Part shown: positions 1-43,269 of the stretch, piece by piece
Layout of the letters: each line of letters opens with the position of its first letter
Numbering within the stretch: the first letter of the stretch is position 1
Source of the DNA: a virus
Direction: 5' to 3' (one strand)
DNA length: 43,269 bases
Virus genome (UHGV): UHGV-0027971
Notes under the pieces: model-generated
Databases searched by the model: none
What the model was told of the DNA's origin: nothing
Seen by the model: only the letters and a program-made list of their open reading frames with translations
Translations under genes and position numbers: made by a program

Positions 1-74
1 TGATAGAAACAGAAGCCACTGGAGCACCTCAAAAACACCATCATACACTAAATCAGTAAGTTGGCAGCATCACC
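1..74 (-). mobile_element. IS1 insertion sequence, terminal fragment (inverted-repeat end at 52..74; element continues beyond the window start)
   Basis: Bases 1..74 are the reverse complement of the IS1 left end as I recall it (GGTGATGCTGCCAACTTACTGATTTAGTGTATGATGG...). Identification is from memory, not a search. Confidence 0.75.
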
Positions 75-334
75 TAAGCGTTATGCAAAATGGATCACAG
101 TGATACGACCTCACCAGTAAATCACTGAAGCCGATCTGTAATGACATAGAACGAATTGGTTTTATGGTTATGCAATGGCTCATCCCCTTACTTGTCCCTG
201 ACCATAAAAAGCATTCGCTTTCCTGAAAGCAAGTCTAAGCCAAGGGGCGTTTACAGTTGTCTTATCTTGACTCATTAGGTACTGGCTTAATGATTAGAAT
301 CATGTCGGTGGCATTTAGGTCCAAATATGCCCAA

Positions 335-353
335 AATTTTAGCAGCTAAAATT
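335..353. repeat. 19-bp palindrome AATTTTAGC-A-GCTAAAATT (copy 1)
   Basis: Perfect 9-bp inverted half-sites; a second copy lies at 1171..1189 on the other side of the 490..1119 ORF. Confidence 0.5.
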
Positions 354-489
354 CGTCTTCTCATGTAGGGTCAAGAAGCTTATGACTTAACCTATTAATT
401 ATGTGAATTACCTTGTGAGTAATACTCGTAGGATGGAATCTTCCAAAACTCTGACAATTCACTCTGAATGCATGGTAACAAAGAACAGT

Positions 490-1119
490 TTAAACCATGG
501 TCTGTTCAGCGTTAAATTTCTCAAGATAGACTTCCATTTCGCGAGTCCACCTAGGGGTAGGTACCGAGGTGATCATTAGCCAAGGAAACCACCATACAAG
601 CATGAAGAGTAACATAAGCGGTGCGATCATTTCGGCCGAAGAATGAGAAACTATATACATAATGAATAATATTAGTAGAACTGTGTTTACAATCTGACCT
701 ACCAGAAAAAGACGCCAGCGAAAACAATGCCATTTCCTGTTGAACACAATCCGTCCATCCCGTTCTTCGAGCCAGTTACGCCACGGCTTGAGATAACCAG
801 CCCGCAACCCATAACGATCACACATTATTACAGCCAAATCCTGCAGCCGATAATTATACAAGCCTGTGAGCCGATAAAGGCTGCGCTGACGAAGCTCACG
901 CTTTGCCAGACGGACCGCATTTTTATTCGAATATGGCTGTGTCAGCATTTGCTCTAGCCGGCGCTTCCTAAGATTGAGTAGTCCACGAAATACACTTCCA
1001 GATTCAGCATTAATTACTCTGTGACGAACTACACCGAGTGCAATATAGATACACAGCAATAGCCAGCCGGTCTTAGGGTATTGATTCATCCATTGTATAA
1101 TTACAGACAACTCAGGCAC
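490..1119 (-). CDS. hypothetical membrane protein (209 aa, hydrophobic segments near N-terminus and at residues ~140-185)
   Basis: Long ORF in the track; no family recognised by eye. Confidence 0.45.
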   Translation of the reverse strand: MPELSVIIQWMNQYPKTGWLLLCIYIALGVVRHRVINAESGSVFRGLLNLRKRRLEQMLTQPYSNKNAVRLAKRELRQRSLYRLTGLYNYRLQDLAVIMCDRYGLRAGYLKPWRNWLEERDGRIVFNRKWHCFRWRLFLVGQIVNTVLLILFIMYIVSHSSAEMIAPLMLLFMLVWWFPWLMITSVPTPRWTREMEVYLEKFNAEQTMV

Positions 1120-1170
1120 TTTTATTTTTCCTTTTTATGCAATCCAGATAAAACCAGTAAAGATTCAGTA

Positions 1171-1189
1171 AATTTTAGCGGCTAAAATT
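1171..1189. repeat. 19-bp palindrome AATTTTAGC-G-GCTAAAATT (copy 2)
   Basis: Same palindrome as 335..353 with similar flank (..CGTCTTCTC / ..GCTCTCCTAC); lies between the integrase stop and the 209-aa gene start. Confidence 0.5.
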
Positions 1190-1242
1190 GCTCTCCTACC
1201 GTAGAAAAAAGAAGCACAACCACTTAACTTACTGATTATTAA

Positions 1243-2433
1243 CTACTTACTAGTCCATTCATCAATCATATTCGCCCAATCTTGTAGCATCTCAGCCCTC
1301 TGCTCACGATATTCTGCCTTGTTATAAACAGCTCGTACCCCTTTTTGTTCATGGGCAAGGCTCTTCTCAATCCAGTCAGTATTGTACCCGGCCTCATGTA
1401 GCAAGGTGCTGGCTGTACGCCGTAAGTCATGGGGACCAAACTTAGGCAACAACTCCCCTTCTTTCTGAGCCAGGCGATACGTCAGTGTCAAAACCCGGTT
1501 TAAAGTAGCGCTACTCATTGGCGCATCGGAATCGTACCGCGAAGGAAGGATAAAATCAGAGCTACCGGCAAAGGTTTTGAGAGCAATCATAATATCCATT
1601 GCCTGTCTGGAAAGAAAAACCAAATGTGGATTACGTCGTTTCATCCTTTCCTTTGGTATCGTCCATAATGCCTCACTAAAATTGATCTCGTTCCAGGTTG
1701 CGTTAGTAAGCTCACTTTTACGTACCATCGTTAACAGCAAAAGTTTAACCGCTGCTCTGATTGATGGCGTCGTTCCTACCCGTTCCATGTACCGATACAT
1801 CAGACCAATTTCAACTGGCGTCAATGCCCTGTCTCGAGGCTCAAATTTCGCTATGCTTGCAGGCCGTACCAGATCAGCAGGATTCTCCACCTTCTGACCG
1901 CGCTCAATAGCCCAGCGATAGACTTGCAATACAATCTCTCTAGCGTGTACAGCTGTCGCTGGTGCCCCTCTCTCGACAATGTTATCGGTTAATGCGCGTA
2001 AGTCCTCATGTGTAATCTCACTAAGTTTCTGCTGGGCAAATTTTGACTTCAACTCCCTTTGATATACCGAACGCCGCATATCACGCGTCGATTCAGCCAT
2101 TTGATAACCGCGTAACCATTTCTCAGTCCACGCACCAAAAGTCTCCGCATCTTTAATACGCGCTTTATCTCTGGCTTTTTCCCTCGCAGGCGATATTCCA
2201 CTGGCAACCATTTTTTTGGCTTCATTGAGCCGTTCACGCGCTTCTGCAAGCGTGATCCCTCCAACACCATAGCGGCCAAAAGTAACAGTCTCCTGTCTTC
2301 CGTTTATTGAATAGTTATAACGAAATGAAATAGTTCCAGCCGGAGTGACCGCAACATACAGACCATCACGGTCATTAACTTTATAGAGTTTCTCCTTCGG
2401 CTTAAGGTGATGCAGCCTGGTGTCAGTCAACAT
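1243..2433 (-). CDS. int: tyrosine recombinase / integrase, P4-type (element 1)
   Basis: 396 aa; N-terminal MLTDTRLHHLKP..LYKVNDRDGLYV and C-terminal HDLRRTASTLLHEAGY..WIEKSLAH..GVRAVYNKAEY motifs typical of P4/CP4-57-like integrases; paralog of 41752..43002. Confidence 0.9.
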   Translation of the reverse strand: MLTDTRLHHLKPKEKLYKVNDRDGLYVAVTPAGTISFRYNYSINGRQETVTFGRYGVGGITLAEARERLNEAKKMVASGISPAREKARDKARIKDAETFGAWTEKWLRGYQMAESTRDMRRSVYQRELKSKFAQQKLSEITHEDLRALTDNIVERGAPATAVHAREIVLQVYRWAIERGQKVENPADLVRPASIAKFEPRDRALTPVEIGLMYRYMERVGTTPSIRAAVKLLLLTMVRKSELTNATWNEINFSEALWTIPKERMKRRNPHLVFLSRQAMDIMIALKTFAGSSDFILPSRYDSDAPMSSATLNRVLTLTYRLAQKEGELLPKFGPHDLRRTASTLLHEAGYNTDWIEKSLAHEQKGVRAVYNKAEYREQRAEMLQDWANMIDEWTSK

Positions 2434-2659
2434 GGTTTATTGTTTTCCTTTATCAAAAATACCATGTTGTAAAAAATTCAGAAAAGTTGTTTAACTATCT
2501 GTTTTTAATTGAGTTATAAAAAAACAAATACCATAACTCAACCGAAATTTATCACATGGTACTTTTTCAAACCTGAATTCGAAATCAGAGAGTACCATCA
2601 AAAATTCCATTGAAAAAACCGTGCTTCCCGTTGCTAACAGCTGCCAGAAAGTGCCAGAC

Positions 2660-2692
2660 ACAAAAACAAAAAAGCCCGCAGTTACGCGGGCT
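2660..2692 (-). terminator. rho-independent terminator (minus-strand sense) in the att arm of element 1
   Basis: Hairpin AGCCCGC-agttac-GCGGGCT with A-run 2660..2673 on plus = U-run on minus. Confidence 0.55.
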
Positions 2693-2738
2693 TAGAGGTA
2701 CTTTACTGCTTTTACGTGCAGGCTGTTGCCAGACGTTA

Positions 2739-2755
2739 AATCATTCCCACTCAAT
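2739..2755. repeat. att core direct repeat, left copy (AATCATTCCCACTCAAT)
   Basis: Identical 17-mer at 43193..43209, where it overlaps the last codons and stop of guaA; an integrase gene lies about 200-300 bp to the left of each copy. Confidence 0.75.
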
Positions 2756-2865
2756 TATTTACGGACACCATAACTAATTGAGTGATAACATTTTTCCAAA
2801 GATGAATTTTTCTCGTACCGTTTTATATACCGTCACCGGAAATCAGTACCATGAAAAATGCCATG

Positions 2866-3348
2866 CTATCTGGTCAGGGTGTCGTATTGTTTTTCGCAGA
2901 CTCTTCCGGCTTCGGCTGCCCGGTCAGCATACTCTGCCAGTTGTCTGTTTCTCTCGAGAGATTTGCTGAGCACGTCGGCAAGCAAAACTCCGGTGTCTGC
3001 GGCTGACGTCCCAGCGCCGACAATGGCGTTATACTGCCTGAGCTGCTCACGGATGGCAAAGAGTTGTTGCTGCAACCGGCCAGCGCGAGCGGCAGCATCA
3101 AGAGCATCATTGCGCGCCTGGTCGATCCTCTGCTGCGCTTCACGTTCATTGATCGATTTCTCCTGTTCGTAGTGCTGACGAACTATCTCATCTTCAGCTT
3201 TGCGGTCTTCCTTCGCCTGCGCATACCCGGCATCGTACTGACGACTGCCGTGTGCATTCCAGGCTACAACTCCTGATATGACCAGAACAGCAAGCATCGC
3301 CATGATAACCAACTGTTTCCAGTATGCTTTTGCGAATGCCCAGATCAT
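2866..3348 (-). CDS. i-spanin (Rz-like lysis protein)
   Basis: 160 aa, N-terminal hydrophobic anchor then a charged coiled-coil-like region; last gene of the lysis cassette; contains an embedded lipoprotein ORF. Confidence 0.75.
2874..3149 (-). CDS. o-spanin lipoprotein (Rz1-like), embedded in the +1 frame of the Rz-like gene
   Basis: Signal peptide with lipobox LALAGC, proline-rich mature part; entirely inside 2866..3348 in another frame. Confidence 0.7.
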   Translation of the reverse strand: MNVKRSRGSTRRAMMLLMLPLALAGCSNNSLPSVSSSGSITPLSALGRQPQTPEFCLPTCSANLSRETDNWQSMLTGQPKPEESAKNNTTP

Positions 3349-3974
3349 ACCGCCAGCACCTTACTGGCAGTTATGTATCGCGCGCGCCGGTCATCAATGC
3401 CGTTCCGGCCACCATTGATAAGCAGAGTTACACGTGCAATATCTCCGGTATACTTCATGCAGCCTTTGCTGGAGAAGAACCACGCCGCGCTACGAGCCGC
3501 GTATTCGTCCTGCGCCAGCAGTTCAGGACTCTCCAGCAGGTCAACCTTAAGACCGTTTCCACAGTCACGATAGTTATTCAAACCGGTAATCTGGATAAGT
3601 CCGCGCCCACGGTAGTTCCAGCCGTCACCAGGGGCATTGTTCCCCATGCGTTTGCTGTATACCAGATTGGCGATCGCTCGCTGCCTCTCCAGTGGCAACG
3701 ATGGTTCACCCTGCCGGCGCCCGAGGGAATTAGCCTGGCCCTGCGTCAGTCGTCCGGCACGGACGAAACCAGCCAGCCCAGCAACGCTGTAATTGAAGCT
3801 CTCAACGAGCTGGGTAAAGCCAGTGCTTTCATGCCCGGCCTGGGCAATAAACATAGCCTGATCCAGCGGCTTGATAATGCCAAACTCTTTCATGGCAGCC
3901 ACAATGTGCGGATGCCAGCGTGTTGCCAGCGCCAGGCTAACGCCGGCAGCTTTCTGAAACTCGTTAATGTCCAT
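3345..3974 (-). CDS. endolysin (lysozyme-like, probably glycoside hydrolase family 19 type)
   Basis: 209 aa; motifs [25 protein letters not shown] resemble GH19-type phage endolysins; sits between holin-like genes and Rz. Confidence 0.8.
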
Positions 3975-4269
3975 GTTGCGACCTCGATATCTTGAAGATT
4001 TGCACGACGTTGCCGCGCGTCTTCAGCACCGCGGCGAACATCACAGCATTGATAACGACCTCAGAAAGATCTGCGGTCATGGGGAAGTGGTACAGGTATG
4101 AGTACGCGGTGCGAAGCGGGATACTGGCCGCCGCCACGATGAGGAAATAGGCTATCCACCCACCCCAGCGGCGGTGGCGCGATCCGTTGCGCTGGAAGAA
4201 CATCACCCTCAGCGCTATCCCGCCGCAGATGAGGGCATTAGCGATAAGCAGCAGATCATGGCCTGTCAT
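3964..4269 (-). CDS. holin/antiholin-like small membrane protein
   Basis: 101 aa with about three hydrophobic helices, directly upstream of the endolysin. Confidence 0.5.
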
Positions 4270-4669
4270 CGTCTTTTCCTCCCGGGATTAAATCGCGCGG
4301 ATTGTCAGAGCGGTGATACAGCCATATCCCGACCCGCACCGCGACAATTGCCGCAACGAACGCGCCGGCGGAGTAGACAATACCCCGCTCGAACGAGTCC
4401 TGTGTGATGGTGGGGATCATGCTGGCAACGCCGATAAGGATTGATGCTGTGGGTTTGTAGAATAGAAGGCCGCAGAGAAAGCTGAGTAGAGCCAGGAGAA
4501 CACGGCGCTTGACAGGATACTCAACAGCTGAGGTAACAAAAATTACCGCCCCTGCCAGCGATCCCAGCGCCACTTCTGGCGGTACGCCGGCGATAACTGC
4601 CGCCAGCGCACCATAGCTAAGCCCCTGATTTATCGTGTCAGCGGTTAGCGATGCAGACATGATGACCAC
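4256..4669 (-). CDS. holin-like membrane protein
   Basis: 137 aa, multiple transmembrane segments and a charged C-terminal tail ([18 protein letters not shown]); first gene of the lysis cassette. Confidence 0.55.
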   Translation of the reverse strand: MVIMSASLTADTINQGLSYGALAAVIAGVPPEVALGSLAGAVIFVTSAVEYPVKRRVLLALLSFLCGLLFYKPTASILIGVASMIPTITQDSFERGIVYSAGAFVAAIVAVRVGIWLYHRSDNPRDLIPGGKDDDRP

Positions 4670-4762
4670 CGTTTACTATGCATGATGAACCTCCTTAGCT
4701 TGGTAGGCTCATCATACACAATAAACCAAATATGACTAAACGGTAATATTTAAGTTTATCCA

Positions 4763-4948
4763 CTATTCATCTTTGGTAACAGAGGCGCTATCAAACCAGT
4801 CTGTCGCTACCTCATCATCAACCGAATAAGTTATAACGTATTTCACTGGAGTATCTTTCATTACCGTATACCCGATTACCTCTCCGGCAATGCCTGGGAT
4901 ACCATTAACAGATACCGTAACCATTTGACCAATATTTATAATGCTCAT
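4763..4948 (-). CDS. hypothetical small protein downstream of the tailspike
   Basis: 61-aa ORF abutting the tailspike stop (ATGA overlap). Confidence 0.4.
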   Translation of the reverse strand: MSIINIGQMVTVSVNGIPGIAGEVIGYTVMKDTPVKYVITYSVDDEVATDWFDSASVTKDE

Positions 4949-7245
4949 GACGTCACCGTAAAATTAAATAATAATGAATCGGTAGAAGAAGCCAGCCATA
5001 AAGACTGAGTTTTATTTTTCGGAGCTTCAATCAAATCCATTGATGCTTTTGCAGAGCAATAAAACCCGTAATCTCCTGTTGCAGCTATTGAAATCTCAAC
5101 CAGATGATTAGCATTTATTGCAGCTGTGATAGAGGGAGTTGACGTAGTTTCAGCATCCCAGTTATCCCATTCGTGAGATAGTATCCTTGCGCCGGTAGCC
5201 CAGTTGTCATTGACAGTACCATTTGAGATCAGCACCACAGCCCTGATGCGAGAATATTTTTGCGTCGTCCTTGTTCTGAGGAACGCTGTAACATTAACAA
5301 TTGCAGCGTTAAATCCACCGACAACACCGAAAGTCCAGAGAGTTTTACTACTGTTGACCCCGGCACCGGATGCGACAGGAGGAAAATCTGTGGTTATTTT
5401 CCCAATACTCCCTGTATTAATGATTCTTGGGGCATATTTAAATTCGGCAGGGACCACGGTATTAGCCCCAAGAACAAATGCCATGGATGATGCCCTTAAT
5501 TTGTTGCCTGTTACGTTAGGATGGGTATCATCATTCATCCACCCTTTTGATACGGCGTTTTCATAAGTACCTAGGGTCTGCCTGTCATCAAAATAGTAAT
5601 AGCCATTATTCAAAGCAAAATTTCTCCTGGCTATCCTGTAACTCTCTACGGCACTAGCATATTTGGGGTTAGTCGTCTTACTTGTTTCCCCTGGTTCAAC
5701 TATTAGCGCAACCGACGATGATGGTTTTATCATATTGGTATATGTTATCAAATCCGCCTTAAACTGCTCAACAGTTCTCCCTTGCCCCATATCATTAGTT
5801 CCCGCATTAATAACAACTAAAGCAGGGTTTAATGCAGCTTTCCATTTCGAAATAAAAACAGAGTCCTGCGATACAAACTCATCAAGTCGCCTGCCGCCAC
5901 GTGCAATTGTTGCTGTTCTTATACCTCTTGGGTTTGGTGTATATATAAAATCAAGTGCAAAAATAACTACATTACCGGTAATTTCTGAAAGTGTGATGCT
6001 GGAGGCATTTGTCGCATCTCTGAATACAGAAATAACGCCAAGATCCAAATCGGCGTTACTGTTAACGCTAGTCACAGTGCCGCCTGCCGTTATATTAAAG
6101 CTACCACCACCTGATTGTTTTAAATAATACAAATTACACTTATCCCATGGCAATTTGGGATCAGCGCCAGCTTGCTCAGTACCACTTGCTGAAGGCCATT
6201 GAATACCTCTACCAGCAGGAGCATATTTTGCTGGGGTAGCATTCATCGGTAAATCTCGTAAACTGGTGAATGTTCCTAAAGCATAAAATGCCTGATCACC
6301 TTCTATCTGAAAGGCCGCTTGATCAAAAGCATAAAATCCAGGTCCACCATAATCAAATGATGAATGCAGAAGTATTTTCAGGTATCTAACATAATTGGTG
6401 TTACCTGCCCCCTCATTAAGTGAATCAATGCCAAACTGAATCAGGCCTCCGGTTTGTAAAAGATAAGCAAGTGGATTATTTTTAACATATGAATTTACAT
6501 CCATTCGATCTAGTGTTGCTCCTACCGTTGTTTCATGAAACCCTGACAAGTTAGCGCCTGTAGGTTTTGCAAGTTGGATCAACACATCAGAAGCGCTACC
6601 AGGAATGGCAGGGACAGGATTTGGTTCACCATAATCGTTGAAAGTGAAAACTGTATTTTTCCTTACGTCCACAGAAGGAAGAAAAGATATTTCATCTTCA
6701 GGTACTCTCACCGTCCTTTTAAACAAATTCTCAGAATGCTGATTATTACTTGAATCTCCGGCATCTACATAATTCTTTGTTGCAGCATCCTGTGCCTGTG
6801 ACGGGTCACGCAGATTACGAATGCGGTTGTTGAGTGCGTCGTAATAGCTCGCGATGAACGACGGCTTACGCAGCGCCAGGCGGAGAAAGCTGAAGCACTG
6901 CTGGATAAGCATGGTCAGCTTGTCGAATGCATCCTCATGCACCTCTGCGAAAAATTTCCCCTGGTTACGCAGATCAGTCTCCTGGGTAACAGGCAAGTCA
7001 CGTGAGATAGAGATTTGCCATCCGTTGGCCAGAGGTGACATCAACACAACGCTCCCACCTGAATAGCTTCCCGCCCCGGTAACTGAGTAATCGGTATCTA
7101 AAGTCAGAACTGTAATATTTTCGTTAAGGTCAGCGACCTGGACAGTGAGATCTGACTTCTTGAAGATGCGAAACGTGTACGGGAAAGATGTGGTAACGCC
7201 GTTCCCTGTGTAGTCGTTATGGTCGACTTCGGTTGAGACCGTCAT
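4945..7245 (-). CDS. tailspike/tail fibre protein with SGNH (GDSL-like) hydrolase domain
   Basis: 766 aa; N-terminus MTVSTEVDHNDYTGNGVTTSFPYTFRIFKKSDLTV typical of podovirus tail-fibre head-binding domains; C-terminal part has SGNH-like blocks (VVINAGTNDMG, NDDTHPN). Confidence 0.8.
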   Translation of the reverse strand: MTVSTEVDHNDYTGNGVTTSFPYTFRIFKKSDLTVQVADLNENITVLTLDTDYSVTGAGSYSGGSVVLMSPLANGWQISISRDLPVTQETDLRNQGKFFAEVHEDAFDKLTMLIQQCFSFLRLALRKPSFIASYYDALNNRIRNLRDPSQAQDAATKNYVDAGDSSNNQHSENLFKRTVRVPEDEISFLPSVDVRKNTVFTFNDYGEPNPVPAIPGSASDVLIQLAKPTGANLSGFHETTVGATLDRMDVNSYVKNNPLAYLLQTGGLIQFGIDSLNEGAGNTNYVRYLKILLHSSFDYGGPGFYAFDQAAFQIEGDQAFYALGTFTSLRDLPMNATPAKYAPAGRGIQWPSASGTEQAGADPKLPWDKCNLYYLKQSGGGSFNITAGGTVTSVNSNADLDLGVISVFRDATNASSITLSEITGNVVIFALDFIYTPNPRGIRTATIARGGRRLDEFVSQDSVFISKWKAALNPALVVINAGTNDMGQGRTVEQFKADLITYTNMIKPSSSVALIVEPGETSKTTNPKYASAVESYRIARRNFALNNGYYYFDDRQTLGTYENAVSKGWMNDDTHPNVTGNKLRASSMAFVLGANTVVPAEFKYAPRIINTGSIGKITTDFPPVASGAGVNSSKTLWTFGVVGGFNAAIVNVTAFLRTRTTQKYSRIRAVVLISNGTVNDNWATGARILSHEWDNWDAETTSTPSITAAINANHLVEISIAATGDYGFYCSAKASMDLIEAPKNKTQSLWLASSTDSLLFNFTVTS

Positions 7246-7330
7246 GTTAAATCTCCAGATAGTCGCAGCACCCGTTGCGCCGCATATCCGGTTATTTTAT
7301 TACCTGAAAAACCACATATGGATAGATAGA

Positions 7331-7346
7331 CTGTGAATTCGAACAG
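7331..7346 (+). promoter_or_regulatory. candidate second SOS-box-like site (CTGTGAATTCGAACAG)
   Basis: CTGT-N8-ACAG spacing, but the spacer is not the usual AT-rich sequence. Confidence 0.3.
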
Positions 7347-7401
7347 ATATTACCTTTCAGGTAATTTTCAAAACGTGCTGGATAGCAAATAAATTATTTG
7401 A

Positions 7402-7421
7402 TACTGTATAAATATACAGTT
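7402..7421 (+). promoter_or_regulatory. LexA (SOS) box TACTGTATAAATATACAGTT overlapping a promoter (-35 TTGATA at 7398..7403)
   Basis: Near-consensus CTGT-N8-ACAG with AT-rich spacer, 20 bp upstream of the 7441 start. Confidence 0.75.
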
Positions 7422-7440
7422 ATTGCATGGAGAAGATAAG

Positions 7441-7698
7441 ATGCAGCAGTATCACTATCCACTGGAAGAGGGATTTACCGAAAGGATTCACACGCCGGGA
7501 GGCGTCAGGTCACTGGTGGAGGGATCGCACTTGATGAAATTACTCCGGGATCTCGATAAGGATGGATTTAATGTCGATGGCCCACTTGCCGAACTGACTG
7601 CACTGATTAACTACGTCACCAGCTCACAGATGTCTATGCGGGATCTGCAAACACATCTCGACTATTGTGCCGAACAATTACGAAAACAAACCCGGTAA
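7441..7698 (+). CDS. SOS-regulated small protein, stand-alone homolog of the shared antirepressor C-terminal module (Tum-like role inferred)
   Basis: 85 aa from ATG 7441 (RBS GGAGAAG; track start 7423 is a forced TTG). Aligns with the C-termini of the proteins at 9345, 11074 and 41064 (IH.P.GV..L.E.S.LM.LL...DG..V.G..AELT...Y......RD.QTH..Y). Confidence 0.6.
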   Translation: MQQYHYPLEEGFTERIHTPGGVRSLVEGSHLMKLLRDLDKDGFNVDGPLAELTALINYVTSSQMSMRDLQTHLDYCAEQLRKQTR

Positions 7699-7705
7699 AT
7701 TTAAA

Positions 7706-7721
7706 GGCCGCAAGAGCGGCC
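7706..7721. terminator. hairpin terminator between convergent genes
   Basis: GGCCGC-aaga-GCGGCC followed by a T-rich tract; between the 7441..7698 (+) and 7721..8449 (-) 3' ends. Confidence 0.55.
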
Positions 7722-8449
7722 TATCGTTTCGCTTTGTGCTCATCCCAGCACGTTTTGCACCATGCCATTAAACCATCCGCATTTTGATTATTAGGGTAAA
7801 AGCTGGTTCGTTTTCTGCGGACATTACAAATTGGGCACCACTTCATATGGCGTGTATTCTTTGGGCCATCGAGACACCTTGCACACCACTTAGTCAATCC
7901 ATCTGGATTTTTTGACGATTTCCTGAATTTTTCATATGGAAGGTTTATTCTGCATCGCAAGCACTGCTTGCTACCACTTGAAACTCTGTTAGCTGATTCT
8001 TCTTTTGGCGGCGATACAGAAGGTATTCTTGCTGGCTCTGATACTGCCTGAGGTGCTTTTTTAGATGACTGAGACGATGTGTCATCACCAGGGAATCTTC
8101 CATGATATGCCGGACGCGTTGACACTCCAGGTGGAAGCTCTGCTGTAAATGGCTTTGGCTGAATCAGTTGCCTCTCTTTTGCTAACTCCTGCTGTTTATA
8201 ATATGTCTGGATTACCGCACTATCATAAGCAGGAGGTGCGGAAATATTAGGCGCATTACCTCCAGTTTTTTGAAACTGAGTAGAGGTGTGTTCTATCACC
8301 TGTGTACGATTAATCGTTATCTCCCCATCTTCGGTCTTTATCGTTTTGTTATGATTTACGACCGTACGATCAGAGATCTTAGTCTTGTTCTGGTTGATAA
8401 CGTAAATAATCACCGCAACCACACCAACAACTATCCAGAAAACTTCCAT
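7721..8449 (-). CDS. hypothetical membrane-anchored protein with two C-terminal zinc-ribbon-like motifs
   Basis: 242 aa; N-terminal hydrophobic helix, low-complexity S/P-rich linker, then CLRC..(x20)..WCARC and CPIC..(x20)..WCKTC. Confidence 0.5.
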   Translation of the reverse strand: MEVFWIVVGVVAVIIYVINQNKTKISDRTVVNHNKTIKTEDGEITINRTQVIEHTSTQFQKTGGNAPNISAPPAYDSAVIQTYYKQQELAKERQLIQPKPFTAELPPGVSTRPAYHGRFPGDDTSSQSSKKAPQAVSEPARIPSVSPPKEESANRVSSGSKQCLRCRINLPYEKFRKSSKNPDGLTKWCARCLDGPKNTRHMKWCPICNVRRKRTSFYPNNQNADGLMAWCKTCWDEHKAKR

Positions 8450-8604
8450 TGCTTTTCCTCACAATAACATTACCTTAAAGGTAATATCTTGCTTTCAGGT
8501 GATCAAGCATTAAACTCCATCAACCAAATACGGTTGATTTTGATATTTATTCTCGCTTATCATTACCTTTGCGGTAAATTTACATCGCACTCCTCTTGTG
8601 CCAT

Positions 8605-8690
8605 AGTAATCAGGCACTGGCAAAATCCAGTGCCGGGATTGGCGTCCCGGATTACTAGTAGGCGCATACCACGCCAGACGTGGTTTTTTT
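8605..8690 (+). ncRNA. candidate structured small RNA or leader element ending in a rho-independent terminator
   Basis: Outer stem TAGTAATC/GATTACTA enclosing hairpins GGCACTGG-caaaat-CCAGTGCC and CCGGGA-ttggcg-TCCCGG, then terminator CCACG-ccaga-CGTGG + T7 (8669..8690). Function unknown. Confidence 0.3.
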
Positions 8691-8845
8691 ATGCGTATAG
8701 CACAGTCATATCCGAATTATGGTGGGCTGGGCAGGGGCACCGAAAGGTGCGCCGGTACCTACTAGGCCGGTACGCCAACCTTGTCCAGTTCACCACCAGC
8801 AATTGGCGTTGCGGTGGTAGGTAACTTACTAGTAGAGGTATCGCT

Positions 8846-9352
8846 ATGCCAGGCCAAAAAATCTCAAACGACGATCTGTATTGGTTAATTTCTAATTCTC
8901 CACTCCTTCTTATGCTAAGGCAAGAAAGTGCACCACTGGTCAGTGAATTGATTAGCTGTAGAAATAGAATGTGGGATGAAGGGGCAGATTTAGATACCAA
9001 TTTGTTTGATCATCTTATGCAACTAGCAGTCGATAACAAGGCAAAACTACGCTCTGAATACAACGCTTATCCAGAAATAGCAAAATACCTTAACGCTGAA
9101 ATACTTGGTGGACCAGGTCAACCAGACCTAAAAACAAAAGATGGTTACCCTGTTGAGGTGAAGGTAGATACTTTTTCTCCTTCAGCATTAAAACAATTAT
9201 TAAGGTATATGGATGCTTCTGGCGCAGATTTTGGTTTTGCTTGTGCAAAAACTCTTTCTGTAAAACTCCCTGAAAACATAAAGTTCATCCAGTTAGATTA
9301 TAAAGATAATTGCTATTTCGTCGTGAAAGATGGAGGCAATGAAAATGCGTAA
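8846..9352 (+). CDS. hypothetical protein (168 aa), possible PD-(D/E)xK-like motif
   Basis: ORF with RBS GAGG; sequence KDGYPVEVKVD resembles a D..E.K nuclease core but this is a weak by-eye guess; AT-rich. Confidence 0.5.
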   Translation: MPGQKISNDDLYWLISNSPLLLMLRQESAPLVSELISCRNRMWDEGADLDTNLFDHLMQLAVDNKAKLRSEYNAYPEIAKYLNAEILGGPGQPDLKTKDGYPVEVKVDTFSPSALKQLLRYMDASGADFGFACAKTLSVKLPENIKFIQLDYKDNCYFVVKDGGNENA

Positions 9353-10064
9353 TATAGCTATTGATAAGTTGCCGATAACAACTCATTGCAACATCCCTGT
9401 AATGACTACAGAAATGCTTGCTGATTTGTATGACACAGAACCCAAACTGATTCGTCAAAACTATCAACGAAATGCAGATCGATTCATTGAGGGAAAACAT
9501 TGTTTCAAGCTGATAGGCGAAGAATTACGAGCATTTAAGAACGAGTCCTCTCAAAGAGGTTTGCTTAATATTGCACCAAAAGTAAGTCATCTTTTCTTAT
9601 GGACCGCTCGCGGTGCAGCACGACATGCGAAAATTCTTGAGACTGAAAAAGCGTGGGAGGTCTTCGAAAAACTGGAAGATTGCTACTTCGACAGAAAACC
9701 CGCAAATGTCAGTGGAGATGTTCGTCTCTCAGGTGGAGCTGATTTATCAAAGGCCACTCAGGTAATTGAAAAATTCATGCCCGCCATTATGGAGGCGATC
9801 AAGCTGGAAGACAAAAAAGAATACAGCGCCCCACTGAAGCCCGGCTACCGCAGCCTGATTCACTCGCCGTCGGGTGTTCTCGGCCTGACGGAGCACTCAC
9901 TGCTGATGAATCTGCTGAATCAGTTGCAGGAAGACGGGCACGACGTATCGGGCGCGGCGGCGGAACTGACCACCATGTTCTGCTACATCGTCGGTGTGAG
10001 TAAATGCCTGCGTGATATCCAGACGCACGCGGAGTACATCAACGACAAGGCAGGGTTCTTCTGA
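9345..10064 (+). CDS. antirepressor-like protein (ORF6N-type N-terminal domain + shared C-terminal module)
   Basis: Start taken at ATG 9345, 8 nt after GGAGG (track start 9330); C-terminal ~95 aa near-identical to those of 11074..12012 and 41064..41720. Confidence 0.7.
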   Translation: MRNIAIDKLPITTHCNIPVMTTEMLADLYDTEPKLIRQNYQRNADRFIEGKHCFKLIGEELRAFKNESSQRGLLNIAPKVSHLFLWTARGAARHAKILETEKAWEVFEKLEDCYFDRKPANVSGDVRLSGGADLSKATQVIEKFMPAIMEAIKLEDKKEYSAPLKPGYRSLIHSPSGVLGLTEHSLLMNLLNQLQEDGHDVSGAAAELTTMFCYIVGVSKCLRDIQTHAEYINDKAGFF

Positions 10065-10184
10065 CAGAACGGCGGCACAGGGATGTGCAAAACGGAACTA
10101 TCGTGACATGTCACAGGCCGCTTTCGCGGCCTTGTTTTTAACGAATGCCACCGCCGCCTGGGCGGGAATCCGCAGACACAAAAA

Positions 10185-10201
10185 AGCCCGCGGCGCGGGC
10201 T
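10185..10201 (-). terminator. rho-independent terminator downstream of the 10209..10844 gene
   Basis: Hairpin AGCCCGC-ggc-GCGGGCT with A-run 10177..10185 on plus (U-run on minus); sequence resembles the terminator at 2660..2692. Confidence 0.5.
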
Positions 10202-10208
10202 TAAAGAA

Positions 10209-10844
10209 CTATTTTATTGGCAGCTTATGCTTTGAAATTATGGCCAATCTGTTTTGGAAGTTTTCCGCATCACCCCACAACCAGGTTTCACCTTTCTCAA
10301 GTTCTTCCTCGTTATTCATCTCTATAAGTTCGCATGTCATCATGTCGTAACCATAGAGATGGAGGCCAAGTTCCAGTGCGTCATACATGCGAGCCTGCCA
10401 GAACGACATGCCTTCATGAGTCTGGTTGCGATCAGACACGATGATATCGTACCGTTCCAAGAGGTAGTTCATGAAGATGATGCCAGCGAAATCATGAAGC
10501 ACAGCACGATGCTTAGGCTTCTGGGTTCTCCATACCAATATCTGCGTGACAGGACGGCAGTTAAGATAGCTGTCAGGCTGGATAATGACACGATTGTAAT
10601 ACACTACCTCTTCGGTGAGGTCATTTATCAATGACAGTTCAAAGTGCGCCTGTGGAATCTCGCCTTTCTTACGATCGTCTACACGGACAACGCGGTATCC
10701 AGGAGCCAGAGAAACGCCTTTGACATCAGATGTGACATCGTTGCCGTTCACTAACTCTGAATACAGAGCGCGGTTGTCTGGAGTTTCGTTCAGATGAGCG
10801 AAAACCTCAGTTACCTTTGCCGGATTCAGCAGTTGTTGTGGCAT
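10209..10844 (-). CDS. hypothetical protein (211 aa), accessory gene
   Basis: Clean ORF with its own terminator and two upstream TTACC-N5-GGTAA-type sites (10886..10900, 10986..11000); no family recognised. Confidence 0.5.
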   Translation of the reverse strand: MPQQLLNPAKVTEVFAHLNETPDNRALYSELVNGNDVTSDVKGVSLAPGYRVVRVDDRKKGEIPQAHFELSLINDLTEEVVYYNRVIIQPDSYLNCRPVTQILVWRTQKPKHRAVLHDFAGIIFMNYLLERYDIIVSDRNQTHEGMSFWQARMYDALELGLHLYGYDMMTCELIEMNNEEELEKGETWLWGDAENFQNRLAIISKHKLPIK

Positions 10845-11073
10845 ACATCACCTCATAATATATAGATGCTTCTTTAAGCGGGATTTACCATTAGGGTAAA
10901 TGAACTATCCGAATGTTAAACGCCTTCGTACTCGTCAAATTTTCTCATGTGGGCTCCTCCTGTATCGGTGCCTAATCGCTATGGATCACCCGTGAGGTAA
11001 TAGTACGCTATTCACCCCCAGTCTGCAATCTGTACAGAATTATTTAAAGGCACATCCCTGTGCCGCCGTTCTG

Positions 11074-12012
11074 TCAGAAGAATCCTGCCTTGTCGTTGAT
11101 GTACTCCGCGTGGGTCTGGATATCACGCAGGCATTTGCTCACACCAACGATGTAGCAGAACATGGTGGTCAGCTCCGCCGCCGCGCCCGATACATCGTGC
11201 CCGTCTTCCTGCAACTGGTTCAGCAAATTCATCAGCAGTGAGTTCTCCGTCAGGCCGAGAACACCAGACGGCGAGTGAATCAGGCTGCGGTAGCCGGGCT
11301 TCAGCGGATAACCATAACATTTTGTCTGTGTTTTAATTGCCTCACGAAGCGCATCTAACATCTTGACTGCCACTTCATCATTCTCTGATGCAGATCCAGC
11401 AGGGAGATACTCCCCTTCAAGCGGAACCCGAGCAACAAGAGACAACGCTTCGGCGAATTGATCTTCATCAATTTCTTTGTACGAACAGCCAAAATGAGAT
11501 TTCAGTGACGACCACATGGTGATCATCGCCTTAGCCTGTTTTTCTTTTGGCAGAGACTGACCGCGACTCATGACGAGTTGTTTAATGGCTTCCTGCTGTT
11601 CAGTGGTGATTTTACCCGGCAACGCCTTTTTAGCTTTGCGTGGGTTAACTACATGGCCTTTAGTCCAGTAATCGTAGAGCACATCGTCACACTCTTCCTG
11701 ATACTGGATTACCTTGTCGCGGATTTCAGGGCGTACTTTGTTTGGACTGATGCTGTTCAACCAAGCTGCCAATTTTCGTAAAGCCATACAAATCATGGCT
11801 TGCACCCCACCGGCAGAAGGTATGGTGATTTCCACCATACCCTTCGAGAAGCGTTGAGAAATCTTCTTATGTTGAGATTTCCAGTCTAGCCCCATTCCCT
11901 CAACGATAGGTTTCATTGGGGTATACGGTTCACCGTTGTGATTGACAACATAAAGCTCTGCGCCGTGGAATGGCACGTTGATAGTAGATACCGCTGTTGC
12001 TATACTCGTCAT
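11074..12012 (-). CDS. ant: antirepressor (AntA-type N-terminal domain + shared C-terminal module)
   Basis: 312 aa; N-terminal region resembles AntA/P22 Ant-type domains; directly downstream of the arc-like gene as in P22 immI. Confidence 0.8.
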   Translation of the reverse strand: MTSIATAVSTINVPFHGAELYVVNHNGEPYTPMKPIVEGMGLDWKSQHKKISQRFSKGMVEITIPSAGGVQAMICMALRKLAAWLNSISPNKVRPEIRDKVIQYQEECDDVLYDYWTKGHVVNPRKAKKALPGKITTEQQEAIKQLVMSRGQSLPKEKQAKAMITMWSSLKSHFGCSYKEIDEDQFAEALSLVARVPLEGEYLPAGSASENDEVAVKMLDALREAIKTQTKCYGYPLKPGYRSLIHSPSGVLGLTENSLLMNLLNQLQEDGHDVSGAAAELTTMFCYIVGVSKCLRDIQTHAEYINDKAGFF

Positions 12013-12087
12013 GTCGTTAATTCCTATACGTAGTTTTACGATACTGAAGCCCTGACGGTCTGGCCACCGTTGGGCTTCGCTGTTTTA
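12013..12087 (+). ncRNA. candidate sar-like antisense RNA opposite the ant ribosome-binding region
   Basis: Plus-strand promoter inside the ant 5' end (-35 TTGATA 11978..11983, 17-bp spacer, -10 TATACT 12001..12006) and plus-strand terminator in the arc-ant gap (GAAGCCC..ACGGT-ctggcc-ACCGT..GGGCTTC + GCTGTTTTA, 12046..12087); predicted ~75 nt. Confidence 0.45.
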
Positions 12088-12252
12088 TGCCACGCTATTC
12101 TTCTCACCAGTGAGTCCATACACTTTCCTCAGCTGATAGATAATCTCTGTATTGAACTTTCGGCATTCTTTTTCGCCATTTCTTTCAATAGCTAACTTCA
12201 CATCGTCCGGAAAACGAACTCGTCGTTGACACATCTCTTTTGCTTTTTGCAT
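12085..12252 (-). CDS. arc: Arc-like ribbon-helix-helix repressor
   Basis: 55 aa from ATG 12252 with strong RBS AAGGAG (track start 12288 is a forced TTG); size and beta-strand region (RRVRFPDDVKLAIERNGE) fit P22 Arc. Confidence 0.7.
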   Translation of the reverse strand: MQKAKEMCQRRVRFPDDVKLAIERNGEKECRKFNTEIIYQLRKVYGLTGEKNSVA

Positions 12253-12266
12253 TTCATATCTCCTTA

Positions 12267-12281
12267 GCCCCACGGTGGGGC
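12267..12281. promoter_or_regulatory. Mnt-operator-like palindrome GCCCCACGGTGGGGC upstream of the arc-like gene
   Basis: Perfect 15-bp palindrome with CCACGGTGG core as I recall for the P22 mnt operator; sits just upstream of the arc RBS. Confidence 0.6.
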
Positions 12282-12372
12282 AAAACAATTGTCACACCGT
12301 GCGTCATTGATGTCAAGCACACGGTGAGGCATACTTCAATCATTGCAAGTAACTCAATATTTGGTGAAGAAC

Positions 12373-12804
12373 ATGAGCAGAGAAGATCCACAACTAAGGA
12401 TCAGACTTCCCGTTGAAGTAAAAGAAAAAATAGAAATTTCTGCAAAAGCCAATAAGCGATCAATGAACGCTGAAATAGTACAACGTCTTGACACCAGCTT
12501 TCTGAAAGATATTCATGAAGATGACGTAATTTCTGCTTATGAAGCAAAAATTATTGCAAACAATGCACGGCATGAAATATCAAATATTATTTTCAAAAGA
12601 ACCTTTAATGAAATTAATAAGAAAATAACACTTGGACATACAAGTTTTTATATAAACCTTAATGACCTTGAACTGGAATCACTTGCAGATAATGATTACC
12701 AGATCATCTTTGAAAAAACATTTAATAAGCTCAATGAACTAGGTTACATCATCTGTGAAAACTCATGGGATGCAGATGGTTTTGGAATTGAAATACCTGA
12801 ATAG
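12373..12804 (+). CDS. mnt: Mnt-like ribbon-helix-helix repressor with extended C-terminal region
   Basis: N-terminus MSREDPQLRIRLPVEVKEKIEISAKANKRSMNAEIVQRL matches my recollection of P22 Mnt (MARDDPHFNFRMPMEVREKLKFRAEANGRSMNSELLQIV); divergent from arc-ant; start taken at ATG 12373. Confidence 0.75.
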   Translation: MSREDPQLRIRLPVEVKEKIEISAKANKRSMNAEIVQRLDTSFLKDIHEDDVISAYEAKIIANNARHEISNIIFKRTFNEINKKITLGHTSFYINLNDLELESLADNDYQIIFEKTFNKLNELGYIICENSWDADGFGIEIPE

Positions 12805-12846
12805 GAAGAACAAAAGGCGTGTACATATTACACGTCTTTAATACAA

Positions 12847-13458
12847 TTGAAAAACGCCACATTACTGATGTATGTTACAACAAGGAGCGATATTTTGAAA
12901 ACCATATCTATATTAAAGGTTGCATTAGGCGTCGCTATTATTTTGACTCTCTCAATATTGTTTTATTTTTACCACAAAAAAAATGCTATTGCTCTTGATG
13001 GTCACGCGGCAAACTCATTTTTCTCAGAGTACATAGTGCCGCTATCAGGAAGCGGTATAACAAATAAATATACTGACTATGACATCAAATATGGAATTGA
13101 TGATGGGGAGACTATTGTATTACATGTAATCATTAAAAACCTAATGACAGTAAATAAAAATACAGACTTCAACGATAAAAATACAATACATCACAACAAC
13201 AGCAAAACATTAATTTCTTATAGTAGCAACATCTATACGGATAAATACCTAAAATACATCTCAGAAGATACAATAAAAGCAACCAGCGAAAAGTTAAAAA
13301 ACATATATTGTGCATCCGGCAGTTTTCACAAATTATCGCCGCAGGAGCGTTTATTCTACGAAGCAAGAAAACAACGTAAGTCAATAATATTACATTATTA
13401 TGCTGATTCAGGGGAGTCACTCATATTTAATATTGGGGTTTCCCCTGAATCATGCTAA
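12847..13458 (+). CDS. hypothetical membrane-anchored protein (203 aa), AT-rich accessory gene
   Basis: N-terminal hydrophobic helix (ILKVALGVAIILTLSILFYFY), N/K/Y-rich body; position next to mnt corresponds to sieA in P22-like maps (positional analogy only). Confidence 0.45.
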   Translation: MKNATLLMYVTTRSDILKTISILKVALGVAIILTLSILFYFYHKKNAIALDGHAANSFFSEYIVPLSGSGITNKYTDYDIKYGIDDGETIVLHVIIKNLMTVNKNTDFNDKNTIHHNNSKTLISYSSNIYTDKYLKYISEDTIKATSEKLKNIYCASGSFHKLSPQERLFYEARKQRKSIILHYYADSGESLIFNIGVSPESC

Positions 13459-13469
13459 AGGCGTTTAAC

Positions 13470-16400
13470 TCACCGCATCACCGGATCCACCTGGTTTATT
13501 AGTGGCGCAATCCAGAACAGGTTATTGCCTGGTATCAGAGTTCGGACATTATGCGCAATACGATCACCGGCATCACCATTCAACACTCCTGCGGTCACAT
13601 CAATGATGCTATCCGCAAGACCAAATGACGGTCCGAATAGAGATCCTACGAATCCACGACTGGCATACCTAGACTGTGTGCCAGTGCCAAATAAAGCCCC
13701 CAGCCCAACAGCACCACCAGTAGCCTTTTCAGCCATGTTGTTATATTCCATCAATGGCCCAAGAATACCGGATCTATCTATACCCTCAAGCACCAGCTTC
13801 TCTGGTGACCAGTCAACATTTTTCCCTTTCGATGCTTCTTTTAGCGCATAGACCAGTGAGCCAAGAGCAATCTGAAATGCAGTGCCATAATAAAATTGCG
13901 CAGTTCCCTCCTGTAACCCACCAAGTAGCGCACGGTTGTATGAAGCCGTTGTGAATGATTTAAACTGAAATATCGTTCGCCCCATTGGAGTACTCGCCCA
14001 TAAAGGTGTGTCACCAATACCGGGGGTGATGATAGTGTTATTAACGTCTTTCAGAACCGCTGACTGGAATACTCCGGCAACGTACTGATCGTCCCATTTA
14101 TCAAAGTTACCAATGTGCCATCCATCAATTACCTCACCATGTTTCTCGAACTCACTGCGAATACGCGCAGCCATATTGTCGTTGATACCGAGTTTTGCCA
14201 TGCGACGTGCAGAAAACGCACCGGACAAAATACCGTCTGACGTGAGCATTCCGTTCATGGATTTGTTTATGTCATTAAATCGATCCATGAGTGTCAGCTT
14301 GCCGAAGGCATCAGTAATTCGCTCCATTCCTGCTTCGACTGCTGTTGTCCTGGAAGAACTGTCAACAAGATCACCAATTGCACGAGAACGTGAATGTAGT
14401 ACAGCTTCCAATCCAATCCCCATCTTCAACATATCTTCTTTGCTGGCCTTAAATGCCGGTGATTGGGATATCTGAGAAGCATAGCCTTTCATGGTGTTAC
14501 GGAAACCATTAACCATAACCCCTCTGGCCAGATCTGGAATAGCTGATACTGTCATTCCACCGAGTTTGGTCGTGAAGTTCACATCCCGCAGAAAAGCGCC
14601 AGCACGAACAAAAAACGAAGACGGATCATCAGGCATCCCATATGTACCAACAAGACGATCGCGTAATGCTGTTATGTCTCTGAGATCATTTGCTCTTGAT
14701 TTTGAAAGTCTGGACTGTTCTTTCCGTAATTCCTTTTCGTACTTTCGCATTAATGAATCGAGTTTACCCTGAGGAACAACTTCACCATTGCTCTCATAAC
14801 GTGCTTTCAGATTTGCCACACTTTCGTCATATTTCGCCTTTATTTTTTCAGGCACTTCCCGTAACAGACTGTCATATTCGTCCTCAATTAATTGCAGACG
14901 CTCAGTCATAGTTCGTTTGCCAAATGTTCTCGTCAACTCAATTTCTGCTGCCGCTTCACGGATATGACGTTGCAGCACGTAATTCACATCACTTTCAAGA
15001 TAATCCCTGATAAGACTATCAGGAACATTTAATGTTCTTTCTTTCGTACTACCTGCGGCTTTTACAGAAAATACGCTGACAAAATCCTGTGGAACCTTAG
15101 CACCAGTAATTTTATTAATTACGATATCCGCTGCAATTTCAGCATCCTCAGGATCCAGTGTTTTATTTCCTCTCGACCACCAGTCAACCAAAATACGTCG
15201 AAATTTATCGCGTTCACTGATTATTTTTCCAACTTTATATATGCGTGGGAAATAGCTTGCCTGGCCTAATGCTTTCAGTTCTTCATCTGGCGGCAATAAA
15301 CCAAGCTTTTGCATTTCAACTTTCACCCGATTTAATACAGTTCGCATCGCCTGCGCCGTTTCCTGAACAACAGGATTAGCATGCACATCACCGCTTCGCA
15401 TAGCATTCCCAACCTGCTGACGAAATGAATCAAAACTCATGTCACCACCATCAGCTTTATACTTTGCGTATGCCTGTTTATTTCCGACAACAACAGCAGC
15501 TTCTTCACGCTGCCATCCACGTGTACGGGTTTCTACAGCTACCGGTGTTTCAATCCCCCTTTCATTTCCTTTAAGGGTGAAATTATTTTCGGCTAACTCC
15601 AGCGTTGTTTTTCGCACCGTCTTGGACGGAGACTCCATTAACCTTGTCAAAGGAGTAAGATAGCTCCCTGCTTTCCATGCAGCCTTTCCAACCCACCCAC
15701 CGGAAACAGGGGTTAAATCATCCAGAGTCGCTGTATCAATTTTCATAGCACCAACACTACCACCATCGGAAAGCGAAGCGGCAGCCCTGTCAGTCACTGA
15801 TGTAATGCTCATATTATCAAGAGCATCAGCAACCTCACGTGTGGCTGCAGCCCGGACGGATGGCGAAAGCGCAACACCAGCACTGGCAAACACGCCGCTC
15901 ATCATCGCACCCGCTGCAACGTGAGCGGCACTTTCACCCCATGAGCGTGTTATTTGCTGATTATTCAGTACAACCTCGCTTAATGCTGTACCGGCAGCAC
16001 CAATCGCAATCTGTGAGCCAATACGCGCCAGTGCCCCTCCTTGAGCACCGGGAATAAACATTGACGCAACAGTAACCGGATCCATTCCCGCAGCAATACT
16101 GGCAAGGGTTCCAACTACGCCAGCATCAGACAATAAACGTCTGTCTTCATTTTCATCATCTATCTGCTGCTTAATCCACGCCGTTTCCTCTGGCGATCGG
16201 GAATCTGCAAATTTCGCCCCCCAGTATTCATAACCGTGCAACTCATTTTTATCAGCATATGGGTTATAACCCTCGACCGGTTCAAACTGTCTGGCTGGGC
16301 GGAAAAAACCAGACAGAATATTGTTCTGTCGCATTGCAGCCCCCCATACGGAAGGCTCAGGTGGCAATGGCTCAGGATTAGCCCCTTCCGGAAGGGCAAC

Positions 16401-16484
16401 ATCAAACCCAGTTTGTTCCGGCAAAACATTACCTGACGGGATCAGTCCGTTATTAAGATCTTCAGCTTGTGCATAAACTGGCAT
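13470..16484 (-). CDS. internal virion/ejection protein (T7 gp16-position, 1004 aa)
   Basis: Very large ORF ending the virion operon after the gp14/gp15-like genes. Confidence 0.7.
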   Translation of the reverse strand: MPVYAQAEDLNNGLIPSGNVLPEQTGFDVALPEGANPEPLPPEPSVWGAAMRQNNILSGFFRPARQFEPVEGYNPYADKNELHGYEYWGAKFADSRSPEETAWIKQQIDDENEDRRLLSDAGVVGTLASIAAGMDPVTVASMFIPGAQGGALARIGSQIAIGAAGTALSEVVLNNQQITRSWGESAAHVAAGAMMSGVFASAGVALSPSVRAAATREVADALDNMSITSVTDRAAASLSDGGSVGAMKIDTATLDDLTPVSGGWVGKAAWKAGSYLTPLTRLMESPSKTVRKTTLELAENNFTLKGNERGIETPVAVETRTRGWQREEAAVVVGNKQAYAKYKADGGDMSFDSFRQQVGNAMRSGDVHANPVVQETAQAMRTVLNRVKVEMQKLGLLPPDEELKALGQASYFPRIYKVGKIISERDKFRRILVDWWSRGNKTLDPEDAEIAADIVINKITGAKVPQDFVSVFSVKAAGSTKERTLNVPDSLIRDYLESDVNYVLQRHIREAAAEIELTRTFGKRTMTERLQLIEDEYDSLLREVPEKIKAKYDESVANLKARYESNGEVVPQGKLDSLMRKYEKELRKEQSRLSKSRANDLRDITALRDRLVGTYGMPDDPSSFFVRAGAFLRDVNFTTKLGGMTVSAIPDLARGVMVNGFRNTMKGYASQISQSPAFKASKEDMLKMGIGLEAVLHSRSRAIGDLVDSSSRTTAVEAGMERITDAFGKLTLMDRFNDINKSMNGMLTSDGILSGAFSARRMAKLGINDNMAARIRSEFEKHGEVIDGWHIGNFDKWDDQYVAGVFQSAVLKDVNNTIITPGIGDTPLWASTPMGRTIFQFKSFTTASYNRALLGGLQEGTAQFYYGTAFQIALGSLVYALKEASKGKNVDWSPEKLVLEGIDRSGILGPLMEYNNMAEKATGGAVGLGALFGTGTQSRYASRGFVGSLFGPSFGLADSIIDVTAGVLNGDAGDRIAHNVRTLIPGNNLFWIAPLINQVDPVMR

Positions 16485-19201
16485 TATTTAGATCCCCACG
16501 AAAAGTAATCTTTAAATTTGTCCATACGTTCGTTATGCAGGCGCTGATACTGCTCATCCAGAGCGCGATGCTTGTCTTTGAAGTTTCGTATAGCCTGTCC
16601 ACGCATAATTTCTTCCTGCTCGTACTGCTCCCGTTCCTGCTGCATTTTCTTATAAGGTTCCCAATCTTCTAGTGATGGTTCCCAACGCATAGGACGCCCA
16701 TGTTTGTTATAAAACGGCTGGACCCGATCGATGCCATTTTCATCCTTAGTTCTTACCATAATGGCGTAATCACCATTACGGGGTGTTAACACGTCAGGGG
16801 TTATGAATAATTCTCCATTAATACGACTCTCAGGGGTTTTTGTCTCAACTACAGGAGCATTACCTGACGTGATCCCAAGCAACGTCGGACTGGTTGTTAT
16901 AATCTCTTTGCGCTCACCGTACATCAGCCGTTCTTTTTCAGCTTTCCACTGCGCCGCCTGCCAGCCTGACGGCCCATATTGATAAAGCGCCTCCGGTGCA
17001 TATTTCATAAACTGCGCTTCTCCGTTAACCTCGCTGATACTCCAAGTGCGGGCTATCTGCTGGTTGGTCATTTGCTTCGCTACGTCAGCGTTACCACCAG
17101 CAACGCGGTAGTTAATGTCATACATCGTCTGATAGTCATTACGGAATCTAGCTGCTTCCGGCGTCTGGTCATCCGCAGACGGATCCCAACGGAACCACTG
17201 CGCCATATTGCTGACAGCAGAATTCATCGCCTTGCTGCGATCATTTTTGTACTCTTTTGAACTCTGCGTTGATGCCAATTGAGCTTTAAGTGCATCGGTC
17301 TGGTTGTACGTAAGGTTCTGCGCCTGCTCGATAGCCGCATCAGCAGACATGCCAGAATCAGTTAGTTGCTTAACAGTCAGATAAAAACCCTGCATATCCT
17401 TCGGCATATTTCCAATAGATGCATTGTCTGTTTCATATAACCGACTAAACACTTCCGCCGCATTTTTAACCACTTCCTGATTGCTGGATCGGGATACTGC
17501 TGAAAGCTGCGTGATGACCTGCGAAGGCATTATGCCAGTCTGAGCCACAAGCCGAACAACCCCATCATGAGTGGAGACATCATTAATACGAAAGTTCTGC
17601 GCCATTTCTGTGTAATCAGCAGCTTTCTGCATTGACTTGTTGCTTGGGTCTAATTTTTCACCTATTGTCAGCGCCTCATTGAATCTGCGTGAATCCCGTT
17701 GCGCCTGAATTGCTTCATTTGATCTCTGAAGCAATGCAGACAATTTTCCGTAAGCATCGAGTTTTAACGCATAGTGAGGATCGTTAACCTCAGGCTTCAC
17801 TTTCTGCATTTCTTCTTGCTGCTGAGAAGGAGGCAAATACTGAATTGCCTGGAATATTCTCGCGTTATCAATCGCTATATCCAGTTGATTGATTATTTTA
17901 TCTGCGTTTTTTCCATACCCCCTGATGATGGTCTCCTGAGCCGGTATATAATCTGGAACCTCACCGTTATATAGCTGGGCCATGGTGTTATTAATAGCTG
18001 GCTCAAGCTGTTCTAATATTAACTTCCTTTGCTTTTCTATCTGACTATTAGCAAGGTTATCTATTTGATAAATAGTCAGTGGATCCATTCCAGTTTTATT
18101 TTTTCTATATCGGGAAAGCCACCCTTGTGTTTCTGATGGAAGATTTCGGATAAATTCTTCTTCTGATATTTCACCTTTACGTGGATCACCGACTTTGGCG
18201 ATCAGTTTATCCACGTTACCCATCCCCCAGTTATATGCTGCTCCGGTCAATATTTCTGAGCCGTACTTACCATACAGTTGATTTACATAGTCACTGGCAA
18301 GCATTTCATGCTGTTGTTCGTCCGTAGGGTTGTATTCAACGCCACGTTTGGCCGCCAGTTCTTTCCCTGTGCCCGGCATTAACTGGTATTTCCCCTGGGC
18401 CCTCTCTCCAGAAGATGTTTTCGGTCCTTCAAGAATACTACCATCAGGATTAAAATGACGATCACCTGATTCAACAAGGCGTATGGCACGCATGTCCATG
18501 CCTCCAGAATCATTTTTCTGAAACTGACCATTTAACCATCCTTCCGGATTAGCAGCGGCATAATTCTTCGCCCGCATTTCTGTGGCACTGCGATCATCAC
18601 TTTCTATTTCTTCCAGAATGCGTTCTTGTGACCATCCCCTGGCTGCTCCATATCTGGCAATGGCTACCATTCTGGAATTTCTGGCTAAAGTGGCAGTTTG
18701 CGGGTCATTCCAGGCATCCGCTTCATTTTGTATCCATAATTTTCTCGTTGCCTGATATTGCTCATCTTCATAGGCATTTGTCTGCCCTATCTCATGTCTG
18801 AGAACTCCAGTACTGAACTGAATTTTCTGTGTTCTGGCTTGTTGCAAAAACATATTTCTTGCTGCTTCATCAGTCAATGAAGCAGCTATTTCTTCCACAT
18901 CCTGATCAAATCCAGATATGTACTCTTGCCCCTTACCAATCGCATTTTTGCCTTGTTGTGCATAAAAACCGGTTTGAGGGTTATAAAGACGTTCATTGCT
19001 GCGCTGATTAAGCTGAAGGATGGCATCCTGAGACAATGCAACATTCGCTTTCTGCCTGGCTTCACCATATGCCACCGCATACTGATCTGCGACATTCGCC
19101 AGCACCTGACCTGCTTGAGGAACATCGAAGGTTTGAAAACCACCGGTTTGCACACCACGACTTTGCACCTGGCGTCCGGATGTAGTAGGAACAACAGGCA
19201 T
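16484..19201 (-). CDS. internal virion/ejection protein with lytic transglycosylase (SLT) domain
   Basis: 905 aa; SLT-like motifs LVESGDR, GKYQLMPGTG, AAYNWGMGNV. Confidence 0.8.
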   Translation of the reverse strand: MPVVPTTSGRQVQSRGVQTGGFQTFDVPQAGQVLANVADQYAVAYGEARQKANVALSQDAILQLNQRSNERLYNPQTGFYAQQGKNAIGKGQEYISGFDQDVEEIAASLTDEAARNMFLQQARTQKIQFSTGVLRHEIGQTNAYEDEQYQATRKLWIQNEADAWNDPQTATLARNSRMVAIARYGAARGWSQERILEEIESDDRSATEMRAKNYAAANPEGWLNGQFQKNDSGGMDMRAIRLVESGDRHFNPDGSILEGPKTSSGERAQGKYQLMPGTGKELAAKRGVEYNPTDEQQHEMLASDYVNQLYGKYGSEILTGAAYNWGMGNVDKLIAKVGDPRKGEISEEEFIRNLPSETQGWLSRYRKNKTGMDPLTIYQIDNLANSQIEKQRKLILEQLEPAINNTMAQLYNGEVPDYIPAQETIIRGYGKNADKIINQLDIAIDNARIFQAIQYLPPSQQQEEMQKVKPEVNDPHYALKLDAYGKLSALLQRSNEAIQAQRDSRRFNEALTIGEKLDPSNKSMQKAADYTEMAQNFRINDVSTHDGVVRLVAQTGIMPSQVITQLSAVSRSSNQEVVKNAAEVFSRLYETDNASIGNMPKDMQGFYLTVKQLTDSGMSADAAIEQAQNLTYNQTDALKAQLASTQSSKEYKNDRSKAMNSAVSNMAQWFRWDPSADDQTPEAARFRNDYQTMYDINYRVAGGNADVAKQMTNQQIARTWSISEVNGEAQFMKYAPEALYQYGPSGWQAAQWKAEKERLMYGERKEIITTSPTLLGITSGNAPVVETKTPESRINGELFITPDVLTPRNGDYAIMVRTKDENGIDRVQPFYNKHGRPMRWEPSLEDWEPYKKMQQEREQYEQEEIMRGQAIRNFKDKHRALDEQYQRLHNERMDKFKDYFSWGSK

Positions 19202-19767
19202 CAGTAACCTCCTATTTTGAATCGGGAGTCAGAATTCATAAAACCTGAGTTAGATAACATTGGCGTGTTTCCTTGCTTACTAATCGGATTGATACTTCCG
19301 CCACCCAACTTATATGCACCGTATGCTTTTAGTGGTGCCGTTAACAAAGTGCTGGTCATCGATGATTTAGCAGCCGACTGAGCAGCAGCCCCCTGTGCCT
19401 GAGCATTCATTCCCTGAACCTGATACCCATATGCCTCACGCTGAGCATTATTCACTGTCGTTAACGCATCAAGAGTGCCGAACTGAGCATTATCCGCAAA
19501 AACGTCAAGAGCTGTTCCGCTACTTAATTCCGCACCGGTAGCCCCCATAGTGGCCGCCGCAGTGCCTGAGCGTTGACGCATTTCACGACGACGCTGATCC
19601 GCTTCAATATTCCCACGATTGATTGAATCCTGTGCCTGAGCTTCAGCAATTTCAGCATTCCGATCAGCTATGGCTGACTGGTATTTTGCCTGCTTGCTCT
19701 GGCTGTACATTGACGCGGCTGTGGATGCCACTGTGACGGCAACCAAAGCGATGGCTGGGTTACACAT
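19201..19767 (-). CDS. internal virion protein (T7 gp14-position)
   Basis: 188 aa, A/Q-rich, N-terminal hydrophobic segment; call by synteny. Confidence 0.55.
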   Translation of the reverse strand: MCNPAIALVAVTVASTAASMYSQSKQAKYQSAIADRNAEIAEAQAQDSINRGNIEADQRRREMRQRSGTAAATMGATGAELSSGTALDVFADNAQFGTLDALTTVNNAQREAYGYQVQGMNAQAQGAAAQSAAKSSMTSTLLTAPLKAYGAYKLGGGSINPISKQGNTPMLSNSGFMNSDSRFKIGGY

Positions 19768-20231
19768 TATTTTCTCTCCATGTGAAATCTGTGGAAATTA
19801 AGACCAAGAGCACCATAAGGCGCGGCTTCTTCAAGCCTGAATCCAAGCCAGTGCAGCCATGCTTTGGCAACATGGTTTCGCTCGTCGACGTAGTTTTCCA
19901 GGCGCGGATAAACTGCCAGCATCTGCTGCAATACAGGGCGGCAGTGGCGAAGAAATGTCTTCTGATATTTTTCAATACGGCTGGTTCCTACCAGCCAGGG
20001 CGTACCATTGCCACCGATCATTGACGCCGGAGATACACCAAACATGGTTACCAGTTCTCCGTTCGCAAATCCTGACCAGGCCATAGTCGCAGTACGCAGA
20101 CCAACACGCAGCGCATCTTCGGTAGTCATCAGTGATACCGCATACAGTTCGTCAATATCAGCCTGACGAACATCCGGCAAAATCATCTGAAGATGCTCTT
20201 CGGTTGCGGGAATAATTTGAACATCGATCAT
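19767..20231 (-). CDS. virion protein (T7 gp13-position)
   Basis: 154 aa ORF between the tail tubular B-like and gp14-like genes; synteny only. Confidence 0.5.
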   Translation of the reverse strand: MIDVQIIPATEEHLQMILPDVRQADIDELYAVSLMTTEDALRVGLRTATMAWSGFANGELVTMFGVSPASMIGGNGTPWLVGTSRIEKYQKTFLRHCRPVLQQMLAVYPRLENYVDERNHVAKAWLHWLGFRLEEAAPYGALGLNFHRFHMERK

Positions 20232-22702
20232 CAGAATCCCCCAACAGTAAGGCGAGGAATAACGGCAAGAACAGACAGCGGAAACGGATCAAGCTGACGG
20301 ATTTTTACACGTCCGTTTTTGCCCCAGTTACTGTCCAGTTTCACTTCTACTTTTCCGGTAGCATCATCAACAGGATCATCGTAGAACTCGAATTCACGCT
20401 GTGGATATTCGTACCATTTACCGCCGGGCGTAGTCGCCCAGATGCCGCGACTGGCATTCACAACCAGAGTAACGAAGGGGATCACCTGTTTTTTGTCCAG
20501 CAGCGTTTCCTGTCCGTTAATGTTGATATCCAGTGTTTCGAATTCAGCAGTTATTGGCAGGCCGATGTGCACAACAGCCCCCGGAGATTCCAGCGTGACG
20601 GCACCTCCGGAAACAACTTTCTGTGGTTCCACGTTCGCATCAGAGAGAATGTTTACGGTCTGGCCTTCAAGATGAGACAGGCCTCCAAATGTCCGGCGCG
20701 CCATCTGCCAGTTCGTGGTGGCCACATTCCTGAGGGATGGCGGGACGTTCCTGTTAGCACGAACCACTACAGCGGTATTGCTGGTTACAGAAATAATGTC
20801 GCAACGTAATTCTTTTGACACCTCATCACCAGTATCAGGATCAGTTCCGGTATAAGGGAACTGTAGTTGCGCGCCGACATCACTACTGGTGAAGTACGCA
20901 CCACCAGAAACACTGATTGTATATTCCGCGCGGTAATCCCATTCACCAGAACCACCAGTGATGGTCATCGTTCTGTCAGACGTATTTCTTCCATCATAGC
21001 TAAGGCCAGAATCAACAAAGAAAGCATCTTCATCGCTGGTAAATAAACGGCTGGACAGTCGCTCGATGTATCTCACTGTTTGCCCGTTAACGGTTCGGTT
21101 AACGACGAAATACACCGCATCTTCATTTCCTTCGCTGATACTGCATGTGCTTTCATATTTTCCGGTACTGGATTGTGGTGCCCATGCAAAAACCTGCTGA
21201 TCACGCAAATAGGTCATCACCAGTAATTTACCGTCATCACGAATGCAGAAGGCGCTGGAGTAAGGGACAATAGAGAAGCACCAGTCAACAATGCTGTGCT
21301 TCTGAAAAAGATGATTGGCAAGGATGGTCAGGTCGTTCCCCTGATAGCCGTCAACATCGAATGAGTAGGCCAGATCACGGACAACGCTGCCTTTCTCCTG
21401 GACGAACAGAGCAATATTCGCCACGGCAATTGGCGGGACGTTGCTTGAGCCATTTGATCCCTGAGAGCTGAATGCAAATGATGATGGGGTTAACACTTTG
21501 TTCTGGTCGCCGGTGATGACGTACTCACCTCCGGAAGTCAGCGCCACCAGCGAACCAACATCAATCAGGTGACGGATCTCATTAACCTGACGCCCGGCAT
21601 AGGTGTAGATAATTCTGTCGTCATCCTGCGTAGGATTGCTTTTGCCAAAATCCTTATAATCCCCGGTACGGCTGGCCCAGATAGTCTGAGGAAACGCAGT
21701 CGATGCGGCGAAGTAAAGACGTTGTTGATAATAAACAACAGTGCCAGGATAACCATTAACACTGTTCCAGGCATATTTAGCCCATTTATAGCTGGCATTA
21801 TCCTCGCCAACTACCTGCGAAGGGATATAGGAAATCACCTCGGCAGTTGCAGTAGTTCCATTTGCAGCAGTGATACGGGCAATGCCAAAACCACTGTGCA
21901 GATATTCCCACTCAATGCCAGTATCATCATCACCGGATCCGCCCCAGCCATCCCATGATGTGCCTTCTGTATGCGAAGGGCGCAAAGTACCTGTTTTGCC
22001 TGCTTTAACGGCGCGATAGTAGTTACTGTCTGCTCGGCGAATATCGCCAATCGACGTACTCTTACTGGTTTCCCATACCGGCACAGAATCCACTGCAGGC
22101 TGTTCCAGATAGAACAATTTGCCTACCTGCTCCGCGCCAAAAATAGAGGCGCTTGCCGTTAGCGTAATTGTCCCGGTGCTGGCGCTGGCATAAACCGTCA
22201 CTGACTCGTCAATATTGATATCTTCAAATGGCCCGTTCTTCGTTACCACATCAACCAGTTGCCAGTTGTCATGCGCATAGCGGCGCAACTCTTTCGGCGG
22301 GTATGCCGGATGAACCAGCGTAAGCACGTCTGCGCTTTGCGTGAATTTAATTCGGAACAGATCGGCTTCAGTATATGGCGTGGAAATTTCATAAATAACA
22401 TTGCTGCTGTTCAGCACCAACGCACCATCTTTGATAACGCGCATGTACTGGTGTCCGAACTCCAGAGCATAAGTCTGAACCGTCGAGAACTGGAACGGGA
22501 TCAGGCGGCATTTCCGATTTGGATATTTGGCGGCACCGACAAAACGCGTACCAGGTCGATTCTCAACGCCGCCATACTGCCGCACGATAAAGTTATCGCA
22601 CTTGCGCAATGCCACCTGGTACTTCGCCATGTCAATACGCCCGTACAACGACGGTCCAATCTCACCACCGGCAAAGCTGGGCTGGATCCAACTGATAGCC
22701 AT
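20231..22702 (-). CDS. tail tubular protein B-like (nozzle)
   Basis: 823 aa; N-terminus MAISWIQPSFAGGEIGPSLYGR resembles the T7 gp12 family; follows the tubular A-like gene. Confidence 0.65.
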   Translation of the reverse strand: MAISWIQPSFAGGEIGPSLYGRIDMAKYQVALRKCDNFIVRQYGGVENRPGTRFVGAAKYPNRKCRLIPFQFSTVQTYALEFGHQYMRVIKDGALVLNSSNVIYEISTPYTEADLFRIKFTQSADVLTLVHPAYPPKELRRYAHDNWQLVDVVTKNGPFEDINIDESVTVYASASTGTITLTASASIFGAEQVGKLFYLEQPAVDSVPVWETSKSTSIGDIRRADSNYYRAVKAGKTGTLRPSHTEGTSWDGWGGSGDDDTGIEWEYLHSGFGIARITAANGTTATAEVISYIPSQVVGEDNASYKWAKYAWNSVNGYPGTVVYYQQRLYFAASTAFPQTIWASRTGDYKDFGKSNPTQDDDRIIYTYAGRQVNEIRHLIDVGSLVALTSGGEYVITGDQNKVLTPSSFAFSSQGSNGSSNVPPIAVANIALFVQEKGSVVRDLAYSFDVDGYQGNDLTILANHLFQKHSIVDWCFSIVPYSSAFCIRDDGKLLVMTYLRDQQVFAWAPQSSTGKYESTCSISEGNEDAVYFVVNRTVNGQTVRYIERLSSRLFTSDEDAFFVDSGLSYDGRNTSDRTMTITGGSGEWDYRAEYTISVSGGAYFTSSDVGAQLQFPYTGTDPDTGDEVSKELRCDIISVTSNTAVVVRANRNVPPSLRNVATTNWQMARRTFGGLSHLEGQTVNILSDANVEPQKVVSGGAVTLESPGAVVHIGLPITAEFETLDININGQETLLDKKQVIPFVTLVVNASRGIWATTPGGKWYEYPQREFEFYDDPVDDATGKVEVKLDSNWGKNGRVKIRQLDPFPLSVLAVIPRLTVGGF

Positions 22703-23310
22703 CAGGACAACCTCGCAATGGTAAACTCGTCAACCGGTGGCTGTGGTTCCTGTGATTCATTCTGGCTATGCGAGCCAGCACTAAGAATCACGCGATTGTA
22801 CATATTGAGAGCAAATGTACCGAGGTCTGCATTCCCAGTCAGCGCCATGTTAATAGCTGCCGCAAGACGCCAGGCCAACGCCTCCATAAAAATGGCATCA
22901 AACATGTTCACATCTGTAACGCGAGAGACATACTTGAGCCATGCCTGAGGCTGGTCTGTGTAGATCAACTTTCCTGTTCCGTTGGTGTCTGCACCAACTT
23001 CGTACTGAACGCGCATTGCTGCTGTTGGATTGCGTACACCAGGAAGCATAATTTCAGTAATGCGCAGACAATCTGACGGGTACTGGTACGCATATTCCCA
23101 GTCAGGCGGTGGATTGCTCGTATCTGCAAGCGCCACGCGTTTGGTAGCAAAGTTCCAGTCAAAATCAGAAAGCACAGCATCACGGCAGGCCTCAAAGTGC
23201 AGCGAACATTCCCCCGCTTCCTTGCTGGCTTCCGTCAGGCTGTTAATGCTGCGGCTGTTGCCAATATTGGACAGCGCACGATTACAGATCTCTACTACAG
23301 AGGCCATCAC
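22702..23310 (-). CDS. tail tubular protein A-like (adaptor)
   Basis: 202 aa; N-terminal ICNRALSNIGNSRSINSL resembles the T7 gp11 family; synteny. Confidence 0.6.
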   Translation of the reverse strand: MMASVVEICNRALSNIGNSRSINSLTEASKEAGECSLHFEACRDAVLSDFDWNFATKRVALADTSNPPPDWEYAYQYPSDCLRITEIMLPGVRNPTAAMRVQYEVGADTNGTGKLIYTDQPQAWLKYVSRVTDVNMFDAIFMEALAWRLAAAINMALTGNADLGTFALNMYNRVILSAGSHSQNESQEPQPPVDEFTIARLS

Positions 23311-23636
23311 TCACCTCCGTTACCGTACAGAGTTTCAGCCGCTGATTTTTCTACATCCCCGGAAACAGGAGCGATCGCCATATCAGTGATCTGCAGATCG
23401 GCGCTGCGATTAACGCCATCGTCAGTTTCTCTGGCAGACAGGCCTCGAATAACAGCCTTTGCAGTTATCATCACTTCTGTTCCGACGCCCTGAGGTTGCG
23501 TCTTCAGCTTATTCAATGTGTCGTTATTAAGAGTGATGCACAGCCCCCACGGGTATTCATCGCGAGTTCTGGTTTCTCCGCTCTCATCCTGGTAGCTGTC
23601 AGTGCCGGTTTTGAGGTTTACGAGTTCCATATACAC
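23307..23636 (-). CDS. hypothetical virion-module protein
   Basis: 109-aa ORF with ATGA overlap to the downstream gene. Confidence 0.45.
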   Translation of the reverse strand: MYMELVNLKTGTDSYQDESGETRTRDEYPWGLCITLNNDTLNKLKTQPQGVGTEVMITAKAVIRGLSARETDDGVNRSADLQITDMAIAPVSGDVEKSAAETLYGNGGE

Positions 23637-23642
23637 TCCTGC

Positions 23643-23664
23643 AATAAAGGGGCCGAAGCCCCTT
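23643..23664 (-). terminator. intra-operon hairpin terminator after the capsid gene block
   Basis: AAGGGGC-cgaa-GCCCCTT with a T-rich tract on the minus strand; position analogous to T7 T-phi. Confidence 0.5.
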
Positions 23665-23680
23665 GTCGGATTCGCGAGGC

Positions 23681-24025
23681 TTACACGCCCAGTTCTTTAC
23701 GCTTATCTGCGATCTTCTCGCGGAGCGTTTCGGCTTTAGCGTTATGGTGTGGCTTCTCGTTAAAGAGCAATTCGTACTCTTCACGGAGCTTATCCAGTTC
23801 GCCATCATCTGACACATCATTGATGATTTTGGTGCTGGTTGCTGCCATTGACACCTTTCCTGCAACTTTTGCTTTTGCCTGTCTGGCTGCATCGTTAACA
23901 GGTTCCAGTGCGCTACCAGGCTCACCTTCGTATTCGATTTCTGCCCCCTCCGGCCACAGAGTGTTATGGATATGAGAGAGGCGCAGAACGCGGTATCTTG
24001 GTTTCTCACCTGACATCGATATCAC
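23681..24025 (-). CDS. hypothetical virion-module protein
   Basis: 114-aa ORF, charged C-terminus. Confidence 0.45.
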   Translation of the reverse strand: MISMSGEKPRYRVLRLSHIHNTLWPEGAEIEYEGEPGSALEPVNDAARQAKAKVAGKVSMAATSTKIINDVSDDGELDKLREEYELLFNEKPHHNAKAETLREKIADKRKELGV

Positions 24026-24026
24026 C

Positions 24027-24464
24027 TTAACCAGTTACTTTTGAGCGGATCGGGTACGGCGTATTGGCATCAACATCCAGACTGATACCCGCAGTGAATT
24101 TGCCAGCCGTTAGTGGGCCAGTTGCGACGGAGTAGTTAACACGCAGATATCGCTGAACACCGGCAGGCACCTTTGCAGAAACAACTCGTTTACCTGCTGT
24201 CAGGGCGGTCTTTGCCAGTGCGCCACTATCATAAATAGTGGTCCATGAGCTGTTATTCTCACTCGTCTGCAACTGGATGTTTACAGTTGCATCACCGCTT
24301 GCCGCGGCGGCTGCGTTAACCAGCGCCCAAAACTCAAGCGGGTAACCCACGCCGATATCACGACGTTTTCCGTCAATTGGACCGAGATCGATTACGTCAG
24401 TAGAAGCCGCGGTATTCGTAACCGCCTGAGCTTCGGAGAACATCAACAGTTTGTCGGTGATCAT
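24027..24464 (-). CDS. hypothetical capsid-associated protein
   Basis: 145-aa ORF immediately downstream of the major capsid gene. Confidence 0.45.
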   Translation of the reverse strand: MITDKLLMFSEAQAVTNTAASTDVIDLGPIDGKRRDIGVGYPLEFWALVNAAAAASGDATVNIQLQTSENNSSWTTIYDSGALAKTALTAGKRVVSAKVPAGVQRYLRVNYSVATGPLTAGKFTAGISLDVDANTPYPIRSKVTG

Positions 24465-24515
24465 CTTCTTTCTCCATTAGTGGGCCTGTTGCGGCCCACA
24501 GGTTAATAACAGGCG

Positions 24516-25508
24516 TTACACCACGCGGGCTTCTGTTTCCAGAAGTGCGTCAGTTTCGCGAATCGGCACACCACGAAATCCTGTCCACCATTCGCCTTCT
24601 GTCTCTTTCACGCTGATCGCCAGAGAACTCTTCTCCAGAGATTGCAGGTCAAGCACTTCGTTAATGGTTCTGTTCATGTAGAAAATAGGACGTCCCATCC
24701 CACGATTTGGGATTCGATGAAGGGCACGAATCATCAGTTTTGCGATATTCGCAGCAGTAGAAGGAGCGTCAAGATTGCTGACATCGATGTTTGCAATGCG
24801 AACAACATAGCGCCAGTCACGCAATGTCAGCCCGTTGTCCCACTTATAATGGGTACGATAACCTTCGTACTTGCCGCCATTAGCATCTTCCAGTGTCACC
24901 TGGCCTTTATCTTCCATCTGGATGCCAGCCTTCTGCCCTTTCGGGAAGATGCCATGCACGGTGTTTTCGCCCCACACCACTAACCAGATTGAAGTGTTAT
25001 CTGTACCCGTGCCACCAGCATCAATGATGTTCTGAGCATTACCCGCAGACAGGCTGGAATAGCGGGAGGACAGTCCCATAAACTGCTGAGGGTTAACGCT
25101 GGAATCACCATAAAACAGCGTCTGCGCCATCTGCTGATTCATCGCTTCAATAAATGCTCGGTCTTCAGACAGGCGGAATTCGGCAGTATTACCGTTCAGA
25201 TCAGCCAGAGACTTATCGACTTCAGCATAGGTTTCCAGCATGCCAATGGAATCAGTGACCTGCACCGTTGTTGATTTGCTCGGTTGTACGCCATAGTTCA
25301 GCAAACGCCAGGTAGCGGAAGGCAAACCAGAACGAATGGTGGTTCGGTGTCCGGTAGGAAGGTTTCCTTCAACAAAAGGCATATCCTGAAGGATTGGGTT
25401 GGTTTGACTGAGAAGCTCGATAATCTTATCGACTTTCCCGTTTGAATCGACGCGCTTACCCCAGTCAGCCAGCGTTAGCGCAGTTAAGCCTTTAACAGAC
25501 ATTGTCAT
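24516..25508 (-). CDS. major capsid protein
   Basis: 330 aa, directly downstream of the scaffolding gene; size and position typical of HK97-fold capsid proteins. Confidence 0.8.
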   Translation of the reverse strand: MTMSVKGLTALTLADWGKRVDSNGKVDKIIELLSQTNPILQDMPFVEGNLPTGHRTTIRSGLPSATWRLLNYGVQPSKSTTVQVTDSIGMLETYAEVDKSLADLNGNTAEFRLSEDRAFIEAMNQQMAQTLFYGDSSVNPQQFMGLSSRYSSLSAGNAQNIIDAGGTGTDNTSIWLVVWGENTVHGIFPKGQKAGIQMEDKGQVTLEDANGGKYEGYRTHYKWDNGLTLRDWRYVVRIANIDVSNLDAPSTAANIAKLMIRALHRIPNRGMGRPIFYMNRTINEVLDLQSLEKSSLAISVKETEGEWWTGFRGVPIRETDALLETEARVV

Positions 25509-25516
25509 TTCCTCTC

Positions 25517-26218
25517 TTATTTGCCATAGAGCACTTCGGCCGCACTACGCTGGCCTTCATTACCACCGGTGACCATGCCATCTTCAGACATCGCCTTTCC
25601 GATTTTCACGAACGTTTTGACCAGATCAGGGTGATTACCCAGCCCGGTGGTGTTCAGATATTCTTTGAGCTCAGGTGTCCCGAACTGGTCAAGCGCACGC
25701 TGTGCGGCGCTAAGGTTAGAAATCAACTTGTCGCCACCGATTTCTTTGTCAGCTTTTACATCCGCAGCCCACTGCTCGGTTGTTTTCTGCCAGGCTTCTG
25801 CCTGGCGCTGCTGAACACCTGCCAGAATCTTCGGATAAGCATCAACCAGCTTTTGCGCTTGCTCGTTGGTCAGGTTAAGTTCTCGCGCCACCGGCTCGAA
25901 TTCCTTCAACGCTTCTGTATCCAGCTCTACGCCTTCGGCAGCCTGAAACTCGTACTTCTCAGGCGCACCCTCTGGTTTATCGCCGTCCTTTTTTTCACCC
26001 TGCTTATCGTTTTCAGGCTTTTTGTCATCAGCAGGTTTATCGCCATCAGCAACAGGTTGTGGCTTATCACCTTCCTGTTGTGATGGATCACCAACTGGAG
26101 CAGGGTTATCACCTGCATGCGCTGACGGTTCTGACGCAGCCGGAGCTGCCCCGCCATCGGCTGGCTGCTCATTGCAAAGACGGCGATACAGCAAACGCTC
26201 AAATAAATTCATGATCAC
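25517..26218 (-). CDS. scaffolding protein
   Basis: 233 aa, highly acidic/K-rich low-complexity N-terminal half, between portal and capsid genes. Confidence 0.65.
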   Translation of the reverse strand: MIMNLFERLLYRRLCNEQPADGGAAPAASEPSAHAGDNPAPVGDPSQQEGDKPQPVADGDKPADDKKPENDKQGEKKDGDKPEGAPEKYEFQAAEGVELDTEALKEFEPVARELNLTNEQAQKLVDAYPKILAGVQQRQAEAWQKTTEQWAADVKADKEIGGDKLISNLSAAQRALDQFGTPELKEYLNTTGLGNHPDLVKTFVKIGKAMSEDGMVTGGNEGQRSAAEVLYGK

Positions 26219-26511
26219 TCCTGTTCACTGGCCTCTTTGGCCATCTTCAAATACTGTTCAGGGCAATGAGCCATAACGCGCTGAAACAGTTCCAGCGCCA
26301 GATTGCGTTGCCCCTCATTAAATGCCATTGCCATAGCGTCCATTGGTGAGATAGCGGAAAACACACGGCCTTTCTCCAGCACAGACCAGACAACGCGACG
26401 CCCCTGTTCACTGCTCATGACAAAGCGAATGTCATCAATTTCACGCTGTGCCATGTCACGTTGCTTACGGGCGTTTTCTTCTTTCAGTTGATCGTCTTCA
26501 TAATCTGTCAT
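26215..26511 (-). CDS. hypothetical protein between portal and scaffold
   Basis: 98-aa ORF with overlapping start/stop codons to both neighbours. Confidence 0.45.
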   Translation of the reverse strand: MTDYEDDQLKEENARKQRDMAQREIDDIRFVMSSEQGRRVVWSVLEKGRVFSAISPMDAMAMAFNEGQRNLALELFQRVMAHCPEQYLKMAKEASEQE

Positions 26512-28187
26512 TGTGATAGCCCACCCTGACCACTAACTGCATTCGCCATAGCTGACAACACACTCGGATCCGAAGTTTTAGCTTCGCTTAGCGTCTTGGC
26601 CCCCTGTGCCGCCGCCATCCCCATCGCCATCATTTGTTGCTGCTGTTGTTGCTGTGCCCGTTGCTGGCGAGCCTGCTCAACCTGTTCCTGCGGAACAATG
26701 ACGGTTGGAGACACTCCGGACATATCAGCGAATGCATCGATCGCCTGATCAACGTTGAGTTTGTCGAGAGCTTCTGGTTTCGCTTGCGCAAGTTGACCAA
26801 TGAAGTTGACCGTAGACGCCAGACTGGACAGGCCGATAGACTTCTGCGCCTGAGCCATGACGGAAATGTATTCGACCTTCAGGGGCATACCTTCCATCGC
26901 GTCAGGCGGTGGCGGCAGCATGTTTTTACGCACCATCATCGAGAAAGCGCGGTCAATGAGAGGATTAAGACATTCGTCGTTCAGACGCTCCAGAACCGGC
27001 CCCAACATCAGAAGTTTTTCTTCTTTCATTTCGATCACCGCTTCAACAGGCATCGAGCGGGTATTGATGTTCTGCAACATCATGAACAGATCGACAAAGT
27101 AGGCGCTGTTAATGATTTGACGAGTGTCCTGAATGTCTGCCACCAAATCTGCTGTACTGGGGTTAACCAGATAAGCAGGCCTGAAACCATCCTGACCAGT
27201 AATCTGATCGATATACGTGATGTCGCCAGGAAGAAGGGAGGCACGCTGATTCTTGAGGGAAGTCGGAGCAACCATCGGCGGATTGGTGGCTTTATCAATC
27301 AACTGCGACTTGCGCTTCTGGAGAAGCTGCAATGCCTTAACAGGTCCAAGCGCCAGCATACCCGGGCATGATGATCCATAAACATCTTCGCCGTTAACTT
27401 CCCAGCGCGGAGCCATAATTGGAAACTCATCGAATCCGGACTCACGCAACAACTTGTCGTTATCGCCACCAACCTCGTAATAAACCGATTTGAATGGCTT
27501 GTTCTTGCTATCCAGCTTCGATGTATCGCGGTCAATGTTCGGGTAAACCGAATGCATCACTTCAATCCACTTCTCGTAGGTGCCGCTTTCCCACATGCTT
27601 TTTACGAATTCGCTGACGTTATTTAGCCCGAACTCCTGAACAAGCTGACGAACAGTCATAGAGAACTTGCGAAAACAGGTGTCCACACTGCCACGAGGTG
27701 AGTTAGCCAGGTAGTAACTGCCTATCGGGAATGGCATTGTGCGAATGATGTCCTCATCATCCTCCAGTACCGCCATTGCGCCGGTGCTGTATGTGCCGAG
27801 GCTTCCGTATAACTGCGGCAGCGACTGATAGAGATTCGACTTATTGAACATATCGTTCATGCGGTTCTGCACCGCCTCGAGCCACAACTTAACAGGACCA
27901 TAATCCATCATTTCAGGATCTGGCGTAGCCAGGCGAAACCACGGACGCGCGGGGCTTGTGATGCCTGACATCATGCCGCTGGCGAGAGTGCGCGCCGCCA
28001 TAGTCCCGGTCGAATCAATAATGCGTGTATTGCGTCGATCGTTACGGTTGACCTCAGAAGTCAGAAAGCGGGAACCACGCGGGTTGATGTAATCACTCAA
28101 CTCGCGCCAGTGCGGCTCGAACGACTGACGCTCGCTTTCAAGTTGTGCGAACTGTTTGTTCAATCGCTCTTTAGTTGTTTCCGCCAT
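26508..28187 (-). CDS. portal (head-to-tail connector) protein
   Basis: 559 aa; position upstream of scaffold and capsid; C-terminal Q-rich tail. Confidence 0.8.
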   Translation of the reverse strand: MAETTKERLNKQFAQLESERQSFEPHWRELSDYINPRGSRFLTSEVNRNDRRNTRIIDSTGTMAARTLASGMMSGITSPARPWFRLATPDPEMMDYGPVKLWLEAVQNRMNDMFNKSNLYQSLPQLYGSLGTYSTGAMAVLEDDEDIIRTMPFPIGSYYLANSPRGSVDTCFRKFSMTVRQLVQEFGLNNVSEFVKSMWESGTYEKWIEVMHSVYPNIDRDTSKLDSKNKPFKSVYYEVGGDNDKLLRESGFDEFPIMAPRWEVNGEDVYGSSCPGMLALGPVKALQLLQKRKSQLIDKATNPPMVAPTSLKNQRASLLPGDITYIDQITGQDGFRPAYLVNPSTADLVADIQDTRQIINSAYFVDLFMMLQNINTRSMPVEAVIEMKEEKLLMLGPVLERLNDECLNPLIDRAFSMMVRKNMLPPPPDAMEGMPLKVEYISVMAQAQKSIGLSSLASTVNFIGQLAQAKPEALDKLNVDQAIDAFADMSGVSPTVIVPQEQVEQARQQRAQQQQQQQMMAMGMAAAQGAKTLSEAKTSDPSVLSAMANAVSGQGGLSQ

Positions 28188-28201
28188 TTCAATGACTCCG
28201 G

Positions 28202-28408
28202 TTACTGACCAAGCAGCGTTTTACCGCTGGTATTAGCGGTTGATGTGTCGCCCTGAGAACCGGTAAGCAGCGTAGAACTACGACCAGCAGCAGCGCGGCG
28301 GCGACGAGTTTCTTCGTCGCGGGCATCAACAACGGCGGCATCCTGCTCCTGTGGTGCTGCCTGAACTTCTGGTGTTGCAGGCACTGATGGTGAGCTACCC
28401 ATGCACAT
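28202..28408 (-). CDS. hypothetical small protein upstream of portal
   Basis: 68-aa ORF with RBS GGAG, ending 14 bp before the portal start; the overlapping 79-aa alternative frame looks less plausible. Confidence 0.35.
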   Translation of the reverse strand: MCMGSSPSVPATPEVQAAPQEQDAAVVDARDEETRRRRAAAGRSSTLLTGSQGDTSTANTSGKTLLGQ

Positions 28409-28835
28409 ATCAATGACTCCGTACGCAATTAAATTATTACCAATTTAACCACATATGTTTTATTTATCGTAGGCAGTTGACATTTAACGCACGAATTATT
28501 ACCTTTAAGGTAACCAAAGAGCTCATTCCGGTTACTAACCTGACTGGCTTGTCGTTAAATTGAACAGGTGGAGTGAGCTTTTATTTTGAGCAGTACGGCG
28601 TATGGCACATGCGCCGATAGCGGTCTGGATACGTTTAAGGGGCACCCTCCCTTGCTCGGGCAAACGAACCAGGTAGCCGGAATGTGCAAGTCGAGCGGTT
28701 TTATTCCGCGCACGGGGATTCACCATCCCGGCGATTCGGTGTGACGCCTCGGAAGAGACGAGGGTACAACGATGAGAGCATTTATGGAGCCGCGACAAAG
28801 TGTGGCGCCTTAACAGGCTAAGTGCTCTCAGCGTT

Positions 28836-28912
28836 GTGGCATTAGCTCAGTTGGACAGAGCAACCGCCTTCTAAGCGGTTGGTCGCAGGTTCGAATCCTG
28901 CATGCCACGCCA
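28836..28912 (+). tRNA. tRNA-Arg (anticodon UCU)
   Basis: Cloverleaf by eye: acceptor GTGGCAT/ATGCCAC, D-arm TAGCTCAGTTGGACAGAGCA, anticodon stem ACCGC/GCGGT with loop CTTCTAA, T-arm GCAGGTTCGAATCCTGC, discriminator G and CCA. Confidence 0.85.
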
Positions 28913-29111
28913 GAATCACGCCTAAGGACCGTGATGCCAGAAGTTCCAGGTGCTTGGCGGTGATGGTTTCCCTTGAAGGACTATCACCGCCCTTTTTACA
29001 GCAGGACGCCATTGCGATGACTTCATGCTGTAAACCAGTACAGCCACGGAAGGCATAACTCATTGCTTCCAGTTCGCCCGGTTCGCCGGGCATTTTTTTA
29101 AGGTAAAAATC

Positions 29112-29531
29112 ATGAGTGAATGTATTGAATGGCAAAAATATAGAAGTAAAGACGGATACGGAATCCTGAGCTACAAGGGGAAAGTGGTTAAGGCGCATCG
29201 GTTGGCATATTGTCAAGCCAATGGGTTAGAGTTGAAAGACATTGCTGGCCTTGTTGTAAGACATAAATGTGATAATCCCGCTTGCATTAACCCAGAACAC
29301 CTGGAAACTGGCACGCAGAGAGATAATAACCGAGACCGAGCCAAACGAAACAGATCTGCCCATTTGGCGGGCGAAAAGAATGGCAGGGCAAAATTAACAA
29401 AAGAGCAGGTGGATGAAATTCGCCGTCGCTACGTTTGGGGTTCAAGGGACAACAACACCGTAACTCTAGCCAGAGAGTTCGGTGTTTGTCAGGCTCACGT
29501 TAGTGAAATAGTTAGAAATATAGTTTGGTGA
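29112..29531 (+). CDS. HNH endonuclease
   Basis: 139 aa; HNH-type motif GYGILSYKGKVVKAHRLAY...RHKCDNPACINPEHLETGTQRDN; lone plus-strand gene between the tRNA and the large terminase gene. Confidence 0.8.
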   Translation: MSECIEWQKYRSKDGYGILSYKGKVVKAHRLAYCQANGLELKDIAGLVVRHKCDNPACINPEHLETGTQRDNNRDRAKRNRSAHLAGEKNGRAKLTKEQVDEIRRRYVWGSRDNNTVTLAREFGVCQAHVSEIVRNIVW

Positions 29532-31007
29532 CTATTCATACGGATTATATTCTGTCAGCGCCTTCCCCTGCTGGCTTTGCTGTCCTGGTATATTTATGCG
29601 TTTCGAGACCGGGAACGCAAACGTCAGCAGTAGCGCATCGCCTTTACCAGGAGAACGCCCAAGCCGCTCCTTGATATCTTCCTTCGGTTCGATAACGATT
29701 TTACCGTCCACTCGAACTTTGTACTCTGCCGCCGACAGATCGTCCGCTGTTTCCTGGTCATCCAGCATCCCGCCCAACCTCAGCCATGTCTTGCATGAGT
29801 TGAACATCTCCCCACGCTTGTTAAGCATCTGCGGGTCAGTGGACGCACCGCCGAACGGAACAAGTTGCCATGTACGCCCCCAGCCATCACCGATTGACTT
29901 CAAACCGGTTCCGTAACCGAAGTCGATGAACACCGCGTCAGCCTGATACTGGTCTTCAAAGTCAGCGATACGCTTCGCCATTATCAGATCGTCAGTGGTC
30001 TTGTTGCCAGTCCACAGCACCTTACTGTGCAGCCCCTGCCGCAGGTATATCACAGCGTCATCAACGCCGGAGTATGCCGGGTCAACGCCGATTATCACCG
30101 GAGCATGTGCAACCTGCGCAGCGGTTACCACCCGTTTCATTGCCTCGTCAGTAAGACCGGTAGGGATAAACTGCAATTCAGATGCATCAGGGAATATGCC
30201 ACGCACACGGATTTTAACGAAGTCGCTGTCTTCCCCGTAGTCATCAACCCATTTCTGCAACTGCTGTTTGTTAGTGCCTTCCACCGTCCGACTGTCAATC
30301 TGCGCAGTTTTCCAGCGGTGTTTATACTTGCGGAAACATTCACGGAAACGTCCGGTATTACGCGTCGGGTTTCCGAACGCCACCCAGATAATCTCAGTGT
30401 CTTCGTCCGTAAGCGCACCCTCAGCAACTTCCCACACCAGATCCGCAATGTTCGACGCTTCATCGAATACCACGATGATGCGTTTGCGCTCGTTGTGTAG
30501 TCCGGCGAATGCCTCAGTGTTGTGCTCAGACCAGGGGATTGCGTCAGCTCGCCACCGCTTGTCGTGCCAAGGATCATTGCTGTACATCGCAGTAGCGGTA
30601 CAGGTAAACCAGTCTTTCGTGATAGCAAGGTTCGACCACTTGATAATTTCCGGCCAGGTCTTCGTTCGTAGCTGGTTGTCGGTGTTGGCGGTCACCACGA
30701 CCTTACAATCCTCGCAAGTGGACATGCCCCAGTTGATCAGCATTGAGATGAATGCGGATTTACCAATACCGTGACCAGAAGCACGTGCCAGCATAAGCGG
30801 CTGATATCGCGTCTCTGGATTCTGCAGGTGATCACGTATCTCTCGGAACGCATCAGCCTGCCACTGACGTGGGCCGGTGGCATGTGCCAGTTCAGTCCCC
30901 TCTTCCCCCCATGGGAACGCATAGAGGGCATAGCCAAGCGGATCGTGAGTGAACCCTGCAATATCCTCGATTAACTGCTCTTCAGGAGATAACGCTGTAT
31001 CTGTCAC
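29532..31007 (-). CDS. terminase large subunit
   Basis: 491 aa; Walker A-like SGHGIGKS, nuclease-domain acidic motifs; follows the small subunit. Confidence 0.85.
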   Translation of the reverse strand: MTDTALSPEEQLIEDIAGFTHDPLGYALYAFPWGEEGTELAHATGPRQWQADAFREIRDHLQNPETRYQPLMLARASGHGIGKSAFISMLINWGMSTCEDCKVVVTANTDNQLRTKTWPEIIKWSNLAITKDWFTCTATAMYSNDPWHDKRWRADAIPWSEHNTEAFAGLHNERKRIIVVFDEASNIADLVWEVAEGALTDEDTEIIWVAFGNPTRNTGRFRECFRKYKHRWKTAQIDSRTVEGTNKQQLQKWVDDYGEDSDFVKIRVRGIFPDASELQFIPTGLTDEAMKRVVTAAQVAHAPVIIGVDPAYSGVDDAVIYLRQGLHSKVLWTGNKTTDDLIMAKRIADFEDQYQADAVFIDFGYGTGLKSIGDGWGRTWQLVPFGGASTDPQMLNKRGEMFNSCKTWLRLGGMLDDQETADDLSAAEYKVRVDGKIVIEPKEDIKERLGRSPGKGDALLLTFAFPVSKRINIPGQQSQQGKALTEYNPYE

Positions 31008-31600
31008 TGATTGCCATCCTGACGTTCTTTCAGTCTCTTCCTGGCTGCCGCTATGCGATCAGCAATTGTCACATTCACATTAACATCCAGGCGTTCTTTG
31101 AATGCGTTGACGTCGACGTGCTTACCAATCAGTTCGAGGTTCTTCACCTTGTCAGGCCATTTAATTTTTTTGAGGATTGTCTCTATCGAATCCTCGTTCA
31201 TGTTCATGATGGTCGATGACAGATCAAAGCCACTAAGCGTAGTGCGCCAGATTTTCGGCCACTCGCGGATTGGCTTAAGGCTCCCATCGTCGTTGAGGAT
31301 GTCGATCACGTCCATCTGGTCGATCTCCACCAGGCGCATGAGAACGTAATCAGCACTGACGCGCATTCGTTTGTTGCGCTCCTCCATCAACTCAGCAATC
31401 CGTTTTTGAATGCGTTCATCGCGCATCATGACACTGGCTTTAACTGCCGCTGTATTTGGGGAGAATCCTGCGTTAATCGCTGCCTGAGTCTGGTTTTCAG
31501 GCGTTTTGATGTATGACTGGCAATAAGCCTCCTGCATTGCTGTGAGCGGCTTAAATTGCGTTGATTTGCGTTTATAGGTTTTAGGTTCAGCAGGCATCAT
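31004..31600 (-). CDS. terminase small subunit (start uncertain)
   Basis: Motif LTAMQEAYCQSYIK..NQTQAAINAGFSP typical of small terminase N-terminal HTH; the track ORF extends to 31678 with a forced TTG start, internal ATG at 31600 preferred. Confidence 0.55.
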   Translation of the reverse strand: MMPAEPKTYKRKSTQFKPLTAMQEAYCQSYIKTPENQTQAAINAGFSPNTAAVKASVMMRDERIQKRIAELMEERNKRMRVSADYVLMRLVEIDQMDVIDILNDDGSLKPIREWPKIWRTTLSGFDLSSTIMNMNEDSIETILKKIKWPDKVKNLELIGKHVDVNAFKERLDVNVNVTIADRIAAARKRLKERQDGNQ

Positions 31601-31674
31601 AACCACCGTGGTAATAGTTACCGTTGTGGTAATAGTACCATGCAAAATAAAGCCGCCATAGTTGGCGGCAGTAT

Positions 31675-31908
31675 TCAAAGTCCATCAAATTCATCGTAAA
31701 AACTCTCGTCAAGATACCCTTCCCATTTACCGCGAATGAAAATTACATCCTCGCCGCAAGAGTGCTGACTGTCGATAACTATATCCCTCCTGGCGCAACC
31801 ATACTTATGCATGAGAAATTTAACCTCTTTCGGAAAATTTGCTGAGTTATCTCTCATATCTTCAAGGTCGTAGCGTATTTTTGGCATAACACCTTCGTGA
31901 CATGTCAC
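31675..31908 (-). CDS. hypothetical small protein
   Basis: 77-aa ORF upstream of the terminase genes. Confidence 0.4.
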   Translation of the reverse strand: MTCHEGVMPKIRYDLEDMRDNSANFPKEVKFLMHKYGCARRDIVIDSQHSCGEDVIFIRGKWEGYLDESFYDEFDGL

Positions 31909-32252
31909 ACTATTAATTTCGTTTCATGCCAGCCTTTGGTCACCCAGCATTGCGAGTCACCATTACACGGGCATGAATTCACAGGAACTCTCTCGCCGCA
32001 CTTACCGCAACGTTTTCTGCTGATCGATTTTATACGCCCGCGCACACGTGCATCATCCTGGCGGATCAGCAGCGCGATGTACTCGGCCATTTCATAGGGA
32101 TCGCGACCAGGGCGCCGGGCGGCGCAGTTCCGCGCTAGCATTTCCTGCTCCTGCTTATCCAGCACCAGTTCAATTTTGCGCTCACCGGCGGCGGACTGCC
32201 GCGCGCGCTGCGCGGCTTTGCGTTCTGCGGGGGATTTAGCCACGAATCGCAC
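31905..32252 (-). CDS. hypothetical protein with Cys-rich C-terminus
   Basis: 115 aa; CGKCGERVPVNSCPCNGDSQC cluster. Confidence 0.4.
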   Translation of the reverse strand: MRFVAKSPAERKAAQRARQSAAGERKIELVLDKQEQEMLARNCAARRPGRDPYEMAEYIALLIRQDDARVRGRIKSISRKRCGKCGERVPVNSCPCNGDSQCWVTKGWHETKLIV

Positions 32253-32357
32253 TCCACGCCAGATTGATTAATGACTCCCAGGCAATATAAACCCGGATAC
32301 CAGCAGCCAGGCCGAAGCCAATCACCATGGCATAAAGCAGAGCATTGCACTTGGTCA

Positions 32358-32885
32358 TCACCTCACCTCCTGCGGCGCTGCTGGCAGCGGCATCCAGTGG
32401 GTTACTTTCGATGCCGGTTCTTCCCCATTGTCAGTAACTGCCCACCATTTGTTTCTCGAACAATCGTAATACCCTTCGAAGGTATCGCACTCAGTCCAGC
32501 CGTAAGACTTACCCCAACACCAAACATACTGTTTATCGTTCGGCATTCGCTCACTACAGCTTATCCAACCATCCGGAGTTACCGGAGTTGGTCCATCGAA
32601 TTCGGGCATGTCAGGACCTTTTCTGATAGCTTTTGCCAGCTCGATAGGGTCATCGTAAAGCCAGTCTCCGGTTTCAGGGTGGTTGGCTTCCGCCAGTTTG
32701 GCGGCCCACTCCAGACCGTCTTTGTGTCCCTGTAGGTAGTCGATAGGCAAACACTCAGACTCGCTGTCCATTGCGGCCAGAGCCATGCGGGCTAGTTCCT
32801 GCACCTCTTCGTGCGTACACTTCACCCATGCGCCAGGATTTGCTATCTGAGCTATTCGCTCTCTGGTTATGGTTGATTTGGTCAT
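32358..32885 (-). CDS. hypothetical phage protein (DUF551-like C-terminal domain)
   Basis: 175 aa; W/C-rich C-terminal domain ending VTHWMPLPAAP, as in DUF551-type phage proteins (recognised by eye). Confidence 0.5.
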   Translation of the reverse strand: MTKSTITRERIAQIANPGAWVKCTHEEVQELARMALAAMDSESECLPIDYLQGHKDGLEWAAKLAEANHPETGDWLYDDPIELAKAIRKGPDMPEFDGPTPVTPDGWISCSERMPNDKQYVWCWGKSYGWTECDTFEGYYDCSRNKWWAVTDNGEEPASKVTHWMPLPAAPQEVR

Positions 32886-33382
32886 TTGTCGGCCCCATCG
32901 CGCAGCTGCTGGGCGAATAATCTTGCTTGCTTAGCCGTGTATTTCAGCGTCTCAGAAGACTCCCCGTGATCGTAAAACTCCTCTTCATCACCAACTTTTT
33001 CTGTCATCGCTGCAAACTCTTCCACCCCATCAGCCTTAATCCCGACTACGAAGCGATCTGTGGCGGGGGTTTCTACTGCTGTCAAATTAGCCCGGTGGTC
33101 ATTCCATCCGCGCGCATATATCGGGTTTATAGACATGCCGTCCTTCACGCAATACCGCTGTCCACCACGATTGATAACTTCAATTTCTTCCGCAACGGCT
33201 GCCTTCAGCGCCGCATTCTCCGCTGCCAGCGCATTAGCACGCACCAGTTGCACTTCCAGTTGCGTTGCCAAATCGCTGATCAGCTTTGCCACACTGCGCA
33301 TATCAACGGCACCACATTCTGCTTTCAGTTCCGAAGCCATCTCATGCCCGGCGGAAACTAACCCTTTGATATTACTTTCCAT
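32882..33382 (-). CDS. hypothetical phage protein
   Basis: 166-aa ORF overlapping the downstream start. Confidence 0.45.
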   Translation of the reverse strand: MESNIKGLVSAGHEMASELKAECGAVDMRSVAKLISDLATQLEVQLVRANALAAENAALKAAVAEEIEVINRGGQRYCVKDGMSINPIYARGWNDHRANLTAVETPATDRFVVGIKADGVEEFAAMTEKVGDEEEFYDHGESSETLKYTAKQARLFAQQLRDGADK

Positions 33383-33443
33383 CTTTACCCTCGCTTATCC
33401 ACATAACTTATTGATTACATTGATAACTAAAAAGATCGTCGAT

Positions 33444-33791
33444 TCAGAACTCTTCGATGTTCCAGCCACCACCTGCTTTCTTTGGTTTAACCGTTACCCC
33501 GATGATTCGGAACGGATACTGATCTGCGGCGACTTTGGTTTTCACTCTGGCGTCATCGGTCCAGAATCCCCCTTTCACTTCGTGCAGTTCCATCTCGCCG
33601 GTGGCGAGCATCACAGCAAAATCGGGCGTATAGAACGTGTTGTCAGCTAACCGCAGCTTGATACCCTCGAATCGATACCAGGCGATTTCCCCTGCACGTT
33701 TACGCTGCTCAAGGTGCTGGCAATACGCAGATTCTGTTTTGTTCATCTGGCCTGTTTTGAGCCGACCAAGAGCCTGTATCTGTTTTCTCAT
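33444..33791 (-). CDS. putative PD-(D/E)xK-type nuclease (VRR-NUC-like)
   Basis: 115 aa; motif YTPDF...ELHEVKG consistent with a D..E.K nuclease core; immediately preceded by TTACC-N5-GGTAA sites at 33795 and 33856. Confidence 0.5.
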   Translation of the reverse strand: MRKQIQALGRLKTGQMNKTESAYCQHLEQRKRAGEIAWYRFEGIKLRLADNTFYTPDFAVMLATGEMELHEVKGGFWTDDARVKTKVAADQYPFRIIGVTVKPKKAGGGWNIEEF

Positions 33792-33908
33792 GATTTACCC
33801 CTTAGGTAATTAAAAACCACATAAGACATGAAATCAATAGATGCTAGAACATTTTATTACCCATCAGGTAATCATGTGGACGTAAAAAAATGCGCTATCG
33901 CGCTGGTA

Positions 33909-34691
33909 TTACTTGATAAATCCTGCCGCCTTTCCCCGCCTGTATTCCTCCATCAGCCACTGCGCCGGTGTTATTCCCCCAAGGGTGGCGGCGTTAGGCA
34001 TGCACCCGAAACTTCGCCCTGGTGGATGGTAAACGTCTCTCCCTGTGTCCGGAGGTGTACTCATGGGTTCTGGCTTTGCCTGTATGCTGATCACCGGATC
34101 GGGTATCTGCTGTCCGGAAGCCACCTTTTTCGCCCAATCATCGAGCAGCCTGCGCGCGTGTTTCTCAACCTCAATCTCGCTAAGCTGGCGCTGATACATT
34201 GCACGGCGGGTATCACATACGACCCAGTACATAACCGGATGTCGCCACGGGAATCTTTCGGGACCACCAGGATATAAACTTTTTTCCTTGCTGTACCGGT
34301 GAAACTCCGCCATCACATCGTCAATGGTGACGCCAAGAACCATCTTGCTGTCTTTACACCACTTGATAAATTGCCCTGGCGACGGCCAGAACGGAGATTC
34401 ACTGGCGCGGGCGTGGCGCATACCAGCGTTAACCTGTTCCATTGTTGTGATCCCATTCTCCAGAAACGCAAGCATCCATTGTTTTCGAAATTCGTTTAGC
34501 TTTCCTTGCTCGCTGATAGCAGCGATGCTGCCTGGAAATGCAGCCTGTAACTGGACAAACATTTCGTTGAAAATTCTTGCAACCTGCTCCTTCTTTGCCC
34601 TTTCATCGTCAGCAGAAGCAACCGCCGTCGAGTGGTCATGCCCACCACGAAAGCGATCGTACTCATTAAGAAGTTCTGGAGTTGATTTCAT
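33909..34691 (-). CDS. replication protein P-like (helicase loader)
   Basis: Strong resemblance to lambda P as I recall it (WMLAFLENGITTMEQVNAGMRHA..PSPGQFIKWC vs lambda WVLAFRENGITTMEQVNAGMRVA..PSPGQFVAWC); start taken at MKSTPELL. Confidence 0.8.
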   Translation of the reverse strand: MKSTPELLNEYDRFRGGHDHSTAVASADDERAKKEQVARIFNEMFVQLQAAFPGSIAAISEQGKLNEFRKQWMLAFLENGITTMEQVNAGMRHARASESPFWPSPGQFIKWCKDSKMVLGVTIDDVMAEFHRYSKEKSLYPGGPERFPWRHPVMYWVVCDTRRAMYQRQLSEIEVEKHARRLLDDWAKKVASGQQIPDPVISIQAKPEPMSTPPDTGRDVYHPPGRSFGCMPNAATLGGITPAQWLMEEYRRGKAAGFIK

Positions 34692-35511
34692 CCCACACCT
34701 CATCTATCCAGTCAGTGTTATTCCAGTCAAGCTCATCGCTTTTCCCGGCATTTTTTGATTTTCCCCTGATATGATTTACGTGCCTGGCGAATTTTTGTTC
34801 CCACTGAACCTGCGTGAACACTTTGCCCTCAGCCATCCAGTAATCCCGGAATGCAGCAAGTTCAGCAGGTGTAAATTCCGGTTCCGGCAGGGCCGTTCCC
34901 CACAGCGCAGCACGCCGCCGAAAATCTGGCGACGGTAGCCAGCCATCTGTCATCGGAAATTTCCCGATGGGTTCACTCAGGCCATCCAGAAATTCAGGTT
35001 CTGCCACCTGCAACGGCGTACTGTTCGCTTCACTGGTCGGAGCACCCTCGCGCACGTGCGCTATGTGTGGGGTTTTATATATATCTTCCTCTTCCTCTTC
35101 CTCTGGTAACTCCTTTTGTAACGCTGTTGGCGTTACTTTTTGCGTTACTCGTTTTCGATGCTCTGCCACTCTTCTATTCGTAAGTGCACGTTTTTTCGAT
35201 GATTCTCCATTGTGTCGCTCAAAGTTTGGAAGAATTAGTTTGCCGTCATGATAAGCAAGCCATCCGACGCTAATGAGGGCGTCAGCAAATCCTGTAATAA
35301 AAGCGAGTCTATCAAGTACTCCTTTTGTAACGCTGCCAGCGTTACCGTCTATTGTTTGCTGGTCAGCCCATGCCCATATACGAACCAGCTTTCCAAGAAC
35401 AGCATCTGGATCAATACCCAGAATTTCTGCTATCTGAAAAATTTCAGGTTTATCAGGAGTGATAACTTCAACCTTAATCCAGCTGCTTGCCATAGGTTTC
35501 CCCTCTTGCAC
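34666..35511 (-). CDS. replication initiator (lambda O-like position)
   Basis: 281 aa, directly upstream of and overlapping the P-like gene; acidic linker EEEEEED; C-terminal DWNNTDWIDEVWDEI reminiscent of the lambda O C-terminus. Confidence 0.6.
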   Translation of the reverse strand: MQEGKPMASSWIKVEVITPDKPEIFQIAEILGIDPDAVLGKLVRIWAWADQQTIDGNAGSVTKGVLDRLAFITGFADALISVGWLAYHDGKLILPNFERHNGESSKKRALTNRRVAEHRKRVTQKVTPTALQKELPEEEEEEDIYKTPHIAHVREGAPTSEANSTPLQVAEPEFLDGLSEPIGKFPMTDGWLPSPDFRRRAALWGTALPEPEFTPAELAAFRDYWMAEGKVFTQVQWEQKFARHVNHIRGKSKNAGKSDELDWNNTDWIDEVWDEINSRTS

Positions 35512-35686
35512 TCTTTAGTGCACAAGCAAATTCATTACGATGGCGGTTGGCGCTATTCATTGCACATTCAACACATGTTCCGTTCAGAACATACCTTTCA
35601 GAGAGATGGCCGTGACGGCACCGCTTTCCTGTGAAATAGCGATTTAACCCGGCTTTTGCGGCCTCCATTCTGGTTACTATCTTCAA
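35474..35686 (-). CDS. hypothetical small Cys/His-containing protein between cro-like and O-like genes
   Basis: 70-aa ORF from TTG preceded by SD AAGGGG; motif CRHGH..CVEC; overlaps the O-like start. Confidence 0.35.
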   Translation of the reverse strand: MKIVTRMEAAKAGLNRYFTGKRCRHGHLSERYVLNGTCVECAMNSANRHRNEFACALKSARGETYGKQLD

Positions 35687-35787
35687 TTTTTCCGCCCCTT
35701 TTTGTTATTGATATTGGCTATTTTGCACAATTGGAAAATTTGATCAACCAGATTTGGTTTTTTATTACCTTTGAGGTACGAATAGAT

Positions 35788-35812
35788 ATGAAAAGACCGC
35801 CGGATGGCGGTC
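35788..35812 (-). terminator. tR1-like terminator immediately after the cro-like gene
   Basis: GACCGCC-ggat-GGCGGTC hairpin followed on the minus strand by TTTTCAT; a TTACCTTTGAGGTAC site follows at 35765..35779. Confidence 0.55.
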
Positions 35813-35834
35813 TACAGAGGGTTGTGGCTGGATA

Positions 35835-36065
35835 TCATGAGTAGAAGAAGTATGCCAGTTCTGCTTTTGAGCGCAGCCATTGTCTTGTTTTACAGGCTTT
35901 AAAAAGCCCATTCATCAATACCTTACCTGGCATTTTGCGCTTACCTGTTAAGTGAGTCTGGATATAGTGACTCGTCGTTCCGGCTTCCTGTGCGAAGGCT
36001 TCACGCTCATCCGGAGTAAGTGCAAGCCAGTGCTTTTTGAAATCGAAATGTCCGTTATCGCTCAT
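35835..36065 (-). CDS. Cro-like small regulator (first gene of the minus-strand early operon)
   Basis: 76 aa, divergent from the repressor gene and followed by the replication genes; assignment by position and size. Confidence 0.5.
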   Translation of the reverse strand: MSDNGHFDFKKHWLALTPDEREAFAQEAGTTSHYIQTHLTGKRKMPGKVLMNGLFKACKTRQWLRSKAELAYFFYS

Positions 36066-36101
36066 AGCTATTGCCTGATATTTATTTCAGATAATAAATA
36101 T

Positions 36102-36164
36102 TCACCCATAAGGTAACAAAAATCAAGGATAGTTACCTATGAGGTGCATTTACCTGATGGGTAA
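36102..36164. promoter_or_regulatory. operator cluster of the immunity switch (three TTACC-N5-GGTAA-type sites)
   Basis: TCACCCATAAGGTAA (36102..36116), TTACCTATGAGGTGC (36133..36147), TTACCTGATGGGTAA (36150..36164) in the 154-bp gap between divergent regulator genes. Confidence 0.65.
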
Positions 36165-36219
36165 TATTGCTTTAAATTGAATCATCTACTGATTCATATA
36201 TGAGGCGATTTTCCAGAAA

Positions 36220-36804
36220 ATGAAAAGTATCCAGGACGTCCGCAGGCAAAATCTCAACGACTTGATCGACCGTGAATTCAATGGTGTTCAGACGCGGATG
36301 GCAGAAAAACTTGGAACTCAGGCAAATCTGGTAAACCGCTGGGCTCTTGGCAAGAAGGTTATCGGCGACCAGGTTGCGCGAAAAATTGAAGCTGCCGCCA
36401 ATAAACCCCGTAACTGGCTTGATATCGATCGCTCGCTTTCTCAGGAAGGTTTTCAGCCTGTCGGCCCAAGCGACATTGGCCAGCTGGCGGCTCACAACCT
36501 GGAACGCTGGATGAGCGAAAGCCGCGACCTTTCAACACAGGGAAAACTTCACCGCGCATCCGGCGTAGCCCAGGTGACAATCAGCCGCCTGTTAAACAAT
36601 GAGGTCAGCGTTTCCATTTCCACCCTGGAGAATGTTGCATCCGCATTCGGGCGTCACGGCTATGAATTACTGATTCACCCGCACGACCCTGCGACCATCA
36701 ACTATGATCGCTCGCGCTACGCATTGTTACCCGAAACCGAGAAAGCAAAGATCGAAAGTTACATTGAATTTGTCATCAACCAGAACGAAAAAAGCAAACA
36801 ATAA
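36220..36804 (+). CDS. putative prophage repressor with two HTH domains and no recognisable autocleavage domain
   Basis: 194 aa; HTH-like segments VQTRMAEKLGTQANLVNRWALGKK and ASGVAQVTISRLLNNE; no LexA/CI-like peptidase motif seen; occupies the cI position. Confidence 0.6.
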   Translation: MKSIQDVRRQNLNDLIDREFNGVQTRMAEKLGTQANLVNRWALGKKVIGDQVARKIEAAANKPRNWLDIDRSLSQEGFQPVGPSDIGQLAAHNLERWMSESRDLSTQGKLHRASGVAQVTISRLLNNEVSVSISTLENVASAFGRHGYELLIHPHDPATINYDRSRYALLPETEKAKIESYIEFVINQNEKSKQ

Positions 36805-36825
36805 AACTATAGTTTTCAGCAAGTA

Positions 36826-36848
36826 AGCCGCCTCATGGCGGCTTTTTT
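36826..36848 (+). terminator. rho-independent terminator after the repressor gene
   Basis: AGCCGCC-tcat-GGCGGCT followed by TTTTTT. Confidence 0.75.
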
Positions 36849-36861
36849 ATTGCCAGATAGA

Positions 36862-36938
36862 TTACCTTACGGGTAATTTTTTTAACTCATATCTATTGAC
36901 ACCAAACCAAATAAGCATAATTATTACCTCAACGGTAA
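36862..36938 (+). promoter_or_regulatory. pL-like promoter flanked by two operator sites
   Basis: -35 TTGACA (36895..36900), AT-rich -10 region near 36917..36923; TTACCTTACGGGTAA (36862..36876) upstream and TTACCTCAACGGTAA (36924..36938) just downstream. Confidence 0.55.
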
Positions 36939-36957
36939 CAAACCGAGGTAACAAGTT

Positions 36958-37110
36958 ATGCAGTGGAAAATCATCAACGGTTGGTACTGCGTTACTGCAT
37001 GCGGATTCATGAGCTGGAAGTTCCGCACCTTACAGGAAGGCATTAAGTGGGCTTTCGTCAGCAAAGAAGCTCGCGATGTGGCCAACGATAACGAGATATG
37101 GGAGGGCTGA
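36958..37110 (+). CDS. hypothetical small protein (50 aa), first gene of the plus-strand early operon
   Basis: ATG preceded by SD GAGG at 9-nt spacing; below the ORF-track size cut-off; W/C-rich. Confidence 0.45.
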   Translation: MQWKIINGWYCVTACGFMSWKFRTLQEGIKWAFVSKEARDVANDNEIWEG

Positions 37111-37112
37111 TA

Positions 37113-37412
37113 ATGAACGTTAATCAGCAGAAAAATCTTCAAAAAATCATGCTGGCATTCGACAAGGACTACCGTCTGTCAGAACAGCTATATGACCGAC
37201 AAGTTGAACTGATTGAGAGTATCCGGCTTCATCAACTGGCATCAACTTTCGACGTTGTAACAGTTAAAGGCGTTCGCCAGGAAGTACTGGAGGCCGCTAA
37301 AGACAGCCCTGAGTTCGAAGAACTGATGGATTCCTACCGGCGCGAGGCAATGGCAATTATCGCCCGCTGGGATCTGGCTGATCAGCTTGATGGGCAGAGG
37401 GACGCGGCATGA
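37113..37412 (+). CDS. hypothetical protein upstream of exonuclease
   Basis: ATG 37113 with strong SD GGAGGG; 99 aa; no family recognised. Confidence 0.45.
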   Translation: MNVNQQKNLQKIMLAFDKDYRLSEQLYDRQVELIESIRLHQLASTFDVVTVKGVRQEVLEAAKDSPEFEELMDSYRREAMAIIARWDLADQLDGQRDAA

Positions 37413-38230
37413 ATCCGGGAATTTATTTCGATATCAGCAACGAGGACTACCACGCCGGTGACGGCGTGAGTAAGTCGCAACTGGACATGGTTGCCAAGAA
37501 TCCGGCGCTTCTTAAATGGGTTCAGGCAGCACCAGAAGACGAAGAGAAAAAGTCTGCACTGGATATGGGAACCGCATTGCACTGTCTGCTTCTGGAGCCT
37601 GGAGAATTCAACAAACGCTTCATTGTTTCACCGAAATTCGATCGTCGGACGAAACAAGGTAAAGCTGACGAAGAAGCATTTCTTCGTGATGTAGCGGATA
37701 TGGGGATTACGGTACTTGATGCCGAGCAGTGGCGGAAACTGGAGCTGATGCGTGATAGCGCAATGGCTCACCCGGCGGCACGCTGGATGCTGGAAGCACC
37801 TGGTTACTGCGAAGCATCAATGTACTGGAACGATGAAGAGACGGGTGAGTTGTGCCGAATTCGTCCAGACAAATGGCTGAACGAGCACAACGTGATCGTC
37901 GACGTGAAAAAGGTTGCAGATATGGACCGTTTTGCACGTCACATCGAGGAATTCCGCTACCACGTGCAGGACGCAATGTACCGCGAAGGCGCAATGAGGG
38001 TTACTGGTCAGCCGCATGGTTTTTTCTTTCTTGCCGTGAGCGAAAGCATTGATTGTGGTCGGTATCCGGTACGCGTGTTCGGGCTGGATGCGCCGGATGT
38101 CGATGCCGGGCACGCTCTGTTCCGCCGGGATCTGAATACCTATCACGAATGCCGCATCAGCGATGAATGGGGCGGCGTGGAAATTATTAAACGCCCTGAG
38201 TGGGCACGCAAACAGGATATGTACGTATGA
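37409..38230 (+). CDS. phage exonuclease (YqaJ/lambda-Exo-like PD-(D/E)xK recombination nuclease)
   Basis: 273 aa; N-terminal GIYFDISNEDYHAGDGVSKSQL and acidic/K motifs; paired with the downstream RecT-like gene. Confidence 0.75.
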   Translation: MNPGIYFDISNEDYHAGDGVSKSQLDMVAKNPALLKWVQAAPEDEEKKSALDMGTALHCLLLEPGEFNKRFIVSPKFDRRTKQGKADEEAFLRDVADMGITVLDAEQWRKLELMRDSAMAHPAARWMLEAPGYCEASMYWNDEETGELCRIRPDKWLNEHNVIVDVKKVADMDRFARHIEEFRYHVQDAMYREGAMRVTGQPHGFFFLAVSESIDCGRYPVRVFGLDAPDVDAGHALFRRDLNTYHECRISDEWGGVEIIKRPEWARKQDMYV

Positions 38231-39144
38231 GCAACGAAATTGCAATCACCAATGATGTGTTGGCTATTCGGGGAATCGATGAAGTTACATGGAGCGCTCT
38301 GAAAAACAGTATTTACCCTGGGGCAAAAGATGAATCGGTAATGATGGCAGTCGATTACTGCCGGGCGCGTCAACTCGATCCTCTTCTTAAGCCGGTACAC
38401 CTGGTACCAATGAGTGTTAAAGACTCGAAGAGTGGAAAGAATGAATGGCGCGACGTGGTCATGCCTGGCATTGGACTTTATCGCATTCAGGCCTACCGTT
38501 CCGGCGATTACGCAGGCGCTAATGAACCTGAGTTCGGTCCAGATGTAACACAAACGCTTTCAGGCGTGGAGGTTACCTTCCCTCAGTGGTGTAAGTACAC
38601 CGTCAGCAAGCGAATGGCAAGCGGGGAAATCGTAGAGTTTAGCGCCAAAGAATACTGGATTGAGAACTATGCAACTGGGGGGCGTGACACATCGGCACCA
38701 AATGCCATGTGGAAAAAGCGCCCTTATGCGCAGTTGGCAAAATGCGCAGAGGCACAGGCATTACGTAAAGCATGGCCGGAGATTGGTCAACAAGCCACAG
38801 CTGAGGAAATGGAAGGTAAATATATCGACTCACCTGACATTATTGAACGTGACGTAACTCCAAGAAGCCAGGCAAAGCACGGCACAGCATCCAGCATGAA
38901 CAGTCTGATCAACGCTAAAACAGTGAAAAAGCCTGATGAGCAAACGCGTAAAGCGGATAGCCGTGATCCAGAAGAAATGCTGATGGCCTTTACCAGCGCA
39001 GCGATGAATTACAGCACTGTCTCCGAACTGGATAAGGCTTACAAATACATTGCACAAAAACTTTCAGATGATGACGAACTGCTGGCAAAAGCCACCGACG
39101 TTTACAGCGTTCGTCGGGAAGAATTAAACGAAACATCTATGTAA
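38227..39144 (+). CDS. RecT/Bet-family single-strand annealing protein
   Basis: Motif KRPYAQLAKCAEAQALRKAWPE; start ATG 38227 overlaps the exonuclease stop (ATGA). Confidence 0.8.
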   Translation: MSNEIAITNDVLAIRGIDEVTWSALKNSIYPGAKDESVMMAVDYCRARQLDPLLKPVHLVPMSVKDSKSGKNEWRDVVMPGIGLYRIQAYRSGDYAGANEPEFGPDVTQTLSGVEVTFPQWCKYTVSKRMASGEIVEFSAKEYWIENYATGGRDTSAPNAMWKKRPYAQLAKCAEAQALRKAWPEIGQQATAEEMEGKYIDSPDIIERDVTPRSQAKHGTASSMNSLINAKTVKKPDEQTRKADSRDPEEMLMAFTSAAMNYSTVSELDKAYKYIAQKLSDDDELLAKATDVYSVRREELNETSM

Positions 39145-39193
39145 CCACCACCGCGGCGCCACACGCGCCGCACTGCAACCAAGAGAGGTATTT

Positions 39194-39442
39194 ATGAAAG
39201 GTGCATTAGGTAAGAAGGAACTCCTGGCGGTGGTGCCACTGTCATGGAGCACTATCGACCGTATGGAGCGCGCAGGGGAATTTCCTAAACGCTGGTATAT
39301 CACCGATAAACGCTGCGCATGGAACCGTGATGAAGTTGAGCGTTGGCTTGATGAACGTCAGGCAGCAAGCCCGGCAGAGTTCCAGGGTAAAAAGCCTCCT
39401 GTTCAGCAACGTGTATATCGTCCTGTGAGCAACGCTGCATGA
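39194..39442 (+). CDS. AlpA-family small HTH regulator/excisionase-like protein
   Basis: 82 aa; LAVVPLSWSTIDRMERAGEFPKRWYITDKRCAWNRDEVERWLDE resembles AlpA/Xis-type HTH proteins. Confidence 0.6.
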   Translation: MKGALGKKELLAVVPLSWSTIDRMERAGEFPKRWYITDKRCAWNRDEVERWLDERQAASPAEFQGKKPPVQQRVYRPVSNAA

Positions 39443-39551
39443 GTGCGCTGCTAAGGCACTGGAGCAAATGGTCAGGATGGTACTTATTCCTGGCCTCTGT
39501 TTCAGCATGGCTTTATCTGCTGGCATTAATTTTCAGAGAGGGTTGGATTAA

Positions 39552-39851
39552 GTGAGAAAGTTAAGCCGACTTGAAAAATACCACATGAATAAGGTTTCAA
39601 TGCGCAGTCCGTCAAAGATTGTCGCCGTTACTCCTGCGGCGATAGAGATCGAAAAACGCGCGATTGAAAGAGAGAAAAAAGGGCAGTTCCGCATTGCCGC
39701 TCACCTTTGGCTTCAGTGTATGGATGTTGCTTCTGGTGATGTTGAACGTGCAAGGATCGCGGTTCGCAGGGACCAATGTATCACAAAAGGTAACGGCCTT
39801 CGCCGTGGCGACTATAGCGGCATAGGATGTTGTGGGGTGGTTTATGACTAA
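39552..39851 (+). CDS. hypothetical protein (possibly PerC-like activator; weak)
   Basis: 99-aa ORF (GTG start) upstream of and overlapping the methyltransferase start. Confidence 0.4.
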   Translation: MRKLSRLEKYHMNKVSMRSPSKIVAVTPAAIEIEKRAIEREKKGQFRIAAHLWLQCMDVASGDVERARIAVRRDQCITKGNGLRRGDYSGIGCCGVVYD

Positions 39852-40494
39852 GAAATACACACTAATCTATGCAGATCCACCCTGGGTATACCGGGACAAA
39901 GCCGCAGATGGTAATCGCGGTGCCGGTTTTAAATATCCAGTTATGAGTGTGCTGGATATCTGCCGCCTTCCTGTGTGGGATTTGACCGCTGAAAACTGTC
40001 TGTTGGCCATGTGGTGGGTGCCAACACAACCACTCGAAGCACTAAAAGTTGTTGAAGCCTGGGGATTTCGTCTGATGACGATGAAGGGCTTCACGTGGAT
40101 AAAATGTGGTAGTCGACAACCAGATAAACTGGTTATGGGTATGGGGCACATGACTCGCGCCAATAGTGAAGATTGCCTGTTTGCGGTAAAGGGAAAACTA
40201 CCTACGCGCATTAATGCAGGGATCGTTCAGTCATTTACCGCACCGCGGCTTGAGCATTCAAGAAAACCAGATATCGTTCGTGAAAAACTTGTGCAATTGT
40301 TAGGCGATGTTTCTCGCATTGAACTGTTCGCCAGACAGACGTCTCATGGCTTCGATGTTTGGGGTAATCAGTGCGAAGACCCGGCAGTGCAACTACACCC
40401 TGGATACGCGTTGGATATTGCCGGATTAACAAATGCATTCAGCAATGCTCCGCTGTCACCAACAGACAACCAGGGGCGGGAGCGTGCAGCATGA
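39844..40494 (+). CDS. MT-A70-family N6-adenine DNA methyltransferase (orphan)
   Basis: Motif IYADPPW near the N-terminus; no adjacent restriction endonuclease gene; start ATG 39844 overlaps the previous stop. Confidence 0.8.
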   Translation: MTKKYTLIYADPPWVYRDKAADGNRGAGFKYPVMSVLDICRLPVWDLTAENCLLAMWWVPTQPLEALKVVEAWGFRLMTMKGFTWIKCGSRQPDKLVMGMGHMTRANSEDCLFAVKGKLPTRINAGIVQSFTAPRLEHSRKPDIVREKLVQLLGDVSRIELFARQTSHGFDVWGNQCEDPAVQLHPGYALDIAGLTNAFSNAPLSPTDNQGRERAA

Positions 40495-40739
40495 AGCAGA
40501 TTATGGTTGCACACAACGGCGTCAGGTTTGAAGTCGTCATGGTTTTGACTAAGTACCGCAATGATGAGGTATTGCAGAGAAAAGAAACTGTAACTTACCG
40601 TTATAAACACCGAAGTTCAGCTGTTAGAAGATTACGGAAGATTACGGAAGAGCTAAAAAATGATCCTCATCGTGTTATTGAGGTAAAAGGCAACCCATAT
40701 AAAATCACAACTTCAGTGGAGCTAAGACATATGCAATAA
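40491..40739 (+). CDS. hypothetical small protein
   Basis: 82 aa from ATG overlapping the methyltransferase stop; contains a 10-bp tandem duplication at 40631..40650. Confidence 0.45.
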   Translation: MKQIMVAHNGVRFEVVMVLTKYRNDEVLQRKETVTYRYKHRSSAVRRLRKITEELKNDPHRVIEVKGNPYKITTSVELRHMQ

Positions 40740-41011
40740 AATCACGCCTGACGAATCGCGATTATCTCGCTATTGGTATTGCAGAGATTGCTGGACTCAG
40801 TGGCGCATGATTTGACAATGCCGCCAGAGCTATCGCATACTGACCGCACTAGAACTTCAAAGCGGTCACCCGCACCCGATAGCTTTGCGGCTTTTTTATG
40901 CCTGCAATTTGGCATAGTCACATCCGTACAAAGGTCGGGTGGAGAGGCGTAATACAATACCCAAAAGGGGAATATGCCCGGAGCGTCTTTGAAGGCTCTA
41001 GTTGACACCCG

Positions 41012-41034
41012 ATCACCAGCTACTAACTGGTGAT
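41012..41034. promoter_or_regulatory. palindrome ATCACCAG-N7-CTGGTGAT next to -35-like TTGACA upstream of the third antirepressor gene
   Basis: 8-bp inverted half-sites; differs from both the LexA box and the TTACC-N5-GGTAA motif. Confidence 0.4.
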
Positions 41035-41063
41035 TGCTAACTAAAACTTCAAAGGAGGTCATC

Positions 41064-41720
41064 ATGACCAGTCAACTCATCCCCGTATTCAACGGCACTA
41101 TATCTAACGAAACAGCCCTACTTTGCAATGCCCGCGATCTGCACGCTTTTTTAGGTGTTAAAAAGGTGTTTGCAGCATGGATTACAAATCGAATTTCAGA
41201 ATACGAATTCATTGAAAATCAAGACTATATTTTGCTTTCCAATTTGGGAAAGCAAACATCTGGTAGAGGCGGCCACAACCGCAAAGAGTACCACCTCACC
41301 CTCGATACAGCCAAAGAACTAGCAATGGTCGAGCGTAACGAAAAAGGTCGTCAGGTACGACGCTACTTCATTGAATGCGAGAAACGTTTAAGACAACAAG
41401 AAACAAAAGTGGAGAAGGTCTTGTCAGGCTTCATGCCCGCCATTATGGAGGCGATCAAGCTGGAAGACAAAAAAGAATACAGCGCCCCACTGAAGCCCGG
41501 CTACCGCAGTCTGATTCATTCTCCGTCTGGTGTTCTCGGCCTGACGGAGAACTCACTGCTGATGAATCTGCTGAACCAGTTACAGGAAGACGGGCACGAC
41601 GTATCGGGCGCGGCGGCGGAGCTGACCACCATGTTCTGCTACATCGTCGGTGTGAGCAAATGCCTGCGTGATATCCAGACGCACGCGGAGTACATCAACG
41701 ACAAGGCAGGGTTCTTCTGA
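41064..41720 (+). CDS. antirepressor-like protein (Bro-N/AntA-like N-terminal domain + shared C-terminal module)
   Basis: Start ATG 41064 after strong SD AAGGAGG (track start 41034); C-terminal ~95 aa near-identical to those of 9345..10064 and 11074..12012. Confidence 0.75.
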
Positions 41721-41751
41721 CGGCGGCGGCACAGGGATGTGCCGGGCAAAA

Positions 41752-43002
41752 TTATTCCCCCGCCATCCACTTCTCAAACTTCGACGGGGAGAACGGAATC
41801 AGATCCGTATGCTCCCCGTTAATCCAGGAATCAATCATATCGGACCACTGCTGCAACATGTAGGCGCGCTGTCTGGCGTATTCCGCTTTGTTATATACGG
41901 CGCGCACACCTTTCTGCTCATGTGCCAGAGCCTTTTCAATCCAGTCTGAAGGATAACCAGCCTCATGCAACAACGTACTGGCTGTACGGCGCATATCGTG
42001 TACGGTGAAGTCCTGAATATGCTCACCATCTTCATTTATTATTTTCACCGTTCTGTCGATCAGAGAGTTCAGCGCGGCATTAGATAATGGCTTCCGGAAA
42101 TTGTAACGACCAGGAACCAGATATTCACTTCCACCAGCGCACATCTGCAACCCGACCAATATATCCTGTGCCTGTTTAGGCAGGTAAATAACGTGCGCCC
42201 GGCTTCCCTTCATACGGTCTGAAGGAATTGTCCATGTCCATTTTTTAAAATCTATTTCATCCCACGTTGCATTGGTGAATTCGCCTTTACGAACCATAGT
42301 GATAAGCACCAGCTTTAAAGCCATTTTCATAGTGCCCATAGCGCCAATGGCATCCAACGTGCGGAAGAACAGGCCAATTTCTTCTGGTGTCAGTGTTCGC
42401 TCTCGTGGTTTAAATATGGCGATAGACGAAGGTTTAATGTCAGCCGCAGGATTAAACAAACCATGACCACGGTCATTGGCGTGACGGTATACGCTGCTGA
42501 TGATCTCCCGGGCCTGCACTGCTGTTGCCCGGCCACCGCGTTCGACAATCCGGTCACACAAATCACGAACCATCGATGTGGTAATTTCAGCCATCATTTT
42601 GTTGCCAAGAACCGGAAGTATGTCACGGTCGATCACCGCCTGCTTCATTGCGCGGGTACTTTCAGCCAGGATGACGTGTTTCATATAACTGTCGGTATGT
42701 ACCGCAAATGTCTCGGCACCACGAATCTTTTTGATACCGTCACGTTTAGCCGCAGCCGGCGACTGGCCTGCTTTAAGCAGCTTCTTTGCAGCAATCAGTT
42801 CTTCCCGCGCTTCTGCCAGGCTGATACCGTCACGCCCATACTGCCCGATTACCAGTGTTTCGCGGCGACCGTTGATACGGTAGTCATAGCGAAACGAGAC
42901 CGTGCCTGACGTAAGCACAGCTACATACAGCCCGTCACGATCGGAGACCTTGTACAGTTTGTCCTGCGGCTTGAGGTTTTTTAATTTTGTATCGGTAAGC
43001 AC
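41752..43002 (-). CDS. int: tyrosine recombinase / integrase, P4-type (prophage)
   Basis: 416 aa; C-terminal HDMRRTASTLLHEAGY..WIEKALAHEQKGVRAVYNKAEY; adjacent to the right att copy. Confidence 0.9.
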   Translation of the reverse strand: MLTDTKLKNLKPQDKLYKVSDRDGLYVAVLTSGTVSFRYDYRINGRRETLVIGQYGRDGISLAEAREELIAAKKLLKAGQSPAAAKRDGIKKIRGAETFAVHTDSYMKHVILAESTRAMKQAVIDRDILPVLGNKMMAEITTSMVRDLCDRIVERGGRATAVQAREIISSVYRHANDRGHGLFNPAADIKPSSIAIFKPRERTLTPEEIGLFFRTLDAIGAMGTMKMALKLVLITMVRKGEFTNATWDEIDFKKWTWTIPSDRMKGSRAHVIYLPKQAQDILVGLQMCAGGSEYLVPGRYNFRKPLSNAALNSLIDRTVKIINEDGEHIQDFTVHDMRRTASTLLHEAGYPSDWIEKALAHEQKGVRAVYNKAEYARQRAYMLQQWSDMIDSWINGEHTDLIPFSPSKFEKWMAGE

Positions 43003-43111
43003 AATTCACCCGTATAGAAACCATTTTCATGACGGTATGAGAGTATACCTTTAAGGTAATACCGTCACCTGTACCGACGAAAAATATGGTGTAGAGTGAA
43101 TAGAAATGAAT

Positions 43112-43146
43112 ACATAAAAACAAAAACCCTCTGTAAAAACAGAGGG
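43112..43146 (-). terminator. rho-independent terminator (minus-strand sense) downstream of guaA, inside the prophage att arm
   Basis: CCCTCTG-taaaaa-CAGAGGG with A-run 43112..43126 on plus (U-run on minus). Confidence 0.55.
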
Positions 43147-43192
43147 TTAAATTAGTATCTGAATAGGAATGAGTTGCTATGAGTTAGCTGTT

Positions 43193-43209
43193 AATCATTC
43201 CCACTCAAT
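43193..43209. repeat. att core direct repeat, right copy (AATCATTCCCACTCAAT) overlapping the guaA stop
   Basis: Identical to 2739..2755. Confidence 0.75.
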
Positions 43210-43269
43210 GGTAGCTGGCGGCTTGCCGCTGATGTCATACACCACGCGGGAAATACCGTTCACTTCATT
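43195..43269 (-). CDS. guaA: GMP synthase, 3' end (partial; 5' part beyond the window)
   Basis: Reverse-strand translation of 43198..43269 reads NEVNGISRVVYDISGKPPATIEWE then stop, matching the C-terminus of enterobacterial GuaA as I recall it. Confidence 0.8.
   Translation of the reverse strand, partial: NEVNGISRVVYDISGKPPATIEWE

Follow-up and report, generated by a model that had tools for sequence, protein, structure and literature searches.

The stretch from 8563 to 10064 of the virus genome UHGV-0027971, whose full 43,269 nucleotides are referred to here as the window, is very probably an anti-immunity operon of the P1/P7 immI type. The element that carries it is a phiV10/epsilon15-like (Uetakevirus-type) E. 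coli prophage. The assignment of the RNA element of the operon to a known system is well supported; its recognition sequences are its own, and the sole departure from that system is the leader gene, which encodes a nuclease-like protein. Membership of the family, the RNA structures, the covariation of the pairing sequences, and the gene order are directly supported by the data described below. The description of the c4 RNA family dates to 1990, and the family is curated in Rfam. In P1 and P7, the immI region reportedly comprises the c4 antisense RNA, icd, and ant1/ant2.

All Rfam models were scanned over the window with their curated gathering thresholds. Such a search against RNA families had been proposed by a first-pass annotation of the DNA, in which the region was taken to be highly structured and non-coding, and in which a small RNA was one of the readings offered. 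That reading is borne out, since the region encodes small RNAs of two curated families: a terminated IsrK-like RNA with a predicted length of about 77 nt and the c4 antisense RNA, whose models (isrK and C4) both match above threshold. A third model, c4-a1b1 (RF03163), covers 8601..8653 with 43.6 bits, just under its threshold of 46.7. The P1/P7 immI (c4) system and the IsrK system of Gifsy-1 were not recognised in the first-pass annotation. The features of the 5' part of the module are as follows.

8563..8577, no strand assigned: operator-like palindrome TTACC-N5-GGTAA, ending just 5' of the -35 hexamer of the module promoter; putative operator
8579..8607, plus strand: sigma-70-type promoter TTTACA-17-nt-CATAGT with an upstream TG, from a promoter scan; counterpart of the P1 promoter P1c4 (formerly P51b)
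8614..8690, plus strand: IsrK-like RNA (RF01394, 68.1 bits against a threshold of 50), with a predicted length of about 77 nt
8614..8633, plus strand: hairpin 1 of the IsrK-like RNA
8634..8649, plus strand: hairpin 2 of the IsrK-like RNA, presenting a1, TTGGCGT (8639..8645)
8655..8662, plus strand: b1, CTAGTAGG, within the IsrK-like RNA
8668..8684, plus strand: intrinsic terminator ACCACG-CCAGA-CGTGGT followed by T7, from a terminator scan

The promoter of the window, with its -10 hexamer CATAGT at 8602..8607, aligns under the annotated TTGACC/TATAGT promoter of P1. From the alignment with P51b, the transcript start is therefore predicted near 8614, and 8614 is also the position at which the isrK match begins. 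The segment 8614..8690 folds with -28.7 kcal/mol (z = -2.96 against dinucleotide shuffles), and compensatory changes are found in 9 of the 17 pairs of the IsrK-like RNA, including pairs of the terminator stem. The terminator with which the first-pass annotation closed the segment 8605..8690 is confirmed as this stem and its run of T. The sequences of a1 and b1 recur unchanged farther 3', as a2 and b2.

The operator-like palindrome is not confined to the module promoter. A second copy is located at 8470..8484, before a divergent 242-aa gene, and pairs of such sites flank a helix-turn-helix (HTH) gene at 36220..36804. Throughout the window, 11 exact copies are present, and 19 copies with at most one mismatch, against an expectation of 0.78. 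In relatives, the arms of the palindrome are kept, while its spacer is variable.

The antisense RNA and its targets occupy the next part of the module.

8715..8800, plus strand: C4 antisense RNA (RF01695, 76.7 bits against a threshold of 45; full-length match, model positions 1-87)
8758..8765, plus strand: b', the loop CCUACUAG of c4 hairpin 2
8772..8778, plus strand: a', the single-stranded ACGCCAA of c4
8803..8809, plus strand: a2 target TTGGCGT, inside the hairpin 8792..8818 (a':a2 duplex, -10.3 kcal/mol)
8829..8835, plus strand: b2 target CTAGTAG, continuing into the Shine-Dalgarno sequence GAGGT (8835..8839) of orf168

By homology to the annotated c4 of P1, the mature c4 RNA is predicted to span 8721..8797 (77 nt), and the flanks of c4 are conserved. 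The segment 8715..8800 folds with -46.7 kcal/mol (z = -4.87 against dinucleotide shuffles) into two hairpins and a single-stranded segment held inside a long closing stem. Across 14 variants, changes on both sides are observed in 11 of the 24 pairs of the c4 stems. The two hairpins that the first-pass annotation placed 3' of the terminator are both present: GCACC-GAAA-GGTGC is c4 hairpin 1, and the hairpin with the TTGGCG loop, ACCACCAGCAA-TTGGCG-TTGCGGTGGT, is that of 8792..8818, whose 5' arm overlaps the 3' end of c4.

The pairing sequences of the window are simple to state. The a sequence TTGGCGT (a1 at 8639, a2 at 8803) is complementary to a' of c4, and the b sequence CTAGTAG (b1 at 8655, b2 at 8829) is complementary to the loop of c4 hairpin 2. 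The predicted pairings have duplex energies of -10 to -16 kcal/mol, and the b':b2 duplex (-16 kcal/mol) reaches over the Shine-Dalgarno sequence of orf168. The first-pass annotation had noticed both repeats, namely the recurrence of TTGGCG in two hairpins, which holds for the two a copies just given, and the repetition of a longer motif, TTACTAGTAG, at 8652 and 8826. The latter occurs exactly twice in the 43-kb window against 0.01 expected, and none of 100 shuffles reaches two. In contrast, the 7-mer TTGGCGT occurs 8 times in the window, where 6.6 matches are expected, and is not unusual as such; its significance is due to its position and covariation, not to its frequency.

In vivo, the pairing may be more complicated than described above. 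The b sequence is palindromic here (UACUAGUA), and b1:b2 pairing is therefore possible (-12.7 kcal/mol). An extra site, GGUAGGUA at 8815, fits the c4 loop with -13.2 kcal/mol; it was considered as an alternative target of b' and rejected as probably due to chance, the closest relatives carrying G instead of A.

The strongest evidence for the pairing is comparative. IMG/VR was scanned with the 14-nt sequence that the c4 5' ends of P1 and the window have in common, and filtering of the matches gave 66 c4 loci. These loci hold 23 distinct (b', a') combinations, and in 22 of them a1, b1, a2, and b2 are all cognate and at fixed positions; the position of a2, for example, is constant across the 23 specificity classes. 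The remaining class (L071) has an imperfect b pairing. Cognate matches average 7.1 to 8.6 nt, versus about 4.3 nt for non-cognate ones. The analysis of conservation and covariation proposed in the first-pass annotation thus has a clear outcome: the stems of both RNAs covary, and so do the sequences through which they would pair. The c4 module is common: of 5426 complete E. coli genomes, 473 carry it, and it is present in 264 phage records, among which are those of Stx phages, phiV10, SfV, and APSE-2.

Two genes, both on the plus strand, follow c4.

8846..9352, plus strand: orf168, a PD-(D/E)xK nuclease-like gene of 168 aa with its ATG at 8846; the first controlled gene, in the position of icd in P1
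9345..10064, plus strand: antirepressor-type gene with an ORF6N N-terminal domain (Pfam ORF6N, 1e-18; PHROG 1760 anti-repressor, 2.4e-97)

The second gene had been called antirepressor-like in the first-pass annotation, in agreement with its ORF6N and PHROG anti-repressor matches. Its ATG at 9345 overlaps the stop codon of orf168 (ATGCGTAA), as is expected for translational coupling of two such genes. An alternative start is located at 9330; in NZ_CP146681, the start chosen by RefSeq is the equivalent of 9345. The output of a related module has been studied in phage ZX5, where over-expression of the gene 3' of the module lowers prophage counts by about 1000-fold and leaves the total titre unchanged (PMC9782041). 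This result was read by its authors as a shift toward the lytic cycle (PMC9782041).

The predicted order of events, which as a c4/IsrK mechanism is held here with considerable confidence, is as follows. Transcription would proceed rightward from the promoter at 8579..8607, and the internal terminator would end many of the transcripts, giving the IsrK-like RNA with a1 and b1. The c4 sequence would be present in the transcripts that read through, from which it would be excised as an RNA of 77 nt; in P1, the cutting of c4 is done by RNase P, and the 77-nt product keeps Ant synthesis down and determines the specificity of immunity. The c4 loop b' and the single-stranded a' would then pair with b2 and a2 just 3' of c4, and the ribosome-binding site of orf168 would be covered. 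With orf168 untranslated, the overlapping antirepressor gene would remain untranslated as well, and by analogy with P1 icd the untranslated message would probably also be cut off early by Rho. Finally, the short RNA may soak up c4, because the same two sites are present on it, and the operon would be turned on, as may be compared with the behaviour of IsrK reported in Gifsy-1. The Rho step and the decoy step are drawn from P1 and Gifsy-1, and the confidence placed in them is lower than that in the mechanism as a whole. The roles of the nuclease-like protein and of the Ant protein likewise are predicted ones.

The protein encoded by orf168 belongs to PHROG 18738, for which no function is assigned in PHROG. 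It has no match in Pfam, NCBIfam, or PADLOC, a tblastn search of 50,697 phage records gave no match, and a search of the PDB with the single sequence gave noise only. Among 1.8 billion representative proteins, 307 relatives were recovered with a profile. Among 115 aligned sequences of the family, D94, E104, K106, Q117, and Y121 are invariant, and E71, P93, and R120 are nearly so. The motif set is therefore E71, P93-D94, E104-x-K106, and Q117xxRY121, over which the profile matches Cas4 (4r5q, 8.7e-7) and NucS (2vld, 2e-4). AlphaFold2 predicts a restriction-endonuclease-like alpha-beta core, with a pLDDT of 93 when the 115 diverse sequences are supplied; with 8 close homologues, the pLDDT is 44 and the model is unusable. 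The D..EVK motif in which the first-pass annotation saw a possible nuclease is thus real, its catalytic residues being conserved in the 115 relatives, and at the level of predicted fold and motif the hint is supported. The core fold and the E...D...ExK...QxxxY motifs are those of NucS, Cas4, and the restriction-endonuclease fold. In contrast to NucS and Cas4, orf168 lacks the N-terminal domain of the former and the iron-sulfur cysteines of the latter, has a helical N-terminal half of its own, and is a small stand-alone protein beside antirepressor genes.

In three specificity classes, the gene that immediately follows c4 is a relative of orf168, with protein identities as low as 48%, and in different phages members of the family lie directly 3' of c4 or of the c4-like sRNA-Xcc1 RNA. 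At one further locus (L161), an orf168-like gene follows a C4 match and a terminator is present, but b2 is not; this locus was not counted as a case of c4 control. In about 17 independent contexts, members of the family are situated just 5' of, overlapping, or fused to antirepressor-type genes, whose N-terminal domains are of five unrelated kinds (ORF6N, AntA, P22_AR_N, Rha, and Bro-N). The hosts include Escherichia, Pseudomonas (one chromosome), and others. A scan of genome contigs for the family gave a single locus. It is possible, and is put forward tentatively, that the family is an unrecognised class of small PD-(D/E)xK nucleases that act as partners or co-effectors of phage antirepressors and need the same tight silencing at the RNA level in the lysogen.

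The same facts may be turned around, such that control of a toxin is the primary purpose of the module. The orf168 protein would then be a harmful nuclease and c4 its RNA 'antitoxin', serving prophage stability or killing the cell upon decay of c4, and the Ant protein would be secondary. The complete PD-(D/E)xK catalytic set predicted in orf168, which is conserved in the 115 relatives, would fit such a role. So would a gene of the orf168 family (L162) directly 3' of a c4-like RNA of another family, and P1 icd, at the same position of the operon, is reported to be toxic itself (PMC11897509). However, c4 would be co-transcribed from the same strand, 5' of orf168, and would act through short loop contacts, unlike the RNAs of type I and type III systems; the 168-aa product appears to be a soluble alpha/beta protein rather than a small hydrophobic toxin of type I; and neither PADLOC nor the toxin-antitoxin families give a match. 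Moreover, most c4 loci regulate the antirepressor directly, without a nuclease, and the orf168 family accompanies Ant genes even where there is no c4. Control of a toxin is therefore unlikely to be what the module is for. The suggestion of an RNA antitoxin in the first-pass annotation does not fit a classical type I or type III toxin-antitoxin system, although the logic is related, in that the ribosome-binding site of a gene that may be harmful would be blocked by an antisense RNA.

The anti-immunity reading, with c4 as a repressor of translation, may also be set against a cis-acting leader (riboswitch or transcription attenuator) that responds to a ligand or to the state of translation and chooses between termination at 8684 and read-through. 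Such a leader was likewise suggested in the first-pass annotation, where 8605..8690 was folded into a three-way junction closed by an 8-bp stem. The segment does fold well on paper (-34 kcal/mol, z = -4.16), and the internal intrinsic terminator, with a conserved structure 5' of it, also speaks for a leader of this kind. The closing stem of the junction (8604..8611 with 8649..8656), however, overlaps the -10 hexamer and is restricted to one sub-lineage of the family, and is therefore unlikely to be part of the RNA. Neither riboswitch nor leader families match at E values up to 10. The loops and linkers that would be needed for a ligand pocket vary freely and covary only with their RNA partners, so that what is conserved is the logic of RNA-RNA pairing, in which the sequences are free as long as they are complementary. 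A conserved leader peptide is also missing, since the length of the open reading frame inside c4 differs among relatives, the shortest having 8 codons and the longest more than 84. A leader that senses a ligand or translation is therefore very improbable. As for the closing stem itself, it could form in a transcript from a weaker promoter-like site upstream (8534/8558). The -35 of that site does not belong to the conserved module, which has its boundary near 8555.

The least probable reading is that of a decayed coding remnant, for which may be cited the frameshifted 'Rha family phage regulatory protein' pseudogene called by PGAP in the RefSeq record of a 98.8%-identical E. coli locus, over the c4 stretch (the equivalent of window 8704..8800), and the 33-aa and 111-aa open reading frames overlapping the region, but against which stand the conservation of RNA structure with compensatory changes, the two Rfam models above threshold, and a frame that, read from the conserved ATG, has 8 to 14 codons before it closes in close relatives and in other relatives extends into the next gene. 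The open reading frame inside c4 (8719..8820, the counterpart of Gifsy-1 orf45) was considered as a conserved gene in its own right and rejected in view of its variable length among relatives; on the same ground, the Rha pseudogene call looks like a misannotation.

With the locus read as a c4-controlled anti-immunity operon, its parts may be compared with those of three known systems. The immI region of P1 (NC_005856 annotation) has the same order of elements, i.e., a promoter, a1, b1, a hairpin with a run of T, a 77-nt c4, a2, b2 over the ribosome-binding site, a leader gene, and an overlapping antirepressor gene. The annotated b2 of P1 overlaps the ribosome-binding site of icd, as b2 does that of orf168. 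The two c4 RNAs agree in their 5' end CCGAATTATGGTGGG and 3' end CCACC, and in both of them b' is the loop of hairpin 2 and a' is the single strand that follows. In contrast, the recognition sequences differ, a and b being TTGACAG and GTTAGTG in P1 versus TTGGCGT and CTAGTAG in the window. The leader gene encodes the 73-aa Icd in P1 and a 168-aa nuclease-like protein here; the two are not similar (BLASTP E = 17) and have the operon position alone in common. The antirepressor of the window, with its ORF6N domain, is unrelated to Ant1/2 of P1. P1 is a plasmid prophage, while the module of the window is carried by an integrated podovirus-type prophage, and the operator-like site is the TTACC-N5-GGTAA palindrome here and the C1 operator in P1.

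The second system is isrK-orf45(STnc1160)-anrP of Salmonella Gifsy-1 (PMC4825925). In the Gifsy-1 genome, the IsrK and C4 models match in the order of the window, between antQ and an antirepressor-like gene, and the a specificity is identical to that of the window (UUGGCGU / ACGCCAA). Gifsy-1 also resembles the window in its internal terminator with read-through, in a b2 that adjoins the Shine-Dalgarno sequence of the controlled gene, and in an antirepressor as the output. It differs in its b sequence, ATCACCG, and in that b2 is directly 5' of anrP without a separate leader gene, while in the window the 168-aa gene is placed between. The residues mutated in Gifsy-1, counted from the 5' end of IsrK, may be mapped onto these elements. 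G28 and G31 are in a1, C159 and C162 are in a', and A107 belongs to the AUG inside the conserved c4 5' sequence AAUUAUGGUGGG. Since the mutated residues map onto c4 elements, the published orf45/STnc1160 is the c4 RNA, its sequence having been taken for an open reading frame, and since the compensatory pairs G28A/C162U and G31A/C159U map to a1 and a', the published mutants test the a1:a' pairing.

In Gifsy-1, IsrK supplied in trans raises the translation of anrP more than 100-fold (Hershko-Shalev et al., PMC4825925). It is there, and in Gifsy-1 only, that IsrK has been described as a short, accumulating, Hfq-binding RNA that activates downstream translation in trans, and according to the authors it acts on the long mRNA and is not a sponge for free c4 (PMC4825925). 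For the window, we infer that the short terminated RNA, with its copies of both targets, may act as a decoy by which c4 is drawn away from the ribosome-binding site. More generally, the IsrK of Gifsy-1 is the a1/b1 element, and orf45/STnc1160 the c4, of the P1 system, and IsrK may be read as a c4 decoy.

The third system is the immunity of the satellite phage P4. The CI RNA of P4, which acts with seqA and seqC, is a small RNA processed from an untranslated leader. P4 immunity is named as an analogue in the Gifsy-1 study (PMC4825925). Like c4, the CI RNA pairs with repeated sites 5' and 3' of itself and blocks the downstream genes. In contrast, it acts by termination of transcription, block of a ribosome-binding site not being the primary mode; its outputs are replication genes versus an antirepressor here, and in the window there is no match to it in sequence or model.

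For the RNA itself, little is changed by these results, which add one further member, with recognition sequences of its own, to a known family. The module is unannotated, or labelled as a pseudogene, in current genome records. The 23 matched combinations of recognition sequences amount to a large mix-and-match immunity code. The conserved nuclease-like gene that recurs beside antirepressors suggests a second activity in anti-immunity modules. If the nuclease is active, it could aid induction, for example by damaging DNA and thereby triggering the SOS response, or, alternatively, it could attack a competing element.

Three antirepressor paralogues are encoded in the prophage, which are almost identical over their C-terminal ~80 aa and differ in their N-terminal domains. 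Each of them sits behind a separate small-RNA family, namely c4/IsrK (the antisense-RNA switch of the P1/P7 immI type), sar, and sRNA-Xcc1.

Antirepressor genes, small RNAs and associated features (window positions unless a related locus is named)
7423..7698, +, fourth copy of the antirepressor C-terminal domain, stand-alone and diverged
7721..8449, -, 242-aa protein (PHROG 6762), divergent neighbour of the c4 module
9345..10064, +, antirepressor with ORF6N N-terminal domain, behind c4/IsrK
11074..12012, -, antirepressor with P22_AR_N N-terminal domain, behind sar
12014..12081, sar RNA, with Arc/Mnt-like genes
40853..41720, whole sRNA-Xcc1 unit, from motif to gene end
40933..41022, sRNA-Xcc1 (Rfam RF02221)
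41064..41720, +, antirepressor with AntA N-terminal domain, behind sRNA-Xcc1
L130 3641..3724, sRNA-Xcc1
L160 2447..2538, sRNA-Xcc1
L161 2652..2736, sRNA-Xcc1
L162 1880..1962, sRNA-Xcc1

The sRNA-Xcc1 match in the window scores 62.9 bits, above the threshold of 53. In the literature searched, sRNA-Xcc1 is treated as an integron-borne RNA whose role is unclear. It has the same architecture as c4: a stem that closes the structure, two hairpins, and CACC at the 3' end. At each of the five loci (the window and four related loci), two sites are complementary to the loop of hairpin 2. The upstream site is followed by a terminator-like hairpin, and the second adjoins the Shine-Dalgarno sequence of the following gene. 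Each locus has its own loop, and the targets covary with it. For example, the motif AACTTCAAAG is found in the window at 40853 and 41045 (0.09 occurrences expected), and the gene that follows, starting at 41064, is the AntA-type antirepressor. As judged from these sequence features, sRNA-Xcc1 behaves like a c4 analogue, with this antirepressor as its controlled gene in the window.

The target (b) sites of c4 in the window specificity variant (8652..8661 and 8826..8835) include an 8-nt palindrome, TACTAGTA, and mutual pairing of the two sites, b1 and b2, is therefore possible (-12.7 kcal/mol); when the entire leader is folded, the structure of minimum energy contains this pairing. The b sites of other specificity variants are non-palindromic.

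No ncRNA feature is annotated at the c4 stretch in the E. coli record NZ_CP146681.1 or in phiV10. In the former (locus L001), RefSeq/PGAP labels the stretch as a partial pseudogene, with a frameshift, of a 'Rha family phage regulatory protein' (L001 4255..4351, or NZ_CP146681.1 1402940..1403036, equivalent to window 8704..8800), and in the latter the IsrK terminator is marked merely as 'terminator'.

Some distant relatives of orf168, the nuclease-like gene behind c4, are single proteins in which a Bro-N or Rha domain is fused to the nuclease-like domain (seen in L132/L133 at 2593..3234 and in several representative sequences of A3, an alignment of orf168 relatives), and another Bro-N/ORF6C gene comes after them. 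These fusions are further evidence that the nuclease-like domain is functionally linked to antirepressor-type proteins. The divergent 242-aa protein has a hydrophobic N-terminal segment and C-terminal cysteine-rich repeats, which resemble the zinc ribbons of endonuclease VII/HNH-type and Lar-like proteins; it also has a weak Stc1 match.

The 3' ends common to two of the antirepressor genes form a 258-nt inverted repeat (arms 9831..10088 and 11050..11307, 96% complementary), which encloses 961 nt, including a 211-aa gene (10209..10844). Inversion or recombination could occur through this repeat.

The palindrome (A)TTACC-N5-GGTAA(T) is present in the window in 11 exact copies, and in 19 with at most one mismatch (0.78 expected).

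Exact copies of TTACC-N5-GGTAA
7350, 8470, 8563, 10885, 28499, 31618, 33795, 33857, 36150, 36862, 36924

The copies are mostly intergenic, pairs of them flank an HTH gene (36220..36804), and one stops just 5' of the -35 element of the c4 promoter. The palindrome appears to be a dispersed operator of the prophage repressor, comparable to the operator for C1 that P1 has at its c4 promoter.

Follow-up and report, generated by a model that had tools for sequence, protein, structure and literature searches.

The antirepression system of phage SPC32H, in which Ant acts on the repressor Rep, was reportedly worked out by Kim and Ryu in 2013 and Kim et al. in 2016, with structures under PDB accession numbers 5D50 and 5D4Z; the only Ant known there is one 86-aa stand-alone protein under LexA control. 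The domain swapping of the Bro network is likewise said to have been set out by Iyer, Koonin, and Aravind in 2002. According to two secondary sources, SPC32H Ant is a small helical tetramer (PMC9638917) that binds the tetramerization domain of Rep and breaks up its DNA-binding tetramer into dimers, freeing the DNA (PMC9638917, PMC9986798); binding of Ant to the N-terminal domain of Rep was considered and dropped, being contradicted by PMC9986798. ORF6N, P22_AR_N, AntA, Bro-N, and Phage_pRha each figure in the list of members of the Bro network of domain-swapping proteins, whose defining behavior is the recombination of N- and C-terminal segments (PMC10111431). In vB_EcoP_ZX5 (ZX5), overexpression of ORF4, an “anti-repressor,” shifted the phage away from lysogeny; the authors noted only a Bro-N domain in this protein and did not link its C terminus to SPC32H Ant (PMC9782041).

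The window, that is, the whole 43,269-nt stretch of viral DNA analyzed here, is a phiV10/epsilon15-like (Uetakevirus) prophage at guaA, and about 10% of complete E. coli genomes carry a prophage of this group. Its 17-nt attL core, once reverse complemented, equals the attP core attgagtgggaatgatt that was described at the guaA 3′ end for phiV10, epsilon15, and ZX5 (PMC9782041), and the window holds a second integrase at 1243..2433.

2739..2755, no strand: attL core AATCATTCCCACTCAAT, left end of the prophage (roughly 40.5 kb); the 17-nt direct repeat recurs at 43193
43193..43209, no strand: attR core, right end of the prophage
41752..43002, − strand: prophage integrase, a P4-type tyrosine recombinase (Pfam Arm-DNA-bind_3, Phage_int_M, Phage_integrase)
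37409..39144: exonuclease/RecT pair, annotated in relatives (Pfam RecT)
36220..36804, + strand: Rep, the repressor of the prophage, presumed to be the target shared by the four Ant domains (phmmer against 5D50_A “Repressor,” E = 3.5e-42)

Four genes in this one E. coli prophage consist of, or end in, a common small repressor-inactivating (Ant) domain: gene D is a stand-alone Ant, and genes A, B, and C join the module to different front ends. A preliminary description of the sequence had recognized the three fused copies and missed the fourth, which is diverged (43% protein identity to the allele in A, B, and C) and stands alone at 7441..7698.

7441..7698, + strand: gene D, a stand-alone Ant of 85 aa, orthologous to the antirepressor of SPC32H (E = 5.6e-47 over residues 3 to 85 by phmmer against PDB 5D50 chain E)
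9345..10064, + strand: gene A, 239 aa, ORF6N N-domain, linker, and Ant module (Pfam ORF6N, E = 1e-18)
11074..12012, − strand: gene B, 312 aa, P22_AR_N, middle region, and Ant module (Pfam P22_AR_N, E = 2.5e-45)
41064..41720, + strand: gene C, 218 aa, AntA N-domain, linker, and Ant module (Pfam AntA, E = 4.2e-26); convergent with int

A repeat search of the whole window returned a direct pair at 9774-10065 and 41430-41721 (292 nt, 97%, 31,656 nt start to start), an inverted pair at 9831-10088 and 11050-11307 (258 nt, 96%, 961 nt between arms), a further inverted pair at 11073-11307 and 41487-41721 (235 nt, 96%), and no other repeats of ≥40 nt. Together with a three-way alignment, it bears out what the preliminary description had claimed, namely, near-identity at the nucleotide level, direct repeats about 31 kb apart, and an inverted pair about 1 kb apart. 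The shared peptide had been quoted correctly (the residue that varies is H in A but N in the other two), and the copy B segment, given as 11041-11300, has its shared arm at 11050-11307.

9774..10089, + strand: repeat copy A (A/C-type linker 9774-9830, core 9831-10064, hairpin 10074-10089)
11049..11307, − strand: repeat copy B (hairpin 11049-11064, core 11074-11307)
41430..41743, + strand: repeat copy C (linker, core 41487-41720, hairpin 41728-41743)

The repeat edges are sharp: identity between A and C begins at TTCATGCCCGCC (9774/41430), B comes in at CCGCTGAAGCCCGGC (about 9831), and all three diverge directly past the hairpin GGCACAGGGATGTGC(C), which occurs exactly 3 times in the window, at the positions listed, against 0.05 expected. 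This common 3′ hairpin had been placed about 30 bp past the stop codon; it is present in all three copies but starts 10 nt past the stop. A role as an intrinsic terminator is unsupported, as the hairpin has no T-run and does not appear in the terminator scan, and the terminator of gene A is separate, 27 nt further on. The “boundary sequence” of CUS-3 (bsq1, bsq2), considered as an equivalent, borders ant but shows no relation to the hairpin.

Within the 234-nt core, A and B differ at 11 sites (10 synonymous), A and C at 9 (8 synonymous), and B and C at 10 (all synonymous), a pattern of purifying selection. The core has a GC content of 57 to 58.5% (GC3, 76 to 78%) versus 42 to 46% (GC3, 38 to 47%) in the N-terminal parts, which are AT-richer, as had been judged by inspection. 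These parts belong to three different Pfam families (ORF6N, P22_AR_N, and AntA), have no detectable pairwise similarity beyond the A/C linker by BLASTP or blastn, and give no cross-hits in relaxed Pfam searches. The claim that the N termini are unrelated, and do not form one family, therefore stands; as for the labels first given to them, ORF6N holds for A and AntA for C, whereas B is P22_AR_N rather than AntA-like and C has no Bro-N hit. PHROG cross-hits of the N termini hint only at superfamily-level kinship.

Each of the four genes lies behind a different set of candidate control elements. Gene D is 88% identical to SPC32H ant (tblastn) and, like it, has LexA boxes and occupies the equivalent genome position beside the tailspike gene; the Rep proteins of the two phages are homologous as well.

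7331..7346, + strand: distal LexA-box-like site CTGTGAATTCGAACAG, upstream of D (CTGT-N8-ACAG scan)
7404..7419, + strand: proximal LexA box CTGTATAAATATACAG, 21 nt before the D ATG (CTGT-N8-ACAG scan)

The scan of the window gives 4 matches where 0.42 would be expected, and a box at the same place upstream of D is conserved in relatives L001 to L006; the stand-alone Ant would be freed by LexA cleavage in the SOS response. For the three fusion genes, LexA control was rejected, as none of them has a CTGT-N8-ACAG site upstream. Unlike in SPC32H, a second Ant allele here forms the C terminus of three larger proteins (239 to 312 aa), which are without LexA boxes and have other controls, and Rep is only 43% identical to SPC32H Rep.

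8614..8690, + strand: isrK-family sRNA, gene A operon leader (Rfam RF01394, 68.1 bits versus a gathering score of 50)
8715..8800, + strand: C4 antisense (immunity) RNA, gene A operon leader (Rfam RF01695, 76.7 bits versus a gathering score of 45)
8846..9352, + strand: 168-aa leader ORF, PHROG 18738 (ORF list, PHROG hit); its stop overlaps the start of A
10115..10132, + strand: gene A intrinsic terminator, AGGCCGCTTTCGCGGCCT then TGTTTTT (terminator scan), outside the shared repeat

The longest ORF of gene A runs from 9330, and the RBS and RefSeq homologs favor 9345, where the stop-start overlap ATGCGTAA (9345-9352) suggests translational coupling of the leader ORF to gene A. isrK is conserved before the slot-A genes in L001 to L004, L006, and L011, and the C4 RNA is conserved in relatives. 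In its sequence features, the operon appears to follow P1/P7 immI (c4-icd-ant) and Gifsy-1 isrK-orf45-anrP, with isrK and/or C4 leader RNA and then a leader ORF apparently coupled to an antirepressor-like gene, so that gene A would be controlled by the isrK and C4 antisense RNAs and the coupled ORF as in those systems. It differs from them in its leader ORF, which at 168 aa is unrelated in size to icd or orf45, and in the downstream protein, which terminates in the Ant module. ZX5 ORF4, the protein with published antirepressor-like activity, shares an identical module core and, like gene A, is preceded by isrK and C4 in this slot, and the Rep of that phage is 99.5% identical; the N-domain of ORF4, however, is Bro-N rather than ORF6N, and ZX5 has one such gene versus three in the window.

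12014..12081, + strand: sar-family antisense RNA opposite the arc-ant junction (Rfam RF00262, 45.2 bits versus a gathering score of 43, marginal)
12085..12252, − strand: small gene for an Arc-like ribbon-helix-helix protein, upstream of B (Arc-like matches in PHROG, weak, with E about 1e-4)
12343..12804, + strand: Mnt-like gene, Arc-family ribbon-helix-helix N-domain (Pfam Arc, E = 1.2e-14), divergent from arc and B

With P22_AR_N in B, the Arc-like gene upstream, the divergent Mnt-like gene, the sar-family RNA, and a location between the injection-protein genes and the tailspike, the gene B locus resembles P22 immI and CUS-3, and gene B may be controlled by Mnt, Arc, and sar in the P22 immI layout. 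A sar-family RNA occupies the same position in TL-2011b and CUS-3, the Arc-like gene is annotated as “Arc-like repressor” in TL-2011b, and a promoter-like site lies at 12316-12288 on the minus strand. Residues 1 to 200 of B are 96% identical to CUS-3 Ant, which then continues into P22_AR_C, not the module; a relaxed Pfam search finds no P22_AR_C in B at E values up to 10, whereas CUS-3 Ant has it at E = 5e-29. B thus differs from P22-type Ant in having P22_AR_C swapped for an SPC32H-type Ant module, and the prophage differs from P22 in that the resident repressor is Rep, not C2/CI-type.

40933..41022, + strand: sRNA-Xcc1-family element, upstream of C (Rfam RF02221, 62.9 bits versus a gathering score of 53)

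The same element is found before the HEMP4 slot-C gene. Gene C lies distally in the early-left operon, with an RBS (AGGAGG) 5 nt before its ATG, and would be controlled through this leader.

The module of A, B, and C matches PDB 5D50 chain E over residues 3 to 79 (E = 7.7e-15), covering essentially full-length Ant, and has the fold of SPC32H-type Ant; all four genes match PHROG 450, and no Pfam or NCBIfam model covers the C-terminal Ant segment. An exhaustive representative search points to a small family, with 37 hits among 1.84e9 proteins, and the fusion partners were taken from it instead of from a word-indexed protein search, which returned mostly fragments and short gene calls. The module is joined to at least five N-terminal families (ORF6N, P22_AR_N, AntA, Bro-N, and Phage_pRha), and a stand-alone 97-aa form of the A/B/C allele occurs in L009; the 95-aa P0010 of L007 and L008 was rejected as a true stand-alone Ant, being a truncated remnant of a Bro-N fusion. 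A Rep homolog is encoded in 17/17 module-bearing phage records, and the window Rep is 100% identical to that of HEMP4, 99.5% to those of phiV10 and ZX5, and 42.7% to that of SPC32H. The cassette-like shuffling onto a common effector module that had been proposed is supported, given a module homologous to a whole structurally characterized antirepressor, its N-terminal partners, and breakpoints at its edges. Domain shuffling in itself is not new, since the N-domains all belong to the already described Bro network (PMC10111431). As in that network, A, B, and C carry listed Pfam domains, the module has five N-families, and the N part of B also occurs with P22_AR_C; what differs is that the C-terminal segment can be assigned via 5D50 to a specific partner and mechanism, which is unusual for network segments.

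On this evidence, we think it probable that an SPC32H-type Rep maintains lysogeny and that several regulatory inputs converge on it through one portable, Rep-specific Ant domain. The shared module would be a complete SPC32H-type Ant domain, encoded four times by the prophage, with its second allele serving in A, B, and C as the C terminus of three Bro-network N-domains, each behind its own, different classical antirepressor control. All three genes would be expressed and active, their modules would bind the resident Rep, and the N-domains may contribute as well. We hold it rather unlikely that the fusions are conditional or bifunctional antirepressors and the prophage a cross-talk hub, with the module inactivating Rep and the N-domains gating by signal or binding a second target; the P22-Ant-type N part of B might engage repressors of coresident P22-like or lambdoid prophages, and mixed tetramers of A, B, and C, formed through the module, could integrate inputs.

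It is improbable that the module is a mere oligomerization (tetramerization) handle for Bro-network N-domains that act as the effectors, by binding DNA or other repressors. SPC32H Ant is tetrameric (PMC9638917), Bro-network domains are described as DNA interactive and often regulatory (PMC10111431), and the modeled module is a simple helical bundle element, but the module spans the whole minimal Ant, whose sole known activity is Rep binding. Moreover, only Rep-encoding phages have the module, whereas its N-domain partners are widespread, and the B-type N-domain carries P22_AR_C in a phage with a different repressor type; a generic handle need not track repressor type in this way.

The window copies are 95.3 to 96.2% identical to each other, as diverged from one another as from alleles in other phages, and copy C is 99.1% identical to the L001 and HEMP4 copies; since some between-genome identities exceed those within the window, the copies are population alleles, not in-genome duplicates, and gene conversion and recent duplication were rejected. 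That near-identity instead reflects recent duplication, in-genome gene conversion (concerted evolution), or decaying redundant copies without separate functions is highly improbable, even though three copies sit in one 40-kb prophage, the phiV10 copy is frameshifted by a 16-nt deletion, and the A and B copies of L001 are 99.1% identical to each other, so that homogenization can happen: all three ORFs are intact, 28/30 differences are synonymous, and each slot has its own conserved control element in relatives.

10209..10844, − strand: cargo gene of 211 aa (PHROG 1349) lying between the inverted repeats; this slot is variable and is found in either orientation

The cargo gene has no Pfam, NCBIfam, or PADLOC hit, and NCBIfam and PADLOC searches with A to D likewise gave nothing. 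Breakpoints lie at module edges in hundreds of E. coli genomes, and the A-B cargo segment is flipped in L001 and L002, so that both orientations occur between the same flanking genes in natural relatives. The recombination expected at the repeats is thus seen as inversion of the A-B segment, but none of 5,426 complete E. coli genomes contains the predicted 31.6-kb A × C deletion junction. Because the module and 3′ hairpin are about 95 to 99% identical at the DNA level across the phage population, they probably also serve as homology patches, at which recombination reassorts N-domains, leaders, and the A-B cargo, including cargo inversion. A programmed switch of the Hin, Gin, Cin, or shufflon kind, flipping the cargo to control its expression, would account for the two orientations and the palindromic hairpin at both edges but is very unlikely, as no invertase or site-specific recombinase lies beside the segment (none at 7.2 to 13.5 kb, the only recombinases in the window being the two integrases), the 258-nt, 96% arms fit general homologous recombination (host RecA or phage exonuclease/RecT), and the cargo has its own terminator and moves with its flanks, so that flipping leaves its expression signals and the A and B proteins unchanged.

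In one small phage, one effector domain is combined with LexA/Ant, P1-type C4, and P22-type Mnt/Arc/sar control schemes. If the hub reading is true, modular recombination would wire SOS, two antisense-RNA immunity circuits, and an sRNA-Xcc1 leader to one repressor as four independent inputs. Bro-network “antirepressors” are very common in prophage annotations, usually with the repressor-contacting part unknown; here, the C-terminal segment is tied to a solved antirepressor-repressor complex, and nature has performed a swap experiment, with the same N-domain joined to different C-domains in phages with different repressor types, so that C-terminal repressor specificity and the N-domain contribution are directly testable. 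An annotation as SPC32H-type Ant domain can be given to PHROG 450 (“unknown function”) and to the unmodeled C termini found in hundreds of RefSeq proteins labeled “BRO-N / ORF6N / AntA / phage antirepressor.” The locus bears on the induction of a prophage group carried by about one in ten complete E. coli genomes and clearly illustrates how phages mix known parts in deciding when to wake up.

Genes A, B and C of this E. coli prophage carry different N-terminal domains on a shared C-terminal segment of 234 nt (the core, or Ant module), and the near-identical nucleotide repeats that had been claimed for them proved real and exact in a repeat search and three-way alignment covering the whole window. 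At a length of at least 40 nt, the whole window holds only one direct repeat family and two inverted pairs, which are listed here with the genes.

7441..7698, gene D, a stand-alone 85-aa protein
9330..10064, gene A (longest ORF; likely start 9345), Pfam ORF6N, 1e-18
11074..12012, minus strand, gene B, Pfam P22_AR_N, 2.5e-45
41064..41720, gene C, Pfam AntA, 4.2e-26
9774-10065 and 41430-41721, direct pair A/C, 292 nt, 97%
9831-10088 and 11050-11307, inverted pair A/B, 258 nt, 96%, 961 nt apart
11073-11307 and 41487-41721, inverted pair B/C, 235 nt, 96%

The repeats have sharp edges in the three-way alignment: sequence shared by A and C begins at TTCATGCCCGCC, copy B enters the shared stretch 57 nt later, at CCGCTGAAGCCCGGC, and all three copies diverge directly past a hairpin, GGCACAGGGATGTGC(C), that occurs exactly three times within the window. 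Each pair of cores differs at 9 to 11 sites; of the 30 differences in the three comparisons together, 28 are synonymous, and only one residue varies, between H and N. No two of the N-terminal parts resemble each other in protein or DNA sequence, and all are AT-richer, as had been judged by inspection (42-46% GC, versus 57-58.5% in the core, where GC3 is 76-78%, and 47.8% in the window). The preliminary description erred in calling that of B AntA-like, since Pfam assigns it to P22_AR_N. This part of B is found in Stx phages and P22-like phages at 87-94% DNA identity; in the P22-like phage CUS-3, residues 1-200 of Ant share 96% identity with B, and P22_AR_C then follows where B has the Ant module.

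A fourth copy of the module, overlooked in the preliminary description, is gene D, whose product is 43% identical to the A/B/C module and 88% identical to the Ant of SPC32H, one partner of a characterised antirepressor-repressor pair (PDB accession number 5D50). LexA-box matches precede D at 7331-7346 and 7404-7419, and the box is kept upstream of D in six relatives; the window as a whole contains four such matches (0.42 expected), none of them near A, B or C. The prophage repressor, Rep (ORF 36220..36804), matches the repressor chain of 5D50 (E=3.5e-42) and, on this sequence match, is the presumed target of the Ant domains. It is 100% identical to Rep of HEMP4, 99.5% to those of phiV10, ZX5, and TL-2011b, and 42.7% to that of SPC32H. 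Across genera, D is far better conserved than Rep (88% versus 43% between the window and SPC32H).

Module DNA is present in 17 of 50,697 phage records, all of them Uetakevirus-like and from E. coli, Enterobacter or Klebsiella. A Rep homolog is encoded by 37 of these records, including all 17 with the module, and a D-type Ant by 35, essentially the same set as those encoding Rep. Salmonella phages, SPC32H among them, have D only, without the ABC-type module, which is confined to phages with a Rep of the phiV10 type or one of its relatives from Enterobacter and Klebsiella. Among 5,426 complete E. coli genomes, 537 contain Rep and 463 contain the module core. No genome exceeds three copies of the core, which puts the window at the top of the range, though not alone there. 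When 1.84 billion representative proteins were searched exhaustively with phmmer, only 37 relatives of the module came up, some of them stand-alone and others joined as the C-terminal part to AntA, Bro-N, ORF6N or Phage_pRha; counting P22_AR_N in B, there are five partner families, all of which belong to the “Bro network” of domain-swapping proteins (PMC10111431).

Most probably, A, B and C each act as a composite antirepressor, with the C-terminal Ant domain aimed at the resident Rep. The main alternative, that the module supplies tetramerisation only and leaves the N-terminal domains as the effectors, seems unlikely, given that the module tracks repressor type, which is a poor fit with such a role. 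Regarding composite antirepressors, a protein bearing this same module has previously been assayed: ORF4 of ZX5, located behind isrK and C4, joins Bro-N to a core whose protein sequence is identical to those of B and C. Overexpression of ORF4 brought the lysogens down from 1e9 to 1e6 and lowered rep transcripts by 75%, and Bro-N is the sole ORF4 domain that the ZX5 authors discuss (PMC9782041). The Ant of SPC32H contacts the tetramerisation domain of Rep (PMC9986798).

The prophage spans ~40.5 kb and ends in a 17-nt repeat, AATCATTCCCACTCAAT, at 2739 and 43193. The repeat serves as attP core in phiV10, epsilon15 and ZX5, where the site is the 3' end of guaA (PMC9782041). An immI-like accessory region occupies ~7.3-13.5 kb, from the injection-protein genes to the tailspike. 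Four RNA elements recognized by Rfam accompany the fusion genes.

8614-8690, isrK RNA, just before a 168-aa ORF
8715-8800, C4 antisense RNA, just before the same ORF
12014-12081, sar-family RNA, antisense at the start of B
40933-41022, sRNA-Xcc1-family element, before C

The stop of the 168-aa ORF overlaps the start of A at ATGCGTAA, and B is preceded by an Arc-like gene, with a Mnt-like gene running divergently. These control elements are specific to the gene position (slot) and are conserved in relatives irrespective of the N-terminal domain: isrK and C4 lie upstream of ORF6N, Bro-N or AntA fusions in related loci L001-L004, L006 and L011, TL-2011b and CUS-3 have sar with their B-type genes, and HEMP4 has sRNA-Xcc1 with slot C. 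In P22, sar blocks translation of ant, and in P1 and P7, c4 RNA blocks Ant synthesis (PMC12197685); in Gifsy-1, IsrK turns on a leader ORF and hence the downstream antirepressor-like gene (PMC4825925). Upstream of C, 30 nt from its start, the 3' end of the sRNA-Xcc1 match coincides in part with a perfect 8-bp inverted repeat that is unique in the window (ATCACCAG-N7-CTGGTGAT, 41012..41034; a candidate RNA hairpin or operator). Also upstream of C, a small 79-aa ORF contains an 11-nt tandem duplication at 40627..40650 (GAAGATTACGG GAAGATTACGG-like, read as agattacggaagattacggaag).

The module copies of the window are 95.3-96.2% identical to one another, and copy C reaches 99.1% identity with copies in L001 and HEMP4; identity that is lower within the window than between genomes rules out recent duplication of the window copies. 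Because the module protein is also almost invariant (10 intact copies in 5 genomes), each slot seems, from these sequences, to draw on a population allele pool under strong purifying selection. Matches in E. coli genomes start exactly at the module edge, with different N-terminal domains and cargo genes on either side. The suggestion that the repeats support recombination within the prophage held for the inverted pair, whose inter-repeat segment is found both ways round, but not for the direct pair, the predicted A x C deletion junction being absent from all 5,426 E. coli genomes searched. In L001, where A and B keep their places, the two flanks of the segment are exchanged and the opposite strand carries a cargo homolog of 30% identity. 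L002 shares gene A with the window (98.8% identity) and, after it, the cargo allele (96%), here in the reverse orientation. A slot C deletion variant in L009 (E. coli GCA_013059185.1, 4001..4294) corresponds to the window minus 40498..41433 and leaves the module as a stand-alone gene of 97 aa, coupled to the MT-A70 methylase gene next to int, with the methylase stop overlapping the module start. Since no invertase was found near the inverted pair, these rearrangements seem to reflect general homologous recombination and not a programmed switch.

In L011 (E. coli UPEC-774U, 1843..4773), convergent AntA-type and Bro-N-type module genes, each with its own isrK and C4 leader, adjoin a truncated P22_AR_N pseudogene, an arrangement implying that leaders, N-terminal domains and modules reassort independently. 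A 16-nt deletion puts the only module copy of phiV10 (19551..19768) out of frame, and the annotation gives a 194-aa Bro-N protein and a separate 29-aa ORF; this type phage of the group therefore probably has no functional fusion.

Several neighboring genes are also of interest. The cargo gene that separates the two convergent ant genes (10209..10844, minus strand) belongs to PHROG 1349 and has no match in Pfam, NCBIfam or PADLOC; the same slot in other E. coli prophages holds YafO toxin, DUF4760 or DUF2335 genes. Between D and the isrK/C4 leader, a 242-aa ORF with a Cys-rich C-terminus (7721..8449, minus strand; sub-threshold Stc1 zinc-finger match, E=5e-4) is missing in L001 and L002, whose spacers are shorter. 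After the Mnt-like gene, a 203-aa ORF of ~31% GC (12847..13458, plus strand), with only a weak TIR-like (ThsB) PADLOC match (E=0.0058), may be a moron or defence gene. The 766-aa tailspike (4945..7245, minus strand) has a GDSL/SGNH esterase domain (E=1.6e-11), which suggests that it destroys its receptor as a deacetylase and not as a glycosidase. A phage tRNA-Arg (anticodon TCT; 28836..28912, plus strand) lies among the head and packaging genes; TL-2011b and HEMP4 have it as well. Just left of attL, a second P4-type integrase (1243..2433, minus strand, and 490..1119), 53% identical to that of the prophage, points to what appears to be another integrative element, placed in tandem with the prophage at this guaA-proximal site.

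That these proteins shuffle domains is already known, as are a LexA-controlled Ant and the immI controls. What appears to be undescribed is that the shared C-terminus is connected with the SPC32H Ant fold, a link that is not apparent from the titles or abstracts of the searchable papers mentioning SPC32H, and that one prophage uses an Ant domain four times under different controls. With D as the canonical Ant under SOS control, the four genes would bring different regulatory inputs to bear on one repressor, and the conserved module and hairpin would serve as homology patches for mosaic exchange.

Follow-up and report, generated by a model that had tools for sequence, protein, structure and literature searches.

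A swappable accessory-gene slot between two convergent anti-repressor genes of a phiV10-like Escherichia coli prophage and its GNAT-like cargo protein

Results

Convergent anti-repressor genes and their common Ant module

The analysed stretch of DNA (virus genome UHGV-0027971, 43,269 nucleotides, hereafter referred to as the window) is a TL-2011b/phiV10-like, Uetakevirus-related prophage of E. coli. Over its structural region (13470-24000), it shares 98.5% identity with Escherichia phage TL-2011b and, in parts, 98% identity with phiV10 and ZX5 of the genus Uetakevirus. Within this prophage, a gene encoding a 211-aa protein (10209..10844, minus strand) is located between two convergent anti-repressor (ant) genes, of which the left one (9330..10064, plus strand) encodes an ORF6N domain and the right one (11074..12012, minus strand) a P22_AR_N domain. 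Both genes match anti-repressor PHROGs, and their C-terminal parts match phrog_450 at E-values of about 1e-35 (8.7e-36 for the left gene). For the Uetakevirus ZX5, an overexpressed protein composed of a Bro-N domain and the Ant module drives the phage towards lytic growth and acts as anti-repressor (PMC9782041).

The inverted repeats of approximately 260 bp that had been proposed around the 211-aa gene in the initial annotation were confirmed by a repeat finder. The two arms (9831-10088 and 11050-11307) comprise 258 nt each, are 96% complementary and are separated by 961 nt. Bracketing of the gene by the arms therefore held, and the inter-arm segment was corrected to 10089-11049, slightly wider than the span of 10095-11041 given originally. 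The left arm (plus strand) consists of the last 78 codons of the ORF6N-type gene, i.e., its Ant module, and 24 additional nt, and the right arm (minus strand) of the corresponding 78 codons and 24 nt of the P22_AR_N-type gene. Only 11 mismatches distinguish the arms, ten of them synonymous and one non-synonymous (H to N) over the 78 codons. A 258-nt inverted repeat is far beyond chance. It arises because the two convergent ant genes have near-identical 3' ends, and it represents the C-terminal Ant module common to two anti-repressor genes with different N-terminal domains. The GC content of the arms (59%) compared to that of the N-terminal parts of the same genes (42-46%, with 42% for the left gene) fits an Ant module that moves independently. 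Moreover, a third, stand-alone copy of the module was found in a 91-aa ORF (7423..7698; phrog_450 at E 4e-48), showing approximately 40% protein identity to the arm modules and no resemblance at the DNA level.

Both ant operons are preceded by regulatory RNAs. The ORF6N-Ant operon has a C4 antisense RNA and its a1b1 targets ahead of it, at 8601-8800, and the P22_AR_N-Ant gene a sar RNA at 12014-12081, which is accompanied by Arc-like genes.

Anatomy of the slot from entry to exit

The DNA between the two ant genes is a standard accessory-gene slot with a conserved entry, variable cargo and a conserved exit. Slot boundaries were obtained by BLAST comparison of pieces of the window with eight prophage loci of E. 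coli. Two stretches recur beside the arms in prophages with quite different cargo, namely 88 nt inside the left arm (10089-10176) and 55-62 nt inside the right one (from 10988-10995 to 11049). On the entry side, similarity between such prophages stops at the operator or just past it.

All entry junctions possess the ant stop codon, a GGCACA-GGGA-TGTGCC hairpin, approximately 40 nt, the sequence TACTAT and an operator. In the window, the hairpin (11049..11064, minus strand) directly follows the ant stop codon and is kept in all aligned junctions. It lacks a proper T-run after the stem, was not called in the terminator scan and is predicted to be a weak terminator at best. Within the slot entry (10986..11049, minus strand), the -10-like TACTAT abuts the operator TTACCTCACGGGTGA (10986-11000). 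A second operator, an exact TTACC-N5-GGTAA, is located at 10885-10899, 40 nt upstream of the start codon of the 211-aa gene. Accordingly, the two sites of this type noted initially upstream of the gene were both recovered, the outer one with one mismatch. The two operators are separated by an insertion of about 100 nt harbouring a mini-ORF (MRKFDEYEGV; 10916..10948, minus strand) with an AGGAGG ribosome-binding site. An identical mini-ORF is present in the DUF4760 cassette of locus L010, and it is missing in locus L083 although the latter carries the same 211-aa gene.

The cargo gene itself starts with ATG, is preceded by a GAGGTG ribosome-binding site and belongs to family phrog_1349. It is a real gene and has homologs across the Enterobacterales sharing 45-95% identity, which were found in Salmonella, Dickeya, Serratia, Klebsiella, Erwinia, Yersinia, Xenorhabdus and Photorhabdus. 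Directly past its stop codon, the strong terminator T1 (10184..10202, minus strand) features an 8-bp stem followed by a T-run and is also found behind other cargo. T1 is followed by the last 12 codons and stop codon (10138..10176, minus strand) of a gene for a 53-aa signal-peptide protein; the rest of this gene, an optional element of the slot, was removed by a 192-nt deletion in the window and its closest relatives. The slot exit (10104..10132, plus strand) consists of the palindrome GTGACATGTCAC and the intrinsic terminator of the incoming left ant gene, placed on the plus strand at 10115..10132 by the terminator scan. T1, the 53-aa signal-peptide protein gene, the palindrome and the incoming ant terminator are shared by all exit junctions. 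Regarding the previous assumption that the 211-aa gene has its own operators and terminator, both kinds of elements are indeed present, but the operator at 10986-11000 and T1 belong to the slot, being common to prophages with other cargo.

Two further features were considered and rejected. The cargo is not compositionally foreign (GC content of 46.7% versus 47.8% for the window), and a structured RNA leader was not supported (z-score of -0.21; no Rfam family in 10845-11049).

Cargo swap and inversion in natural variants

Comparison of related prophages, as suggested in the initial annotation, revealed that the segment varies by presence, replacement and orientation. A clean swap is provided by loci L077 and L089, the flanks of which are 97.7-99.9% identical while their cargo is different; the left break lies within the operator. 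L077 also carries the same cargo as the window, and here the segment is inverted: window positions 9831-11307 correspond to L077 4905-3430 on the opposite strand (98.0%), while 11050-14500 corresponds to L077 4648-8098 (98.5%) and 7070-7705 to L077 2023-2660, both on the same strand. This is a clean inversion that ends in the arms and leaves the outer flanks collinear. Furthermore, locus L002 possesses the two ant genes of the window (N-terminal parts 99.8% and 96.6% identical) with entry and exit sides exchanged. TL-2011b likewise features the same two convergent ant genes, and its slot contains the 59-aa, YafO-like toxin and 53-aa genes in opposite orientation. The earlier proposal of an exchangeable or invertible cassette is thus borne out by the L077/L089 swap, by the inversion between the window and L077, and by the diversity of slot contents described below.

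The upstream neighbour of the 211-aa gene also differs among prophages. It is an ORF6N-Ant gene in SCU-125, a 218-aa Ant gene in IAI39 and 20AR0300, a Bro-N Ant gene in EC0026B and the P22_AR_N-Ant gene in the window. As a separate observation, comparison of loci L055 and L057 did not reveal a simple inversion; relative to the outer backbone, their Ant N-domains appear to be swapped.

Among the ORFs of 7000-14500, no recombinase or invertase gene was seen in the ORF list or in domain and PHROG searches.

Census of slot occupants

The 30-nt entry sequence was detected in 98 IMG/VR contigs, and the slot census covers the 80 loci listed of these. An Ant arm is located upstream in all 80 loci listed and a second, inverted arm downstream in 16 of them. 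Since the second arm is this infrequent, cargo exchange does not depend on the inverted repeat. The exit sequence follows 617-1708 nt past the entry in 62 of the 80 loci listed, and the entry-to-exit content of these 62 falls into 13 DNA clusters, representing about ten gene sets. Main cargo ORFs (annotated or family-matched) are all oriented from entry to exit.

Occupants comprise a 59-aa protein with a YafO-like protein (14 loci), a DUF4760 protein (10 loci), a 193-aa protein (8 loci), a 108-aa and a 170-aa protein as in ZX5 (6 loci), a 125-aa set (6 loci) and a 288-aa protein (4 loci). The 211-aa type of the phrog_1349 family was found in 5 loci and the window, while a 210-aa type of the same family, sharing 30% identity with it, fills the same slot in 7 loci of other prophages. 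Together, these two alleles occupy about a fifth of the slots.

For E. coli, a query composed of the entry module, the arm and part of the right-hand ant gene was searched against 5,426 complete genomes and matched 472 records. In an evenly spaced sample of these, the entry was joined to the arm in approximately two thirds of cases, mostly behind Bro-N or Ant-type N-domains. The entry module is accordingly estimated to occur in roughly 300 of the 5,426 genomes (about 6%). The cargo of the window was present at a coverage of at least 80% in 13 of the 5,426, in agreement with the accessory nature proposed for this gene, and its full gene combination in none of the complete E. coli genomes. The entry 30-mer was not found in species-representative genomes.

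Large family and GNAT-like fold of the cargo protein

The 211-aa protein had been regarded as an orphan resembling nothing recognisable. This view had to be abandoned, as residues 1-209 align to positions 10-210 of the 210-position phrog_1349 profile (E 2.9e-78), and a profile search of 1.84 billion representatives showed that the family comprises at least 915 clusters (50% identity), nearly all of them approximately 200 aa in length. No match to Pfam, NCBIfam or PADLOC (E<=0.1) was obtained for the 211-aa protein, none to the PDB by sequence and nothing relevant to the PDB by profile. A tblastn search of 50,697 phage records returned a single distant match, in phage LLS.

Structure prediction and structural search, which had been recommended for this protein, yielded a confident AlphaFold2 model (pLDDT 85.5, pTM 0.82). 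The model displays a GNAT-like mixed alpha/beta fold, in agreement with Foldseek results against the PDB. Foldseek against BFVD returned uncharacterised phage proteins of approximately 190 aa (E down to 3e-13) as well as proteins labelled NAT_SF. Proteins of related fold are also present in jumbo phages such as Atu_ph07, which is a virulent phage. At the sequence level, GNAT Pfam models matched 0 of 101 family representatives at E<=1, with just sporadic single hits elsewhere in Pfam, and hhalign against one GNAT gave a probability of 0.2%. The CoA-binding loop Q/R-x-x-G-x-G/A (beta4/alpha3), placed on the model by eye without superposition, is not conserved among the 101 members; loop positions 120 and 121 hold A in 42 and G in 10 of 101, and a conserved glycine is missing between R106 and F124. 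Residues Y82, Q101, W105, R106, D138, G145, W149, A156, Y164 and W190 are nearly invariant in 101 distant members, Pro2 is kept in 78 of the 101, and the segment S-D-x2-Q-T-x2-G-x2-F-W appears to resemble GNAT motif B. One distant family member shows a weak Phd/YefM-like N-terminal match (E 0.0026). We conclude that the protein adopts a GNAT fold and probably acts as an enzyme or as a specific binder of a ligand.

Regarding genomic context, family members are located after the lysis genes in the lambdoid phage LLS, within the tail cluster of a Yersinia myovirus and beside injection genes in Dickeya and Salmonella prophages, and solitary chromosomal genes of the family occur in Erwinia, Enterobacter and Photorhabdus. 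Since no partner gene is conserved across the eight other contexts inspected, the family works alone. The solitary chromosomal copies fit a host-beneficial function better than a function in the lytic cycle, and the context positions speak for a role of the moron type on the host side. On the other hand, the operator and the jumbo-phage relatives favour a phage-side role.

Operators and predicted expression control

The TTACC-N5-GGTAA-type motif occurs 19 times in the window compared to 0.78 expected occurrences, a number that none of 100 shuffled sequences reached. In its extended form, the motif reads ATTACC-N5-GGTAAT. Pairs of sites flank the gene of a 194-aa HTH_3 protein (36220..36804), which lacks a self-cleavage domain, and further sites precede the small Ant gene, the ORF6N-Ant operon and the small terminase gene. 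Operator half-sites are kept in all 80 IMG/VR loci listed, with seven spacer variants, and in L083 the same 211-aa gene has one perfect operator, 37 nt upstream of its ATG. The sites fit operators of the prophage repressor, and the 194-aa HTH protein would, judging from the position of the sites, represent the candidate binder. An ATTACC...GGTAAT operator consensus is reportedly given in the epsilon15 genome paper.

In contrast to the clear terminator and operator, a dedicated cargo promoter is only weakly predicted. The TACTAT at the entry is -10-like, the -35 sequence TTGCAG is weak (3/6), its spacing is shifted by a 7-nt indel in relatives, and no promoter was called at the slot entry by the promoter scan. 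Alternatively, transcripts may originate from read-through of the upstream ant gene past the hairpin lacking a T-run. As both ant operons are subject to the silencing RNAs C4 and sar and the operator is of the repressor type, the cargo would be quiet in the lysogen by either route. We therefore somewhat favour a gene that stays quiet in the stable lysogen and is expressed upon infection or induction. Control of the cargo by LexA was considered and rejected, since no CTGT-N8-ACAG box is located nearby; a perfect LexA box, CTGTATAAATATACAG, is present at 7404-7419, ahead of the small Ant gene.

Discussion

Relation to known accessory-gene loci and control modules

The slot resembles the hotspots of P2 and P4 as well as lambdoid morons in that variable genes or small operons are located between conserved phage genes, near-identical prophages differ in them, and the cargo is bracketed by a control signal and a terminator. 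It differs from both in its flanks, which consist of the ant C-terminal module, a repressor-type operator and a fixed terminator, and which form inverted repeats in a fifth of the loci, so that the slot can flip. P2/P4 hotspots hold antiviral systems (PMC9122126), whereas the cargo searched here against PADLOC-DB 2.0.0 (the 211-aa protein and 10 alternatives) did not match a known defence family. Both control modules flanking the slot have counterparts in immI of P22 (mnt-arc-sar-ant) and in P1/P7 (c4-icd-ant). Unlike in those phages, the two modules face each other within one prophage, with the accessory slot in between, and the Ant proteins have a common C-terminal module of the epsilon15/phiV10 type. 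To our knowledge, a cargo slot between facing sar-ant and C4-ant modules has not been described, and a literature search for one between ant modules found none. Likewise, searches for the slot or the family (identifiers; GNAT with anti-phage; anti-repressor with hotspot) did not return a description.

Short conserved junctions at which recombination shuffles modules are also represented by the CUS-3 "boundary sequences" beside ant in mosaic lambdoid and P22-like phages. In contrast to these, the junctions described here are defined elements (operator, terminator, Ant-module coding sequence), and exchange is documented by isogenic pairs. With respect to the cargo protein, the phrog_1349 family is distinguished from members of the GNAT superfamily such as NatD/Naa40, Hat1, AAC(2')-Ia and the acetyltransferase anti-CRISPR AcrVA5 by the missing GNAT HMM match and Q/R-x-x-G-x-G/A loop.

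Proposed function and alternative explanations

Taken as a whole, the locus is interpreted as a swappable and flippable slot driven by homologous recombination, the cargo of which is a repressor-gated GNAT-fold enzyme directed against a component of the host or of a rival phage; a probability of roughly 60% is assigned to this reading. Entry, exit and arms would provide the homology for recombination that replaces the cargo, and where two arms exist, recombination between them would flip the whole segment. Such recombination could be carried out by RecA of the host or by recombination genes of the phage itself. Flipping would alter just which ant operon faces the upstream end of the cargo. The cargo is a module of one gene, the product of which is a divergent protein of GNAT fold. 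This product may act as acyl- or acetyltransferase-like enzyme on a host or rival-phage component, and it would be made when the prophage repressor is absent, i.e., during early infection or on induction, rather than in the quiet lysogen.

Segments bounded by inverted repeats and found in both orientations are also known from Hin, Gin/Cin/Pin and shufflons, and the occurrence of both orientations in nature could accordingly point to a programmed inversion switch that turns the cargo on and off. Such a switch is highly improbable here. Unlike in those systems, an invertase gene was not seen in or beside the segment, and the arms are not short crossover sites but 258 nt of coding sequence under purifying selection, encoding the same protein sequence bar one residue, so that neither a promoter nor a coding sequence is switched. 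Furthermore, 64 of the 80 related loci listed possess a single arm. Because no invertase was seen among the ORFs of 7000-14500 and operator and terminator travel with the gene inside the flipped segment, the flip is interpreted as a side effect of homologous recombination acting on coding repeats. The GNAT fold also brings to mind toxins of toxin-antitoxin or abortive-infection modules such as TacT and AtaT, which acetylate aminoacyl-tRNA. The YafO-like toxin held by the same slot elsewhere and the weak Phd/YefM-like match of one distant member would be in line with this possibility, but it is considered very unlikely. In contrast to the GNAT-RHH type II systems TacAT and AtaRT, a cognate antitoxin gene was not found immediately upstream, where just the 10-codon mini-ORF is located, itself absent in L083; a consistent partner gene is also missing in the eight other contexts. 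Moreover, the 211-aa protein is 30-50 residues longer than toxins of the TacT/AtaT type and lacks their CoA motif.

Less remote, yet still unlikely, is a non-catalytic GNAT-like binding module that would function as ligand sensor or as an inhibitor clamping a host protein. The C-terminal domain of ICL2, for instance, binds acetyl-CoA, and the P-loop of the phrog_1349 family is not conserved. The near-invariant residues Y82, Q101, R106, D138 and Y164 look more like an active site, although they could equally line a binding pocket. Among the alternatives, the one to be taken most seriously, albeit still doubtful, is a defence or superinfection-exclusion moron, as put forward in the initial annotation, that would be transcribed from the resting prophage and protect the lysogenic host. 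Classic moron positions in LLS, the Yersinia myovirus and the Dickeya and Salmonella prophages, the intact solitary copies in Erwinia, Enterobacter and Photorhabdus, the YafO-like toxin and membrane proteins among slot neighbours, and the two divergent alleles in one slot, suggestive of arms-race diversification, are all compatible with such a role. It is opposed by the lack of a PADLOC match for the 211-aa protein and 10 alternative cargo proteins, by the C4 and sar lysogeny-silencing RNAs on both ant operons facing the slot and by the related-fold proteins in jumbo phages; the repressor-type operator between ant gene and cargo would, if anything, point to expression in the absence of the repressor rather than in the resting lysogen. 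Considering these findings together, the repressor-gated, conflict-related enzyme is modestly ahead.

Significance

In kind, the locus adds to the accessory-gene hotspots of prophages; its architecture is tidy, and its GNAT-like cargo family is uncharacterised. Prophage accessory-gene hotspots are productive sources of new defence and counter-defence genes, and the slot described here is easily recognised by its 30-nt entry sequence, operator and fixed terminator. It holds about ten uncharacterised gene sets, of which the GNAT-like family is the commonest uncharacterised occupant. Moreover, it provides a clean natural example of an inverted repeat that arises from a protein domain common to two convergent genes and by which the intervening DNA is shuffled and flipped.

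Based on the two alleles with 30% identity in about a fifth of the slots, the family size of at least 915 clusters and the fold relatives in jumbo phages, a more far-reaching and rather speculative reading may be put forward, according to which the slot is a standardised, repressor-gated expression dock for fast-evolving conflict genes and the family consists of phage acyltransferases that chemically disable a host immune component or a rival-phage protein. If true, the phrog_1349 family would represent a new class of phage acyltransferase.

Cargo gene, small ORFs and arms of the slot

The accessory-gene slot between the two convergent anti-repressor genes carries, besides the 211-aa cargo gene (10209..10844, - strand), the remnant of a smaller gene and a mini-ORF. 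In most of the related prophages, a gene encoding a 53-aa protein with a signal peptide (MKKAFAALFVLLSLVASTQA...) is located at the slot exit, i.e., the end behind the cargo, and was found intact, for example, in the related loci L002 (4143..4304) and L007 (664..825). Only the last 12 codons of this gene are left in the window (10138-10176, - strand), the rest having been removed by a 192-nt deletion. Furthermore, a 10-codon mini-ORF (10916..10948, - strand) encoding MRKFDEYEGV is preceded by a perfect AGGAGG ribosome-binding site. An identical copy, followed by a terminator-like hairpin, is present in L010, the cassette of which holds other cargo; L083, which harbors the same 211-aa gene as the window, lacks the mini-ORF. 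Regarding the cargo protein itself, the proline directly following the start methionine (Pro2) is conserved in 78 of the 101 distant members of the family compared, although residues 1-13 were modeled with low confidence.

The arms of the slot (9831-10088 and 11050-11307), which represent the Ant-module ends of both anti-repressor genes, have a GC content of 59%; that of the N-terminal regions of these two genes is 42-46%, and the window as a whole has 47.8%. Comparison of the IMG/VR contigs L055 and L057 revealed the same cargo but two anti-repressor N-domains that appear swapped relative to the outer phage backbone. This swap suggests an additional layer of recombination outside the arms.

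Regulatory modules flanking the slot

To the left of the slot, a C4 antisense RNA (8715-8800, + strand; 76.7 bits), isrK (8614-8690, + strand) and a1b1 target sites (8601-8653, + strand) were identified by means of Rfam upstream of the 168-aa gene and the ORF6N-type anti-repressor gene. This region (8601-8800) is an immI control module of the P1/P7 type, and the host prophage is epsilon15-like. To the right, the sar antisense RNA (12014-12081, + strand), scoring 45.2 bits at a gathering threshold of 43 bits, lies immediately upstream of the P22_AR_N-type anti-repressor start, next to an Arc-like 67-aa gene (12085..12288, - strand) and a divergent 153-aa Arc-domain gene (12343..12804, + strand). 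Together, these elements form a P22-type mnt-arc-sar-ant module.

Between the Arc-like gene and the gene for the 1004-aa virion protein lies a gene (12847..13458, + strand) with a very low GC content of 32.8%, the 203-aa product of which has an N-terminal hydrophobic segment. PADLOC returned a weak TIR-like (ThsB) match for this protein (E 0.0058); the position of its gene corresponds roughly to that of sieA in P22. On the opposite side, the small Ant gene is separated from the C4 RNA region by a gene (7721..8449, - strand) for a 242-aa protein (phrog_6762), the N-terminus of which is transmembrane-like. Its C-terminal part contains two CxxC zinc-ribbon repeats that match endonuclease VII, HNH and Lar-like PHROGs.

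Prophage-wide control

The ATTACC-N5-GGTAAT palindrome occurs at 19 sites spread across the entire prophage (e.g., 31600/31618, 33795/33857, 36102/36150 and 36862/36924). Pairs of it are located on both sides of the HTH_3 repressor candidate (36220..36804), and the small terminase gene has two copies directly before its likely start. This distribution and placement suggest that several operons are under direct repressor control.

Moreover, the 91-aa Ant-module gene that stands alone at 7423..7698 is preceded by two exact CTGT-N8-ACAG boxes (7331-7346 and 7404-7419), the latter a textbook LexA box. This arrangement, a system comparable to which is reportedly present in phage SPC32H, points to the small anti-repressor as a route of SOS-triggered prophage induction.

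What the first reader, a model, noticed from the sequence alone, without database searches (positions are those of the whole stretch)
11074..12804. P22 immI-like module (mnt / arc / ant) with Mnt-type operator and a predicted sar-like antisense RNA
Gene order and orientation copy P22 immI: a Mnt homolog (12373..12804, +) divergent from a 55-aa Arc-like gene (12252..12085) followed by ant (12012..11074). A perfect palindrome GCCCCACGGTGGGGC (12267..12281) with the CCACGGTGG core sits at the arc promoter. Inside the ant 5' end on the opposite strand there is a good sigma-70 promoter (TTGATA-17-TATACT) that would drive a ~75-nt transcript ending at a plus-strand-only terminator in the arc-ant gap, exactly the P22 sar geometry. 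The Mnt homolog is ~60 aa longer than P22 Mnt at its C-terminus.
Basis: partly seen in the sequence, partly recalled or inferred. Interest (0 to 1): 0.6.

Follow-up and report, generated by a model that had tools for sequence, protein, structure and literature searches.

The report
P22-type antirepressor control cassette, variant form
This stretch is a real relative of the textbook phage P22 "immunity I" switch (two small repressors plus an antisense RNA controlling an antirepressor); it sits in an epsilon15-like E. coli prophage, is rebuilt in several defined ways, and is a variant of a known system rather than a new one.

Summary
The genes are mnt-like (12373..12804, +), arc-like (12252..12085, -) and ant (12012..11074, -). 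A sar RNA homolog at 12014..12081 (+) passes Rfam's curated threshold. Its promoter lies inside the first codons of ant, and its terminator works only on the + strand.

The palindrome GCCCCACGGTGGGGC covers about +1 to +15 of the predicted ant promoter, where P22 has its Mnt operator.

New details:
- The palindrome is one of three 15-bp sites sharing the core CNCACSGTGNG. They lie 24 and 25 bp apart and are conserved in 14 Enterobacterales species.
- Pant and Pmnt are back to back, sharing only their -35 hexamers. In P22 they overlap almost fully.
- Mnt carries an about 90-aa C-terminal alpha/beta domain with no fold match, in place of P22's coiled coil.
- The Arc-like and Mnt-like proteins have the same predicted base-contacting residues (Q-R-R).
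- Residues 231-307 of Ant match the solved SPC32H antirepressor, and the prophage encodes the matching SPC32H-type repressor.
- The same domain occurs in two more genes nearby, one behind a LexA box and one behind isrK/C4 RNAs.

No transcription, DNA binding or protein binding was tested.

The parts
11074..12012 (-). ant: a 312-aa chimeric antirepressor. It has a P22_AR_N N-terminal domain (residues 12-121), a middle region alignable to P22 Ant up to about residue 217, and a C-terminal domain (residues 231-307) of the SPC32H Ant type.
   Evidence: Pfam P22_AR_N at 2.5e-45. 40% identity to P22 Ant over residues 1-217. Residues 231-307 match PDB 5d50_E 'Anti-repressor protein' at E 6.9e-14. 43% identity to the small Ant encoded at 7441..7698.
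11978..12006 (+). Psar-like promoter TTGATA-17-TATACT, lying inside ant codons 2-12 on the opposite strand.
   Evidence: Promoter scan gives 10 of 12 matches. The -10 (TAYACT) sits directly next to the ant start codon in about 55 sar variants and in loci with unrelated ant N-termini.
12014..12087 (+). sar-like antisense RNA, about 68-74 nt. It has a 5' hairpin with the anti-Shine-Dalgarno UUCCU in its loop, then a terminator hairpin (12046..12078) and a T-run that reaches the arc stop codon.
   Evidence: Rfam RF00262 at 45.2 bits against a gathering score of 43, model positions 1-68 of 68. Fold energy -23.1 kcal/mol, z-score -2.6. In 36 of 37 unique homologous 5' segments, nt 1-5 are all paired, against 6.8% of shuffles, using 18 different stem sequences.
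12085..12252 (-). arc-like gene: a 55-aa ribbon-helix-helix (RHH) protein and the first gene of the arc-ant operon.
   Evidence: hhalign against canonical Arc proteins gives 97.6% probability, E 3.8e-12. PHROG 'Arc-like repressor' at 3.4e-5. There is no Pfam hit, and the AlphaFold2 (AF2) model is low confidence.
12267..12281 (.). Site S1: the perfect palindrome GCCCCACGGTGGGGC, at about +1 to +15 of the predicted Pant. This is the position of P22's Mnt operator.
   Evidence: P22 layout.
12291..12305 (.). Site S2: GTCACACCGTGCGTC, in the spacer and -10 of Pant. This is the position of P22's Arc operator.
   Evidence: The site is nearly invariant in 14 genome loci and in the viral loci.
12316..12330 (.). 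Site S3: AGCACACGGTGAGGC, in the spacer of the candidate Pmnt. The family consensus is ACCCCACCGTGGGGC, so the copy in this window is degenerate.
12288..12316 (-). Predicted Pant: TTGACA (12316..12311), 17-nt spacer, GACAAT (12293..12288).
   Evidence: Promoter scan gives 10 of 12 matches with a TG before the -10. The element is conserved in related loci.
12307..12335 (+). Candidate Pmnt: TTGATG, 17-nt spacer, CATACT. It is back to back with Pant, and the two -35 hexamers overlap.
   Evidence: Read from the sequence. It scores below the scan threshold here (8 of 12), but relatives carry TTGMWG-17-CATAAT at the same place.
12373..12804 (+). mnt-like gene, 143 aa. An N-terminal RHH is followed by a long helix (residues 55-86) and an alpha/beta domain (residues 91-140) that P22 Mnt lacks.
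7404..7698 (+). Context: a LexA box CTGTATAAATATACAG (7404..7419) followed by a small 85-aa antirepressor gene (7441..7698) of the SPC32H type.
   Evidence: PDB 5d50_E at E 5.6e-47. 88% identity to SPC32H ant. LexA-box pattern match.
36220..36804 (+). Context: the prophage repressor (194 aa). It is a homolog of the SPC32H Rep, no peptidase (self-cleavage) domain was found in it, and it is the presumed target of the Ant domains.
   Evidence: PDB 5d50_A 'Repressor' at E 3.5e-42 over residues 1-190. Pfam finds only HTH domains, with no S24 peptidase.

Best explanation
This is a functional-looking relative of the P22 immunity I region (an 'ant moron'). It lies between the ejection-protein genes and the tailspike gene of an epsilon15-like (Uetakevirus) E. 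coli prophage.

Proposed working:
- In the lysogen, the 143-aa Mnt-like RHH repressor is made from its own promoter. It binds the CACSGTG-core sites in the 120-bp divergent control region and keeps Pant off, so no antirepressor is made.
- When Pant fires, for example on infection of a cell that lacks Mnt, it transcribes arc and then ant.
- The Arc-like RHH protein then shuts the promoter region down.
- The convergent sar-like RNA starts one or two bases beyond the ant start codon. It pairs with the ant ribosome-binding site and limits Ant translation.
- Ant acts through its C-terminal SPC32H-type domain on the prophage's Rep repressor, which has no detected self-cleavage domain.

Shown here: homology of all four parts, their geometry, and conservation of the sites and of the RNA structure.

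Inferred only: transcription of sar, which protein binds which site, and binding of Ant to Rep.
For: - Gene order and homology.
- sar: Rfam match above the gathering score. Its start lies next to the ant ATG and its end at the arc stop codon, as for the annotated P22 sar at 15021..15090.
- sar family: a homologous terminator and a covarying 5' hairpin enclosing the anti-SD occur in about 55 variants. The same design is seen even where ant belongs to another family.
- Operators: three CNCACSGTGNG sites against 0.21 expected. Their layout is conserved in Kluyvera, Yersinia pestis, Citrobacter, Xenorhabdus, Pantoea, Proteus, Morganella, Raoultella, Mixta and others.
- The Mnt N-terminus MSREDPQLRIRLP is invariant across the aligned family members (39 sequences in all).
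- Target: the Ant C-terminus matches 5d50_E and Rep matches 5d50_A. Published work describes the SPC32H Ant as a tetramer that binds two Rep dimers and breaks the Rep tetramer (PMC9638917). In the related phage vB_EcoP_ZX5, overexpressing a Bro-N antirepressor lowers lysogeny (PMC9782041).
- The role of sar in P22 is described in PMC12197685, and the 'ant moron' concept in PMC2629481.
Against: - There is no expression or binding data of any kind.
- The sar score is only 2 bits above threshold. In the fold of the full 74-nt RNA the 5' hairpin is not the minimum-energy structure.
- Pmnt matches the consensus weakly in this window (8 of 12), and S3 is degenerate compared with relatives.
- The Arc-like and Mnt-like proteins have the same Q-x-R-x-R strand pattern, and all three sites share one core. 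The P22-style assignment 'S1 = Mnt, S2 = Arc' is therefore not established. S1 switches between two half-site types among relatives.
- In the closest phage, TL-2011b, mnt carries a frameshift, so the module can decay.
- In the P22-like E. coli prophage Kapi1, mnt transcripts were not detected in lysogens (PMC12922286).
Confidence: 0.8

Rival explanations
1. The module is an inactive remnant. The genes look intact, but the circuit no longer controls anything. In this view the prophage relies on the small LexA-controlled Ant alone, as SPC32H does.
For: SPC32H, phiV10 and epsilon15 carry only the small Ant. TL-2011b has a frameshifted mnt. S3 and the Pmnt -10 are weaker here than in relatives. 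Only 36 of 5426 complete E. coli genomes carry the cassette.
Against: All three ORFs are intact. The cassette is 98-100% conserved in those 36 genomes. S1 is a perfect palindrome, and Pant and Psar each match the consensus at 10 of 12 positions. The same architecture persists at about 60% protein identity across many genera, which argues for selection.
Confidence: 0.1
2. The sar-like element is only a structured intergenic spacer or a terminator, not a separately transcribed antisense RNA. In this view the promoter-like hexamers are a by-product of ant coding sequence.
For: The number of promoter-like matches in the region is no higher than chance. The hexamers lie in coding sequence. The Rfam score is marginal.
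Against: No + strand gene lies upstream that would need this terminator. The hairpin is followed by a T-run on the + strand only. Unrelated antirepressor families in this cassette all begin M-x-S-I/V-A/T, with TAYACT embedded directly next to the start codon. That pattern is best explained by a conserved promoter. The 5' hairpin covaries while always enclosing the anti-SD.
Confidence: 0.07
3. Mnt-like and Arc-like proteins do not have separate operators. Both read the same CACSGTG-core sites and either compete or form mixed assemblies, so the switch logic differs from P22's two-operator scheme.
For: The predicted base-contacting positions are identical: Mnt-like Q-L-R-I-R and Arc-like Q-R-R-V-R, against H-F-N-F-R and Q-F-N-L-R in P22. 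The three sites share one core. S1 varies between the S2-like and S3-like half-site types in relatives, while both proteins stay nearly constant.
Against: S2 and S3 each keep their own distinct flanks almost unchanged across genera. That fits two different readers. Residues outside the strand also shape specificity in this fold.
Confidence: 0.3

Closest known systems
Immunity I (immI) region of Salmonella phage P22: mnt, arc, sar and ant, with their operators
   Same: - Divergent mnt and arc-ant units.
- An RHH Mnt and an RHH Arc.
- Ant with a P22_AR_N domain.
- A sar homolog that starts next to the ant ATG and ends at the arc stop codon.
- A 7+1+7 palindrome with a CCACGGTGG core just downstream of the Pant -10.
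- Location between the ejection-protein genes and the tailspike gene.
   Different: - Three sites with one shared core, instead of two unrelated operators.
- Pant and Pmnt share only their -35 hexamers, whereas P22's two promoters overlap almost entirely (14793-14821 and 14798-14826).
- Mnt is 143 aa with an alpha/beta C-terminal domain instead of an about 30-aa coiled coil.
- The contact residues are Q/R/R in both repressors.
- The Ant C-terminal domain is unrelated to P22's.
- The host phage is a Uetakevirus, not a Lederbergvirus.
Rep/Ant antirepression system of Salmonella phage SPC32H (PDB 5D50), an epsilon15-like phage
   Same: The window encodes a full-length Rep homolog (E 3.5e-42) and a small Ant homolog (E 5.6e-47, 88% identity) behind a LexA box. 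The 17-bp palindrome ATTACC-N5-GGTAAT is dispersed in both genomes, 14 and 12 copies.
   Different: SPC32H has one stand-alone Ant. Here the same domain is also fused to the C-termini of two large antirepressors, each under a different control circuit. The SPC32H interval between the ejection genes and the tailspike is about 0.65 kb, against about 6.2 kb here.
'Ant morons' of P22-like phages (epsilon34, CUS-3, HK620 and others)
   Same: A highly variable accessory cassette at the same position in the late operon, often holding mnt, arc, sar and ant in different combinations (PMC2629481). CUS-3 ant shares 94% DNA identity with part of this ant.
   Different: Described for P22-like phages. This one lies in an epsilon15-like genome and carries the long-Mnt/short-Arc regulator pair.
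P1/P7 c4-icd-ant (immI) and Gifsy-1 isrK-orf45-anrP modules
   Same: These also control an antirepressor through a small RNA. A module of this type lies 2-3 kb to the left in the window (isrK at 8614..8690, C4 at 8715..8800).
   Different: The RNA families and logic differ. They are not part of the finding's own interval; they are a neighbouring, parallel circuit.

Membership tests
P22 immI-type cassette | An RHH Mnt repressor gene divergent from the ant operon | tested here: met
   Pfam Arc at 1.1e-14. 32% identity to P22 Mnt, E 3e-14. PDB 1mnt at E 3.5e-7.
P22 immI-type cassette | An RHH Arc repressor as the first gene of the ant operon | tested here: met
   Profile-profile comparison gives 97.6% probability, E 3.8e-12. 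Pfam alone gives no hit. The AF2 monomer model is too weak to use.
P22 immI-type cassette | An antirepressor gene with a P22 Ant N-terminal domain | tested here: met
   P22_AR_N at 2.5e-45. 40% identity over 217 aa.
P22 immI-type cassette | The whole Ant is homologous to P22 Ant, including the C-terminal part | tested here: not met
   The alignment to P22 Ant stops at about residue 217. Residues 231-307 match the SPC32H Ant instead.
P22 immI-type cassette | An Mnt operator palindrome just downstream of the Pant -10 | tested here: met
   S1 at 12267..12281 has its centre 14 nt beyond the -10. In P22 the distance is about 12 nt. Binding was not tested.
P22 immI-type cassette | A separate Arc operator of different sequence between the -35 and -10 of Pant | tested here: inconclusive
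   S2 lies at that position but shares its core with S1 and S3.
P22 immI-type cassette | Pant and Pmnt overlap almost completely | tested here: not met
   The predicted promoters share only the -35 hexamers (12307..12316). This layout is conserved in relatives. P22 layout.
P22 immI-type cassette | A short C-terminal coiled-coil tetramerisation domain in Mnt | tested here: not met
   The protein is 143 aa. AF2 predicts a long helix followed by a beta-alpha-beta-beta domain. No fold match was found. The oligomeric state cannot be tested here.
Rfam RF00262 (sar RNA) | Score at or above the curated gathering threshold over the full model | tested here: met
   45.2 bits against 43, model positions 1-68 of 68. 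P22 itself scores 97.8.
Rfam RF00262 (sar RNA) | Transcribed as a discrete about 68-nt RNA that represses ant translation | not testable with these tools
   Needs a Northern blot, RACE or RNA-seq, plus an ant reporter.
SPC32H-type Rep/Ant system (as the target of Ant) | A Rep homolog in which no peptidase domain is detected, and an Ant-domain homolog | tested here: met
   5d50_A at E 3.5e-42. 5d50_E at E 5.6e-47 (small Ant) and 6.9e-14 (Ant C-terminus). Pfam finds no S24 domain.
SPC32H-type Rep/Ant system (as the target of Ant) | The Ant domain physically binds Rep and releases it from DNA | not testable with these tools
   Known for SPC32H from PMC9638917, which cites the original work. It has not been tested for the fused domain.

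The most novel reading that the evidence does not exclude
One repressor-binding 'warhead' domain (the SPC32H Ant type) is deployed three times in a single prophage. Each copy sits behind a different gate: a LexA box (DNA damage), an isrK/C4 RNA module preceded by candidate Rep operators, and the Mnt/Arc/sar cassette. The prophage's repressor, which has no detected self-cleavage domain, would then integrate three independent signals.

Within the third gate, the two RHH repressors share one operator code (Q-R-R residues reading CACSGTG). The uncharacterised C-terminal domain of Mnt would act as a sensor or a higher-order assembly domain.
Probability: 0.3. Interest if true: 0.55.

Novelty: new variant of a known kind. 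Interest (0 to 1): 0.35.

Why it matters
The P22 immI region is a classic model for repressor-operator recognition and antisense control, but only the P22 version has been studied. This variant gives a natural comparison with a different operator layout: three sites with one shared core.

The long-Mnt protein family is widespread and uncharacterised. It includes Yersinia pestis and many Enterobacterales, is annotated only as 'Arc family DNA-binding protein', and carries an extra domain of unknown fold.

The variant also links the P22-type control cassette to the structurally solved SPC32H Rep/Ant mechanism. That makes a specific, cheap experiment possible: does the fused Ant domain release Rep from DNA?

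In practical terms, it marks a second and a third route to induction in epsilon15-like prophages of pathogenic E. coli.

Tried and rejected
- **RNAalifold on a MAFFT alignment.** Run on 34 sar variants, it recovered only the terminator, because the 5' hairpins were misaligned. I replaced it with per-sequence folding and a shuffle control.
- **AF2 model of the Arc-like protein.** It came out at pLDDT 56, as expected for a monomer model of an obligate dimer with a shallow alignment. I did not use it for fold search.
- **Sequence search of the Arc-like protein against the PDB.** It gave spurious TALE-repeat and designed-protein hits, which I disregarded.
- **LexA box or Rep operator inside the mnt-arc control region.** I found none.
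- **Correlating the S1 half-site type with Arc-like sequence variants among relatives.** No pattern emerged.
- **The PHROG label 'partition protein ATPase'** for Mnt-like families. I read it as an annotation error carried over from the P22 mnt entry, which bears that product name in the RefSeq record, and did not follow it.
- **The SPC32H primary paper** (PMC3807360) is not held in the library.
Full report
**1. The observation**

- ant, 11074..12012 (-), 312 aa
- a 55-aa ORF, 12085..12252 (-)
- a 143-aa ORF, 12373..12804 (+)

The palindrome GCCCCACGGTGGGGC lies at 12267..12281. A consensus scan finds TTGATA-17-TATACT at 11978..12006 on the + strand. It also finds a hairpin followed by a T-run on the + strand only, at 12057..12076.

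The number of promoter-like matches in the region (4) is not above the shuffle expectation (4.6). The scan alone therefore proves nothing. What matters is position and conservation, covered below.

**2. The proteins**

*Mnt-like protein.* The 143-aa protein has a Pfam Arc-type ribbon-helix-helix (RHH) domain (1.1e-14). It is 32% identical to P22 Mnt over 88 residues (E 3e-14). Its best solved relative is the Mnt repressor 1mnt (E 3.5e-7).

*Arc-like protein.* The 55-aa protein has no Pfam hit and only a weak pairwise match to P22 Arc (E 4e-5). I aligned its small family (19 clusters) and compared that profile with a profile of canonical Arc proteins taken from other sar-linked loci. The result was 97.6% probability, E 3.8e-12, aligned from residue 1 to 43. 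An AlphaFold2 (AF2) monomer model of it was too poor to use (pLDDT 56).

*Ant.* It has the P22_AR_N domain (2.5e-45) and is 40% identical to P22 Ant over residues 1-217.

**3. The sar RNA**

Rfam's sar model (RF00262) matches 12014..12081 (+) over its whole length, at 45.2 bits against a gathering score of 43. P22's own sar scores 97.8.

The geometry matches the annotated P22 record. The RNA begins one or two bases beyond the ant start codon (12012), its promoter sits in the first codons of ant, and its T-run reaches the arc stop codon (12085..12087).

To test this beyond a marginal score, I scanned viral contigs for the conserved terminator. This recovered about 55 distinct sar-like sequences. 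All have a TAYACT -10 directly next to the complement of a start codon.

Folding the 37 unique 5' segments gave these results:
- In 36 of them, nucleotides 1-5 are all paired, against 6.8% of shuffled sequences.
- They use 18 different stem sequences, for example GUCGU/ACGAU here and GUUGG/CUGAC in P22.
- The anti-Shine-Dalgarno motif (UUCCU here) is enclosed by the helix in 36.

The inner terminator stem of this window (GACGGU/ACCGUU) differs from P22's (GACUGU/GCAGUU) by changes on both sides that keep the pairing.

In 14 bacterial genomes that carry the same regulator pair, the gene downstream of arc often belongs to a different antirepressor family. It still begins M-x-S-I/V-A/T, with the -10 embedded, and is still preceded by a sar-like hairpin and terminator. 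Rfam's model does not reach threshold in those loci. The first few ant codons thus seem to belong to the regulatory cassette.

No tool here can show that the RNA is made.

**4. The control region**

The palindrome is not alone. The motif CNCACSGTGNG occurs three times in the 43-kb window, all within 12267..12330, against 0.21 expected. The three 15-bp sites are:

| Site | Coordinates | Sequence |
|---|---|---|
| S1 | 12267..12281 | GCCCCACGGTGGGGC |
| S2 | 12291..12305 | GTCACACCGTGCGTC |
| S3 | 12316..12330 | AGCACACGGTGAGGC |

Their centres are 24 and 25 bp apart.

The predicted Pant is TTGACA (12316..12311), a 17-nt spacer, then GACAAT (12293..12288). S1 therefore covers about +1 to +15, which is where P22 has its Mnt operator. 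S2 lies in the spacer and -10, where P22 has its Arc operator.

A candidate Pmnt (TTGATG at 12307..12312, 17-nt spacer, CATACT at 12330..12335) is weak here. In relatives it reads TTGMWG-17-CATAAT, and S3 fills its spacer.

This layout is conserved in Kluyvera, Yersinia pestis, Citrobacter, Dryocola, Xenorhabdus, Pantoea, Rouxiella, Proteus, Morganella, Raoultella and Mixta, and in viral contigs. It consists of:
- S1, which is variable
- S2, nearly invariant as GTCACACCGTGCGTC
- overlapping -35 hexamers
- S3, nearly invariant as ACCCCACCGTGGGGC
- the -10 CATAAT

It differs from P22, whose two promoters overlap almost completely.

**5. Who binds what (inference)**

In the alignments, the three strand positions that contact bases in Arc and Mnt (from established structural work on these proteins) are as follows:

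| Protein | Contact residues |
|---|---|
| Mnt-like, this window | Q, R, R |
| Arc-like, this window | Q, R, R |
| P22 Mnt | H, N, R |
| P22 Arc | Q, N, R |

This fits the shared core of the three sites. It leaves open whether the two proteins have separate operators, as position would suggest (S1 and S3 for Mnt, S2 for Arc), or read the same sites. S1 switches between S2-like and S3-like half-sites among relatives, which I cannot explain.

**6. The long Mnt**

The protein belongs to a family of 142-152 aa proteins, found as 262 clusters with E of 1e-3 or better. They are annotated only as 'Arc family DNA-binding protein'. The protein matches phrog_1388, of unknown function, over its full length.

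**7. What Ant targets**

Beyond residue 217, Ant is unrelated to P22 Ant. Residues 231-307 match chain E of PDB 5D50, the antirepressor of Salmonella phage SPC32H (E 6.9e-14).

The window also encodes:
- a full-length homolog of the SPC32H repressor at 36220..36804 (5d50_A, E 3.5e-42; no peptidase domain found)
- a stand-alone 85-aa Ant at 7441..7698 (5d50_E, E 5.6e-47; 88% identical to SPC32H ant), directly behind a canonical LexA box at 7404..7419
- a third gene at 9330..10064, with an ORF6N N-terminus, whose last 105 residues are 82% identical to the Ant C-terminus. It lies downstream of isrK and C4 RNA homologs.

Published work describes the SPC32H Ant as a tetramer that binds two Rep dimers and breaks the DNA-binding Rep tetramer (PMC9638917). 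It is therefore reasonable, but untested, that the Ant of this cassette acts on the resident Rep through its C-terminal domain.

The cassette's own control region contains neither a LexA box nor the presumed Rep operator. It would then be an independent gate.

**8. Context and distribution**

The window is an epsilon15-like (Uetakevirus) prophage. Its closest phage is TL-2011b (95.8% identity over 61% of a 4.5-kb query), in which mnt carries a one-base insertion.

SPC32H has only about 0.65 kb between its last ejection-protein gene and its tailspike gene, holding the small ant. Here that interval is about 6.2 kb. This is the position of the 'ant moron' described for P22-like phages, a region noted for high genetic flux (PMC2629481).

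The sar-arc-mnt segment occurs in 36 of 5426 complete E. coli genomes at 98-100% identity. There the genes are annotated only as 'hypothetical protein' and 'Arc family DNA-binding protein'.

**9. Verdict**

The element is a member of the immI kind by homology of all four parts. It departs from P22 in tested features: promoter overlap, the Mnt C-terminal domain and the Ant C-terminal domain. One feature, a separate Arc operator, is unresolved.

I classify it as a new variant of a known kind and of moderate interest. The main value is the link to the SPC32H mechanism and the uncharacterised long-Mnt family, not the existence of the cassette.

Noticed in passing
window 8614..10064: Rfam isrK (8614..8690, 68.1 bits) and C4 antisense RNA (8715..8800, 76.7 bits) are followed by a 168-aa ORF (8846..9352) and an ORF6N antirepressor (9330..10064). 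This is a P1 c4-icd-ant or Gifsy-1 isrK-anrP type module next to the P22-type one. Two ATTACC-N5-GGTAAT sites (8469, 8562) lie just upstream of it.
   Followed up: partly
window 7404..7698: A canonical LexA box, CTGTATAAATATACAG, lies directly upstream of an 85-aa homolog of the SPC32H antirepressor (PDB 5d50_E, E 5.6e-47). A second CTGT-N8-ACAG (7331) and an ATTACC-N5-GGTAAT site (7349) lie nearby.
   Followed up: partly
window 407, 4875, 7349, 8469, 8562, 10985, 28498, 31599, 31617, 33794, 33856, 36149, 36861, 36923; L149 (SPC32H), 12 sites: The 17-bp palindrome ATTACC-N5-GGTAAT (up to 1 mismatch) occurs 14 times in the window, against 0.05 expected. It occurs 12 times in SPC32H, against 0.08 expected. 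Copies flank the repressor gene in both genomes. It is probably the dispersed operator set of the Rep repressor.
   Followed up: partly
window 9831..10088 and 11050..11307: A 258-bp inverted repeat (96% identical) is formed by the shared C-terminal coding ends of the two large antirepressor genes. It brackets a 211-aa gene of unknown function (10209..10844, phrog_1349). Recombination between the arms would invert that segment.
   Followed up: no
L001 (TL-2011b) about 5780: The closest sequenced phage has an extra G in mnt (cacaactaagGgatcag). This frameshifts the gene, and the record annotates only a 113-aa internal ORF as hypothetical. The central base of its S1 site is C rather than G.
   Followed up: partly
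L124-L137, arc-ant junctions: Antirepressors of unrelated N-terminal families (Bro-N/KilA-like and P22_AR_N) downstream of the same arc-like gene all start M-x-S-I/V-A/T, with a TAYACT -10 on the opposite strand. They keep a sar-like hairpin and terminator that Rfam's sar model does not detect.
   Followed up: partly
window 12895..13458: A 187-aa protein with an N-terminal hydrophobic segment (phrog_8033, unknown function) lies just after mnt. This is the position where P22 carries sieA and orf59a, so it may be a superinfection-exclusion candidate.
   Followed up: no
window 1243..2433, 41752..43002, 40933..41022, 28836..28909: There are two tyrosine integrase genes with Arm-DNA-binding domains, one near each end of the window. 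There is also an sRNA-Xcc1 Rfam hit (62.9 bits) next to the right-hand integrase, and a tRNA inside the phage region.
   Followed up: no
window 7721..8449: A 242-aa ORF (phrog_6762, unknown function) has C-terminal matches to endonuclease VII, HNH and Lar-like zinc-ribbon families. It lies between the small Ant gene and the isrK/C4 module.
   Followed up: no

Follow-up and report, generated by a model that had tools for sequence, protein, structure and literature searches.

What is the AT-rich gene that separates the repressor gene mnt from the ejection genes in this phage sequence, and does its position betray a role in superinfection exclusion? The window, i.e., the whole stretch of 43,269 nucleotides analysed here (UHGV virus genome UHGV-0027971), had received a first-pass annotation in which this gene was described as a moron encoding a membrane protein, presumably acquired recently by horizontal transfer and occupying the place that sieA holds in P22-like maps. 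Much of this description stands, whereas the P22-like map and the recent origin do not.

Prophage setting of the locus

Across the queried region 12300-13470, the window is ~99% identical to Escherichia phage TL-2011b, and this region is carried by 36 of 5,426 complete E. coli genomes. The window represents an E. coli prophage of the TL-2011b type, in which a T7-like virion is joined to a true immI region of the P22 type (ant, sar RNA, arc, and mnt). The antirepressor gene ant occupies positions 11074..12012 on the minus strand (Pfam P22_AR_N, E 2.5e-45). Between arc and ant lies the sar antisense RNA (12014..12081, +), recognised by Rfam model RF00262 with 45.2 bits for a gathering score of 43 (E 2e-7), while the arc homologue (12085..12252, -) encodes 55 aa and is supported by annotations and by 33% identity to P22 Arc (E 4e-5). 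The mnt homologue (12373..12804, +) encodes a 143-aa protein with an RHH domain and an extra C-terminal domain of ~57 aa (Pfam Arc, E 1.2e-14; PHROG 1388). It shares 32% identity with P22 Mnt over the full length of the latter (E 3e-14), and the gene under study does adjoin mnt, as had been claimed. Because the sar RNA is present between arc and ant, the cassette can be regarded as a complete P22-type immI region, apparently set into a phage whose virion module is T7-like. The mnt homologue is also longer than P22 Mnt (143 vs 83 aa), and its gene is AT-rich (GC 0.323) like the neighbour discussed below; in the GenBank record of TL-2011b, only a truncated version of 113 aa is annotated.

The virion module is built from a portal of the T7 type, a T7_gp14 homologue, a protein of 905 aa with an SLT domain, and a 1004-aa protein; its three ejectosome proteins measure 188, 905 and 1004 aa. 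The 1004-aa protein is the product of the last internal-virion (ejection) gene (13470..16484, -), which follows those of the T7_gp14 homologue and the SLT-domain protein and is assigned to PHROG 342 and 16310. It is convergent with the gene under study, with 11 bp between the two stop codons. With such a portal, gp14 homologue and SLT-bearing internal proteins, the virion is not P22-like, and the P22-like map proposed earlier fails in this part. The gene order, however, does correspond, and the position is indeed equivalent to that of sieA: P22 displays gene 16, sieA (convergent), orf59a, mnt, arc-sar-ant, and gene 9, and the window displays the last ejection gene, the 187-aa gene (convergent), mnt, and arc-sar-ant, with the tailspike gene further on.

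Other features of the vicinity may be mentioned. The C-terminal domains of an ORF6N-type protein (9330-10064, +) and of Ant (11074-12012, -) are identical, being encoded by the two arms of a 258-bp inverted repeat that is 96% complementary (9831-10088 and 11050-11307). The repeat flanks a gene of 211 aa at 10209-10844 and could serve inversion or module exchange. Several other exported or membrane accessory genes are found in the same inter-module region. The last 45 bp of the ejection gene (13476-13520) are preserved at 100% identity, as an unannotated intergenic relic, in ~36 further E. coli genomes, of which several are ST131. In L015, the ST131 locus inspected, the relic lies within another prophage, whose internal protein is of the DUF919 type; it could indicate the boundary of a module or a recombination junction.

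The gene, its composition and its family

Read from its first TTG, the open reading frame (12847-13458, +) is intact and encodes 203 aa, as first reported. The TTG at 12895 is almost certainly the real start, because it is preceded by a perfect AAGGAG site (12882-12887) with a 7-nt spacer, is the start both in the GenBank annotation of TL-2011b gp39 and in the PGAP annotation of three E. coli genomes, yields a product matching PHROG 8033 end to end (187/187), and aligns with the N-termini of distant homologues. The coding sequence would hence be 12895..13458 (+), with a product of 187 aa that opens with MKTISILK and belongs to the TL-2011b gp39/PHROG 8033 family. The preceding 16 in-frame codons (12847..12894, +) are very probably untranslated and probably form a 5' leader with the ribosome-binding site, as homologues and annotations begin at the equivalent of 12895.

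The gene is real and clearly under purifying selection. None of the E. coli copies compared (five aligned copies and 18 E. coli-type IMG/VR loci) has a broken frame, with a pN/pS of 0.2-0.4 in most pairs, and of 0.79 in one near-identical pair. These values are two to three times higher than those of the neighbouring genes (~0.1). The product contains 23 I, 20 S, 18 K, 16 L, 14 Y and 13 N among its 187 residues, and its body, described earlier as N/K/Y-rich, is more fully I/S/K/Y/N-rich.

The AT-richness noticed at first sight is borne out by windowed GC content: the gene has a GC of 0.326 (z-score -3.2), compared with 0.478 for the window and 0.465-0.49 for the flanks (0.465 for the flanking virion gene), and only 1.3% of the 564-nt windows are as low. 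This deviation does not belong to the gene alone. The AT-rich island extends over ~12343-13458, the sole place in the window where GC windows fall below 0.36, and includes the mnt-like gene. The contrast with the flanking phage genes, which is expected of a moron, is found in the window and in every homologous locus.

The gene seems to form a transcription unit of its own. Upstream of it, after the mnt-like gene, an 11-bp hairpin (12813..12839, +; -13.1 kcal/mol, z -4.3) is a candidate, possibly leaky, mnt terminator; none of 200 shuffled sequences is as stable, and an A-to-G change in the variant copy L010 retains pairing as G-U. A consensus scan places a sigma-70-like promoter candidate, TGTACA-16-TACAAT, over this hairpin (12820..12847, +), in a region where promoter-like sites are no commoner than in shuffles; its -10 element reads TATAAT in the same variant copy, and transcription would be predicted to start near 12854. 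Homologous loci of Providencia, Proteus and metagenomic origin exhibit clearer promoter-like sites of the TTGACG-17-ATTAAT type, and the intergenic hairpins of these loci are common to the gene and the late operon. Within the window, no convincing terminator follows the 187-aa gene (z ~0).

The PHROG 8033 family is, by the searches performed, small and uncharacterised. An exhaustive phmmer search of 1.84 billion representative proteins returned only 17 matches, and a profile search of 5.8 billion clusters returned 11. The sequences originate from Escherichia, Providencia, Proteus and a few metagenomes, and a scan of representative genomes, bounded by the peptide pattern used, added a single locus, in Proteus cibi. 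Members are 150-195 aa long, each opening with a signal peptide or a signal-anchor, and their alignments reveal the motifs LxLSGxxAxFFxxY[IV]xP and DYxxFYGxDDGxxI, an invariant YC, and a C-terminal YYDxxGxSLxFxxGVSPxSC. Pfam, NCBIfam and PADLOC gave no meaningful match for the 187-aa protein, nor did Pfam for 11 family members; across Pfam, PHROGs, PADLOC and NCBIfam, no sequence similarity to a characterised exclusion protein was detected. A ThsB/TIR match (E 0.005, 15 bits) and matches to DUF7847 and DUF3836 fell far below threshold and were discarded. The protein accessions of the family are mentioned in no paper found in the literature.

The position of the family gene is strikingly constant. 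In all 30 loci compared (six assembly contexts and 24 IMG/VR contigs), it is convergent with the last ejection-protein ORF, of at least 937 aa, at a distance of -29 to +34 bp, and this linkage persists in loci devoid of mnt, arc and ant. In every locus, it falls short of the adjacent ejection gene in GC by 0.07-0.19 (0.28-0.42 vs 0.39-0.52). Furthermore, the window protein is only 27-30% identical to homologues at the same junction in Proteus, Providencia and metagenomic phages, while the adjacent ejection proteins are 42-50% identical. Because the junction is shared, the divergence exceeds that of the neighbour, and the GC deficit is the same everywhere, the gene is best regarded as an old, fast-evolving resident of the phage lineage and its AT-richness as a stable family trait. 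The recent horizontal acquisition suggested earlier from base composition is not supported by these data.

The slot itself is exchangeable between cassettes. At least 80% of the 3' segment queried from the adjacent ejection gene is present in 44 E. coli genomes, but the 187-aa gene in only 36 of the complete genomes; in BCE049 and MS 196-1, the slot is filled by the gene, also AT-rich, of an unrelated 175-aa protein with an N-terminal TM helix (WP_000451652), the breakpoint falling right at the stop codon of the ejection gene. The 187-aa gene is thus present in some phages and absent from close relatives. This polymorphism, the low GC and a candidate promoter of its own favour the moron reading of the first-pass annotation. 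Near-identical Providencia-type copies also adjoin different types of ejection protein (L003 vs L008).

A 77-bp module, ~90% identical between the window (8437-8513) and L013 (2884-2960), contains an upstream region, a ribosome-binding site, and the first four codons (MEVF). In the window it belongs to a gene at 7721-8449 (-), the 242-aa product of which combines an N-terminal TM helix with a Cys-rich C-terminus, and the module is reused upstream of the unrelated 175-aa cassette. The inter-module region of the Providencia and Proteus prophages is crowded with accessory genes directed to the envelope, and the gene divergent from the family member encodes another exported protein, of 175-180 aa and devoid of known domains (L003, 7352-7879, -; L009, 7339-7881, -).

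Predicted export and fold of the protein

The single N-terminal membrane helix foreseen by the first reading is recovered by hydropathy, with one hydrophobic segment at residues ~4-25 (12904..12969, +) reaching Kyte-Doolittle 19-mer values of 2.47; the AlphaFold model places a helix at residues 3-26. It may be a signal-anchor or a signal peptide, either uncleaved or cleavable. Several homologues, such as P0007 and P0011, possess classical Sec signal peptides with AXA-like cleavage sites. In the E. coli copy, the charges around the helix (K2 and K8 vs K28 and K29) do not fix the topology by themselves. Sequence inspection revealed no canonical lipobox in the window protein or its homologues. 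It is plausible that the protein is exported and tethered to the membrane, and we infer that it faces the periplasm in this copy.

The remainder of the protein, residues 31-187 (12985..13455, +), is predicted to form a periplasmic α/β domain. The AlphaFold model predicts with confidence the fold of the AspS/PA3611 pilotins: a five-stranded sheet and four helices, in the order α1-β1-β2-β3-α2-α3-β4-β5-α4, which reproduces the published AspS topology. Foldseek returns PA3611 and the AspS/EpsS pilotins as closest structural matches (compared with PDB 4FTF, 6I2V, 5ZDH and 3NPD), with E-values that are not significant by themselves, and a search of viral structures in BFVD gave no significant match. 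A short in-frame indel distinguishes the copies, the seven residues DFNDKNT (13144-13164) being missing from P0001; it falls in an N-rich insertion modelled with low confidence (residues 84-115) and confined to the E. coli-type subgroup of the family.

Two cysteines accord with this fold. Cys139 (codon 13309..13311, +), at the end of helix α2, is invariant in alignments A1 and A2, and Cys187 (13453..13455, +), the C-terminal residue, is nearly invariant in both and is its likely partner. In AspS and PA3611, a conserved disulfide (Cys74-Cys111 in AspS) joins the end of α2 to the C-terminal helix α4, and the two cysteines of the phage protein appear to stand at equivalent positions. As both are conserved in an exported protein, a periplasmic Cys139-Cys187 disulfide is probable.

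The likeness to AspS, EpsS, YghG and PA3611 would thus lie in fold order and periplasmic location, both predicted. In contrast, sequence and profile similarity to pilotins is undetectable, an hhalign comparison of alignment A1 with E. coli YghG yielding a probability of 0.2%. The phage protein, unlike pilotins, is phage-encoded, has no lipobox, contains a 30-residue insertion after β3, and would be anchored by a TM helix instead of a lipid. Because no relation is detectable at the sequence level, only a fold resemblance is claimed here, possibly reflecting remote homology, and not membership in the pilotin family. A sequence-profile match in the PDB to an iota-carbonic anhydrase (7c5x, E 2e-6) is judged spurious, because its score sums three weak repeat matches of ~12, 12 and 2 bits (the best two at E ~1) and because the aligned segment is helical in the model of the 187-aa protein and a strand in NTF2-like domains.

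Possible functions and known counterparts

Superinfection exclusion by the 187-aa protein is plausible by analogy. The reading that we tentatively favour, while still holding it to be doubtful, is that of a functional analogue of P22 SieA, not homologous to it, which would exclude superinfecting phages at the envelope from the periplasmic side. It is the most economical reading because SieA, an envelope protein encoded at the same slot, blocks the conduit made by the ejection proteins, as has been shown experimentally (Leavitt et al. 2024, PMC10883804). The gene would be a stand-alone accessory gene of the moron type in a TL-2011b-type temperate podophage. Oriented opposite to the late operon, it would probably be expressed in the lysogen, with a weak promoter of its own, read-through from mnt, or both as the source of transcripts. 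The protein would be exported by Sec, and either tethered to the inner membrane by the N-terminal helix or released into the periplasm, where it would display the disulfide-stabilised AspS/PA3611-type α/β domain. We infer that this domain binds a short helical partner, namely a segment of the incoming ejection proteins (T7 gp14/15/16-type) or a host partner that these require, and that binding would stop the trans-envelope DNA conduit from forming, with exclusion as the resulting phenotype.

The sieA-like slot, the linkage to ejection genes in 30/30 loci, the signs of a separate transcription unit, the export signals, the pair of cysteines, the agreement with AspS in fold order and cysteine placement, and the fast evolution under purifying selection all favour exclusion, as does the different protein with an N-terminal TM helix found in the same slot of sister prophages. 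A lead to the partner, though only a lead, is provided by P0022, the family member of L008 (2958-3752). It carries ~100 extra codons, comprising an in-frame, diverged copy of ejection-protein residues ~65-110 followed by a C-terminal TM helix; the fused segment is inverted relative to the ejection gene, and the fusion was observed on a single contig. On the other side, adjacency to the ejection genes may only mean that the end of the late operon is a permissive insertion site, which unrelated cassettes also use. Moreover, the known activity of the fold, secretin piloting, would point as readily to a host target.

A sharper version of the exclusion reading gives more weight to the fold and is unlikely as it stands. 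In T2SS pilotins, the AspS-type fold clamps a short helical segment of the partner protein. The phage family might represent a new one with a borrowed pilotin fold, genetically bound to the terminus of the T7-type ejectosome operon in temperate podophages and acting as a periplasmic clamp on a helix of an ejection protein, much as pilotins capture the secretin S-domain. The L008 fusion would in that case point to the ligand, in the manner of a Rosetta stone.

An unlikely explanation, too, is a lysogenic-conversion or fitness factor outside phage conflict, involved for instance in envelope stress, adhesion or host interaction, at a site that merely tolerates insertions. The unrelated cassette in the same slot, the exported and membrane accessory genes of the same inter-module region, and the lack of a defence-family match in PADLOC would fit such a role. 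However, the family is confined to phages and prophages of one virion type and always to one junction (30 loci, several genera), and its faster evolution suits conflict better than housekeeping.

The fold itself raises the distinctly unlikely case of a pilotin mimic acting on the host. The tethered AspS-like domain would have as its ligand the S-domain of a host secretin, e.g., GspD-beta of the T2SS that depends on YghG/AspS, or some other substrate of envelope assembly, and would alter secretion or surface structures, leading to lysogenic conversion or to indirect masking of receptors. PA3611 and AspS/EpsS are the best structural matches of the model, with matching topology and disulfide position, and E. 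coli does encode an AspS-type pilotin, YghG. The absence of a canonical lipobox from the family is shared with PA3611, for which Dunstan et al. suggested possible secretin binding in the periplasm. Against this, neither YghG nor any pilotin family of Pfam resembles the phage protein at the sequence level, the phage gene is strictly linked to phage ejection genes instead of secretion loci, and the T2SS-beta may be missing from many hosts of these prophages.

It is improbable that the protein acts as Spackle does, by blocking the SLT domain of the 905-aa internal virion protein of superinfecting relatives, which would then fail to cross the peptidoglycan. Precedent exists in T4 Sp, which brings about exclusion from the periplasm by inhibiting a tail lysozyme; the neighbouring ejectosome protein does harbor an SLT domain, and the 187-aa protein seems periplasm-directed and probably disulfide-bonded. 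Nevertheless, this is a sub-case of exclusion without specific support, and the structural matches of the model include no known lysozyme or transglycosylase inhibitors. A role in lysis, e.g., as a spanin, is rejected: the gene opposes the late operon, the spanins of TL-2011b are catalogued separately (Bcep176/epsilon15 spanin group), and lysis genes lie elsewhere in the Providencia and Proteus relatives.

Highly improbable, and largely refuted, is a recently imported or decaying, non-functional ORF whose AT-richness would be the mark of import, for although the GC contrast (0.326 vs 0.478) and the slot polymorphism among E. coli prophages could suggest it, homologues occupy the same junction in divergent phages with the same GC deficit and are more diverged than their neighbours, and the ORF is intact, with a pN/pS of 0.2-0.4 in most pairs and a confidently predicted fold.

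What appears new here is the combination of an AspS/PA3611-like predicted fold with strict linkage to T7-type ejectosome genes. Should exclusion prove true, phages with T7-type ejection proteins would have their first described exclusion factor acting at the envelope, and a pilotin fold would for the first time be seen to serve exclusion; under the clamp reading, the protein would represent a new structural class. It would also provide a genetic handle, through escape mutants and binding partners, on the assembly of the gp14/15/16-type conduit in the periplasm. Host-range prediction for phage therapy would be affected in those E. coli lineages (EHEC O103, ETEC, APEC and clinical isolates among them) that harbor TL-2011b-type prophages. 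If host secretins were targeted instead, a new kind of lysogenic conversion would emerge. Either way, a common inference is corrected, as low GC here denotes a long-resident, fast-evolving accessory gene and not a recent import.

Among known systems, P22 sieA is the closest counterpart by position. It occupies the same slot as the 187-aa gene, convergent with the last ejection gene on the mnt side of immI, is also AT-rich relative to its flanks (~0.34), and encodes, as predicted for the 187-aa gene, a small envelope protein. SieA spans the inner membrane several times and carries the motif FxRYPxEAxxFNK on its cytoplasmic side (Leavitt et al. 2024, PMC10883804), whereas the 187-aa protein has one N-terminal helix and a predicted periplasmic globular domain, and its sequence does not contain this motif. 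The best BLASTP alignment between the two, with SieA of type A as the direct comparison, has an E-value of 0.34 over 42 residues of TM-like sequence. Homology to SieA is ruled out by this sequence comparison, by the single-helix topology and by the missing motif. The ejection proteins differ as well, P22-type in the phage of SieA and T7-type here.

Other phages block DNA entry by means of small exported or membrane-anchored proteins, such as Sp and Imm of T4, Llp of T5, gp15 of HK97, and Ltp of TP-J34. The likeness of the 187-aa protein to these is functional only, as proposed here, and no homology was found. As for the gene, it resembles the lambdoid morons such as lambda bor and lom, a concept reportedly due to Juhala et al. 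2000, in forming an apparently independent unit between modules, with deviant composition and variable presence. Unlike a recent or sporadic insertion, however, the 187-aa family has held its junction through the deep divergence of its phage lineage.

Follow-up and report, generated by a model that had tools for sequence, protein, structure and literature searches.

A phiV10/epsilon15-type prophage very probably carries an SPC32H-type Rep/Ant/LexA immunity switch

The locus described here is very probably the lysis/lysogeny immunity switch of an integrated podovirus of the phiV10/epsilon15 type (Uetakevirus), which operates by Rep/Ant/LexA antirepression of the SPC32H type. The 43,269-nt stretch of DNA that was analysed (hereafter the window) contains the whole of a phiV10/epsilon15-like prophage (Uetakevirus), with att cores at positions 2739 and 43193 as its limits, and no feature of the window speaks against this reading. 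The nucleotide identity of the element to the phages HEMP4, ZX5, TL-2011b and phiV10 is 97-99%. Its immunity region is likewise 97-99% identical to theirs at the nucleotide level, their Rep proteins are 99-100% identical to the one encoded here, and the guaA-3' att core is common to these phages and the present prophage. In contrast, these phages differ from the present prophage in the cargo that separates ant from the virion genes, TL-2011b having 66% of it. The immunity region is present in 540 of 5426 complete E. coli genomes (~10%). This type of switch is already characterised, and its mechanism has previously been published for the genus Uetakevirus; reviews credit LexA-controlled antirepression in SPC32H to Kim & Ryu 2013 (PMC7380047).

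The immunity region, together with a second operator/promoter/operator cassette downstream of the replication genes, comprises the following features:

33795..33871, minus strand: second operator/promoter/operator cassette, with operators at 33795-33809 and 33857-33871, 62 bp apart
35835..36065, minus strand: 76-aa cro-like gene at the head of the rightward-type (replication) operon (ORF; PHROG 35)
36066..36219: gap between the cro-like gene and rep, 154 bp
36091..36119, minus strand: pR-like promoter TTGTTA-17-TATTAT (promoter scan), overlapped by the operator at 36102-36116
36102..36116: OR operator TCACCcataaGGTAA, one mismatch (motif search); SPC32H equivalent at 34437-34451
36133..36147: OR operator TTACCtatgaGGTGC, two mismatches (motif search)
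36150..36164: OR operator TTACCtgatgGGTAA, perfect (motif search)
36220..36804, plus strand: rep, maintenance repressor, 194 aa, with an N-terminal HTH DNA-binding domain and a predicted C-terminal HTH-like oligomerisation/Ant-binding domain (Pfam, PDB, BLASTP)
36825..36853, plus strand: intrinsic terminator after rep, stem at 36825-36844, then TTTTTTATT
36862..36876: perfect OL operator preceding the pL -35 element, at a conserved place within the cassette
36896..36924, plus strand: pL-like promoter TTGACA-17-AATTAT, matching at 10 of 12 positions
36924..36938: perfect OL operator that covers the -10 element's end as well as the start site; its centre and that of the operator at 36862 are 62 bp apart
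36958..37110, plus strand: 50-aa epsilon15 gp37-like gene with which the pL-type operon opens (PHROG 898, E=1.9e-38), followed by RecE/RecT-type genes

The divergent Cro-like and repressor genes of the original prediction were both recovered as open reading frames on either side of the 154-bp gap, and so were the strong terminator behind the repressor gene and the pL-like promoter flanked by two operators, both of which are perfect. The RNA hairpin of this terminator reaches -19 kcal/mol (z = -3.66), and a terminator is annotated at the same place in phiV10. The layout resembles that of lambda, with the repressor gene followed by a terminator and pL, and with cro divergent. A sigma-70 promoter scan found no consensus promoter for rep. 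The Cro role of the 76-aa protein would follow from its position and from its match to PHROG 35 ('transcriptional repressor', E=5.6e-13). The protein is 76% identical to SPC32H_042 and epsilon15 gp39, its AGTTSHYIQ-HLT stretch is invariant in five phages, no match was obtained in Pfam or NCBIfam, and the sole match in PDB is a weak one to an immunity repressor (E=0.43).

Its sequence identifies Rep as an orthologue of SPC32H Rep with two HTH-type domains. Pfam detects HTH_3 in two stretches (residues ~21-61 and 106-147), which agrees with the two HTH-like segments that had been predicted; however, the C-terminal one is probably an oligomerisation and Ant-binding domain rather than a second DNA reader, judging from the SPC32H protein. 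In phmmer searches against PDB, residues 1-190 of 194 match the SPC32H protein (5D50_A 'Repressor', E=3.5e-42), and residues 89-190 match the C-terminal fragment 5D4Z (E=3.6e-20). The latter entry represents residues 92-198 of SPC32H Rep, crystallised alone, and comprises its oligomerisation and Ant-binding domain. BLASTP aligns the two repressors with 43% identity (E=1e-53). Among closer relatives, Rep is 99.5% identical to phiV10 gp40 and ZX5 ORF21, and the recognition-helix stretch NLVNRW is invariant among five Rep orthologues. Overexpression of ZX5 ORF21 lowered holin and endolysin mRNA by >99.9% and abolished free phage (PMC9782041).

No Peptidase_S24 match was obtained for Rep in NCBIfam or, even at E<=1, in Pfam, where the same profile search returned the HTH matches, and the 194-aa translation contains neither an Ala-Gly nor a Cys-Gly dipeptide of the cleavage-site type, nor any cysteine. 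Because homology to SPC32H Rep accounts for residues 1-190 of 194, no room is left for an S24 domain. Rep is without an S24 autoprotease, and therefore RecA* would be unable to cleave it; the expectation that direct RecA-stimulated cleavage is unlikely is thus supported.

The predicted Rep site is a 15-bp palindrome, TTACC-N5-GGTAA, of which the window holds 11 perfect copies against 0.01 expected, and 45 copies with up to two mismatches against 13 expected. Judged by the latter, window-wide figures, three operators within 154 bp are far above chance. Three palindromic operators had been claimed for this gap: there are indeed three copies of the motif, but only one is a perfect palindrome. The operator at 36133-36147 lies 17 bp centre-to-centre from the next one, as in SPC32H (34390/34407). 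Perfect operators adjoin most of the intergenic, promoter-bearing regions of the prophage. The operator consensus is identical in the window, SPC32H and Tyrion, as are the operator positions, and six copies of the operator/promoter/operator cassette from three genomes align free of gaps except at their ragged ends.

The second component of the switch lies 29 kb away from rep:

7350..7364: predicted perfect operator for Rep in the interval that separates ant from the divergent tailspike gene, conserved in 7 of 7 aligned genomes
7402..7421: LexA (SOS) box TACTGTATAAATATACAGTT, 18 of 20 consensus positions
7441..7698, plus strand: ant, small antirepressor, 85 aa, 88% identical to SPC32H Ant

The Ant protein matches PDB entry 5D50_E ('Anti-repressor protein') with E=5.6e-47 and belongs to no Pfam or NCBIfam family. 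Its gene and the tailspike ORF at 4945..7245 diverge, and 20 bp upstream of the start codon of ant lies the sole near-consensus SOS box in the window (none in shuffled sequences), the position of which is conserved in the seven genomes aligned. Within this box, SPC32N, an induction-deregulated variant, differs from SPC32H by an ACAG to AAAG change. The counterpart of the operator at 7350-7364 is annotated as a repressor binding site in the epsilon15 record (19895-19911). A LexA-controlled antirepressor had been put forward as the most plausible route of induction, and the identity of Ant to its SPC32H homologue, together with the single SOS box upstream of its gene, lends this proposal substance. 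Among 50,697 phage records, the Ant domain occurs in 35, all of which also encode Rep; full-length Rep occurs in 36. The sigma-70 promoter scan revealed no consensus promoter for ant; a putative promoter, TGGATA-17-TACTGT, is conserved upstream of the gene as read from the alignment. Three other candidate LexA sites were discarded: CTGT-N8-ACAG at 7331-7346 is absent from six aligned relatives and probably arose by chance or recently, 29028-29043 corresponds in phiV10 to a stretch of the phiV10p04 coding sequence, and 24486-24501, with a GC-rich spacer, was dropped on inspection only. With one mismatch allowed, the number of further LexA-like sites in the window equals the chance expectation.

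By analogy with the Rep/Ant switch described for SPC32H, Rep, a tetramer in the homologue, would bind the TTACC-N5-GGTAA operators and thereby silence the promoters on the cro side and of the pL type, along with other intergenic regions of the prophage in which operators occur. As shown in SPC32H, DNA damage would trigger self-cleavage of LexA and derepress ant, whereupon a tetramer of the 85-aa Ant would bind the C-terminal domains of Rep and dismantle the Rep tetramer; the operators would be freed and lytic transcription would begin. The Ant function in the E. coli lineage is accordingly modelled on SPC32H, and binding of Ant to Rep may be assumed for the present lineage with the proviso that its Rep is just 43% identical to the characterised one. 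The break-up of the DNA-binding Rep tetramer by an Ant tetramer has been described (PMC9638917). Prophages of the phiV10 species were induced 21- and 47-fold by microcin Mcc1229, which belongs to the DNA-damaging bacteriocins covered by the study concerned (bioRxiv 10.64898/2026.05.26.727859).

SPC32H shares with the present prophage its genus and gene order, a Rep that is orthologous over its full length, the TTACC/GGTAA half-sites, a three-operator OR with spacings of 30-31 and 17 bp, the pL cassette of operator, promoter and operator with its 62-bp spacing, and, ahead of ant, the LexA box together with the Rep operator; the Cro-like and Ant proteins are more similar (76% and 88% identity, respectively) than the Rep proteins (43%). 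However, OL of SPC32H has three operators as compared to two here, and SPC32H is devoid of the two large antirepressor modules treated below. The epsilon15 repressor gp38 is orthologous to the present Rep as well, again with 43% identity. In the RefSeq record of epsilon15, sites labelled 'protein_bind: repressor' precede both terS and gp3 and are also marked in the gap that separates gp19(ant) from the tail fibre gene, in OL and after the replication genes, and operators occupy the same places here; this phage differs in having a Salmonella host and a single Ant, gp19, annotated as hypothetical.

As in the present prophage, lambda CI and P22 C2 are encoded divergently from cro with three operators in between and pL/OL after the repressor gene, and repressors of the lambda CI/P22 C2/LexA type have an HTH_3/XRE-type N-terminal DNA-binding domain like that of Rep. 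However, they carry an S24 domain and an Ala-Gly site, whereas Rep lacks both and has a second HTH-like fold at its C-terminus; unlike those of lambda, the present operators extend beyond OL and OR and adjoin most intergenic promoter-bearing regions. A parallel in induction is provided by Tum of coliphage 186 (Shearwin et al. 1998). In the systems comprising Tum and the antirepressors of Gifsy-1, Gifsy-3 and Fels-2, a non-cleavable repressor is combined with a small, SOS-box-controlled antirepressor encoded away from the immunity region, as here (review PMC7380047; for the LexA-controlled antirepressors of Gifsy/Fels-2, Lemire et al. 2011, PMC3121763). In contrast to these, disassembly of the tetramer via the C-terminal domain of the repressor is a feature of the SPC32H type (PMC9638917).

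Downstream of ant, the window contains two further antirepressor genes, each accompanied by candidate regulators:

8614-8690: isrK RNA (Rfam 68.1 bits, gathering threshold 50)
8715-8800: C4 RNA (Rfam 76.7 bits, gathering threshold 45)
8846..9352: small ORF between isrK/C4 and the ORF6N antirepressor
9330..10064: ORF6N-type antirepressor with a C-terminal Ant-like domain
11074..12012: P22_AR_N-type antirepressor (P22_AR_N E=2.5e-45) with a C-terminal Ant-like domain
12014-12081: sar RNA (Rfam 45.2 bits, gathering threshold 43)
12085..12252: small Arc-like ORF (Arc weak, E=0.11)
12343..12804: Mnt/Arc-like protein (Arc domain E=1.2e-14)

The region 8534..10064, with its isrK and C4 RNAs, small ORF and antirepressor gene, resembles the P1 immI and Gifsy-1 isrK-orf45-anrP modules and would appear to be a module of this type, whereas 11074..12804 combines the features of P22 immI, namely the P22 Ant N-terminal domain, an Arc/Mnt-type ribbon-helix-helix protein and a sar RNA. 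The protein encoded at 11074..12012 has the Ant-like domain in place of P22_AR_C, which is absent. The C-terminal domain of the two large antirepressors is 43% identical to small Ant over 74 aa (E=2e-16), with 25 invariant columns.

Rep may be inactivated mainly, or also, by one of these two proteins, neither of them under LexA control, an explanation that is possible though on balance rather doubtful. According to it, isrK/C4 antisense RNAs govern one antirepressor and Mnt/Arc/sar the other, which would give SOS-independent induction or anti-immunity upon superinfection. It would draw on the homology of both C-terminal domains to small Ant, on the confinement of this domain, among phage records, to genomes encoding Rep, and on the location of the isrK, C4 and sar RNAs next to the large antirepressor genes. 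Moreover, a promoter-like site at 8534-8563 has Rep operators on both sides, at 8470 and 8563, and Rep itself appears to repress at least the ORF6N antirepressor module. P1 and P22 modules of the immI type, however, act mainly on superinfection, which by analogy counts against a role in induction. A window scan found no LexA box near 9330..10064 or 11074..12012, and therefore these proteins leave SOS induction unexplained; the epsilon15/SPC32H group is inducible without large antirepressors, having one place with an Ant domain per record. In favour of the explanation, ORF4 of ZX5 consists of Bro-N and the same C-terminal domain (85% identical), and its overexpression lowered the lysogen titre from 10^9 to 10^6 (PMC9782041). 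On the whole, control by the large antirepressors complements the Rep/Ant/LexA explanation more than it excludes it.

Although no S24 domain is recognisable in Rep, the protein might still be cut or degraded in response to DNA damage, be it by a cryptic autoprotease or by a partner metalloprotease of the COG2856/IrrE type, but this is highly improbable. DdrO/IrrE provides a general precedent only, in which a partner protease cleaves a repressor of the XRE family. However, Rep has no S24 match and no cleavage-site dipeptide, the SPC32H Rep fold covers the whole protein, no protease gene adjoins rep, which is directly followed by the terminator and pL, and SPC32H Rep reportedly remains uncleaved. 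That the 194-aa protein is an accessory regulator and that lysogeny is maintained by another repressor, such as the Mnt/Arc-like protein at 12343..12804, is hardly credible. The window does encode other DNA-binding regulators, namely this protein and the small Arc-like ORF at 12085..12252, but phiV10, ZX5 and SPC32H have no Arc/Mnt-like genes, and the palindrome of the immunity region recurs beside most of the intergenic, promoter-bearing regions as described above. In addition, Rep orthologues are annotated as repressors in SPC32H and epsilon15, with binding sites annotated in the latter, and the 99.5% identical protein of ZX5 silences lytic genes of that phage (PMC9782041). Antirepression of Rep by LexA-controlled Ant remains the preferred reading.

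With respect to all three Ant-like domains, we tentatively propose, at somewhat less than an even chance, that the ~80-aa domain similar to SPC32H Ant is a repressor-specific 'warhead' that was grafted onto three generic scaffolds (Bro-N, ORF6N and P22_AR_N). Three independently controlled inputs (LexA/SOS via stand-alone Ant, isrK/C4, and Mnt/Arc/sar) may then converge on one non-cleavable repressor, where the LexA/SOS input would serve induction, and the isrK/C4 and Mnt/Arc/sar inputs would serve anti-immunity. No description of such a domain swap was found in the literature searched; the ZX5 paper tests the Bro-N fusion as the anti-repressor and leaves its homology to small Ant unmentioned (PMC9782041).

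Taken together, the switch itself brings little conceptual gain, and the practical gain concerns annotation. In the records of phiV10 and ZX5 that were examined, small Ant goes under the label 'hypothetical protein', and among the E. coli RefSeq matches listed Rep is labelled merely 'helix-turn-helix domain-containing protein'. Tying rep and ant to the solved Rep-Ant complex of SPC32H explains how these prophages can be SOS-inducible without a cleavable repressor. If confirmed, three Ant-domain proteins that act through separate circuits on one repressor would represent multi-input control of prophage induction and exemplify the exchange of repressor-specificity domains among antirepressor scaffolds.

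The prophage in the window carries an immunity region whose DNA is 97-99% identical to that of the Escherichia phages HEMP4, ZX5, TL-2011b and phiV10, all members of the genus Uetakevirus (epsilon15 group). For ZX5, a 17-bp att core was published and assigned to the guaA 3'-end integration site (PMC9782041). This core, ATTGAGTGGGAATGATT, is present as direct repeats at positions 2739-2755 and 43193-43209, which bound the prophage. As att cores are found at both ends, the window holds a complete integrated prophage of ~40.5 kb. Its immunity region is common in E. coli, occurring at an identity of at least 95% in 540 of 5426 complete genomes. The prophage also contains a tRNA-Arg(TCT) gene (28836-28912, + strand), and SPC32H, the Salmonella reference phage, likewise has a tRNA-Arg. 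A match to Rfam sRNA-Xcc1 (40933-41022, + strand; 62.9 bits vs. a gathering score of 53) lies in the early-left region near methylase/PerC-like genes.

The immunity region is arranged as claimed in the original prediction, i.e. the divergent cro-like and rep genes are separated by 154 bp with three palindromic operators (OR), and a strong terminator downstream of the repressor gene is followed by a pL-like promoter placed between two more operators (OL).

Immunity region and integrase gene
35835..36065 (-), cro-like ORF, 76 aa, divergent from rep
36119..36091 (-), pR-like site TTGTTA-17-TATTAT, overlapping the operator at 36102-36116
36102-36116, OR operator from motif scan, 1 mismatch
36133-36147, OR operator from motif scan, 2 mismatches
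36150-36164, OR operator from motif scan, perfect
36220..36804 (+), rep ORF, 194 aa
36825-36844, terminator hairpin 3' of the rep stop codon, 8 bp, GC-rich, then TTTTTTATT
36862-36876, OL operator, perfect, flanking the pL-like promoter
36896-36924, pL-like promoter TTGACA-17-AATTAT, 10/12 positions
36924-36938, OL operator, perfect, flanking the pL-like promoter
41752..43002, integrase

The terminator hairpin folds with -19 kcal/mol (z = -3.66). The palindromes in the cro-like/rep gap are three copies of the 15-bp motif TTACC-N5-GGTAA, whose frequency in the window is far above chance, with 11 perfect copies (0.01 expected) and 45 copies when up to two mismatches are allowed (13 expected). 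At pL, an operator is followed by 19 bp, the -35 element, 17 bp and a -10 element overlapping the second operator (62 bp centre to centre), and a second cassette of this layout is found 3' of the replication genes. Six copies of the cassette from three genomes align without internal gaps, gaps being confined to the ragged ends; we infer that this geometry fits a tetramer bridging two sites. An intrinsic terminator, also annotated in phiV10, is located directly 3' of the cro-like gene (35794-35813, - strand), and a 1-mismatch operator follows (35765-35779). Read-through, antitermination or a second promoter are candidates for the passage of transcription beyond this terminator into the replication genes.

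Further operators in the prophage
7350, 8470, 8563, 10885, 28499, 31618, 33795 and 33857, perfect
4876, 1 mismatch, upstream of the lysis operon
43045, 1 mismatch, upstream of int
35765, 1 mismatch, after the cro terminator
10986 and 31600, 1 mismatch

Operators adjoin most of the intergenic, promoter-bearing regions of the prophage, cargo modules included. The positions upstream of terS, the portal operon, the lysis operon and int recur in SPC32H and Tyrion, as do those in the ant/tailspike gap and 3' of the replication genes. This spread makes Rep look like a genome-wide repressor rather than one acting at OL and OR only, as is already known from epsilon15, in whose RefSeq record sites of this kind are marked as binding sites of the repressor.

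Could Rep be inactivated by autocleavage? The prediction of a repressor with two HTH-like segments and without an S24 domain was borne out by Pfam profile search: HTH_3 matches two stretches of Rep, best at residues 106-147, whereas Peptidase_S24 was not found by Pfam even at E<=1. The N-terminal HTH (~21-61) matches the YdaS-type HTH as well, and the sequence contains no Ala-Gly or Cys-Gly dipeptides. In a PDB sequence search, residues 1-190 match the SPC32H repressor (5D50 chain A, E=3.5e-42), and a second match of Rep is to the C-terminal fragment, for which there is a crystal structure of its own (5D4Z, E=3.6e-20). Homology to SPC32H Rep thus covers the whole protein, leaving no room for an autoprotease domain. 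Rep shares 99.5% identity with phiV10 gp40 and with ZX5 ORF21, overexpression of which abolished free phage and decreased holin and endolysin mRNA by >99.9% (PMC9782041).

The predicted alternative, induction through a LexA-controlled antirepressor, is supported by a unique SOS box, a homologue of SPC32H Ant and literature on relatives.

Small antirepressor locus
7402-7421, LexA (SOS) box TACTGTATAAATATACAGTT, 18/20 positions, 20 bp upstream of the ant ORF
7441..7698, ant, 85 aa

The window has no second near-consensus SOS box, and none occurred in shuffled sequences. Three other sites that match CTGT-N8-ACAG exactly were rejected as LexA boxes: 7331-7346 is absent from aligned relatives, 29028-29043 is intragenic in phiV10, and 24486-24501 was dismissed by inspection only on account of its GC-rich spacer. 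The ant product shares 88% identity with SPC32H Ant; its PDB match is chain E of 5D50, 'Anti-repressor protein' (E=5.6e-47). Alignment of the ant-upstream regions from the window, phiV10, Tyrion, SPC32H, SPC32N, epsilon15 and Klebsiella phage BUCT711 revealed the same order in all seven: an ATTACC half-site, a full Rep operator, TGCTGGATAG (replaced by TTCTGGAAAA in BUCT711) and the LexA box, whose first half reads ATGT instead of CTGT in BUCT711. A ribosome-binding site and ant follow in the five rows reaching the start codon. Relative to SPC32H, the SPC32N box carries an ACAG to AAAG change, in agreement with Kim and Ryu (2013), in whose study a LexA-box mutation reportedly rendered Ant constitutive. 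Near the tailspike start, a half-site-like element TATTACC(Y)NNNAAACC (7298-7312) is kept in all seven genomes; candidate roles for it are those of a late-activator site and of a Rep half-site. Among 50,697 phage records, full-length Rep occurs in 36 and the Ant domain in 35, all 35 of which also encode Rep. The SOS box, Ant homology, conserved layout and Rep/Ant co-occurrence together support the antirepressor reading. One secondary account describes a LexA-controlled antirepressor in SPC32H-type prophages (PMC7380047); another states that Rep binds DNA as a tetramer, which is broken when tetrameric Ant binds two Rep dimers (PMC9638917). In a study of DNA-damaging bacteriocins, one of them, microcin Mcc1229, gave 21- and 47-fold induction of prophages of the phiV10 species (bioRxiv 10.64898/2026.05.26.727859).

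Two large antirepressor genes sit between ant and the virion genes.

Large antirepressor modules
8534-8563, promoter-like site abutting the Rep operator at 8563, upstream of isrK/C4
8614-8690, Rfam isrK, 68 bits, 5' of the ORF6N antirepressor
8715-8800, Rfam C4 antisense RNA, 77 bits, 5' of the ORF6N antirepressor
8846..9352, ORF between C4 RNA and the ORF6N antirepressor
9330..10064 (+), antirepressor with ORF6N N-terminal domain
11074..12012 (-), P22-type antirepressor with P22_AR_N N-terminal domain
12014-12081, Rfam sar, just above gathering score, 5' of the P22-type antirepressor
12085..12252 (-), small Arc-like ORF upstream of the P22-type antirepressor
12343..12804 (+), divergent Arc/Mnt-like gene facing the P22-type antirepressor

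The layout at 8534-9352 is similar to that of P1 immI and of the Gifsy-1 isrK-orf45-anrP locus, and 12014-12804, with sar RNA, small Arc-like ORF and divergent Arc/Mnt-like gene, is P22 immI-like. Both large proteins end in a near-identical domain of ~85 aa that is homologous to small Ant (43% identity, E=2e-16, 25 invariant columns). The same domain follows Bro-N in Tyrion gp20 and ZX5 ORF4; overexpression of the latter decreased the lysogen titre thousand-fold (PMC9782041). Because the Ant-like domain is confined to Rep-encoding genomes among the phage records, it may represent a module specific for Rep that was joined to generic antirepressor scaffolds. If so, three differently controlled inputs would act on one repressor in this prophage.

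As far as criteria testable in sequence go, the locus conforms throughout to an SPC32H-type Rep/Ant/LexA switch and does not qualify as an S24 autocleaving repressor system. The Gifsy and 186 Tum systems work in a similar way, a likeness of logic and not of demonstrated homology. Compared to SPC32H, the prophage has two OL operators instead of three and two extra antirepressor modules. Rep has diverged (43% identity), while the Cro-like protein (76%) and Ant (88%) are closer and the window, SPC32H and Tyrion share one operator consensus; an NLVNRW stretch in the N-terminal HTH is invariant among five Rep orthologues. This uneven divergence suggests that DNA-binding specificity and sensitivity to Ant may still be common to the E. 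coli and Salmonella lineages.

The locus is a further case of a known switch type, and the LexA-antirepressor mechanism is already published for the genus Uetakevirus, so that this reading holds nothing new. However, the small Ant orthologue is labelled 'hypothetical protein' in the records of phiV10 (20543..20800) and ZX5 (2089..2346), and the ZX5 paper treats the Bro-N protein alone as anti-repressor (PMC9782041), which together leave an annotation gap. The value of the finding is thus chiefly one of annotation, namely of small Ant in the inspected records of E. coli phages.
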